This document shows, one piece after another, positions 1 through 39,878 of a stretch of 39,878 bases of DNA. Location of the stretch: positions 1 through 39,878 of the IMG/VR virus record IMGVR_UViG_3300007778_000013, one strand, 5' to 3'. How positions within the stretch are numbered: the stretch's first letter is position 1; the number at the start of each line of letters is the position of its first letter. The stretch is from a virus (Duplodnaviria > Caudoviricetes). Below the pieces are notes generated by a model. It was not told where the DNA came from and searched no databases. It worked only from the letters and a program-made list of their open reading frames with translations. Made by a program: the position numbers and the translations under genes.

Positions 1-62
1 ATTGATCATCGTGCTCGTATATACGACCGAGGATTTATTGGACCACAGTCCGGTGAGACGTT
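1..62 (+). CDS. Single-subunit RNA polymerase RNAP-1, upstream exon (5'-truncated by window)
   Basis: Frame 1 reads IDHRARIYDRGFIGPQSGET, resembling the T7-family DxRGRxY...PQ motif. Joining 62 to 1000 gives ...GETFRPFLN in frame with the downstream polymerase. Confidence 0.88.
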
Positions 63-999
63 AAACATTTAGACGTCTATAAATTCCGTGAATTCAGGGA
101 AACTCCTTAATGGACAATCCTGAGCCAAGCCTTAGTAGGAATACTTTGGAAGGTGCAACGACTAGAGTGTACAATCCAGAACGGATTATGAGACTCATAG
201 GGATCTAGTGATCTCGAAGCGCGGAACGCAATCTTAGATTGTGATGATATAGTCTGATCTGCATAGCAATATGCAGCAGTGTTGTCGGAACACTGGAGAT
301 ACTTATATGGAAGTTAAACCCATACCAAATACACGCTATCTAATCTCTGAAGAGGGTACTGTGTATTCATCGTATAGTAACAAGGCTCTAAAACCCATTT
401 CTGACGGTAGAGGTTATCTTGCCGTAACTTTGTGGATAGACGGTGCTTCAGAGAAGTATAAAATTCACAGACTTGTAGCACAAGTATTTTGTTCTAATCC
501 AGACAATTTGACAGAAGTTAATCACATTGATGGCTGTAAGACTAATAACCGTTACACAAATTTAGAGTGGGTTACTCATTCTCAAAATATGAAACATGCC
601 TTGGAAAATGGCCTTATAAGATTCGGCAGTGAAACTTATATTTCAAAACTGGACGAGACTCTTGTCAAGGAAATAAAAGAGCTAATGCTAAAAGGCCTCA
701 ATAACCAAGAAATAGCTGAGCTATATAGAGTAGCTAGAGGAACTATATCTAAAATAAGGCAAAAGAAAACATGGAAACATGTCTTGCCAAATTTGGATCT
801 ACCTGCTAGTGCTTCTCAATACAAGCCTAAGCTTAGTATAGAACAGAGATTAGAAATAAAGAAACTTAGTAAGGAGGGTCTTACTAATTCTGAACTTGCT
901 AAAAAATTTAAAGTACACAACGGCACAATCTATCAGATTGTGAATAAGTAACTTTCCGACAACACGGCTCAAGATTAACGACCTTGAGTGAACGTAATG
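63..999 (+). mobile_element. Group I self-splicing intron (IA-like) in RNAP-1
   Basis: P1: exon AGACGTT (56-62) pairs with GACGTCT (72-78), with a U62-G72 wobble at the 5' splice site. Core elements AATTCAGGGAAAC, AATCCTGAGCCAAGC, GTGCAACGACTA and GATATAGTCT (P7 GACTA/TAGTC). P9 hairpin CTGCATA-GCAA-TATGCAG. A 12-bp stem (279-290/954-965) encloses the ORF. Terminal G at 999; splicing restores the frame. Confidence 0.93.
307..951 (+). CDS. Intron-encoded HNH homing endonuclease (I-HmuI-like) with C-terminal HTH-like repeats
   Basis: HRLVAQVF...EVNHIDGCKTNNRYTNLEWVTHSQNMKHA; two HTH-like segments (LNNQEIAELYRVARGTISKI, LTNSELAKKFKVHNGTIYQI). GGAGA RBS precedes ATG 307. Confidence 0.92.
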   Translation: MEVKPIPNTRYLISEEGTVYSSYSNKALKPISDGRGYLAVTLWIDGASEKYKIHRLVAQVFCSNPDNLTEVNHIDGCKTNNRYTNLEWVTHSQNMKHALENGLIRFGSETYISKLDETLVKEIKELMLKGLNNQEIAELYRVARGTISKIRQKKTWKHVLPNLDLPASASQYKPKLSIEQRLEIKKLSKEGLTNSELAKKFKVHNGTIYQIVNK

Positions 1000-3007
1000 T
1001 AGACCATTCCTCAATAGTGCAGAAGCCAAACCTTTAGGTATTGCAGGATACCAAAACTTCAACGACCAAATTGGTAGTTTTCTAGGTGGCCTAGATGATG
1101 TATTTGAGGGACGTTTCAACTCACTATCAATTACAGGTCGTCAAAAGATAGCTGAAAAATGGCGTGAAGAGATGGTTACTATTGGTAATCAGATGCTTCG
1201 AGGCAAGCCTAACGACATCCGTAAGATTCTTGAAAATCCGATGGTACAGGCTATAGATGGTGAAGAACAAGGTAAATTCTTCAGATTCGCCATTGAAGTA
1301 GCTAAGATAGACAGGCATCTAGAAGGTAATTACAGTAAGTTAAATCTGTCTAAACTTGATGACTACAAGATGGCAATGGCAATAGAACAGGATGCTTCTT
1401 CTTCTGGAGCCCAGATTATTGCTCTTACTACTCGTAACAAGCAGTTGGCAGAACTTTCTAATGTTGTACCTACCAACCAAAAGAAACGTCTTTACGATGA
1501 AATAGCCCGAGATACCTTCAATGATCCTAGGTTTAAACGTCTTAATGAAAAATTAGGACTTAACGAGAAGGATCTACGTAAAGCAGCTAAAGCTAAGATA
1601 ATGGTGGCGCTATACGGGGCTGGTGCTAGAACTGGTGTAATGAATGTAGAAGGCAAACTTTCTAAAATTCTTGGTAAAGCAGATGACGTACTCGTAGTAA
1701 CAGCTACAGATCGTGAAAAGGTCTTAGCTGACATTTCAGCGCGTATTGCTCGTTTTGATAAAGTCGATCCAGAAATAACCTTAGAGCTTAGAGCATTACG
1801 TCAGAATGTAAAGGATGTCTTTAATAAAGGTGTAAGTCCTAGTCAAGAAATCATGGAACAATTATGGTTTTTAGATCCTAAGACAAGAGAGCTTGTAGAG
1901 AAGATGTCCCATTCTTATGGCAAAGTAATTACTCCTGAAGACTTTAGGCAAATTGCTGTGATAATGACAGAGTACATGGAAGAGCGAACACCTATATTGA
2001 AGTCCTTTACTCGTTTCTTTGGTCGTCTTGCAGAAGACTTCCTAGCTAATGCCAAACCTTCTAAATCTGCATTTGATTGGAAGACTGTAGGTGAATTAGC
2101 ATTTTTTGGCGAGAAGAGAGATCGTGTTAAAGTAGCAGGAAATACAACTCTAGGAAAACTTCTTGGGATAAACTCTACCGAAACTAAAACGATTTCAATT
2201 AAGGCATTTGAACGTCTAGGGTTCGAAAAGAATGGAACACTGTACAAATTACTTTTCGGTGCAGATGCTGCAACAACAAGACGAACTGGTGCTAAATTCT
2301 TTAAGTATGATATTATACCTGAATTGAAAGATACAGGAGGTATTGAAGTATTTACAGCCAACAAGCTACCTAAATCTTGGACAAATGTACCTTTTGTAAA
2401 TTTTGATGGTAAAGTTCTAGAGCAGAACTACTCCCAAATATTTGAAGAAAGGCTACGCTACAAGGATAAGAACGGCAATTGGGTGACTAATATTGTACAA
2501 GTGCCTCAGAAGACAGAAGCCACTTGGTGGGAACAGTTAGTTAATGCTTCAGGCAAAATAGATGATATAGCAGATGCTACTAAGGCTAGAACAGCCTACG
2601 GTGTAAATGCTAACCACTCTAATGATGCTGTAATTGTTAAGCGTTTCCACTTATGGGGTTCTGACAATAAAATACCTACAAGTACAATTCACGATGCATT
2701 CTTTACTAATGCTGCTGATTCATTGAAGGCTAAACAAGCTCTCAGAGAAATTTATGCAGATGTTATGGAAAGAAACGTAATTCAAGAAACACTGACTGAA
2801 ATGCGTAATCGTGGATTACCTAATGATCTCTACAATCAGTATAGAAATGAAGCTATAGATATAGGTCTAATCCCTGTTCCAGGTCGGTCTAAGATAGACG
2901 GAAAGACTCTAACAGACAAAGACATCTTAAAAGCTAAAGATATTTTAGAAGACTTGATTCTAGATGATTTTTCAAATGATAGAAACTGGTATGGTATTGG
3001 TGGTTAG
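1000..3007 (+). CDS. RNAP-1, downstream exon (palm/fingers)
   Basis: Frame open from 1001 (RPFLNSAEAK...). Motif A EQDASSSGAQ, motif B RKAAKAKIMVALYG, AYGVNANHSNDA, motif C TIHDAF. Confidence 0.92.
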
Positions 3008-3034
3008 CACCGTTTCATATGAATCATGGACTTA

Positions 3035-3051
3035 CAAACCCGTTAAATTAA
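3035..3051 (+). promoter_or_regulatory. Candidate phage RNAP promoter, class II (CAAACCCGTTAAATTAA), copy 1
   Basis: Identical 17-mer at 28859-28875; both copies lie ahead of major operons. Confidence 0.65.
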
Positions 3052-3135
3052 AGAGAATAGGTTCACCAGAAGTGAAACACTGGTGTTAACCCCTTAGAAC
3101 AAAGTTTATCGTTGTTTTAAGTTCATTAATTTTCT

Positions 3136-3186
3136 AAGAGCAGGGGAAATATGCCTAATAAAGGCTAGATACGTCCCCTGCTTTTT
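3136..3186 (+). terminator. Terminator/attenuator-like stem-loop in scaffold leader
   Basis: AGCAGGGGA (3139-3147) pairs with TCCCCTGCT (3174-3182), followed by a T run; internal GCCT/AGGC hairpin. Confidence 0.5.
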
Positions 3187-3252
3187 AAACAAAATTTTTA
3201 AGAAGAGTTGTACTCTTTACATTTTATTGAGCTGTGCTCAGAGGTTATATAA

Positions 3253-3930
3253 ATGCCAGAAGATAATATCGATAATACAGTAGAAACAAATGAAGCTGAA
3301 GTAAATGAGTCTGTGGCTCCAAAAGAAGCTCCTAAAGAAAATTCTGTTGTAGATATTCCAGAAAATGTGTTAAATCAAAAAATTGCAGAAGCATTGAAGC
3401 CTATTAAGGAAAAACTTGATAACGCTTATTCTGCAAGAGATGAAGCCCTTAGTAAAGTGGCTGAATTTGAACAGAAAGAAAAAGAAGCCCAATTAGCTCG
3501 TCTTCAGGAAGAAGGCAAGTATAAAGAAGCTTATGAAATGCAGTTAGCCGAAGAGAAGGCACGTAGAGAAGCACTAGAGAAACGCAATGTAGAACTCACA
3601 AGAGACATTGATGTAAATAGTGAACTTGCCAAATATGATTTTCGAACTGCTAAAGCCAAGAATATGGCATTCCAAGAAGTGATCTCAGATCTTGTGCAGA
3701 ATGAGAACGGTGTTTGGGTGCATAAATCTGGTGTTTCTGTTTCTGACTTTGTAAGAACATTTTCTGAGAGTGATGATAATGCCTTTTTGTTTAAGCAGAA
3801 AGCATCTTCAGGTGCAGGTACAATCACACCCACTCCTTCAAATCCTAGTGCCACTACTTCTAACTCTCTTTACAGTATGAGTCAAGATGAAGTGTTACGC
3901 TTAGCTGCTGAAGGTAAACTTCGCAAATAG
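3253..3930 (+). CDS. Capsid scaffolding protein
   Basis: Acidic N-terminus, coiled-coil, FLFKQKASSGAG motif, directly upstream of the capsid gene; GAGG RBS. Confidence 0.8.
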   Translation: MPEDNIDNTVETNEAEVNESVAPKEAPKENSVVDIPENVLNQKIAEALKPIKEKLDNAYSARDEALSKVAEFEQKEKEAQLARLQEEGKYKEAYEMQLAEEKARREALEKRNVELTRDIDVNSELAKYDFRTAKAKNMAFQEVISDLVQNENGVWVHKSGVSVSDFVRTFSESDDNAFLFKQKASSGAGTITPTPSNPSATTSNSLYSMSQDEVLRLAAEGKLRK

Positions 3931-3942
3931 GAATATTAACAA

Positions 3943-5139
3943 ATGGCTGTACAAACTACTTTGGCTGGTGCAGATACTTACGTACTGCAAGAAGCCCTGT
4001 CTGCTTACTCTGATGAAGCATACACTAATGCTAAGAAACTGTCTGGTACTGGTATTGTAGGCGGTAACGCTCAGATCGATACTTCTACTGAAACCTTCAT
4101 TGGTCAGGTTCGTTGGAACAAACCTTTTGATGCTACTATCAACGTTGCGTCTTTGACTAACGCTGCTGATGGCTCTTACAACAGCTACGAAACTGATTAC
4201 CTGCGTTACATCAAGACTGTTCGTACTTACGGTGCGAAGAAAGTCAACATGCAGGAAGTTGTTACTCAGGTTGACGGTCTGGCTAAAATCGGTCGTGACT
4301 TTGGTGAACACCAAGCACAGGACGAACATGATGCTATCCTTTCTGTATTGAAAGGTGTTGCTATGTCTGAAGCTCTGAACGGTGCAGCTGCTGCTTCTGG
4401 TCAGGCAGGTCTTGGCGGTCAGACTTTCGAAAACGATCCTACTGACAAGCGCTACGGTTTCTACGTAGACATGGGTGCTAACGCTATTGTTACTGCGGCT
4501 ACTACTTCTTCACAGGGTGCTGCTCGTGCAGAAAGCTTCCTTCAGGCATTCGGTAAAGCATTCAAAGACTACGAGCCAGAATACGCTTACCTGATCGTGT
4601 CTCCAGAAGTATACGCTTCACTGCGTTCTGCTAACTTGGTTGATCAAGATCGTGTACGTGATGGTTCTATTGAATTCAACACTATCTTCCAAGGCAAGTT
4701 CCGTCTAATCCAGACTCGTGCTACTCAGTCTTTCTCTTCTGCTGAGTTGAATGCTCTGAATGCTGGCGCTGGTGTAGATATCGCTGGTACTAAGACTTCT
4801 TTCATTGTCCGTCCAGGTGCAATTGAAATGGCATCTCTTAATGTTCCAATGCCTACTGAAATTGAGCGTAAAGCTTCTAGTTACCTCGGTGGTGGTGAAA
4901 CTCAGATTTGGCGTCGTTGGGGTTATGTTCTTCATGCTGGCGGTTACGACTGGTCTGGTAATCAAGAAGCATTTCCAACCAATGCTAGCTACACTGGTGT
5001 TGTACGTTCAGCTTCTAACTTTGAAGATGTTGCTACAGCACAGGCTACAGATACTACTCTGGCTAATACTGTTGGTACTTGGACTCGTAAGACTGCTTCT
5101 GCACTGTCTTTGGGTATCCTGCCTGTATTCCACGCCTAA
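3943..5139 (+). CDS. Major capsid protein
   Basis: 398 aa, follows scaffold, strong high-expression codon bias, EIERKAS...GGGETQIWRRWGYVLH motif typical of phage coat proteins. Confidence 0.85.
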   Translation: MAVQTTLAGADTYVLQEALSAYSDEAYTNAKKLSGTGIVGGNAQIDTSTETFIGQVRWNKPFDATINVASLTNAADGSYNSYETDYLRYIKTVRTYGAKKVNMQEVVTQVDGLAKIGRDFGEHQAQDEHDAILSVLKGVAMSEALNGAAAASGQAGLGGQTFENDPTDKRYGFYVDMGANAIVTAATTSSQGAARAESFLQAFGKAFKDYEPEYAYLIVSPEVYASLRSANLVDQDRVRDGSIEFNTIFQGKFRLIQTRATQSFSSAELNALNAGAGVDIAGTKTSFIVRPGAIEMASLNVPMPTEIERKASSYLGGGETQIWRRWGYVLHAGGYDWSGNQEAFPTNASYTGVVRSASNFEDVATAQATDTTLANTVGTWTRKTASALSLGILPVFHA

Positions 5140-5156
5140 TTTAAGGAGGGATTCTT

Positions 5157-5639
5157 ATGGCACTCGTTAAAAACACAAACTCCTATGTTGATGTTGCAGA
5201 AGCTGATGCTTTCTTTGGGACTCGGTTAGATGTGGCTGCATGGTCGGCTGCTGATAACGCCTCAAAAGAAGCAGCACTAGTAACAGCAACAGCTATGTTA
5301 GACGATCTAGCATGGGTAGGAGTGATTGCTGATGAATCCCAAACTCTTGCCTTTCCACGAGTAGGCTCTTACAATGATCCTAAAATGGGTTATGTTGTTT
5401 ATTTGGAAGGCACTGAGATACCTGAACGTATCACAAGAGCAACCTTTGAATTAGGCTATCATCTATTAAATAATGATGGGCTATTGGATGAAACAGGTTC
5501 TGTAGATAATATTACTGTAGGTAATATAATTCTTGAGGGCTTGACTAACACTCCAAATGTTCCTTCTTTTATTAGTAGAATAGTAAAACCGTTGAGAAGC
5601 GGTGGTGGTAGCACCTCTACATGGTGGAGGGCGAATTAA
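5157..5639 (+). CDS. Head-tail adaptor (DnaT-like family)
   Basis: NSYVDVAEADAFF...EAALVTAT...QTLAFPR signature; position after capsid; AGGAGG RBS. Confidence 0.75.
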   Translation: MALVKNTNSYVDVAEADAFFGTRLDVAAWSAADNASKEAALVTATAMLDDLAWVGVIADESQTLAFPRVGSYNDPKMGYVVYLEGTEIPERITRATFELGYHLLNNDGLLDETGSVDNITVGNIILEGLTNTPNVPSFISRIVKPLRSGGGSTSTWWRAN

Positions 5640-5983
5640 TGTCTTACAAAGCGTTAATCGATAGCAAATTAACGCTGGCTTTTAATAAGTTAAAAGATCT
5701 GGCTGAAGATGTAACTTTTACCCGCAATTCAGTAGCTAGTTTTGACTTTGCTACTGGTGATCCTGTAACTACAACCGATCCTGCTGTAAGTGTTAAGGCA
5801 GTTGTTATTAAAGATAACAAAAAGGACTCTACATCTAAACTTCAACTTTTGTTCAAGTCTTCTGATGTTGCTCCTATGTCATCTTTTTCCACAGTAACAA
5901 TTGATGCTACAGTCTATAGAGTTGGCACAGTAATTGCAGAGCGTAACTATATTACACTCTTAGAAGTATTCAAGGAGGCGTAA
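5639..5983 (+). CDS. Putative head closure/stopper protein
   Basis: Start reassigned to ATG 5639 (TAATG overlap); FDFATG motif; synteny. Confidence 0.6.
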   Translation: MSYKALIDSKLTLAFNKLKDLAEDVTFTRNSVASFDFATGDPVTTTDPAVSVKAVVIKDNKKDSTSKLQLLFKSSDVAPMSSFSTVTIDATVYRVGTVIAERNYITLLEVFKEA

Positions 5984-5985
5984 TT

Positions 5986-6390
5986 ATGGGTAAGTACATT
6001 GACTTGCAAAACGACATATTCAGTGTGTTTGCCATGCAAGCTTGGACAGATGAGGGAATTTTAACATACCCTTCCAGCGTTGTACCTGATAATCCAGGTA
6101 CTGAATTTATTCGAATAGATATTATTCCTAGTGGTTCAGGTGTAAATCTGATTTCAACCTCTGGTATTGTTATAGTTGATATATTCACCTTAATCTCTTT
6201 GGGACCAAAGCGTTCTTCAGAGATAGCCGACTTGCTAGATATTCATTTATCAGGCAAAAGCTTCAATACAGGTGCGGGTACTACCCAATTCAAAGGAAGC
6301 AACTTTTCACCTATAAAACAAGATAGAGTAAACACAAGCCTAGGTATGGCTACTTACTCTATCAACTTTAACCACTTTGGAGTACTATAA
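5986..6390 (+). CDS. Putative tail terminator protein
   Basis: 134 aa, GIVIVDIF...EIADLL pattern, immediately before tail tube. Confidence 0.65.
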   Translation: MGKYIDLQNDIFSVFAMQAWTDEGILTYPSSVVPDNPGTEFIRIDIIPSGSGVNLISTSGIVIVDIFTLISLGPKRSSEIADLLDIHLSGKSFNTGAGTTQFKGSNFSPIKQDRVNTSLGMATYSINFNHFGVL

Positions 6391-6959
6391 TGTCTCATAT
6401 TTCATCTATCGGTGCTGGTCTTTACTCTGACCTTTCTGTATCTACAGCTCCTGTTCTTGCAGAAACTGCTCGTAACCAGTCTGCTTTCCAAGCTCTGTTT
6501 GAAACTGCTGATTTTGGAACTTCCACTTTCCGCATTCAGAACGTTCGTGAATTCCCAGCAATGGGTACACCACCTAACGTTGTAAACGTTCCTGTATACG
6601 GTTCTGCGACCTCTCAGCAGATTCAGGGTCAGGCTGATGCTCCTTCTATGGAAATCACTGTTAACTACGTGGCTTCTGATTGGGCAGCTGGTTCAGATCT
6701 TGGCGATTTGGTTGGTGATGGTAATCAGTACACTTTCCGTTTCACTCTTCTGAACTCAGAGCCACCTGCTTACGGTGCTTCTGACGGTGAAATCGGCGGT
6801 ACTATTGCCAGCCCAGTAGAGAACTCTTCTTACTACTGGATCGGCAAGATTGAAGCACTACAGGTTACACCAAACCTGACTGATGCTAACACTGCTACAG
6901 TAACTATCACTGTACAGTCTGACTTCTACGGTGCATACACTTACACTTCTGCTACCTAA
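6390..6959 (+). CDS. Major tail tube protein
   Basis: VREFPAMGTPPNVVNVPVYG...QIQGQADAPSMEITVNY; high-expression codons; followed by a terminator and chaperones. Confidence 0.8.
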   Translation: MSHISSIGAGLYSDLSVSTAPVLAETARNQSAFQALFETADFGTSTFRIQNVREFPAMGTPPNVVNVPVYGSATSQQIQGQADAPSMEITVNYVASDWAAGSDLGDLVGDGNQYTFRFTLLNSEPPAYGASDGEIGGTIASPVENSSYYWIGKIEALQVTPNLTDANTATVTITVQSDFYGAYTYTSAT

Positions 6960-6977
6960 TAGTTGAAGTAATACAAT

Positions 6978-7003
6978 AAGGGGAGGCTTAGGTCTCCCTT
7001 TTT
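6978..7003 (+). terminator. Rho-independent terminator
   Basis: AAGGGGAGGC-TTAG-GTCTCCCTTT plus T run after tail tube. Confidence 0.8.
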
Positions 7004-7021
7004 ATAATGGAACAATAAATA

Positions 7022-7291
7022 ATGTCGGATAAAAAGTTTAAGAAACCGTTTAGCCGTTCATTTGTATTAGGTCTAACGGCAATGCATATTCGAGAGTGTA
7101 TAGATCTCAGCATTCGAAAGACTTTTGAACGTGTATCTGAGTTTCAGGAGGATCCTGAAAAGAATAGAGAGATCTTTCAGACTCTATCAGATCTTCATAG
7201 TATGAGGAAGCAAATTGATGACTTCCAAGCCGCGAATCCCGAAGGGTTCAAAGGATCAAAAATCACGAAGCAATCGGCAGAATGCCAATAA
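7022..7291 (+). CDS. Hypothetical protein
   Basis: 89-aa ORF with GGA RBS between tail tube and chaperone. Confidence 0.6.
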   Translation: MSDKKFKKPFSRSFVLGLTAMHIRECIDLSIRKTFERVSEFQEDPEKNREIFQTLSDLHSMRKQIDDFQAANPEGFKGSKITKQSAECQ

Positions 7292-7304
7292 AGGAAATAA
7301 TAGA

Positions 7305-7613
7305 ATGTCTTTTAAATCACTTATTAATAAGCGCATGACAAAGAAAGTAAAATTCATGGGCGAAGATGTTGAAATCTCAAAACTTACTGTTTCTGAGATT
7401 AAAGAGATTCAAGCACTTGCTAAAGAAAATGAGAGTGCTACCGAAGATGATGGTTCTGAGTTCAAACTAGTTGCTACTATTATTGGCTTTGCAGTGGCAG
7501 ATGCTGCTGACCTCTCAGAAGAAGACTTCAACGGTTTCCCTGTAGATGAGCTGTCTAAACTTTCTAATGAAATTATGAAGTTCTCTGGCTTGGGTGGTGA
7601 CCCAAAGGCTTAA
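7305..7613 (+). CDS. Tail assembly chaperone (gpG-like)
   Basis: Start reassigned to ATG 7305 (AAGGA RBS); VEISKLTVSEIKEIQ pattern; ends just after a slippery site. Confidence 0.75.
   Translation: MSFKSLINKRMTKKVKFMGEDVEISKLTVSEIKEIQALAKENESATEDDGSEFKLVATIIGFAVADAADLSEEDFNGFPVDELSKLSNEIMKFSGLGGDPKA
7601..7607 (+). other. -1 programmed ribosomal frameshift site C CCA AAG
   Basis: X XXY YYZ heptamer in the correct phase, one codon before the stop. The -1 frame is open (PKGLTEEELVIYEIAYHL...) into ORF 7685-7951. Confidence 0.8.
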
Positions 7614-7951
7614 CCGAAGAAGAGCTTGTAATCTATGAGATTGCATACCATCTGAGGCTACCTGTATATAAGCTTGAGGCAGAAATGCCATATGATGAAT
7701 TGCTTGCTTGGGTAGACTACTTCAATCAAAGACCTGTTGGTTGGCGAGAAGACGACCGAACCTATAAACTCTTACAGGCACAAGGCGTCAAAGAAAAGCC
7801 TCATTCTATATTTGCTAGTCTAGCTGCTATGAAGAAATTAGCAGATGAGAAAGTGAAAGACGGAATGATCTCTACTAAAAATCTTCAAGCTTCTGTGTTG
7901 TTTAACAAGATAGCCGGAGCTAAAGATGGGGAGAAAATAAAGTTTGATTGA
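7607..7951 (+). CDS. Tail assembly chaperone frameshift extension (gpGT-like)
   Basis: IAYHLRLPVYKLEAEMPYDELLAWVDYF is a typical gpT pattern; no RBS-linked start of its own. Confidence 0.75.
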   Translation, partial: GLTEEELVIYEIAYHLRLPVYKLEAEMPYDELLAWVDYFNQRPVGWREDDRTYKLLQAQGVKEKPHSIFASLAAMKKLADEKVKDGMISTKNLQASVLFNKIAGAKDGEKIKFD

Positions 7952-8240
7952 AACTACTATTAACTTTGATCTTGATAAAGATCTAAAGAAGGCTGTTAAA
8001 GAAGCTGAAGATGCTATGAGGAAAGAGCTTCTATTAAAACTTAAAGAAGCTACACCTGTTGATACTGGCGAGGCAAGAGATTCTTGGCAAATCTCGGGGA
8101 ACTCTCTTATCAACACAGCAGAGCATATTAGCTATCTAAACAAAGGCTCTTCACAACAAGCGCCTTCGCATTTCATTGAAAAAACTGTCTTAAGCACTCC
8201 TGGAATTAAGGCTAATGGTCTAATTGTTCAGGAAACATAA
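7944..8240 (+). CDS. HK97 gp10-like tail completion/neck protein
   Basis: TPVDTGEARDSW and YLNKGSSQQAPSHFIE motifs. Confidence 0.7.
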   Translation: MIETTINFDLDKDLKKAVKEAEDAMRKELLLKLKEATPVDTGEARDSWQISGNSLINTAEHISYLNKGSSQQAPSHFIEKTVLSTPGIKANGLIVQET

Positions 8241-8243
8241 CAT

Positions 8244-8273
8244 ATCCCCTATACTTATTGTGTAGGGGATTTT
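8244..8273 (+). terminator. Stem-loop/terminator before tape measure gene
   Basis: ATCCCCTATAC-TTATT-GTGTAGGGGAT followed by TTT. Confidence 0.6.
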
Positions 8274-8287
8274 AATAGGAGCAACTA

Positions 8288-11200
8288 ATGGCTGGTGTCA
8301 AGTTAGATGTAAATTCTGACTCTACCCGTGCGCGGCAAGACCTCTCAAAGCTTAATCAAAAGCTAGCTGAAGTCTTTCGCAGTGCAAACAAGTCAGGAAC
8401 TGCAATCGATAGCATATCCGCTAAACGATTTAAAGATCTTAATAAACCTATAAAAGACTCTACTAAAAACATTAAAGACTTTGGAAAGCAAAGTACTGAA
8501 AGCATGAAGAATGCTTCAAATAGTGCAAATGGCCTAGGGGCTGCACTAAAAGGTACTATTGCCTCTGTTGTTGCATTAGGTAGTGCATTTCTTGCAATTA
8601 AGGGCGCTAATGCTCTAAACAAGACATCTGATGATCTTACTAAGATTGAAAACAAACTAAAGCTTGTTACAAATGGTACAGAGGATCTTATCTCTACATT
8701 TGAAAGACTTAACAAGCAATCACGAGAAAACCGTGTAGATCTTGCAAGTACTACACAGCTATATGTTACACTTCGAAAATCACTTAGCAGTAGCTTAACA
8801 TCTGTAGGTGATATTGAACGTGTAATGAGCATTATTCAAAAGTCTGTTGCCTTATCTGGTGCTTCTGCAGAATCTGCAAAGTCTGCAATTGTACAGTTGG
8901 GTCAGGGTTTATCTGCTGGCGCGCTTCGTGGACAAGAATACTTGTCAGTAATGGAGCAGTTGCCATACACGGCTGACTTGCTTGCCAGAAGTTTTGGCAA
9001 GACTCGTGGAGAGTTAAAGAAACTTGCAGATACAGGACAGATTACTACTGAAGCGATTTTATCAAACTTCCTTAAAATGGAAGCATCGGTAGGTGCTGAT
9101 TTCCAGAAAACAGTTCTTACAGCTGAACAAGCCATAGAACAGATGAATTCTCGTATTTCTCAGTTCTTTGGAAATCTCAATCGTATATCTGGTTTTAGTG
9201 AAGGCTTTTCTAAACGTATTGTTGCTATAACAGATGCTTTTGAGAGAGCCACTTTAAGTCTTATTGCTTTCAGTGGGAGTTCTAAGACAGCTGCAGATAC
9301 ATTTAAGCGTAATTTCTTAAGTTTGACTAATGCTAAAATTGCGTTAGACGCTGTAATGGCATCGCCTATAGACCCTTTTTATGCTTACAGAAAATACACA
9401 GAAACAAAAGAATTACGTGATAATCTTGTAGGCACTAATGCTCTTATAAAAGAGCAAATATCTGAACGCAAGAAGCTCAGAGACTTTGGTGTAACAAATG
9501 AATCTATTGACAGCACTGGTAGCATAGATGCTGAGATTCCTAAAATAGTAACATTCAGATCTGTTGCTATTCAAACCGCAGAAGCCGTAAAAGAGCTGTT
9601 TAGATTCTTCAAAATTACAGCTGTAAATATTTCTCAATATTTTGGTAGTATTCTTACGCCTGTTTACAGATTAATACATCAAGCTGGTATTGCTATTGTT
9701 GACTTCCAGAAGCAGATGGATATTGCTGTAAACCGCTCAGTTGTTCCTTTCTTGAGAGCTATTCAGAATATAAATGAGTATTTAGTATTCTGGGAAAGAG
9801 ATACTAACATTGAGAGAGCTTGGTCTAGGCTATTTCGTTCGGATAGTATTTCAGACTTTGTAACTAATCTGAAATTGCTGAACAATGAGCGAGAGAAAGG
9901 GGCTAGACAAAATTGGGATATTTGGATTGAAGATGCAAATGTCGAATACCTTAAGCTTAAGAAATCTGTAGAAGGCGTATTGATATCATTAAACTTGATG
10001 GATCAGCGTTTCTTCTCTGTAAGATTCTTTCGTGTTGACAAAATTCTTCAAGACTTGCAGACAATTGGCGGAGCTATCAGTACAGTATATCGTGACGTAT
10101 TCAAAACATATGTTGATCGCTATACAACATTAGCACTTAACACTATTAAGCTGAACTTGTCTGTAATTGTAGAGTATTTTACAGATCGCTTTGGTGACAA
10201 TGTTGCAAAAGGTATCGGTGGTATTCTTGGCAGTTTTATTGTAACTGTTCTTCAAGGTATTAGGGCTGCTGTTATTCAAGGGACAAGTCTATTAAAAGAC
10301 ATTTTTACACTTGAAGGCAGTCTTGAAATTGATTACCGAGACTTCTTTAAAGTATTTGAATTCATCAAGAGTCTATTTACGTCTTTTGCAAGCACTATTT
10401 ATAAGGGTTTAGATCTAGGTAGTCTAGTTGAAGATTTAATCTTAAAGCCGCTAGCTAGTGCAAAGGTTGCAGTCCATGGCTTTATGCAAAGAATGGCAAA
10501 AACTATAGGCGATCTTTCTTTCAATAAAGCATTAGAAGCCGTTAAATCATTTACTCAGAAAGTAAAAGACTATTTCTTTGATGTGTATGATGCTGTTGTA
10601 GGTAACTCTTATTGGCCTGATCTTGTTGACGGTGTAAATAATAAAGCAAATGAACTTATTTCTGGTGAAAGTCGTGTTGCAAGATTTGCCGCAACTATAA
10701 AGAATACTTTTAGAAGTCTAGATCAGACGGTTGGTAATCTATTTACTAATCTGATTGCTAGAGTCAGTTCAGTAGTTTCTACAATTTCTACGGCAAACTG
10801 GACAGGTATCGCCAAAGAGCTCTCATCTAATTTGAGTGCAGCTTTCATATCAGCTTTCCTTATTACAAGACAAAGTGTTATAGCTAAACTGGGAGGAACA
10901 CTGTTCTTTAGCGGCTTGTTTGATATTTCAGCCAACAATGAAAAGAACCCGTTCTTAAATCAAACACTAGCTATTTCTGATAGTGTTATTCAGTCGTTTA
11001 CAGAAAACCTGTTGAAAGGTCTTTCTAATGCCTTTACAACAATAGTTACAGCACTACCTACTCTGTTTAGTAGTATATTTAGTAGCTTTGGTTTGTTTGG
11101 AAATATCCTAGATGGTATTATTAGAACTTTGACTCTGAACTATAACGTAATTATTACAGGGGCAATAGGCGCTCTTATAACTTACATATTGTTTGCTGAA

Positions 11201-14200
11201 AAGAAACTCAAAGCTCTTCAAGTTGTAGCTTACAATGCTATAGATGCTTGGAGAGGCGTGCTACCTAGAATTGCTACAATAGGCGGTGTTAACTTTAATG
11301 CTCTAGGTATTGCCTCTATTGCAGCTTTTGCCTCAGGTCTTCTTGACGGTATATCAGCAAGTCAAGCCATCATAGGTGGAATAGGATTAGCATTAGCATC
11401 TGCACTAGGTGGTAAAGGCTTTGCGCGTTTGGTGTTTACAGCAGGCGGTGAGATAGGTACTGCAATTGCAAAATCTATCACGAGAATGTTGCTTGGACAA
11501 GGGGCTATAGATTCAATTGCAAAAGCTTGGGAATCTTTGCTTAGTCGTGGTGCTGCAAAAGCAGATCCTTTGAAAAAGTTCAGTAGTTTCAAGAGAGATA
11601 GCTTCAAGAAATCTCTTGACAGATACATTAGACGCTTTAAGCAAGATACTGCAAAATATGCTGATGGCGCTATTTCATTGACTGATCTGTTACTTGGTGA
11701 TCCTAAGAAATTTGGATCATTTGCAGGGCTGTCATCACAGTTCAAGCGAGCCTTTAACATAAAACCTGTAGGTCTTGACAATCTGCGAAAGTCATTAGAC
11801 AAGCTAAAAGTTACGTCTAAAGCTGTGCTTGTAGACGGTTTAATTAGCTCTGTTTCTGATTTCGGCGCAGTACTTCGCAGAGTTTCTGGAACAGCACTGG
11901 CCAATTTTGTAACAAGTCTCAATGGCATGTTTGGGCTTATTCGTGGAAATCTAAGTCTAATTTTGATTACAGGTGGCTTGTTCTCTACATTTGCCTTTGC
12001 AAGCGATGGAGCATCTACAGCTATTGCTGATCTTGTTAGTGAAGCTGGAAAACTTGTAGTACTCACGACTGTTCTAGGTGCAGCTGTTGCATCTGTAAAA
12101 GTTCTAGGTTCTAGTTTTGCTGCCTTTGGTTCGGCTTATAAAGCTTTTGCACAACAAAACTTTGCAGAACTTTGGGAGCAAGCAGCTCCACAAAGGGAAG
12201 TTAAGCTAAATACTCTAAGAGCAGTATTTGGAGATAACCCTGAAATTATTTCTAGTGAATATGAAGCTTACCTCCAGGCTCAGAAGGCAGCTATTCAACG
12301 TGAAGCTAAGAGTGGTGCCTTTGTAGTAGGCGCTAAAGCTGCTGTAGAAGAATTTAGAACAGGTATGGCCAAGGCCTTTGGACCATTCCAGACTGTTGTT
12401 CGAAATATTTCTAACGGCATGTTTGCTTTGATTGGCGGTATTGGTGCCTTTTATGAGAAACTAGCAGCTGCAATTGTAGTGTCTGCAAGGGCAGTTAAAG
12501 CAGGTTTTGGCGGTCTTAGCGGAGTTCTTACTGATCTCAAAACATTGTTTGAGGGTGTCAGGACACTAAGTCTTGGTGCGGCTATCTCTGATATTAGAGG
12601 TCGTAGAGCAGAACGTGCATCAGTAGCAACTGCAGCCGCAGCGGGTGCTGGTCTTGGCGAAGTTATCTCAGATGCATTCTCCTTGAAACGTTTGAAGGAC
12701 TTTGGAAATGCTCTAAAGTCTACAGTAGGTGCAATCGTATCAACTCTTGGCGCAATTGGCTCTAATATTAAAGGGTTGTTCTTAGGCATACTCTCAGTAA
12801 TAGGTTCGCTGGGTAAAGCTCTCTTAGGTCTTGTTTCACCGTTTATTCTAAAAATTGCAGCTGTAGCTGGCGGAGCTGGTCTCTTAGCTGTAGCTTTCTT
12901 TGGAACAGGTGAGACCTTCTTTGAGAAATTACAGAATGCTTATGATGGTGCTAGAGCGCTTATTGGATTAGCTCCTACAGGTCGTGTAGCTCGTGAGAAG
13001 GAAATTTTAGGTGGCTTTGATTCCAGACAGATTGGCGATTATTTCTTAAACTTTGGTGGTCTTCAAGACACTATCGATTTTGAAGAGCTTACTGTTAAAC
13101 AATATGAATTGCTAAAAGAATATGGCAATACTGTTGCTGAAGCTGTAAACTCGGCTGAACGTGAAGCATTTAGAAACAATGAAAAGCTTTCTCAAGAAAC
13201 TAAAAAGTCTCTTGACAGAACTGTAAAAGACTATATCCGTTTCTTATCAAAGCTTCCTGTTCGCGAAGGTCTTGAACGAACTTCTTTCTTCTCTGCGGCT
13301 AATATTACAGGTCAGGAAGAACAAAATAGTTTTATTCAAAGATTGCTAAGACTTTCAGGGTCTAATAGGGGTAGAGCTATAGGAGCTATTCCTGAAGATA
13401 CAGTATTTGACGGTATATCTAGACAAATTGATGCTATATTTAATAGCAGCTACATTTCTAATGTAGGAAAGACTCTTGATAATGCCATCTTGGATCCTCT
13501 TAGAGGGCTGGGCGGTGTACTAGACGGTCTTATTGAAGGGATTGCTAATATTGGTGTCGCTCCTATAGATGTGGCATTAATTAGACTTCAAAAGGATCTG
13601 AAGGGATATAGTGAATCTCTTACTAAGAATCAAGCATTCATTTCTCAGGAAGAATCAGCTAAGTTAAAAGAAGCCAATGATGCACTTGTAAAAGTCCTCA
13701 AAGAGCGTGATAGGTTTAAGACTTTAGTTAGACCTGATTCGGATGACTTTGCAGCTGCACAAGCTTATGACGATCAGCTTAAGTTACTTGATACTCGTGT
13801 TCAATTAGCAATAGATGCGCTAGGTAAATCTGCTTCTGAAATTACAGCTATTGCTGAAAACAGAAGTATTATAGAACCTTTGCAAACGCTTTATAAAACA
13901 TTTATTGATGATATTGGCAAGGGCTTAAGTTTAGACTTTGGTGATGTCGGTCAAAACTTCTTTGGCGGTGCTTTAGGCAAAGAGATACTTACAGGTCTCA
14001 AGAAAACCAGAGATGCTATTGACACTCGTGTTAAAGATAATGCATTGCAATTTGTTGCAGAATCTGGTGAAGTTGATTTTGATGCGTATTTGGATGCTGT
14101 AACTAAAGCTAATATTGATGCTGCTAGAATAAACAGATTAGCAGCGGCAGAGTCTGGTAGACAGACTGCTGAAGCTTTTGCTGATAGCTACCTCAGTGCA

Positions 14201-17200
14201 ATTCAGAAGAGAACTTCAGAGCTAGGTTTCTCAGATACTACGCTAAAGCGTTTATTATCAAGAGAAGGTCCAAGAGAAGAGATATCAGGAATTGTAAATG
14301 CAATTGATATCTTAGAAGCTAGAATGGCGAATGTTGATCTGGGTTCGAGAGAATGGGGTGTATTAAATGATGCTATTCTCAACCTTCGTGGTGAACTAGT
14401 TAAACAATTGCCTTCTTATGGTCTAGTTCAAGATATTGAAACTTTGACATCTAAACTGGGTATTGGTAATATTTCTAATGATGTTATAGCTAATTTAGAA
14501 ACAAATGATCTTAAACAATTTAATGATCAATTAGCTGTAACTCTTCAAGCCAGAGAAAAGCTTAGAAATGTACAAAATAGGATTCAAGGTGGCGATGTAA
14601 TTCCTGAAGAGGAATTAGCCGCTCTCAAAGAATACAATAATTCTCTGAGAGAATCTAATAATGCACTTCTGCAGCTTAATATTACTTCTGCACAAGGTGC
14701 TATACAGAAACTACCATTTGGTGAAGGTGCTGTAGAAGTTTCTAGAATCTTTAATACAGAGATACCTAACGCTGTTGCTCAAAGCGAATCTAAGCTGAAT
14801 GAATGGGCTGCATTGTTTGTTTCCAAGCAAGAGTATATTCTTGCTATGTCTGAGGCTAAGTCTGCGGAGGCTGTAAGAAATCTTGCGCTTGCTCTCGATT
14901 ATGTAAATAATCGTTTAGACAAATTAGCCGAAAAGATAACTTCTAGCCGTTACTTGTCCTTTGACATGCAACTCGGCTTTGACTTAAATGAAGCTCAACT
15001 TGCTAGTAAGATCTCTTCTGCAAAACCTCTAATTGATAGTGTTATCGAAGAGCAGGAATTGCGTCAAAATAAGCTTCTCTCTAGCGTAGGTCTTCAAGAG
15101 AGCCTGAGACGTGAACAGGAAGCACTAGATGGACTCTTTAATCTTTACAAAAGCGAACTTGGAAAATCTGGACAAGGTGTTGTATCTGTCTTGAATGACA
15201 TAGGTGTAACATCTGCAAGAGCTATTGCTCAGGCTTCGCCTAAGATTATTGATCAAATTGTTCAAAATAAAGCAGAAATATTGGCTTTAACAAGAACTCT
15301 ACAGGGCGAACTTACCAATGAAGAGCTCAAGGCTAACCAAGATCGTATATCTCAATTAGAGAAACAAAATGAGCGTTATGCTCGCACTCTAAATGAGAGC
15401 TACACAACAAGAGTTGGTCGTCTTTCAGATCTTTTGAGCAATATAACCTCTGAACAAGTCTATGCTAGGGCTACTGCAGGTTTCAGACGTATCTTTGATA
15501 CCGCAGGATTGTATCTAGAAGACTTAAGAAAAGATCTTGAATATGGATTAATCTCTGAAAATACATTCCAGGGTGTTGTTGATAGTGTAACACCTCTTCT
15601 TTCTGTGCTAAATAAAGTACAAACTGCACTAACAGCCGTTGCGGATGCATCAAAACAGGGCTTTAAGTCTGCCTTTGATTCTATCCAATCTTCGCTGAAC
15701 TTAGTGTCAGAAGAGCTTTTAGCATTTACTAGAATTGGTGCCAATACTCGTGAAGAGATGACTAGACAAGCCACTGCTCTGAATGAGATCTTTGAGATTT
15801 CTCAGATGCAAGATTTGCCTCGTGCTGTCTCAGATGCGATATCTAAAGGCAATTTCGATAATGCTCCTGAACTGCTTGCTAGTATTCAGGCAGCAATGGA
15901 AGGCATTTTTGGTGAGAATGTATTTGCTAGTCCCTTAGACAATAATACAAAGGCCATAAAAGATCTAACTGCAGCAATTCTAGGAAAACCGATTGTAAGT
16001 GCAACTGCTAAGACAGGCAATTTACAAACTAGTCCTGAAGGAACTAATGTCAAATCTACTGCAAATATTAGTGCTAAAGATATTGAAATAGCACCTGTAG
16101 ATGCTGCTGCGGTTGCTCGCAAAGTTGCAGTTGCGGGAATAAACAGCAGTTACAAGCTTCTTCAAGAAACAGCAGATAAGAGCGGATCACTGTTTAGTCA
16201 AGTAAGAACTTACTTAGACTTCTTAAATATTGATTCCTCTAAACTCGATCTTGCTGATGCTGGAAGACTTCGGGATATTTCTTCAGCTGTCGGTGATGCA
16301 ATTTCTATCAATAAAGAACTTGGCTTAGCTATTGCTAATAATTCGCCTGATGTTCAAAGATTGACAAGAGATGCCAGAGAAGCCAGTAACAGGCTATCAG
16401 AACTATCTTCTAGTATTAGGGATCTTGGTGCTGATACTGTTGCAGCTGGCAAAGACTTTTCAGAAGACATGAAGGACAGTATTAAAGGCGGTCTTTCAGA
16501 TGCTATTAAAGGAAAGACTAGTTTTGCTGAATTTGGTGAAATTCTTTTAGACAAGTTTACAAGCAATGTTATTGATACGTTTGTAAGCGGTCTTGTAGAT
16601 AATGTCTTTGATAATTTCTTAGAAGATTTCTTCTCTGGAATAGGTAGTGGTCAATATGGTCTTGGTGATTCTGTTGGCAAATCTGTATCTGACTCATTTA
16701 TCGGTACTTTCTTTGAAGATGTTACTAATCAAATGAAAGTTGGATTTTCAGATACTGCGAATGAAATTACAGGGATTTCTTTCTTTGATACGTTGCTAGG
16801 TTTCCTAAATACAGGATTTAGTGGTCTTGTAAATGGTGTTAGCAAACTGTTTGGAGGAAGTGGCGGATTTGACCTGCTTGGGTCTATTGGTGGTTTCTTT
16901 GGCTTTGGAGGCGGTGGCGGTGGTGCCATGACTGGAGGTGCGGCATTAGACACTGCATTTGGTATTTCAGGCCTTGCTACAGGCGGTTACGTAAGAGGTC
17001 CAGGTTCAGCCACTTCTGATAGTATTATGGCTATGTTGTCTAATGGTGAATTTGTAATAAATTCTAAGGCAACAAAGGCTTGGCTACCTCTACTTGAGCA
17101 GATCAATCGTGGTGCTTTGCCTAAATTTGCAGAGGGTGGTATGGTTGGCTACTCAAGCAGTCTTGCTAACATTGCTCCAGAAAAATCGGAAAGCTCTTCT

Positions 17201-17329
17201 GAAAATGTTGTAGTTAATATTAATATTACAGGAGATATCTCAAAACAGACTCGTAGAGAAGTCTTGGGCATGTCTAATGAAATTGCTAACATGGTTCATG
17301 GTAGCTTCAGAGAAAAGAGGATACTCTAA
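8288..17329 (+). CDS. Tail tape measure protein (3013 aa)
   Basis: Tape-measure domain IVQLGQGLSAGALRGQEYLSVMEQLP, hydrophobic middle, C-terminal ATGGYVRGPGSATSDSIMAMLSNGEFVIN and FAEGG motifs; follows G/GT chaperones. Confidence 0.92.
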   Translation: MAGVKLDVNSDSTRARQDLSKLNQKLAEVFRSANKSGTAIDSISAKRFKDLNKPIKDSTKNIKDFGKQSTESMKNASNSANGLGAALKGTIASVVALGSAFLAIKGANALNKTSDDLTKIENKLKLVTNGTEDLISTFERLNKQSRENRVDLASTTQLYVTLRKSLSSSLTSVGDIERVMSIIQKSVALSGASAESAKSAIVQLGQGLSAGALRGQEYLSVMEQLPYTADLLARSFGKTRGELKKLADTGQITTEAILSNFLKMEASVGADFQKTVLTAEQAIEQMNSRISQFFGNLNRISGFSEGFSKRIVAITDAFERATLSLIAFSGSSKTAADTFKRNFLSLTNAKIALDAVMASPIDPFYAYRKYTETKELRDNLVGTNALIKEQISERKKLRDFGVTNESIDSTGSIDAEIPKIVTFRSVAIQTAEAVKELFRFFKITAVNISQYFGSILTPVYRLIHQAGIAIVDFQKQMDIAVNRSVVPFLRAIQNINEYLVFWERDTNIERAWSRLFRSDSISDFVTNLKLLNNEREKGARQNWDIWIEDANVEYLKLKKSVEGVLISLNLMDQRFFSVRFFRVDKILQDLQTIGGAISTVYRDVFKTYVDRYTTLALNTIKLNLSVIVEYFTDRFGDNVAKGIGGILGSFIVTVLQGIRAAVIQGTSLLKDIFTLEGSLEIDYRDFFKVFEFIKSLFTSFASTIYKGLDLGSLVEDLILKPLASAKVAVHGFMQRMAKTIGDLSFNKALEAVKSFTQKVKDYFFDVYDAVVGNSYWPDLVDGVNNKANELISGESRVARFAATIKNTFRSLDQTVGNLFTNLIARVSSVVSTISTANWTGIAKELSSNLSAAFISAFLITRQSVIAKLGGTLFFSGLFDISANNEKNPFLNQTLAISDSVIQSFTENLLKGLSNAFTTIVTALPTLFSSIFSSFGLFGNILDGIIRTLTLNYNVIITGAIGALITYILFAEKKLKALQVVAYNAIDAWRGVLPRIATIGGVNFNALGIASIAAFASGLLDGISASQAIIGGIGLALASALGGKGFARLVFTAGGEIGTAIAKSITRMLLGQGAIDSIAKAWESLLSRGAAKADPLKKFSSFKRDSFKKSLDRYIRRFKQDTAKYADGAISLTDLLLGDPKKFGSFAGLSSQFKRAFNIKPVGLDNLRKSLDKLKVTSKAVLVDGLISSVSDFGAVLRRVSGTALANFVTSLNGMFGLIRGNLSLILITGGLFSTFAFASDGASTAIADLVSEAGKLVVLTTVLGAAVASVKVLGSSFAAFGSAYKAFAQQNFAELWEQAAPQREVKLNTLRAVFGDNPEIISSEYEAYLQAQKAAIQREAKSGAFVVGAKAAVEEFRTGMAKAFGPFQTVVRNISNGMFALIGGIGAFYEKLAAAIVVSARAVKAGFGGLSGVLTDLKTLFEGVRTLSLGAAISDIRGRRAERASVATAAAAGAGLGEVISDAFSLKRLKDFGNALKSTVGAIVSTLGAIGSNIKGLFLGILSVIGSLGKALLGLVSPFILKIAAVAGGAGLLAVAFFGTGETFFEKLQNAYDGARALIGLAPTGRVAREKEILGGFDSRQIGDYFLNFGGLQDTIDFEELTVKQYELLKEYGNTVAEAVNSAEREAFRNNEKLSQETKKSLDRTVKDYIRFLSKLPVREGLERTSFFSAANITGQEEQNSFIQRLLRLSGSNRGRAIGAIPEDTVFDGISRQIDAIFNSSYISNVGKTLDNAILDPLRGLGGVLDGLIEGIANIGVAPIDVALIRLQKDLKGYSESLTKNQAFISQEESAKLKEANDALVKVLKERDRFKTLVRPDSDDFAAAQAYDDQLKLLDTRVQLAIDALGKSASEITAIAENRSIIEPLQTLYKTFIDDIGKGLSLDFGDVGQNFFGGALGKEILTGLKKTRDAIDTRVKDNALQFVAESGEVDFDAYLDAVTKANIDAARINRLAAAESGRQTAEAFADSYLSAIQKRTSELGFSDTTLKRLLSREGPREEISGIVNAIDILEARMANVDLGSREWGVLNDAILNLRGELVKQLPSYGLVQDIETLTSKLGIGNISNDVIANLETNDLKQFNDQLAVTLQAREKLRNVQNRIQGGDVIPEEELAALKEYNNSLRESNNALLQLNITSAQGAIQKLPFGEGAVEVSRIFNTEIPNAVAQSESKLNEWAALFVSKQEYILAMSEAKSAEAVRNLALALDYVNNRLDKLAEKITSSRYLSFDMQLGFDLNEAQLASKISSAKPLIDSVIEEQELRQNKLLSSVGLQESLRREQEALDGLFNLYKSELGKSGQGVVSVLNDIGVTSARAIAQASPKIIDQIVQNKAEILALTRTLQGELTNEELKANQDRISQLEKQNERYARTLNESYTTRVGRLSDLLSNITSEQVYARATAGFRRIFDTAGLYLEDLRKDLEYGLISENTFQGVVDSVTPLLSVLNKVQTALTAVADASKQGFKSAFDSIQSSLNLVSEELLAFTRIGANTREEMTRQATALNEIFEISQMQDLPRAVSDAISKGNFDNAPELLASIQAAMEGIFGENVFASPLDNNTKAIKDLTAAILGKPIVSATAKTGNLQTSPEGTNVKSTANISAKDIEIAPVDAAAVARKVAVAGINSSYKLLQETADKSGSLFSQVRTYLDFLNIDSSKLDLADAGRLRDISSAVGDAISINKELGLAIANNSPDVQRLTRDAREASNRLSELSSSIRDLGADTVAAGKDFSEDMKDSIKGGLSDAIKGKTSFAEFGEILLDKFTSNVIDTFVSGLVDNVFDNFLEDFFSGIGSGQYGLGDSVGKSVSDSFIGTFFEDVTNQMKVGFSDTANEITGISFFDTLLGFLNTGFSGLVNGVSKLFGGSGGFDLLGSIGGFFGFGGGGGGAMTGGAALDTAFGISGLATGGYVRGPGSATSDSIMAMLSNGEFVINSKATKAWLPLLEQINRGALPKFAEGGMVGYSSSLANIAPEKSESSSENVVVNINITGDISKQTRREVLGMSNEIANMVHGSFREKRIL

Positions 17330-17935
17330 ATGCCAAAACTGTTTGATAAATATCAGTACCTAACTCCATTGAGTGTCACTTCTAAGGAGTCTGTGCTTTT
17401 GTCAGACAGTATTAACTTAAAACGAAAGGCAGTCAGGAAGGCTGCCCAACGTTTTGAATTTGTTATTACTGTAAAGGGTGGCAAAGATGACTCTTTAAAT
17501 AGCGACCTTATGGCTCACTATATGAAATATTCTTTGGATCTACCTTTTTATATAGATGTCCCTCAGCATCTATATACTGAAAAAAGCATATTAGGCAGCA
17601 ACATCTCTGTAAGTAATTCTCAAAATAGAGGAGTGTCTGCTCTGGCAATTTCTTCTAACTTCCCATTTAATATCCCTGCAGGGCGTTTCATAACTTTTGA
17701 AGGTAGCGATAAGTTGTATTCTGTGACAGAGGCTGTTGAGGGTGAATACTCTAGCGGTTCCTATATTGGTACTTTGAATATAAGTCCACCATTACAGACA
17801 ACTATCTCAGCTGCAACCAAAGTAGAAATTGAAGATGTAAAGGCGCTTGTCTTCAATGAAGTTGACAATGCTGTTTTCAACTATAGTGGTGGTATTGTTC
17901 AAGAAGCTTCTTTAAAATTTGTAGAAAATGTCTAA
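17330..17935 (+). CDS. Putative distal tail protein
   Basis: Directly after tape measure; LNISPPLQ motif; beta-rich. Confidence 0.6.
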   Translation: MPKLFDKYQYLTPLSVTSKESVLLSDSINLKRKAVRKAAQRFEFVITVKGGKDDSLNSDLMAHYMKYSLDLPFYIDVPQHLYTEKSILGSNISVSNSQNRGVSALAISSNFPFNIPAGRFITFEGSDKLYSVTEAVEGEYSSGSYIGTLNISPPLQTTISAATKVEIEDVKALVFNEVDNAVFNYSGGIVQEASLKFVENV

Positions 17936-18215
17936 TAGCAATTTTAAGATATATTGGGATTTAGACAAAAAAGGCAGGTATAACATACATTGCTTGGTAT
18001 ATGCTTGGAGTCCCTCTGTCAAGAGGGAACTCCTTGCTACTGCCAAACAATTGGCTAAAGAAAATAGTTATCCTACTGTCTTTTGCGTTATTCCTTTCGA
18101 TGATAAGAAACTACATAAGTTTGTTTCAATGCTTAATTTTAAAAGAGTAACTAATCTCCGTAGTGGCGATCATTACTCTACAGTTTACAGGTTGAATACA
18201 AAATGCTTCAAATAG
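17928..18215 (+). CDS. Hypothetical protein, possible GNAT-fold
   Basis: 95 aa overlapping both neighbours; VFCVIPFDDKKLHKFVSMLNFK resembles a GNAT C-terminal motif. Confidence 0.45.
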   Translation: MSNSNFKIYWDLDKKGRYNIHCLVYAWSPSVKRELLATAKQLAKENSYPTVFCVIPFDDKKLHKFVSMLNFKRVTNLRSGDHYSTVYRLNTKCFK

Positions 18216-18760
18216 ATTCAGGACTTTTGTCCTTGATACAACAAGGCGTTGTATCTACATTCGTAACTGTAAAGATCTCTACAGATGCTTTGACAATAAA
18301 GGTAACAGATAATTCTTATGATGTTACTTACAATAGCGAAACATATAGTGCTTCAGGAGGTCTTCTGTCAGTTACACCTCCAGGTTCGTCATCCGAATTA
18401 TCTCGGGATATATTCAACATATCAGTACTAGACCCAGATAATGCATACAGGGTTGCTTTGATTGAAGCTATTGCGGCACCCGTTGAAGTAATGGCTGGCT
18501 TTATAGATATTACAACAGGTGGCATATACCCTGTTTACCTGCATGTGTACAAAGGTATAATTAACAATGTCTCTTGGGAGATTTCAGATGATTCTCCAAT
18601 TGTAAATATTTCTTGTAGTGGTCAATTTGCTAAATTGAAGCATATTACGAATATTACTACTTCACAGCAAAGCAGACAGAATTTGTTTCCAAATGATACA
18701 TCTATGAATTTAGCTTATGACTCGACAAATGAAGTTACATTAAAATGGGGTAGTTCATAA
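18203..18760 (+). CDS. Putative tail tip/hub protein
   Basis: VTYNSETYSASGGLLSV...VYKGIIN...QNLFPNDT...LKWG pattern of siphovirus minor tail proteins. Confidence 0.6.
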   Translation: MLQIDSGLLSLIQQGVVSTFVTVKISTDALTIKVTDNSYDVTYNSETYSASGGLLSVTPPGSSSELSRDIFNISVLDPDNAYRVALIEAIAAPVEVMAGFIDITTGGIYPVYLHVYKGIINNVSWEISDDSPIVNISCSGQFAKLKHITNITTSQQSRQNLFPNDTSMNLAYDSTNEVTLKWGSS

Positions 18761-21700
18761 TGGGTGATCCGTTAACGATATTTCAGGTTGTGACCTTTAT
18801 AGCTTCTGTTGTATATCAACGGAATCAGGCAAAGAAGCTTAAGGAGCAACAAGCAAGAGCTGCAGAGGCAGCCAAAGATTCCGCAGCTACTCGAAATGTA
18901 AGAATTTCAGGAAGTAATTTACCTATCCCTCTTTTATACGGTGAGACACGGGTAGACTCAACAAATGTATATACTAGTGTAAGTAACAGCTTTGATAGTC
19001 CTAGCCCAAATAGCACCGAGGTTATATTAGGTACTCTTTCGGGTTTTACAGGATCTAAAAACGAACTGTTAGTACTTCAGTCAGTGCTTAGCGCAGGTAG
19101 CATAACAGACGTTGTCCACATGGAGCTTGATAGCTACAGTTATGCTGATAGTAAGTTTATAGACTGGGTAAAGAGTTATATAAGCCTATCTGGCGGTGTT
19201 AAAAACAATTCATCAAATTTAAACAGAGAGTCTACTGCAACTTTCGATGAATTAGCTTATGCAACAGAATTTTTCAGAATGAATCGAGATGAGCCTCAAT
19301 TTTCAGGCAAGCCGAGCACAAGCTACCTGTTAAGAGGCCGAAAGATAAGAACATTCTCAGGAAGTACATACCTTACAACAAAGTCATACAGCTTTAATGC
19401 AATTGAAGTTTTGCTAGACTATCTTTTAGACACCGATTACGGAGCAGAGCTTACATTAAATGACATCGATATAGAATCTTTTGCAAACGCAAGAGCTATT
19501 GCTGCACAAGTAGTTAAGGCAAATGCAACTACAGATGGTTTCTTAGGACTCAACAGAGACTTACTTAGACATGAATTCCATGGTGCAATATATCCAGATG
19601 TTTCTCACTTAGATAATATTGCAAGTATATTAGACACAATCCCTGGAGCTATATTTATAAGGACTACGGAAGGTAAGTTAAAGATTTCTATACCAGATCC
19701 TGGCCTTGTAACTCCAAAAGATGAATCTACACTGTCTGTTGGAGAAATAACAGATGAATACCTCATCTCAGATGTCAAGTTTTCTCAACAAGATACAAAT
19801 GAGCGTTTTAACTCTGTAAAAGTAAACTACCCTAATGTTTCTAAAGACTTTGCATCAGACTCTTTTGAATATGAAAACGGCTCTTACTTGTCGCAAGATT
19901 ATGGCTTAAAGCTATCTTCTGATCTTACAATAAACGGTATTAACAATATATTCCAAGCAGAAGCTTATGCAAGGGCATCTGTAAACGAGTCTAGACTTCC
20001 AGTATACTCATTTACAATGTCTCACGAATTACTTAGCTTTGAGCCTGGAGATATTGTAAGACTTAACAGTGAAAGAAATGACATAGATGCCTATATTAGA
20101 ATAGTATCTATGAATATGAAAGATGATTTTAGTATAGAGGTTGAGGCTGTATACTACGATTCTAGTGTATTTTTCTGGAATTCAACTGCAGTTGACTCTG
20201 TAACGAATTATCCTACATTTGACTTTGAACTACTAGCTCCTTCTGGTCTTAATGCAAATGTATTGCCAAATCCGGATGGGGTATTTAATAGTATCAAATT
20301 AACTTGGTCTGTTGTAGATGACTTTAGAGTGCATGATTATGTAATTGAAGCAGGTGTCCTTATAGGTGCATCTACTGTATATAGTGTTGTAGGTACTGTA
20401 CTTGACAGCATGTCAGATAACGGCACATTGTCATTTATCTATAGTCCTACCTATCTTGCTGGCTATACTTTTCGTGTTCGTGCTAGAACTCGATTAGGGC
20501 AATTGACACCTTGGTCAGGAGCTACTCAAGAGACTTTTGTTACAGCATCCATGCTGCTTGCTTCGCTTTATGTTGACATAAGTAATCAAAATATTCTAAT
20601 AAATCGAAATTTGGAAACAGGTGCTACCCTGCCAATAACACCTACAGAGACATTTTCTGTTAGAATTGGAGCAGATACCGCTGAATATCTTGCAGAAGTA
20701 AACCCTACTGTCATACCCGCATATAACTGGCGAATTACAAGTAGTATTAGTGGGAATTTAGCCAACTCTCAAGGTAGTTATGATATAACAGTTACAGATA
20801 ATGTAGCTACACTTAATATTACTTTAGATCAAGAGTCTACTGAACTATTTGAACAAACCAGTCTAGCTGTCAATTTTCAAATAAACCCAACAAGTGAAGA
20901 ACTTGCGACAAATGATTCTAAGATAATAAATCTTGTTAGAAACTTTTATCTAATAGAGACATCTGAAGGTGTTCCTGGATCATCTAGCTTCACTTGTGTC
21001 ATATATTTGATCTCAAACACAGTTCCTAATACACCTGTAGGCGGTAGTTATGATTTTTCTACAAGAGTTATTACACCTCCAACTGGCTGGCTGGCAAGTT
21101 TTCCTAACAATACCGATCCTACTAAAATCGTGTATCGTTCAGAAGCTATTGCATTTGTTGATAAGTTCAAAACGGTAGATAGTACTTTAACTTGGACAAA
21201 TCCTGTTCAAATGGTTAAGAGTGGTATTGATGCAGTCCCGCCTATTCTGACTCGCTTAGACTCAGATTATAGAGCCTTTAGAATAGATCTAAATAATAAT
21301 GCAGATATTGCTGCAATCACCTTTACAGATGTTTCTCTGAATGTCCCTGGGGGATCTACTCCTGTATGGTCGTCTACTGGTTGTACTTTAACAACCGAAG
21401 GTCTGATTCGTAAAGTATACTACAATGACATGACCTCAACTACAGCGTCTGTAACACTTAGTTATGATGGAGTTACCGACACCATAACAATAGTTAAATT
21501 AAGGGACGGAGACACGACAATAAATGCCATCTTGAGTAACGAAGTGCAAGCTGTCCCTGCATCAGCTGACGGAACTGTTCTCTCTTATACAGGCGCAAAT
21601 ACTGCAATTTATGTCTTTGAAGGCTCTCAAGATGCTACTAGTGAATACAGTTTTGTAAAGGTTGACGGCTCAGGTGTAACTTCAACACTCACAGCAAACT

Positions 21701-22248
21701 CTTTATCACTGACAGCATTGACTAATGCAGTTCCTGGCGGTATTGTAACAATTACAGGCACTAGAGCTAACTATCCTGATATTGTTAAAGTATTTACGGT
21801 AGTCAAAAGTCTTCAAGGTGTTGATGGTGAGAAAGGCGATACGGGTGATCCAGGGTCTCAAGGTGCTAGGGGTGCTGGCTGGTGGAGAATGTCAAACTCT
21901 GAAAGTCAAGCAACACTAAATTCTTATTCTTCATCTAGTATTACTACGTTGTTTAAAAATAATATACTAGCTGCTGGGCCAGTAACTAATGATATATTTA
22001 TTATATCAGGTGCAGGCACAGCTGTAAAAGCTTGGATTTATAGTGGATCTTCTTGGTCTGTTCAAGCAGAATTTATTGATGGCAATTTGCTAGTAAGCGG
22101 AACAGTCACAGCATCCTATTTAAATGCAGATAGTTTGTCTGTAACAGGCGTAAGCAACTTAGGTGTAATAACAGCAGGTCTTCTAAAATCAAGTGATAGT
22201 AAATTTGTAATAGATTTAAATCAGAAATACATATCAATAAGCACATAA
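18760..22248 (+). CDS. Tail tip/central fibre protein (gpJ-like)
   Basis: PIPLLYGETRV, LLDYLLDTDYGA, FEPGDIVRL, FN3-like segment (APSGL...LTWS...YTFRVRART), short Gly-X-Y run, FIDGNLLVSGTVTA. Confidence 0.85.
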   Translation: MGDPLTIFQVVTFIASVVYQRNQAKKLKEQQARAAEAAKDSAATRNVRISGSNLPIPLLYGETRVDSTNVYTSVSNSFDSPSPNSTEVILGTLSGFTGSKNELLVLQSVLSAGSITDVVHMELDSYSYADSKFIDWVKSYISLSGGVKNNSSNLNRESTATFDELAYATEFFRMNRDEPQFSGKPSTSYLLRGRKIRTFSGSTYLTTKSYSFNAIEVLLDYLLDTDYGAELTLNDIDIESFANARAIAAQVVKANATTDGFLGLNRDLLRHEFHGAIYPDVSHLDNIASILDTIPGAIFIRTTEGKLKISIPDPGLVTPKDESTLSVGEITDEYLISDVKFSQQDTNERFNSVKVNYPNVSKDFASDSFEYENGSYLSQDYGLKLSSDLTINGINNIFQAEAYARASVNESRLPVYSFTMSHELLSFEPGDIVRLNSERNDIDAYIRIVSMNMKDDFSIEVEAVYYDSSVFFWNSTAVDSVTNYPTFDFELLAPSGLNANVLPNPDGVFNSIKLTWSVVDDFRVHDYVIEAGVLIGASTVYSVVGTVLDSMSDNGTLSFIYSPTYLAGYTFRVRARTRLGQLTPWSGATQETFVTASMLLASLYVDISNQNILINRNLETGATLPITPTETFSVRIGADTAEYLAEVNPTVIPAYNWRITSSISGNLANSQGSYDITVTDNVATLNITLDQESTELFEQTSLAVNFQINPTSEELATNDSKIINLVRNFYLIETSEGVPGSSSFTCVIYLISNTVPNTPVGGSYDFSTRVITPPTGWLASFPNNTDPTKIVYRSEAIAFVDKFKTVDSTLTWTNPVQMVKSGIDAVPPILTRLDSDYRAFRIDLNNNADIAAITFTDVSLNVPGGSTPVWSSTGCTLTTEGLIRKVYYNDMTSTTASVTLSYDGVTDTITIVKLRDGDTTINAILSNEVQAVPASADGTVLSYTGANTAIYVFEGSQDATSEYSFVKVDGSGVTSTLTANSLSLTALTNAVPGGIVTITGTRANYPDIVKVFTVVKSLQGVDGEKGDTGDPGSQGARGAGWWRMSNSESQATLNSYSSSSITTLFKNNILAAGPVTNDIFIISGAGTAVKAWIYSGSSWSVQAEFIDGNLLVSGTVTASYLNADSLSVTGVSNLGVITAGLLKSSDSKFVIDLNQKYISIST

Positions 22249-22257
22249 GGTGATATT

Positions 22258-22839
22258 ATGCGAGTAAAAGTATCGATTGATAAAAGACTTTCTCTTCAAA
22301 TAGAAAAGTTGAATCACAATAGGCGGTACAACGCCGCTTTAGTAGAAGATCCTCAAAATGGAGCTCTGCTTTTGCCTCCTCAAGCTAAACGTCCTAAACT
22401 AGAAAAGTTTGCAATTGTGCTAGATGAAGGACAATTATTTTGGGATATTGATGATGCTTATTTGGAAAATCCAGGCTTATTTGATCGTCCTTTTATCCAT
22501 GGCTTGTTTGATTGTTATACTTTTCTTCAAGACTATTATCGTCAGATTTATAACACAGAGCTTCCTACAAAAGCCTATGAGGATCAGTGGTGGCTGGATG
22601 GAAAGGACTATTACAAGGATAGCATTGAAGAGGCAGGTTTTGAAAGAGTCCAAGCCCCTTTACAAGCTGGAGATGTAATTGCCATGAAGATTAATTCTCA
22701 AGTAATCAATCATACCGCTGTATATGTTGGAGATGGAAAGATTGCACATCACATGTCACCTGAAATAAGCTGTGAAGAAGTTTTTAGACCTGCATATCTT
22801 CGTTGGGCTGTAGGGTATTTTAGACACAAGGATATTTAA
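22258..22839 (+). CDS. NlpC/P60 tail-associated peptidase (gpK-like)
   Basis: RPFIHGLFDCYTFLQDYY (catalytic Cys) and NHTAVYVGDGKIAHH (His). Confidence 0.85.
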   Translation: MRVKVSIDKRLSLQIEKLNHNRRYNAALVEDPQNGALLLPPQAKRPKLEKFAIVLDEGQLFWDIDDAYLENPGLFDRPFIHGLFDCYTFLQDYYRQIYNTELPTKAYEDQWWLDGKDYYKDSIEEAGFERVQAPLQAGDVIAMKINSQVINHTAVYVGDGKIAHHMSPEISCEEVFRPAYLRWAVGYFRHKDI

Positions 22840-22841
22840 CA

Positions 22842-23645
22842 ATGGCTCGATTTGTTGCAGGAGACTTCAACGGAAAGAGACAGATGTTTGTTCAGAATTC
22901 GACAGATAATGACAAACTCTCAGACCCTATTGGGAATATTTCTGACTTTAAATTTCATTCAGATTTTGATAATTTTGTCAGTATCGGTAACATCTCAGGT
23001 AATGTTACCTTTCCAAAAGGCAATAGAGTTTCTTATACTGTAAGTTCTAAAAAATCAAGCACAGTTCTCTATATCCCTACAGTGCAAACCGATACTCAAT
23101 TTATTGGCTTAAATTTTAATACATATCCATCTGATTTTTGTGTAATAACGAGAGGCGATGGAGGAAATATTGCAGCATCTTTCCCTATACAGCGTGTAGG
23201 TAATTCTTTTAGATTGATAGATATCTATCCTTCTACGAGTGAATTGATAATAACAAGTCGATGTTTCTTATATGAAGACGATTTGCCAGCAATAACTTAC
23301 AATCTTTCTTTTACAGCTTTTCGTCTGTTTAGTGCTATAACTGCTACAGATCCTGGAAAGTTGCTAAGAGTAGAGCCAGGAAGAGTTACTTTTGCAGAGG
23401 GTCGTTTTGACTCAAATAGACGCATAATGTTTAAGGCAACTAGCGGTGGTGCGCTGTTTACTGATGACAGACTGTTAAAAACAGGATTGTATAGTTACGT
23501 TTATCGATGGATAGACGCGCCTTCTTCAGATGACCGTCCTAGATATTTAGCGGCTAGCTGGAAAGATGGATTAGGGAATTCTGAAAAAATAGGAACAATA
23601 ACTGATGTTATTACCCCTACTATTTATAGAGCCGGGGAGAGATAA
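22842..23645 (+). CDS. Putative tail/receptor-binding accessory protein
   Basis: FHSDFD and GRFDSNRR motifs; end of tail module. Confidence 0.55.
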   Translation: MARFVAGDFNGKRQMFVQNSTDNDKLSDPIGNISDFKFHSDFDNFVSIGNISGNVTFPKGNRVSYTVSSKKSSTVLYIPTVQTDTQFIGLNFNTYPSDFCVITRGDGGNIAASFPIQRVGNSFRLIDIYPSTSELIITSRCFLYEDDLPAITYNLSFTAFRLFSAITATDPGKLLRVEPGRVTFAEGRFDSNRRIMFKATSGGALFTDDRLLKTGLYSYVYRWIDAPSSDDRPRYLAASWKDGLGNSEKIGTITDVITPTIYRAGER

Positions 23646-24310
23646 TGGCTAACACAACGCTATCTCCAACCGACATATCGATAAGAGATGCCAATGGCAA
23701 TATAAAGTTTGACCTTAATAAACAATATCCTGTACCTATCTATAAAAAATCACACTCTGCCTCGGGATATGTGCAAACATACCTGTATTTAAATACTCTT
23801 GGATATTACGCCTACGGTACTGTAGGAACTATTGACTACGATTACACGATTAAATTGGGAACCTTTGGCACTAACTACAGTGTTAGACCCGACTTTGTAA
23901 CAGCAACAATATCGATTACAGATGCTAGTGGAACTCGAAGAGGTACAATGACAGGAAGTTATATAGTTGCACCTGTTATACTTCCAAACATTGTGCCTTA
24001 TAATGATTATGTATTCGACTCAGGCGATGTTAGAGCGTATCTATCCATAATATATCATATGGATCTTTACATAGACTCTAATAATGATATTATTCTTAGG
24101 CGTAGAGTTGTGAAAGGTGACACGATTGTTACTGAAAGAAAGACAGGAAATCCTGGCTGGAACAGTTATAAAGAGATTATTTATAGTCCTACCTACACGG
24201 CTCAGACACAGTACTTTAATCAATTTATCTCAGATGACGGACTCTTTTCAAAATATCGCTATAACTTTAATTATACGCTTGACATAGTTGCCGGTAAATT
24301 TACAGGATAA
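23645..24310 (+). CDS. Putative tail/receptor-binding accessory protein
   Basis: ISIRDANGNIKFD N-terminus typical of fibre-associated proteins; TAATG coupling. Confidence 0.55.
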   Translation: MANTTLSPTDISIRDANGNIKFDLNKQYPVPIYKKSHSASGYVQTYLYLNTLGYYAYGTVGTIDYDYTIKLGTFGTNYSVRPDFVTATISITDASGTRRGTMTGSYIVAPVILPNIVPYNDYVFDSGDVRAYLSIIYHMDLYIDSNNDIILRRRVVKGDTIVTERKTGNPGWNSYKEIIYSPTYTAQTQYFNQFISDDGLFSKYRYNFNYTLDIVAGKFTG

Positions 24311-24314
24311 TTAA

Positions 24315-24524
24315 ATGGAAATAAACAGCATATCTTATTCTTCTGAATCCAACAATTCAGTAATTGAAGTTTCAACTTCAGAAATTATCACAGACGATAT
24401 TGTAAAGTCTGGTCCAACTTACAAAGTAAGCTTGACTGGAAACTACGATTTTGCAACACCATCTCTCTATGATGATGTGATTGCTAAGCTTCAAGCTGCT
24501 GGAATCAATTTGATGCCATTCTAG
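24315..24524 (+). CDS. Hypothetical protein, last gene of tail operon
   Basis: 69 aa, AGGA RBS, followed by terminator. Confidence 0.6.
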   Translation: MEINSISYSSESNNSVIEVSTSEIITDDIVKSGPTYKVSLTGNYDFATPSLYDDVIAKLQAAGINLMPF

Positions 24525-24539
24525 GCCTGTTTCAAAAAC

Positions 24540-24566
24540 GCCCCGACTTCGGTTGGGGCTTTATTT
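24540..24566 (+). terminator. Rho-independent terminator ending the structural operon
   Basis: GCCCCGAC-TTCG-GTTGGGGC-TTTATTT. Confidence 0.88.
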
Positions 24567-24656
24567 CGCCCAGAGTGGTCACCTCTGCAATTTTTCGGAT
24601 GTATTCAACCGAAGGTACAGCCCAACCCAAAAATCCCAGAGATTTGTTCTCCGTGG

Positions 24657-24685
24657 AACTGCGGAAAAAGCGGTATCTTATATGA
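24657..24685 (+). promoter_or_regulatory. Candidate phage RNAP promoter, class I (AACTGCGGAAAAAGCGGTATCTTATATGA), copy 1
   Basis: Identical 29-mer at 25403-25431; about 30 nt before an RBS-linked start. Confidence 0.7.
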
Positions 24686-24716
24686 AAGACAAAACAATAC
24701 CATTAGGGGGTGACTT

Positions 24717-24893
24717 ATGTACGAAGTTCTCGTATACGATGATGTTGATTTACCGTGTGGCTCTAAGTTCTTTAATGAACTACATGAGGCTCAGGCTTTT
24801 GTGGAAGCTCTTCAATTCGGAGATGTCTTTGACAGACCTGAGATGATTGTGGTTTACGAGGGTAGCTTAGAGCTATACACTTGGGAGTCCTAA
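24717..24893 (+). CDS. Small acidic early protein (58 aa, MYEVLVYDDV...YTWES)
   Basis: Not in ORF track; AGGGGGTG RBS; stop lies within a hairpin. Confidence 0.7.
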   Translation: MYEVLVYDDVDLPCGSKFFNELHEAQAFVEALQFGDVFDRPEMIVVYEGSLELYTWES

Positions 24894-24905
24894 TAGGACT
24901 CCTTT
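24884..24905 (+). terminator. Stem-loop/weak terminator
   Basis: GGAGTCCT-AAT-AGGACTCC-TTT. Confidence 0.55.
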
Positions 24906-24931
24906 AAAATTAAGTCTCGGGGGAGATGGCT

Positions 24932-25081
24932 ATGAACAAGCAAGACCGTAAACTTATCGCTAAGCTGAATAAACCTGTTTTATCTAAAGAAGATAAAGCT
25001 AAATTAATAATCGAGGAAACTGTAACAGTAATAGTCGTAGTAGTTACCGTATTCGGTATCATTATGACATTTCTGTTCTAA
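24932..25081 (+). CDS. Small membrane protein (49 aa, C-terminal TM helix)
   Basis: GGGGGAG RBS; MNKQDRK...VTVIVVVVTVFGIIMTFLF. Confidence 0.65.
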   Translation: MNKQDRKLIAKLNKPVLSKEDKAKLIIEETVTVIVVVVTVFGIIMTFLF

Positions 25082-25093
25082 AGGAGACATATT

Positions 25094-25399
25094 ATGAAAG
25101 TAAATATTGAAAAATCGACTATTAAAGGATTGAAAGCTGAAATAAAAGAGATAGAAGAAGCTATAACTTTTAGGAGAAACGCTATGATGACCATATTTGA
25201 AACCGCTGTACACTTTCAGGCACCAGTGCGAAACAAACGCTTATACTGGACAGTAACATTAACCAAAAAAGATAACCCTATGGAAGTCCTTGATCAGATC
25301 GAAGATGTGGATGTAGATCTATATGTTCGTGCTCGTCATATGAAGCAGCAAGGTAAGAGATCAGATGCTATTTGGGATTTTATCACAAAAGAATCATAA
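25094..25399 (+). CDS. Hypothetical early protein
   Basis: 101 aa, AAGGAG RBS. Confidence 0.75.
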   Translation: MKVNIEKSTIKGLKAEIKEIEEAITFRRNAMMTIFETAVHFQAPVRNKRLYWTVTLTKKDNPMEVLDQIEDVDVDLYVRARHMKQQGKRSDAIWDFITKES

Positions 25400-25402
25400 G
25401 AA

Positions 25403-25431
25403 AACTGCGGAAAAAGCGGTATCTTATATGA
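25403..25431 (+). promoter_or_regulatory. Candidate phage RNAP promoter, class I, copy 2
   Basis: Exact repeat of 24657-24685; intergenic, 24 nt before ATG 25456. Confidence 0.7.
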
Positions 25432-25455
25432 TAAGCAAACATGAGGAGAAATATT

Positions 25456-25617
25456 ATGCTTAGTAACATTGTTGTTTGGTTGTTCATTTTGTCTGGTATT
25501 GCTTACTTTATTTCAGGGTCTATACTACGCGTATACGCCGTGAAAAAGAGTTTTGACGAGCAGAAAGAAATAGCAGTAAAAGCTGCTATGACTGCTGCTA
25601 AAGCAACAAAGCACTGA
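25456..25617 (+). CDS. Small membrane protein (53 aa, N-terminal TM helix)
   Basis: GAGGAG RBS; MLSNIVVWLFILSGIAYFISGSILRVYAV... Confidence 0.7.
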   Translation: MLSNIVVWLFILSGIAYFISGSILRVYAVKKSFDEQKEIAVKAAMTAAKATKH

Positions 25618-25620
25618 GGA

Positions 25621-25646
25621 GGAGGGGCTACGGCCCCTTTTATTTT
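25621..25646 (+). terminator. Rho-independent terminator
   Basis: AGGGGC-TACG-GCCCCT plus T-rich tail. Confidence 0.75.
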
Positions 25647-25751
25647 ATGGGAACTCTATTTACAATTTGGCTATTTTATTTAATATTTGTTATGTCAAAA
25701 GATAAAAGATTCGTCATTAAAAATGGCAAAAAGAAAGGCAAGAGGAACTAA
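25647..25751 (+). CDS. Possible small membrane peptide (34 aa)
   Basis: MGTLFTIWLFYLIFVM plus basic tail; fills the gap exactly but has no well-spaced RBS. Confidence 0.35.
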   Translation: MGTLFTIWLFYLIFVMSKDKRFVIKNGKKKGKRN

Positions 25752-25753
25752 TC

Positions 25754-26053
25754 ATGTCAGCATTAAATGATTCAGAAAAGGCAAAACTTGAAACTGTATT
25801 AAAAGCTATTGAAGAGGAGGCAAGAAAACCTGCACCAACGTTGTTTGAAAGATTAACAGATGCAATTGCAAGAGGCATATTAATGTCCGGCATAGCAGCT
25901 CTTGTTATCATTCTAATGTCTAAGCCTATATTTGGCAATGTAATCTTGACAGCACAATCGGTATCAGCGATTGTGGCAATCGGCATAGGTTTCGCAATTC
26001 TAAACTTTGTATTAGAATCTGTGTTTGCTAGAAAAAGTAAGAAAAATAATTAA
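25754..26053 (+). CDS. Membrane protein with two TM helices
   Basis: GAGGA RBS; two hydrophobic stretches and a basic C-terminus. Confidence 0.7.
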   Translation: MSALNDSEKAKLETVLKAIEEEARKPAPTLFERLTDAIARGILMSGIAALVIILMSKPIFGNVILTAQSVSAIVAIGIGFAILNFVLESVFARKSKKNN

Positions 26054-26059
26054 AATGAC

Positions 26060-26084
26060 AGCCTCCCTTCGGGGAGGCTTTTTT
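26060..26084 (+). terminator. Rho-independent terminator
   Basis: AGCCTCCC-TTCG-GGGAGGCT plus T run. Confidence 0.88.
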
Positions 26085-26175
26085 AATTCATTATTTTTTT
26101 TTCAAATTCTAACAATCTTGGCTCTTAACATTAACGCCTATTACTAGCAGGAGACAGCGAAATGAACACTAGTTA

Positions 26176-26304
26176 ATGAAGAAATACAAGACTCTAAAAA
26201 GCTTTACAGAAGTTTTTATAGGAGCACTTGTTGTAATGTTGGCAATTCGATATGGGCTTGTTATAATACTACTCTATATCGGTTATAGATCAATAACAAG
26301 GTAA
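26176..26304 (+). CDS. Small membrane protein (42 aa)
   Basis: MKKYKTLKSFTEVFIGALVVMLAIRYGLVIILLYIGYRSITR; coupled by TAATG to mini-ORF 26162-26176. Confidence 0.5.
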   Translation: MKKYKTLKSFTEVFIGALVVMLAIRYGLVIILLYIGYRSITR

Positions 26305-26309
26305 CGCTC

Positions 26310-28544
26310 ATGAAGCAAGCAATACTGGAAAGTTTGGAAAATAGAAAAAGTGAGATACCAAGTCGCAGTCAGCTGCGATATCTCATAGATCTAGACTTCA
26401 ATGATCACATTAACGACATAATAAGCATAGTGTATCTTTACACTAGACCTAAGAGAAACACAACTATTCCACATATCTTCTTAACTGAAGTAATTTGTGC
26501 AATAGGTCGCAAGATGATGCAATCTTTGAAAATGAAACAGAATTCATCTATTGCGGCAAAAACTGGAGCCTACGTTATTTACTCGTTTGAAGAAACAAAG
26601 CTTCTACAAGTAGTGCTTGGGCCAAGTATTAGAAAACATGCTGCTTATGTTATAAACGTATTAAAAGACGAAGAGATATGTAAATTATGGACAACTGTAC
26701 CATCCAGTACAATTGAAAAACTTCCTAACCTAAAGCCTTATGCGCCTTGGGAAAGCTTCAAGCATGAGACAGGTGTGAGCCTTGTAAAAACTCTTAGTGA
26801 AGACATTAAGAAGAAAATAAACATAAAGGATCAGCCTCTCATGTTTGAAGCAGTCAACCGTGCTCAAGAGGTAGGTTGGCAAATAAACCATGAGGTGTAT
26901 TCTATACATCTATGGGCATTCAAGTACAAGGCATTGGCGTTTTCAGATATCTGGAATGCACACAGTGCTGAAGCTAGAGCAACAAAGATGAGAGAGACAA
27001 AAGCAATTACAAGCATAGCTACACGCTTCTTGTATGATACTTTCTATCATCTTTATACTTACGATTTTCGTGGTCGTAAGTACTGCTCTACAGCATATTT
27101 GAATGAACAGGGTAGTGACCTTGCAAAAGGTCTTCTAATACGAGCAGATAAGAAGCCTATAGGAGAGAAGGGTTTCTACTGGCTATGTGTCAGTATTGCA
27201 TCTAATTGGGCTGGTGATGCCGGTCGTGAAGATGGTGCAAAGACTGATAAGATTCCTCTTGATGATCGTGCAGAGTGGACATTGAATAATGAAGATATTA
27301 TCATGTCCTATGCACAAGATCCTAAAGAGAATCAAGGCTGGATGGAAGCAGATAAACCGTGGCAATTTCTGGCTGCTTGTTTAGAGTTTAAGAATCTTCG
27401 TGATTGGCAAACAATGATCGAAGATCCTGATGACTACTCTTACGTCAGTGGGCTGGAAGCCTATATAGACGGGACTACTAACGGCAGTCAGCATTTGTCT
27501 GCATTAACGTTAGATGAGATAACTGCGCCTTTAGTTAATCTATTGCCATCTGATCTTCCAGGAGATCTCTATATGTATGTCGCAGGACATCTATGGGATC
27601 ACCTAGGAAAAGAGGTGGCTAAGATGACACCTAAAGCTCTGAAGAGTGCTAACAGGGTTATTGACTCTTTGATAGGTCTTAAGATGCAAATATCTTTGAC
27701 AGAGCCTAAATCAGATGAAAGGAAAGAACTTGTTGATCAGCTCAAAGAGTTTAAAGCGCAGTATAAGTCTGTAATCAGGGCAGCTGCTCCTGTATTCTGG
27801 CTACGTGTTAAAGATGCCAAGCATCAACGCAAAGTTGTAAAACGCGGTGTAATGACACTTCCTTATGGTGCTAAACCGTATGGTCTAGGTGAACAAGTCA
27901 TAACTGATAGTCGCAAACATGGTATTGATCTTCTCAATTACATGGAGCATATTTGGGGTGCTTATGCTGGTCGTGAGCTATTCAAGATATGTGAGGACTG
28001 TCTACAAAGACCTATGCGTCTATTGTCTACATTCGAGGAAGCTGGTAGGAAGAAAGAAGCTAAGGGTGAATTCCTTAAGTGGACTGTTCCAGTGACTAAC
28101 TTTCCAGTAGAGCAATACTACGTAGAAGGTGTTGTAAAGAAGACTTGGGTACCCTATGGCCCACCATCTGGTAAAGTCTTGAATACAGGCTATGATAAGA
28201 ATACTCTTCAGCTGAAGGTAGCTTACATAGAGCATTTGCAACCGTCTAAGTACAAACAGTCACAAGGTGCAGCACCGAACATCATACATAGTTTGGATGC
28301 AGCTCACTTAGTGATGACTGTATGTGCAGCAGACTATCCTGTTACAACTATTCACGATTCCTTTGGGTGTCTGTTAGCTGATATGCCTGATCTGTATATA
28401 ACTGTTAGAGAAACATTTGCACGCTTGTATGCACATGACCCTTTGACATCTATACTGCAAAACATCAATATGTCTAATGCAGACATTAAGAGAGGTAATC
28501 TGAATATCATTAAAGTAATAGACTCGGAGTATTGTTTCTCATGA
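26310..28544 (+). CDS. Single-subunit T7-family RNA polymerase RNAP-2
   Basis: YDFRGRKY, ADKPWQFLAAC, motif A DGTTNGSQH, motif B RKVVKRGVMTLPYG, APNIIHSLDA, motif C IHDSFG, C-terminal SEYCFS. Confidence 0.96.
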   Translation: MKQAILESLENRKSEIPSRSQLRYLIDLDFNDHINDIISIVYLYTRPKRNTTIPHIFLTEVICAIGRKMMQSLKMKQNSSIAAKTGAYVIYSFEETKLLQVVLGPSIRKHAAYVINVLKDEEICKLWTTVPSSTIEKLPNLKPYAPWESFKHETGVSLVKTLSEDIKKKINIKDQPLMFEAVNRAQEVGWQINHEVYSIHLWAFKYKALAFSDIWNAHSAEARATKMRETKAITSIATRFLYDTFYHLYTYDFRGRKYCSTAYLNEQGSDLAKGLLIRADKKPIGEKGFYWLCVSIASNWAGDAGREDGAKTDKIPLDDRAEWTLNNEDIIMSYAQDPKENQGWMEADKPWQFLAACLEFKNLRDWQTMIEDPDDYSYVSGLEAYIDGTTNGSQHLSALTLDEITAPLVNLLPSDLPGDLYMYVAGHLWDHLGKEVAKMTPKALKSANRVIDSLIGLKMQISLTEPKSDERKELVDQLKEFKAQYKSVIRAAAPVFWLRVKDAKHQRKVVKRGVMTLPYGAKPYGLGEQVITDSRKHGIDLLNYMEHIWGAYAGRELFKICEDCLQRPMRLLSTFEEAGRKKEAKGEFLKWTVPVTNFPVEQYYVEGVVKKTWVPYGPPSGKVLNTGYDKNTLQLKVAYIEHLQPSKYKQSQGAAPNIIHSLDAAHLVMTVCAADYPVTTIHDSFGCLLADMPDLYITVRETFARLYAHDPLTSILQNINMSNADIKRGNLNIIKVIDSEYCFS

Positions 28545-28870
28545 GGATCTATAGTACACTTGAGGAGATCGTAAACGAGAATAGCTTAATCTCTGATGTA
28601 GCAATGACCGTTTATGAAGAATATGTCAAGCCTGTGCTTGAAGAATATGATATGTCGATGAAAGAAATCTGTCGAATTGAAGTAGCCACGGCTACAAACG
28701 AAGTTGATATGTTTCTTTCTAATGACATATATGAGTTTATGGAAACGTCAAAAGATGGCAAAGCTACAGTAAAACTACGTATACTATCTGATGATGGCTG
28801 CGGAGTTTACTATGTTATTCCAAATGACTCTGCTTTAATTCTAAAAAGTAAAGGCACTCAAACCCGTTAA
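28541..28870 (+). CDS. Hypothetical acidic protein coupled to RNAP-2
   Basis: ATGA overlap with RNAP-2 stop; GGAG RBS upstream. Confidence 0.65.
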   Translation: MRIYSTLEEIVNENSLISDVAMTVYEEYVKPVLEEYDMSMKEICRIEVATATNEVDMFLSNDIYEFMETSKDGKATVKLRILSDDGCGVYYVIPNDSALILKSKGTQTR

Positions 28871-28875
28871 ATTAA
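28859..28875 (+). promoter_or_regulatory. Candidate phage RNAP promoter, class II, copy 2
   Basis: Exact repeat of 3035-3051, 45 nt before the SSB start. Confidence 0.65.
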
Positions 28876-28920
28876 CCCACATACTGGGATTAGGAAACAT
28901 TAAATAGGAAACAAATAACT

Positions 28921-29469
28921 ATGAAAATTGAAAATGCTGAAATCTGGTACCCGCGTTTAGACCCTAAGCGTCCAAACTCTAAATTCAACAAAGAGAATCC
29001 TACTTGGGAAGTACAGCTACGTACTACTGACAAGGAAGAGATGAAGCGTTGGAAGGCATTAAGTCTACGTGTAAAACCTGTAATGCCAGACGAAGGTGAA
29101 CCCTACTTTGCGTGTAATCTCCGTAAACGTTCAAAGAAACGTGATGGAAGTTCTGCTAACGCACCGAAAGTAGTAGATCACAAGTTAGACGAGCTAGATC
29201 CACGTACCATAGGCAACGGCAGTAAAGGTAATATTCGTGTATACCAATATGAGTCTACTTATGATGGCAGTACTGTAAGCATGTTACAAGCAGTACAAAT
29301 CACTGAGCATGTAGTCTATGAGCCTGTAGAACGTGATCCTGAAGATGACTTTCAGGTTACGAAAGGTAAAGTTATCAATGCAAATGGTGAGCCAGCAAAG
29401 GCACCACCTAAGCCTAAGTCACCAGATTTAGACGATCTTGACTTAGATGATGACGATGATGTATTTTAA
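28921..29469 (+). CDS. Single-stranded DNA-binding protein (T7 gp2.5-like)
   Basis: IGNGSKGNI...LQAVQITEHVVY motifs; acidic tail ending DDDDDVF. Confidence 0.85.
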   Translation: MKIENAEIWYPRLDPKRPNSKFNKENPTWEVQLRTTDKEEMKRWKALSLRVKPVMPDEGEPYFACNLRKRSKKRDGSSANAPKVVDHKLDELDPRTIGNGSKGNIRVYQYESTYDGSTVSMLQAVQITEHVVYEPVERDPEDDFQVTKGKVINANGEPAKAPPKPKSPDLDDLDLDDDDDVF

Positions 29470-29490
29470 TTAATACATTTTAATTAATAC
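29463..29490. repeat. 14-bp tandem duplication ATTTTAATTAATAC x2
   Basis: Direct reading; overlaps the SSB stop codon. Confidence 0.8.
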
Positions 29491-29496
29491 ATTAAC

Positions 29497-29521
29497 AAGG
29501 GATATCTTAGGGTATCCCTTT
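29497..29521 (+). terminator. Stem-loop/terminator after SSB
   Basis: AAGGGATATC-TTAG-GGTATCCCTT-T. Confidence 0.65.
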
Positions 29522-29538
29522 ACCTGAGGATTGATATA

Positions 29539-30105
29539 ATGAAAATTACTATTAGCGAACAAGATACTAATAAAAGGGTACATGATACAGAAGATCCTTT
29601 CCTTTGGGATTTCATTAATAAGATGAAATATGGTAGCTTTAAAGACGTCTTTGATGAGGGTTATCGTGTAAGTGCGACAACCAAAACAGGGACTTCTTAC
29701 TTCACCAGTGCTGATATGTATGAAGAATGGATATCTCAAATGGAGATGTCTACCTCTCGAATGCGTGAAGCCTTAGAGGATATTCCTGTTATGAAGAAAG
29801 AGAAAACTGTTGCAGAGCATGTAGACCCTGATCACTACAAGAGCTACTTTGGTGGCAATGGTCAAGTTGAAGAACTTCAGTGGTTAGAAGCCAAACAGTA
29901 TGAAGGTAAGTATCGTAGTCCTGTAATATTCAAAGCTTGTGTTGAATTTCAAGTCCGTAAGTACTTAGACCGTAATGGTGGTAAAGATAATTCAGTACAA
30001 GAGTTGATGAAGGCTCGATGGTATCTAGATTTCTTAATAGCTTATGAAAAGAATGATAATAAGCCTATACGTATAGATGATATACCTTTCATTCTCAATA
30101 TGTAG
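29539..30105 (+). CDS. DUF3310-like protein (T7 gp1.7-related; possible nucleotide kinase)
   Basis: HVDPDHYK...KYLDRNGGKDNSVQELMKARWYLD. Confidence 0.7.
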   Translation: MKITISEQDTNKRVHDTEDPFLWDFINKMKYGSFKDVFDEGYRVSATTKTGTSYFTSADMYEEWISQMEMSTSRMREALEDIPVMKKEKTVAEHVDPDHYKSYFGGNGQVEELQWLEAKQYEGKYRSPVIFKACVEFQVRKYLDRNGGKDNSVQELMKARWYLDFLIAYEKNDNKPIRIDDIPFILNM

Positions 30106-30106
30106 A

Positions 30107-30176
30107 TTGGCATAAATGTCTGCTGGTCCCAGATATTTTCCACACAGTCTAGTCCCGCTGTATGCCAAAAGGGACT
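30107..30176 (+). ncRNA. Candidate structured cis-RNA (junction plus pseudoknot) upstream of DNA polymerase
   Basis: Stems 30107-14/30161-68, 30115-22/30130-37 and 30145-47/30158-60; loop AGTCCC complementary to GGGACT at 30171-76. Confidence 0.5.
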
Positions 30177-30201
30177 TTCATAATTAACTATAGAGGCACA
30201 T

Positions 30202-32073
30202 ATGTCTAAATTTATCTTTGATATAGAGACTGATAATCTCTTAGATAAGTGCTCTAGATGTTGGATTGTGTATTTGAAAGACATTAAAACAGGTGAGAAA
30301 CATTACTTCTTAGAAGGTGATCTTGGCTGGCAAAAAATGATGTCTGAAGCTACGCTACTAGTTGGACACAATATTATTGGATTCGACTTACTAGCACTAG
30401 AGAAATTATTTGGATGGAAGCCTTCGGTTTCTACTAATATCCATGATACGCTTGTAATGAGTCAAGTTCTAGATTACAGAAGATTCGGTATGGAGGGTCA
30501 CAGTCTAGATGCTTGGGGTCAACACTTAGGGTTAGAGAAGATCTCATTCCATGAGTTCAGCCATTACTCTAAAGAAATGCTAGTCTATTGTGAGCGAGAC
30601 GTAGATCTTAACCACTTGGTTTATGATCATCTTGTCAAGGAAGCTAAGCGAATGATCGGACTGAAAGAGTCTGTATCAACCTATTTAAAAGTAGAACATG
30701 CCGTAGCTAGATTTTGTGCCAGATCTGCTTATGAAGGTTGGCCTTTTGATGTTCATGCTGCTGAAGAGCTATTTACAGAGCTTACAGAAAAGCTTGAATC
30801 AACAGAAGACGAACTAGAAAAGAAGCTAGGTGTCAAAGTCGTACCTAAGGACAAGGTAAAAGATGTTGTAGCTGTCAAAAAGCCTAAAGTAACTAAGTCT
30901 GGATGTTATGATCATCATACCGCTAAATGGTTTGATATAGATCCTGAGTCTTGGCTAGATGACGATAGGTTGGTAGAAGGAGAGTATTGTCGAGTAGAGT
31001 GCTTACCTCTAAAGCTAAGTTCTGTACATGATGTAAAGATCTTCTTGTACCGTAATGGTTGGGAACCTACTGAGTGGAATCTCAAGAGAAATCCTTTAGA
31101 CGGTTCTATGGAGAAAACTTCTCCTAAGATCACTGAAGACAGTCTAGAGTTTCTAGGCAGTGACGGTAAATTATATCTTGATTATTTGACTATAAAATCT
31201 AGACATGCTATCGTAAGAACATGGCTAGAGAACGTAGACAAAGAAGGAAGATTACATGGTGACTGTTTCCCAATAGGCACACCTTCAATGCGATCTAGAC
31301 ATCGTATTATTGTAAACGTACCATCTACTGACTCTATGTATGGTGTTGAAATGCGTAAGCTATTCAAGGCTGATGAGGGCTGGAAGATAGTAGGTTGTGA
31401 CTCTGCTGGTAATCAGGCTCGTGGTCTGGCTCATTATCTGAAAGATGAGGAGTTCACTGACATCCTGATTAATGGCGATATCCACGTATACAATGCTGAA
31501 AAGCTAACTGAAGTGATACAGGCCATGAAGATAGACTATACTGTTAGTCGATCTCAAGCCAAGCGCATTCTTTATGCTTTCTTGTTCGGTGCTTCTGGTG
31601 CTAAACTCTGGAGTTATATCTTTGGTAATCAAAACCAAAAGAAAGGCAACCAAATGAAGAAAGGCTTTACAGCTGCTGTACCTGGATTTAAGAATCTCCT
31701 AGAGAAGTTAGACAAGATATACAGTAAAACTAGACAGGACAGTCCTACTGAAGGCTATATACCGTCATTAGCGGGTATTAGAATTTATGTAGACTCTTAT
31801 CACAAATTACTTGTATATCTGTTACAATCTGCGGAGAAAGCAACCTGTGGTGCTGCTACAATGCTCATGATGCAATGGTTAGAAGAGGAAGAAATTCCTT
31901 ATAAACCTTGTATCTTCATGCACGATGAGTTTCAAATAATGGTTCCTGAAGAACATGCTGAGAGAGCCTTAGAGCTAGGTGTCAAAGCTTTTCAAGATGG
32001 TCCAAAGCTATTTGGAGTAGAGATCATGGACGGTGATGGTAGAATAGGCGATAATTGGTATGAAACTCACTAA
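30202..32073 (+). CDS. Family A DNA polymerase (T7 gp5-like) with 3'-5' exonuclease
   Basis: FDIET, GHNIIGFD and YCERDV exonuclease motifs; GCDSAGNQAR, RSQAKRILYAFLFG and HDEFQ polymerase motifs. Confidence 0.95.
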   Translation: MSKFIFDIETDNLLDKCSRCWIVYLKDIKTGEKHYFLEGDLGWQKMMSEATLLVGHNIIGFDLLALEKLFGWKPSVSTNIHDTLVMSQVLDYRRFGMEGHSLDAWGQHLGLEKISFHEFSHYSKEMLVYCERDVDLNHLVYDHLVKEAKRMIGLKESVSTYLKVEHAVARFCARSAYEGWPFDVHAAEELFTELTEKLESTEDELEKKLGVKVVPKDKVKDVVAVKKPKVTKSGCYDHHTAKWFDIDPESWLDDDRLVEGEYCRVECLPLKLSSVHDVKIFLYRNGWEPTEWNLKRNPLDGSMEKTSPKITEDSLEFLGSDGKLYLDYLTIKSRHAIVRTWLENVDKEGRLHGDCFPIGTPSMRSRHRIIVNVPSTDSMYGVEMRKLFKADEGWKIVGCDSAGNQARGLAHYLKDEEFTDILINGDIHVYNAEKLTEVIQAMKIDYTVSRSQAKRILYAFLFGASGAKLWSYIFGNQNQKKGNQMKKGFTAAVPGFKNLLEKLDKIYSKTRQDSPTEGYIPSLAGIRIYVDSYHKLLVYLLQSAEKATCGAATMLMMQWLEEEEIPYKPCIFMHDEFQIMVPEEHAERALELGVKAFQDGPKLFGVEIMDGDGRIGDNWYETH

Positions 32074-32114
32074 CTTTTGTAGAAATAACATATTGTACTA
32101 AAAAGGAAAAGTAC

Positions 32115-32438
32115 ATGACAAATGTAAGAGGTCGAAGTCGTTCGGCTTACAAAAAGTCAGTTCAGGAATCAATGACTAGGCATGACTTCAGTCAAATGCC
32201 TGTGGACGAGATTGAATTAGGCATTAACTTGAGAAACAGAGATGAAATTAAGTGGGTTCTAGAAGATCCGGCGCTTTATCCTGATGTTTCTGAGTTTATG
32301 ACTCTAAATAGAAGTGAGTTTGCAGCAACAAGTCTTGAAGAGTTTCCACCAATACTTGCTATAATCTACAAGCGTAAAAGTAGCATAAAGTGGGTAGTAC
32401 GGGAGATTACATATGACCACTTTAATAGTAGACGGTGA
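32115..32438 (+). CDS. Hypothetical protein
   Basis: 107 aa with AAGGA RBS. Confidence 0.6.
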   Translation: MTNVRGRSRSAYKKSVQESMTRHDFSQMPVDEIELGINLRNRDEIKWVLEDPALYPDVSEFMTLNRSEFAATSLEEFPPILAIIYKRKSSIKWVVREITYDHFNSRR

Positions 32439-33312
32439 TGTTGTTGTACACATGGCCTGTGGGGATCCGTGGAAAGAAAAACTCACAGAATTTGAAGAGA
32501 CAGGTAGATATAATCGAGAAGATCTAAAGGGTATTACTGAAATACCCGAGTACTATCCTCTTGAGGAAGATACAGCTCTCTTGAATCAATGTTGGCAAAA
32601 TCTGCTTGCAATACTGAGGGATATCAGTGAAGTAACCTTTGCCTCAGAGATGCTCATGGCTATAAAATCACCAGTGAATTATAGAGATGACATCTATTCT
32701 GATTACAAGGGAAAAAGGAACACATGGAGAATCCATAATCCGCTGATAGACATTGTACGCAGAAAGTGTGTTGAGAGAGGGTTTGCTATCGAAGCCTATG
32801 GAAAAGAAGCTGATGATTATATCCGTATCTGGGCAGAAGAAAGCAAATTTTACAAAAAGCCTTATGTGATAGCATCGATAGACAAAGACCTTCTATGCAT
32901 TCCAGGCAAACATTGGAATATAAAGAAGGAAGTGTTTATGGAGATGTCTGAATATGATGCCATGATTCATTATTATGCTCAATTGCTGCAAGGCGATAGT
33001 ACAGATAATATTCCTGGATTAAAGAACGTTGGGCCAGTAAAAGCTCTTAAAGCACTTGAGGGATGTGTAAACGAAAGACACTGCCAAGAGGTTGTAGTCT
33101 CTATGTATATAGAGAAACACGGAGACGATTGGAAACAATATCTCTTAGCAAACGGGAAACTCATACACATTCAAAAAGCAGAAAATGACTACTTCACTGT
33201 CAGCGATTGGGTTGTTAGTCAGGAGTTAGCTGCTTGTGAAGACACCAAAGGTGCCAGGAAAAACAAAGTCCAAACCAATCAAGAGACGACCGTCCAAACC
33301 GCAGTCGCATAA
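32413..33312 (+). CDS. 5'-3' exonuclease (T7 gp6-like)
   Basis: IVDGD, YKGKR, EADD, IDKDL, GDSTDNIPG and GPVKA motifs. Confidence 0.92.
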   Translation: MTTLIVDGDVVVHMACGDPWKEKLTEFEETGRYNREDLKGITEIPEYYPLEEDTALLNQCWQNLLAILRDISEVTFASEMLMAIKSPVNYRDDIYSDYKGKRNTWRIHNPLIDIVRRKCVERGFAIEAYGKEADDYIRIWAEESKFYKKPYVIASIDKDLLCIPGKHWNIKKEVFMEMSEYDAMIHYYAQLLQGDSTDNIPGLKNVGPVKALKALEGCVNERHCQEVVVSMYIEKHGDDWKQYLLANGKLIHIQKAENDYFTVSDWVVSQELAACEDTKGARKNKVQTNQETTVQTAVA

Positions 33313-33721
33313 TGGTCACTGGCAATACCCAAAACAAATGGGTAATGCAGTAGGGTTTATCTATCTTATTAGAGACCCTACTACAAAAAAGCTCTATTTG
33401 GGTAAAAAGCTCTATAGAGTCATGAAAGGCAAGACGAAAGGTAAAGAGTCTAATTGGAGAGTTTATCAATCGTCGTCTAAGTTAGTCAAGGAATTAGTGA
33501 AGACTAAAGGAAAAGACAAACTTGAGTTCTTTTGTGTTGCGGAGTACAACTCCAAGGGTAGCCTAGCATACGCTGAGACTTGGTCTCTCTGTCATGTCCA
33601 CGCTGTTACCACTGATGTATGGATGAATACACGCATAGATAAAATATCATGGAAGGTAACTGAAGAAATAACGTCCGATCATATTTCAAGGTTACAAAAG
33701 ATAATAAATTGGGAGATTTAA
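33236..33721 (+). CDS. GIY-YIG-like (Seg-type) endonuclease
   Basis: GFIYLIRDPTTKKLYLGKK...ESNWRVYQSSS...YAE...WMN. Confidence 0.7.
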   Translation: MKTPKVPGKTKSKPIKRRPSKPQSHNGHWQYPKQMGNAVGFIYLIRDPTTKKLYLGKKLYRVMKGKTKGKESNWRVYQSSSKLVKELVKTKGKDKLEFFCVAEYNSKGSLAYAETWSLCHVHAVTTDVWMNTRIDKISWKVTEEITSDHISRLQKIINWEI

Positions 33722-33901
33722 ATGCGAAACATTGTACTGATTGTTTGTGGTGTAGCTGCTATTGCCGCCTCTGTGATGATTATTGTAGAGGCATACAATG
33801 CCTTTGTATCAAATAGCCTTACATTAGACCACTATATTGGTATTGTAATCGTGTCTGCCTTTTTAGGTGGAATAGCCGCGAGGAATAATACAAATGGCTA
33901 A
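33722..33901 (+). CDS. Small membrane protein (59 aa, two TM helices)
   Basis: Not in ORF track; GGGAG RBS; fills the gap between nuclease and primase. Confidence 0.65.
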   Translation: MRNIVLIVCGVAAIAASVMIIVEAYNAFVSNSLTLDHYIGIVIVSAFLGGIAARNNTNG

Positions 33902-36900
33902 TCCAGAAATCGCTAAACTACCGTGTATTGCTTGTACATCTTCGGATGCTATGGCTGTGTACGAGAGAGGAGATGGCTATTGCTACTCCTGTACAACATT
34001 CTTCAAACCAAAGATTTTGCAAGCCAAAGGAATTTCTGTTGAGAATGGGCGATTGATTGAAGGTGCTGCTGTAATAAAACCGAAGATTCCTAAGAAATCT
34101 CTAAATGGCACAAATAGCAGAAAGATGCAATTTGATGAACTAAAAGAGATTATGAATTATCCCATACGTGGGTTTAATGAGCGAGGAATACTCAAAGAGG
34201 TATGTGAACATTACGGTGTAAGAGTCTCCTATGATGAGAATGGTGAGGTTGATGCCCACTATTATCCTTATGAGAAAGAGTCTTACAAAGTAAGAGCACT
34301 GCCAAAAGAGTTTCGTTGGGCAGGTTCTAGTTCTAAACGTTTGTTTGGACAAGACTTGTTTAACGCGGGTGGTCGAAAGATCATAATCGCTGAGGGTGAA
34401 ATAGATGCATTGAGTGTAGCTACAGCAAGCTACAAACGATATAAGAAATTCTACCCTATAGTGGCTATACCATCGGCATCGATGATCAAGACGATAATAG
34501 AACAGCGCAGCTGGTTACGCTCTTTTAAAGAGGTAATTCTATGTTTTGATCAGGATGATGCTGGTCAAGAAGCTGTTCGAAAAGCAACTCAGGCGATAGG
34601 CTATGACAAAGTCTTAATTACTAAGTTGCACAAGAAAGATGCTAATGAGGTATTGACAGAGCAGAATGCCAATGGTTCAGAAAACCTAATGACAGCTATA
34701 TTCGATGCTGCTAGGTTTATCCCTAACGGTATTATTGCTACTGAAGATATCTGGCAAGCTCTTGAAGAGTATAGCGCCAAAGAATCAGTACCTTATCCTG
34801 CTTGTATGCATGGCGTAAACAAGAAACTTAAAGGTATGCGTGGCGGTGAAATAACATTGTTTATTTCCGGTACAGGTTGTTTGCAGAAAAGTACAGAAGT
34901 GCTTATGCATGATGGCTCTATAAAATTGATAGAAGACATCAAGGTTGGAGAACTAGTAATGGGTGATGATGATACACCCAGAACGGTTTTAGAACTTTGT
35001 AGAGGTCGTGAGCAAATGGCTAGAGTAACTCTCAGAGACAATACAAGTTTTGTCTGCAATAAATCTCATGTGCTATCATTAGTCAACAACAACAATGAAG
35101 GCAGATGGGGTCTACAGCAAGATGAAATAGTAGACGTAACTGTTGAAGAGTATCTCAAGTGGTCTTCCAAAAGAAAACATTTAAGCAAAGCCTTTAAATC
35201 TGAAGGGGTAACTCTCGAATTTAAAGCTCTTCCTATAGACCCTTATGTCTTAGGGGTATGGTTAGGTGATGGAACGGCTGACTCTGCTTATTTTACCTGT
35301 CATGACAAAGATATTGCTATCATAATCGAGATGCAAAACAGAGGTCTACACTTAGAAAAGAGTGAGGTCAAGTGGAGATGGAATAGTCCTTATGGGCTTA
35401 GAGAAAGTCTGAAGCGTTTGAATGTGTTTGCTAATAAACATATACCTGAAGAGTATCTCACCAGCCATAAATCCCAAAGACTAGAACTCTTAGCAGGTCT
35501 TCTAGATACTGATGGTTCCTATGACAGAACTAGGCATGTGTTTGAATTTTCTCAAAAGAAAGAACACATCGTGTTGTCTGTCAAAAGACTAGCAGAATCT
35601 TTAGGCTTCACTACTTCACTAGGTAAGCAAAAGAATAACAAGTTTGGAAATTGTTTCAGGCTTTATATTTCAGGAGAGGGACTAGAGAAAATCCCTTGCG
35701 TTTTACCTAGGAAGCAAGCTAGAACTAGGCTTCAAAAGAAAAACCCTAGAAGATATTCTTTCACAATAGAGCTTCTAGAAGAGGAGGACTTCTATGGCTT
35801 TAAATTGGACGGTAATAACCGCTTTGTGTTAGGCAATTTTGTTGTTACACATAATAGTGGTAAATCTACCATGTTCCGTGAGATCATGTTGAAAGTCCTT
35901 GAAGATACTGATGATAAAATTGGTGTTATCAGCCTAGAAGAGTCACCCGCAGAAACTGCACGAAAACTATCAGGCATGGCTCTTAATCGCAATCCAGCCG
36001 ATGAAGAAATTCCACTTGATGAATTACGTGTTGGTTTTGACAAAGTGTTCGGTAATGAAAAAGTCATTTTATTAGATCATCAAGGCTCTATGAATGATAC
36101 TTCAATTATTGACAAGCTAGAGTACATGGCACTCAGCGGATGTAAATATCTGTTTGTTGACCACGTTACTATTCTAGTATCAGAAGGTGTTGAGAATCTG
36201 CAAGGTCTTGAAGCTCAAGACAAGATTATGAACGACCTGCTGAGACTAGTAAAGAAATATCCAGACTTATGGATAGGCTTGATATCACACTTGCGTAAAG
36301 CCCCTTCTGGTAAACAATCATTTGAAGATGGCAAGCTGCCTACTATGGATGATATCAGAGGCTGTCTGGCATATGGCACAAAAGTGTTAACTTCTGACGG
36401 AAAGTCTGTATGTGTTGAAGACGTGAAAGTTGGCGACACTCTTATGGGTGTTGATGGCTCTGAGAGGCGAGTGTTAAAGCTCTGTAGAGGTAAGCAGCAA
36501 ATGTATAAAATTCAGATGAAGACTTCTAATGATTTCTTTATTTGTAATGAAGATCATATGCTGACACTATCTCATAATAATAAAATGTTTGACATTTCTG
36601 TAAAGGATTTTATTAAACGCTCAGAAAGCTTCAAGTCGCGCTGCAAACAACATTATTCTGAAGGATATGAACTTCCTAAGCAAGAATTGCCTATTGCGCC
36701 TTATGCATTAGGTGCTTGGATAGGAGATGGTTCTAAGTCCCAATTCAGAGTAATGGATGCCGGTAACTTAGGTATTGCAGAGCGAGTGGGCATGACGTTA
36801 GGAGCAAGAGTTAAAACTCCAGGCAATATTAATCGTGAATACTTTAGCTTCGAAACCAGAATTAGAGGTGAATTGTTAGCCAAGCTTAGAGATTTAAATC

Positions 36901-37568
36901 TTGTAAATAATAAACACATACCTGAGGTCTACTTGCTTTCTTCTAAGAAAGATAGGCTAGAGCTGTTGGCGGGGTTGTTAGATACAGATGGTAGTTATTC
37001 TAAGAAAGACAATGCATTCAGATTCTATCAAAAGGATACTGATATTGCAAAGTCTGTTGTAAGGCTGGCGAGATCTCTTGGATTGTATAGCACAATGAAC
37101 GCTAGAATTATCAGTTCTCCTTATAGTTCTGATGGTAGCAGTATTTGGGAAGTTTCTGTAACAGGAAATATATCCTCAATAACTGCACAGAAGCTAGTAG
37201 GTGTGAAATACAGAGATAGGTACACAAATCCCTTGAAAAGAGGTATTAAAGTTACCAAACTTGACGTCCAAGATTACTATGGGTTTACTTTGGATTCCGA
37301 TGGAAGGTTTCTATTAGAAAATCACATAATAACTCACAACTCTGGTTCTATAAAGCAGATATCATTTGATATTATTGCTTTTGCTAGGAACATGAATGCT
37401 GAGAAGGATGTAGAGCGTAACCAGATCAAGATGGCTGTACTCAAAGCTCGTTTTACAGGTCTAACTGGACCAGTAGAAGGCGCTAGATTCAACCACAAGA
37501 CTGGTCGCCTTGAAGCGCTGGACTTTGTTCCTGAAGACGAAGATGATGGAGACTTCCAAATATTATGA
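33894..37568 (+). CDS. Primase-helicase (T7 gp4-like) precursor with two inteins
   Basis: Zinc finger CIAC...CYSC, TOPRIM AEGEIDA and FDQDDAG, Walker A GTG|SGKST, FVDH, DDIRG|SGSIKQ; spliced length 572 aa. Confidence 0.95.
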   Translation: MANPEIAKLPCIACTSSDAMAVYERGDGYCYSCTTFFKPKILQAKGISVENGRLIEGAAVIKPKIPKKSLNGTNSRKMQFDELKEIMNYPIRGFNERGILKEVCEHYGVRVSYDENGEVDAHYYPYEKESYKVRALPKEFRWAGSSSKRLFGQDLFNAGGRKIIIAEGEIDALSVATASYKRYKKFYPIVAIPSASMIKTIIEQRSWLRSFKEVILCFDQDDAGQEAVRKATQAIGYDKVLITKLHKKDANEVLTEQNANGSENLMTAIFDAARFIPNGIIATEDIWQALEEYSAKESVPYPACMHGVNKKLKGMRGGEITLFISGTGCLQKSTEVLMHDGSIKLIEDIKVGELVMGDDDTPRTVLELCRGREQMARVTLRDNTSFVCNKSHVLSLVNNNNEGRWGLQQDEIVDVTVEEYLKWSSKRKHLSKAFKSEGVTLEFKALPIDPYVLGVWLGDGTADSAYFTCHDKDIAIIIEMQNRGLHLEKSEVKWRWNSPYGLRESLKRLNVFANKHIPEEYLTSHKSQRLELLAGLLDTDGSYDRTRHVFEFSQKKEHIVLSVKRLAESLGFTTSLGKQKNNKFGNCFRLYISGEGLEKIPCVLPRKQARTRLQKKNPRRYSFTIELLEEEDFYGFKLDGNNRFVLGNFVVTHNSGKSTMFREIMLKVLEDTDDKIGVISLEESPAETARKLSGMALNRNPADEEIPLDELRVGFDKVFGNEKVILLDHQGSMNDTSIIDKLEYMALSGCKYLFVDHVTILVSEGVENLQGLEAQDKIMNDLLRLVKKYPDLWIGLISHLRKAPSGKQSFEDGKLPTMDDIRGCLAYGTKVLTSDGKSVCVEDVKVGDTLMGVDGSERRVLKLCRGKQQMYKIQMKTSNDFFICNEDHMLTLSHNNKMFDISVKDFIKRSESFKSRCKQHYSEGYELPKQELPIAPYALGAWIGDGSKSQFRVMDAGNLGIAERVGMTLGARVKTPGNINREYFSFETRIRGELLAKLRDLNLVNNKHIPEVYLLSSKKDRLELLAGLLDTDGSYSKKDNAFRFYQKDTDIAKSVVRLARSLGLYSTMNARIISSPYSSDGSSIWEVSVTGNISSITAQKLVGVKYRDRYTNPLKRGIKVTKLDVQDYYGFTLDSDGRFLLENHIITHNSGSIKQISFDIIAFARNMNAEKDVERNQIKMAVLKARFTGLTGPVEGARFNHKTGRLEALDFVPEDEDDGDFQIL
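34878..35855 (+). mobile_element. Intein 1 with LAGLIDADG endonuclease, in helicase P-loop
   Basis: C1 (CLQKST), PYVLGVWLGDG, LLAGLLDTDG, terminal THN followed by Ser; 326 aa. Confidence 0.95.
36363..37340 (+). mobile_element. Intein 2 with LAGLIDADG endonuclease, in helicase motif H4
   Basis: C1 (CLAYGT), PYALGAWIGDG, LLAGLLDTDG, terminal THN followed by Ser; 326 aa. Confidence 0.95.
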
Positions 37569-37804
37569 GTGAGACTAACAGTTTTATGTTAGATTGCCAG
37601 TTAGCTCTTTACCTAAACAAAGGTAAGGAGCCTAATGGTATCCTGAGAAAGACAGGCAAAGCAATGGTAAAGCACAAATTGCACAAAGGTACAAAGTGCT
37701 GGACTCATGTGTTAGGGCTTGTTCATCATCCAAAACCATATGAAATATTGCAGAATGGAATACTCATCCATGACCAATGGTTAGAGCAAAATGAAGTTTT
37801 GTAG
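37565..37804 (+). CDS. Hypothetical protein
   Basis: ATGA-coupled to helicase stop; 79 aa. Confidence 0.55.
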   Translation: MSETNSFMLDCQLALYLNKGKEPNGILRKTGKAMVKHKLHKGTKCWTHVLGLVHHPKPYEILQNGILIHDQWLEQNEVL

Positions 37805-38012
37805 TATTTGTGGCAGTTCAGTTCTGGTTAGCCTCTCATCAATAGACAAACGTCTGTGTGCAGATTGTAAGTCTTTGAATGATTGGAAGCTAGATCCTGG
37901 ACAAGAGTCTGTATTAATAGATGGGAAGAAAGGAAATGACTACGCTAGTTCGGGAAGATATGGAGATAGAGGAAGCTCTATTTCTGACAAAGCAAGAGTT
38001 AAAAGCAATTAG
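37791..38012 (+). CDS. Small zinc-ribbon protein
   Basis: CSIC...CADC. Confidence 0.55.
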   Translation: MKFCSICGSSVLVSLSSIDKRLCADCKSLNDWKLDPGQESVLIDGKKGNDYASSGRYGDRGSSISDKARVKSN

Positions 38013-38124
38013 GCTGTGCCTAGAACGATACGATTTGGGTGGCTTAGCATATCACTCAGCGATAGATAAAGTTGATGATTTATTACTAAAGGAAGAGAAG
38101 TGTGCTAGTAGACCTGACCGTTGA
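37936..38124 (+). CDS. Hypothetical protein
   Basis: AAGGA RBS before ATG 37936; overlaps the previous ORF. Confidence 0.5.
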   Translation: MTTLVREDMEIEEALFLTKQELKAIRLCLERYDLGGLAYHSAIDKVDDLLLKEEKCASRPDR

Positions 38125-38281
38125 AGAGTTATTCGAGATTGATATGGCATTATATGCACTTTACGAAGTACGTGATCTAAAGACAGGTGCTTTCGATAAA
38201 GTCAAAATGGCATATGAAGAAGCTAAAGAAATGTCTGAGCTAGATATGTCAGACTGTGCTGGTGGAGCGTGCCGCTTGTAA
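38102..38281 (+). CDS. Small acidic protein ending DCAGGACRL (59 aa, GTG start)
   Basis: Not in ORF track; AAGGAAGAG upstream; fills the gap to ligase. Confidence 0.6.
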   Translation: MLVDLTVEELFEIDMALYALYEVRDLKTGAFDKVKMAYEEAKEMSELDMSDCAGGACRL

Positions 38282-38298
38282 ACTCTAGGAGTAGTATT

Positions 38299-39636
38299 AT
38301 GAACTCTGACGAAATCTATGATGCTATTCGTGTCATAGCTCAAGAGAGTTCCATAAATGCTAAGCGTGAGCTATTAGAGAGGTATCTTCAGGATGCCTCT
38401 TTTAAATGGGTTATCACAATAGCAATGGAGCCTCTCGCTAACTTTGGTGTTCTTCCAGAATATGTCAAGCCACCTCAAGGTGCCTGTGCAGTGTTTGGAG
38501 AAAGAACACTAAATTTGCTAGGAGATCTACACTCAAGGAAACTTACAGGGAATGAAGCTTTAGCTCATGTTGATTATGAACTTAAGCATTTATCCCCTAA
38601 GTCTTCCATGTTACTCGTAGATATCCTAAATAAAGATCTGAAAGCTAACATTGGTGTCAAGCTTGTAAACAAAGCATATGGCGCAAAGTTACTTACAGAA
38701 CACCCCTACATGAGATGTTCTCTGCCTAAAGATGTCAAGCTTGAGACTTGGCCTTGGGAACGTGGAGTATTCTCTCAAGTGAAGATGGACGGAATGTATG
38801 CTACAGCAGTATGCAATAATTCTGTTGATTTCTTTACTCGTAAGGGTCATGTGTTTCCTGATAATGAACGATTTAAGATTCTTAAAGAAAACATCAAGTC
38901 AGCTATACCTGAAGGTGTACAACTATCTGGTGAACTTCTTGTAATGAGAGGTGGTAAGTTTTTAGATCGTAAAACAGGAAATGGTATCCTCAATAGTATT
39001 CTCAAAACTAATGCTGATATTCCCGCTAATCTTGCACTATGCTATATTGCATGGGATATGATCTCTAATGAAGAGGCCAAGCAAGGAAAATCTCCTAGAG
39101 AATACGAACAGCGCATAAATGAACTTATGACATGTATACACATGTTCTGTAAGAGTTCACATTTACGTGCTATAGAAACCAACTGTGTGTACTCGTTAGA
39201 GGAAGCACAAAAAGACTTTGCTGAGAAGAGGAAAGCAGGTGAAGAGGGTACAATTATTAAGAGACCTGATGGACTTTGGAAGAATGGTACTAGTCGAGAT
39301 CAAGTTAAGCTTAAGGAAGAAGCTGAGGCTGATCTATGTGTCGTATCTATGCTGGAAGGTACAGGTAAAAACGAAGATCTATTTGGCTCGCTATTATGTG
39401 AAACAAGCGATGGAAGACTTCGAGTGGCAGTATCAGGTTTTACGGATGAAGCGCGTGCTAAGATCTTCAACTCTTGGGGAGAAGATAATTGGGCTGGTGC
39501 AATCATTGCGGTAAAATATAACGAAGTAATAAAGCAGAGAGATAGTGAGCTATATTCATTGTTCTTGCCTAGGTTTGTAGAGCGCAGGTATGATAAGGAA
39601 GAAGCTGATACTCTTGAACGCTTACTTAATCAATAG
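38299..39636 (+). CDS. ATP-dependent DNA ligase
   Basis: KMDG adenylation motif, LSGEL, EEGTIIK, VKLK, SLFLPRF; start reassigned to ATG 38299 (AGGAG RBS). Confidence 0.93.
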   Translation: MNSDEIYDAIRVIAQESSINAKRELLERYLQDASFKWVITIAMEPLANFGVLPEYVKPPQGACAVFGERTLNLLGDLHSRKLTGNEALAHVDYELKHLSPKSSMLLVDILNKDLKANIGVKLVNKAYGAKLLTEHPYMRCSLPKDVKLETWPWERGVFSQVKMDGMYATAVCNNSVDFFTRKGHVFPDNERFKILKENIKSAIPEGVQLSGELLVMRGGKFLDRKTGNGILNSILKTNADIPANLALCYIAWDMISNEEAKQGKSPREYEQRINELMTCIHMFCKSSHLRAIETNCVYSLEEAQKDFAEKRKAGEEGTIIKRPDGLWKNGTSRDQVKLKEEAEADLCVVSMLEGTGKNEDLFGSLLCETSDGRLRVAVSGFTDEARAKIFNSWGEDNWAGAIIAVKYNEVIKQRDSELYSLFLPRFVERRYDKEEADTLERLLNQ

Positions 39637-39648
39637 GAGACACTATTA

Positions 39649-39878
39649 ATGTCCAACATATACACTGGAAGCTATTCTAAGGCTGCTGATACAGAGAGAT
39701 ATTATAAAAGAGTTCCAGGCTCTAATACAGACTTTGTACTAGATCTCATGGAATATAGTGAAAACAGTGAAAACAGAGCTATGATGCAAATGGTAGTTCT
39801 TGAAGCATTGCGCTTTTATTCCAATATGATCTCAGTTCAGCCTGAACCTGAAGAAGACACAAAAAGCATAATCCCAGA
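39649..39878 (+). CDS. Hypothetical protein, 3'-truncated
   Basis: AGGAGA RBS; frame open to window end (MSNIYTGSYSK...). Confidence 0.65.
   Translation, partial: MSNIYTGSYSKAADTERYYKRVPGSNTDFVLDLMEYSENSENRAMMQMVVLEALRFYSNMISVQPEPEEDTKSIIP

Follow-up and report, generated by a model that had tools for sequence, protein, structure and literature searches.

The stretch of DNA analysed here (the window; all 39,878 nt taken from the IMG/VR record IMGVR_UViG_3300007778_000013) comes from a freshwater phage with a siphovirus-type tail, as read from its genes for a tail terminator, a major tail protein, a 3013-aa tape measure protein (8288..17329), Dit and a hub protein. All features described below lie on the plus strand. 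The scaffold and major capsid genes (3253..5139, starting at 3253 and 3943, respectively; phrog_206 and phrog_247) follow a gene for an RNA polymerase, RNAP-1, that ends at 3007, and the gene for a second polymerase, RNAP-2, occupies 26310..28544. A preliminary description of the sequence had reported two T7-family polymerases with intact motifs A, B and C and the position of RNAP-1 just before the scaffold and capsid genes; both statements held, with PF00940 matched and the catalytic residues located in each enzyme. Just before the ribosome-binding site of the scaffold gene, twin small hairpins with YYGTR loops (3204..3241) form a candidate translational operator.

RNAP-1 is the C-terminal part of the product of a gene of about 1547 aa, in which a MuF domain (SPP1 gp7-type head protein) is joined to a T7-type polymerase. 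The window begins with the end of exon 1, which carries a DxRxR motif (1..62); the rest of this exon (878 codons in all), including the MuF domain, and the portal gene were read from L003, an overlapping contig that is 99.9% identical and extends outside the window. In L003, PF04233 (MuF) matched residues 145-250 of exon 1 with 55.8 bits against a cut-off of 29.6, and the portal gene lay directly 5' of exon 1, so that the fusion gene is positioned between portal and scaffold/capsid. The head protein domain guessed at in the preliminary description is therefore present beside the portal, outside the window. Exon 2 (1000..3007; PF00940) encodes the palm and fingers with motif A (Asp, 1391), motif B (Arg/Lys/Tyr, 1577/1589/1613) and motif C (His-Asp, 2690/2693), and has a long insertion between motifs B and C.

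The fusion is a family trait. We found 292 long homologs; PF04233 and PF00940 occurred together in 119 of the 120 listed, among which motif A was present in 120, motif B in 117 and motif C in 120. No MuF gene besides the fusion was found in the five complete genomes checked (5/5), and both polymerases were encoded in all 22 relatives at least 90% complete, a set chosen for carrying either polymerase. The profile of RNAP-1 gave a weak match to T7 RNAP among PDB sequences (E 0.08) and one other match, to 1uly (E 0.0004). A model of residues 371-1542 of a relative's protein (pLDDT 68) had T7 RNAP as its best PDB match (E 1.6e-16). The stand-alone RNAP-2 (744 aa; PF00940) has motif A Asp at 27468, motif B Arg/Lys/Tyr at 27828/27840/27864 and motif C His-Asp at 28353/28356, and its model (pLDDT 88) reached its highest TM score, 0.74, with T7 RNAP 1cez. 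By the right-hand polymerase fold together with motifs A (Asp), B (Lys, Tyr-Gly) and C (His-Asp), both enzymes are single-subunit RNA polymerases of the T7 superfamily. In a tree of 27 catalytic regions, each of the two enzyme types formed its own clade (100/98); the deep placing in this tree was set aside, because the alignment placed motif B wrongly in RNAP-1 and the N4 enzymes, and because long branches met. A polymerase concealed within the tape measure, as in P23-45, was also sought: domain searches found no polymerase or other enzyme domain in that protein of the window.

The preliminary description had treated RNAP-1 as a single open reading frame, which is wrong here. The gene is interrupted at 63..999, where RF00028 matched positions 53-276 with 89.6 bits and an overlooked gene for an HNH homing endonuclease (271..951; PF13392, phrog_59) is embedded. 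The 5' exon ends in U and the interruption in G, and its predicted removal restores the frame of intron-less homologs, with the exon pieces abutting at residues 880/881 of P0001. The intron-bearing stretch was unbroken within one contig in three runs from which it may derive; no RNA run was listed as containing it. Judged by its RF00028 core, border bases and restored frame, 63..999 is a group I intron splitting the RNAP-1 gene, and splicing would be a further requirement for the RNAP-1 message of this isolate.

Two exact repeats mark the early and the later genes. The 29-mer (class E), a likely early promoter, occurs at 24657..24685 and 25403..25431, with putative starts at G 24684 and G 25430; immediately 5' of the first copy, the tail operon ends in an intrinsic-terminator-like site (24540..24569). 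Its pattern matched twice in the window against 0.03 matches expected. The repeat before small early-type genes is no peculiarity of this phage: its core was found in 23 of 23 genomes, in 2-5 copies apiece, ahead of early genes upstream of RNAP-2 (control: 1 match). At 81 RNAP-2 loci, 113 of 114 exact cores lay on the coding strand and 112 lay 0.5-8 kb upstream of RNAP-2. Only about 200 stretches in IMG/VR carry class E; among 78 such loci with flanks, RNAP-2 was present in 55, in every case downstream and on the same strand (55/55). Class E agrees with the layout of the T7 phi1.1A promoter at -11, -8 and -7, in the restriction of -4 to -1 to A/T and in GA at the start, and is bipartite, reaching to about -23 and so exceeding the length of a T7 promoter. 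No conserved hairpin or dyad was apparent in it, and the spacer varied freely over 89 distinct sites.

The 17-mer (class L), a likely late or middle promoter, lies at 3035..3051, before the scaffold and capsid genes, and at 28859..28878, about 60 nt 5' of the first gene of the replication operon. This gene is likely to encode SSB, a label taken from gene position rather than from a family match of that name. Repeated 17-mers numbered 15 in the window against a mean of 0.1 in shuffles; a third exact 17-mer (29463/29477) was discarded as an unrelated local tandem duplication. The two copies reported before the replication and structural operons were confirmed and again proved to be family-wide: class L lay within 60 nt past the RNAP-1 stop codon in 66 of 83 loci; it preceded the SSB-type gene at 45 of 58, and the terminase and scaffold genes in every one of 10 genomes. 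Between the last class E site and RNAP-2 it occurred in only 1 of 39 loci, and the proposed split of the two repeat classes between early and replication/structural genes holds across the family. The spacing from class L to the next gene is constant (about 50-65 nt), the core contains a dyad of 11 nt whose centre varies, and scanning of 10 genomes gave two reversed matches. All 10 relatives also have class L sites between class E sites or up to about 1.7 kb before them; the window has none so placed.

Between the early motifs and RNAP-2 there is a hairpin followed by a T-rich tract (26060..26105). In 34 of 39 loci such an element lies in the 450 nt leading up to RNAP-2, against 2 of 60 random windows with one, and in the family one or two small hydrophobic ORFs follow it, here a 42-aa ORF (26176..26304). 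From the T tract to the start of RNAP-2, no further conserved motif was apparent on inspection of the family loci. Directly before RNAP-2 the window has an 11/12 match to a sigma-70 promoter (26239-26267), enclosed in the small ORF. As a family trait, a sigma-70 promoter at this place was rejected: of 56 distinct upstream regions, one scored at least 11 and five scored at least 10, the latter compared with 5.5% of shuffles.

Based on their direction, family restriction and T7-like layout, classes E and L would be promoters for phage enzymes. We consider it probable, from the arrangement of genes and motifs, that a packaged MuF-RNAP reads class E and that RNAP-2 reads class L. Because the RNAP-2 gene is downstream of class E, some other enzyme must read class E first. 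The RNAP-1 gene is itself downstream of a late-type class L motif, which agrees with the earlier suggestion that RNAP-1 is made late. Packaging and injection are suggested by what MuF proteins do; according to PMC12226406, these are thought to bind DNA and to be present at 2-3 copies inside the head. The MuF-RNAP would thus be packaged at the portal, enter the cell with the DNA and read the class E motifs; RNAP-2, made next, would read the class L motifs and, given the class L sites before or between class E sites, may transcribe the early block too. Against this stands that a protein of about 175 kDa would presumably have to be unfolded to pass through the long tail tube. A transcript from class E must cross the conserved hairpin and T tract to reach RNAP-2, which counts against a simple cascade; partial read-through might pass this terminator and hold RNAP-2 levels low.

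The terminator also bears on two other readings. The RNAP-2 gene might be transcribed by host RNA polymerase, from class E or from a promoter that escaped notice, with the packaged MuF-RNAP serving otherwise, for example in transcription-driven genome entry or in the priming of replication. The terminator before RNAP-2, the sigma-70-like site of the window, the reach of class E beyond the length of a T7 promoter and a perfect sigma-70 -10 hexamer within the class E-like motif of Ruegeria phage DSS3_VP1 would all fit. Against this, class E is restricted to this phage family in IMG/VR, its window type has no correctly spaced -10 and -35 boxes for sigma-70, and the site before RNAP-2 is not conserved and lies within a small ORF; we regard this reading as rather unlikely. 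A slightly smaller chance is given to a relay that is real but has a third component, in which expression of RNAP-2 takes more than read-through from class E, either because an early anti-termination or co-factor protein is needed or because the MuF-RNAP starts near the T tract. N4 RNAP II, for instance, needs gp2, and the retention of the terminator and the small hydrophobic ORFs in the family would be in keeping with such a component; T7-type enzymes, however, partly read through such terminators, and the region after the T tract offered no other conserved motif.

Covariation of specificity loops and motifs gave no assignment of enzyme to motif, since even a single genome contains differing cores; no sequence test links enzyme to motif. 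The roles could be swapped or shared, with newly made MuF-RNAP as the late polymerase at class L and RNAP-2 reading class E after a host-driven start. Since class L lies upstream of both the replication operon and the RNAP-1 gene, RNAP-1 could not start this circuit unless packaged, and RNAP-2 sits downstream of class E; a swap is improbable. It is more improbable still that the two motifs, instead of being promoters, are bound by a repressor or activator of the phage. The dyad in the core of class L would suit a binding site, but the near-strict direction of both motifs (one reversed core in 114 for class E, two reversed matches in 10 genomes for class L) and the constant distance from class L to the next gene speak for promoters.

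Whether relatives had been described, a question left by the preliminary description, can be answered. Ruegeria phages DSS3_VP1 and DSS3_PM1 (Naomiviridae, Noahvirus; MN602266; PMC8323127) are such relatives, yet the fusion went unrecognised there: gp28 is listed solely as 'minor head protein-like', and 'RNA polymerase' is absent from the main text (PMC8323127). Core genes and their order, which speak for a place in Naomiviridae, are common to DSS3_VP1 and the window phage, and terminases of 9 of 10 relatives are 51-59% identical to that of DSS3_VP1 (matches listed for the DSS3_VP1 query, plus G020). DSS3_VP1 has portal, MuF-RNAP (gp28, 1463 aa), scaffold and capsid in the same order, a second RNAP (gp56, 34% identical to RNAP-2) preceded by a hairpin and T tract terminator, and siphovirus morphology. 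It also carries the motif pair, with 3 class E-like sites (35809, 36256 and 67793) and 15 class L-like sites, all forward. The relationship is distant, with about 25-41% identity over RNAP-1 segments; in motif B of DSS3_VP1, Arg is replaced with Ala while Lys and Tyr-Gly are retained, a further point against the model. The class L-like motif diverges upstream of a common TTAA, and none lies before the DSS3_VP1 scaffold gene. dU-DNA has been shown for DSS3_VP1. Of this pathway (dCTP deaminase, dTMP phosphatase), the deaminase PF00383 was found in 0 of 5 complete relatives, with one 36% match among 10 genomes, and neither ThyX nor ThyA was found among the 5 complete relatives; an HD-domain gene sits just outside the window, whose genome is incomplete. 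A GTDB scan for a host gave two matches, both in one metagenome bin, one being a phage-sized contig of 74,179 nt, and so assigned none. The model as a whole is testable now, since DSS3_VP1, cultured on Ruegeria pomeroyi, shares the fusion and has a motif pair that corresponds.

A broader claim, to which we give a little under an even chance, is that widespread siphoviruses of 65-90 kb have independently evolved a virion RNAP, a deep-branching T7-type enzyme fused to the portal-bound DNA pilot MuF. Threaded down the long tail with the DNA, this enzyme would read a new bipartite double-stranded promoter, a second single-subunit enzyme would run replication and all structural genes, and host RNAP would be unneeded throughout. 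We found no description of a MuF-T7-type RNAP fusion or of such a relay in the openly searchable literature.

Among known systems, N4 has podovirus morphology, its early promoters are hairpins and host polymerase drives its late genes; virion-carried polymerases also occur in jumbo and crAss-like phages. Like the window phage, N4 has two T7-superfamily enzymes, one of which (gp50) is encoded among virion genes with injection proposed (PMC5512222). The N4 vRNAP, however, is a three-part protein of 3500 aa without MuF, RNAP II has two subunits (gp15/gp16) in contrast to the single 744-aa RNAP-2, and the window phage has long-tail genes, early motifs with no apparent conserved hairpin, and structural genes that carry class L. 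The core of N4 vRNAP was among the lowest scorers against the RNAP-1 profile (E 0.25), and when folds were searched, T7-type enzymes outranked N4-like vRNAPs. The term 'N4-like' used in the preliminary description stands as an analogy only, since the scores of RNAP-1 are no better with N4 vRNAP than with T7. T7, SP6 and Xp10 resemble the window phage in that the RNAP-2 model fits T7 RNAP and class E is T7-like in layout, but each has one enzyme per genome. The long-tailed phage P23-45 comes close to the proposed relay: according to PMC10770324, the gene for its second RNAP (gp64) is read by a structural-protein-fused vRNAP, gp96, and there are two promoter motifs; its enzymes, however, are of the two-barrel type and tape-measure-fused, whereas the window phage has T7-type enzymes with the head protein MuF as carrier. 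The relay proposed here would work like those of N4 and P23-45 yet is neither. The polymorphic MuF effectors (MuF-ART, MuF-Apk2 and MuF-PBECR) likewise have an N-terminal MuF in the head cluster and a C-terminal enzyme, but their cargo is a variable toxin instead of a conserved RNA polymerase, and the excerpts of PMC5512222, PMC9503650 and PMC12226406 name no RNAP cargo. If the model is true, the MuF-tethered T7-type enzyme is another independent solution for a virion-carried polymerase, beside the T7-type one of the podovirus N4 and the two-barrel, tail-fused one of P23-45; a clear role in delivery, with a very large cargo, falls to MuF, a head protein that is common yet little understood; and the two single-subunit enzymes, with defined promoters shared throughout the family, become candidates for new orthogonal expression systems.

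The window spans the entire 39,878-nt record and covers about half of the phage genome (near-complete relatives are 63-92 kb). All recognised genes lie on the + strand, in the order head genes, long-tail genes, a small-gene block, the gene for RNAP-2 (a stand-alone T7-type polymerase; 26310-28544, 744 aa) and a T7-like replication set. Both polymerases and both motif classes, E (the 29-mer) and L (the 17-mer), sit together on this single contig. Three freshwater metagenome runs contain the window sequence and may be its source. The tape measure gene (8288-17329, +) encodes 3013 aa, compared with about 1655 aa in DSS3_VP1, a cultured Ruegeria phage distantly related to this one; its C-terminal 413 aa gave no Pfam match. 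The primase-helicase (33894-37568, 1224 aa) shows Hint and LAGLIDADG domains, probably reflecting two inteins. Just past the window end, a related contig (L172:1959-2516) carries a YfbR-like HD-domain nucleotidase gene, which could be linked to the control of nucleotide pools or to base substitution.

The other polymerase, RNAP-1, is fused to a MuF head protein. Window positions 1-62 encode its DxRxR motif and are followed directly by a group I intron (Rfam, 89.6 bits) with an HNH gene inside (271-951). Exon 1 ends with U at 62 and the intron with G at 999; aligned to a homolog that lacks the intron, the two exon products meet at residues 880/881. Employing an overlapping contig (L003, 99.9% identical), we found upstream of the window the portal gene and then an exon 1 of 878 codons with the MuF domain, so that the N-terminal MuF domain beside portal anticipated in the preliminary description is indeed present; the predicted MuF-RNAP is 1547 aa long. 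A search for longer homologs returned 292 proteins; among the 120 listed, 119 had both MuF and RNA_pol domains, lengths were mostly near 1540 aa, and motifs A, B and C were retained in 120, 117 and 120, respectively. None of the five complete genomes tested encodes a second MuF. The MuF-RNAP gene has been hit repeatedly, at several positions, by group I introns, HNH genes and in-frame inserts the size of inteins (L002, L006, L007, L049, L058, G009, G010, G014, G016 and G026). Immediately 5' of the scaffold start, twin hairpins with YYGTR loops (3204-3241) form a candidate operator for head-gene translation. Of 63 distinct loci, 56 had one or more such hairpins, compared with 3.6% of shuffles, and 43 had two, compared with 0%; their stems vary, and one is retained in DSS3_VP1.

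In pairwise comparison, RNAP-1 and RNAP-2 shared similarity only in a short stretch at motif C. A phylogeny of the two enzymes (27 rows) placed each in a clade of its own (support 100/98), but its deep branching is not trusted because motif B was misaligned for the RNAP-1 and N4 rows. The structure model of RNAP-2 (pLDDT 88) matched T7 RNAP (TM 0.74 to 1cez). A moderate model of a relative's RNAP-1 (residues 371-1542, pLDDT 68) first matched T7 and mitochondrial RNAPs; in a viral library its best match was a 1463-aa protein, the same length as DSS3_VP1 gp28, with N4-like virion enzymes ranking lower. The RNAP-1 profile scored E 0.25 against the N4 vRNAP core, 1e-5 against T7 and 6e-6 against N4 gp16. 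These scores and the fold-search ranking set RNAP-1 apart as a deep lineage of its own, not an N4 vRNAP; the proposed "N4-like" program holds for the way the relay would work, but not for this enzyme.

We analysed 23 of 25 chosen large relative contigs, 16 found via RNAP-2 and 7 via RNAP-1. RNAP-2 was present in 23/23 and RNAP-1 in 22/23, and both occurred in all 22 genomes at least 90% complete. The only GenBank phages matching RNAP-1 were DSS3_VP1, DSS3_PM1 and the partial EBPR siphovirus 1 (4 records).

The class L core is CCCGTTRNNTTAACCC. Among 83 RNAP-1 loci with enough downstream DNA (a set that counts the window, two contigs of its phage and DSS3_VP1), 66 had L at most 60 nt past the RNAP-1 stop (48 distinct sites). 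With a matrix derived from these scaffold-side sites alone, 45 of 58 distinct regions showed L at most 130 nt 5' of the SSB-type gene. In 10 fully read genomes, L preceded both terminase and scaffold in every case and the SSB-type gene in 8. Because L precedes terminase in all ten, the RNAP-1 gene is downstream of L, together with portal. Two assemblies contain an extra L copy on a separate contig of comparable depth, which may be the part of this genome that the window lacks. An L-type site about 115 nt 5' of the RNAP-2 gene in the relative L157 suggests self-amplification of RNAP-2 in that lineage.

The class E consensus is YGCGSAAA, four free bases and GGTATCTTATATGA. Across 81 RNAP-2 loci (1.34 Mb, duplicates included), 113 of 114 exact E cores were on the coding strand and 112 lay 0.5-8 kb upstream of RNAP-2. 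The preliminary placement of the 29-mer ahead of early-type genes, and of the 17-mer before the replication and structural operons, thus extends to relatives. E occurred in 23/23 genomes, in 2-5 copies on a single strand per genome (reversed control, 1 match). In the 10 fully read genomes, none was found between terminase and tape measure, and 6 carried additional E sites in another block that follows the replication genes. IMG/VR-wide, E matched only about 200 stretches; 153 loci were returned, 78 with flanks, of which 55 contained RNAP-2, in every case 3' of E and in the same orientation, and 9 had no family marker.

With the start placed at the final G of E, as we infer, E resembles T7 phi1.1A at -11, -8 and -7, in the A/T-only -4 to -1 and in GA, and has an extra upstream GCG box near -23. 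Several observations weigh against a simple cascade. A perfect -10 hexamer lies inside the E-like motif of DSS3_VP1, consistent with a less probable model in which host RNA polymerase reads E. Loop-to-motif covariation gave no enzyme-to-motif assignment. The window's strong sigma-70 match before RNAP-2 was not conserved, and a sigma-70 promoter at this place was rejected as a family feature. Of 39 distinct loci, 34 had a hairpin and long T tract, a conserved terminator, within 450 nt 5' of RNAP-2, as did 2 of 60 random windows; E transcripts would therefore have to read through it, or another start exists. An L site lies near the E block in all 10 fully read genomes; the window has no L site at that place. 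The T tract (26060-26105 region in the window) reaches 20-31 T in several relatives and at least 48 in one, and is a possible slippage or attenuation element. A short hydrophobic ORF (26176-26304) directly precedes RNAP-2, and many relatives have small membrane-type ORFs at the matching place.

DSS3_VP1 also encodes both enzymes: gp28 combines MuF and RNA_pol, and gp56 is a second RNAP. Its E-like motif, with the same spacing as class E, has three copies, two directly after a terminator, heading the block to gp56, and one in a second block; an L-like motif has 15 forward copies (control, 2 matches), three of them 5' of portal. The published description labels gp28 a minor head protein, and a term search of its main text showed no discussion of transcription enzymes (PMC8323127); term searches of a dU-enzyme paper gave no mention of them either (PMC12697855). 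No description of a MuF-RNAP fusion or of the E and L motifs was found in the open-access literature searched.

With moderate confidence, we favour a relay in which MuF-RNAP, made late from the L promoter on the terminase side, would bind at the portal as the head assembles, enter the cell along with the DNA and transcribe the E blocks. RNAP-2, supplied through partial read-through, would then act at L to drive the operons for replication, packaging and structure. The gene arrangement behind this relay is seen directly in the genomes; every biochemical step is extrapolated from accounts of MuF biology (PMC12226406, PMC5512222, PMC9503650), with N4 and P23-45 (PMC10770324) as precedents. The relays of N4 and of P23-45 work similarly, but the phage described here is a member of neither system.
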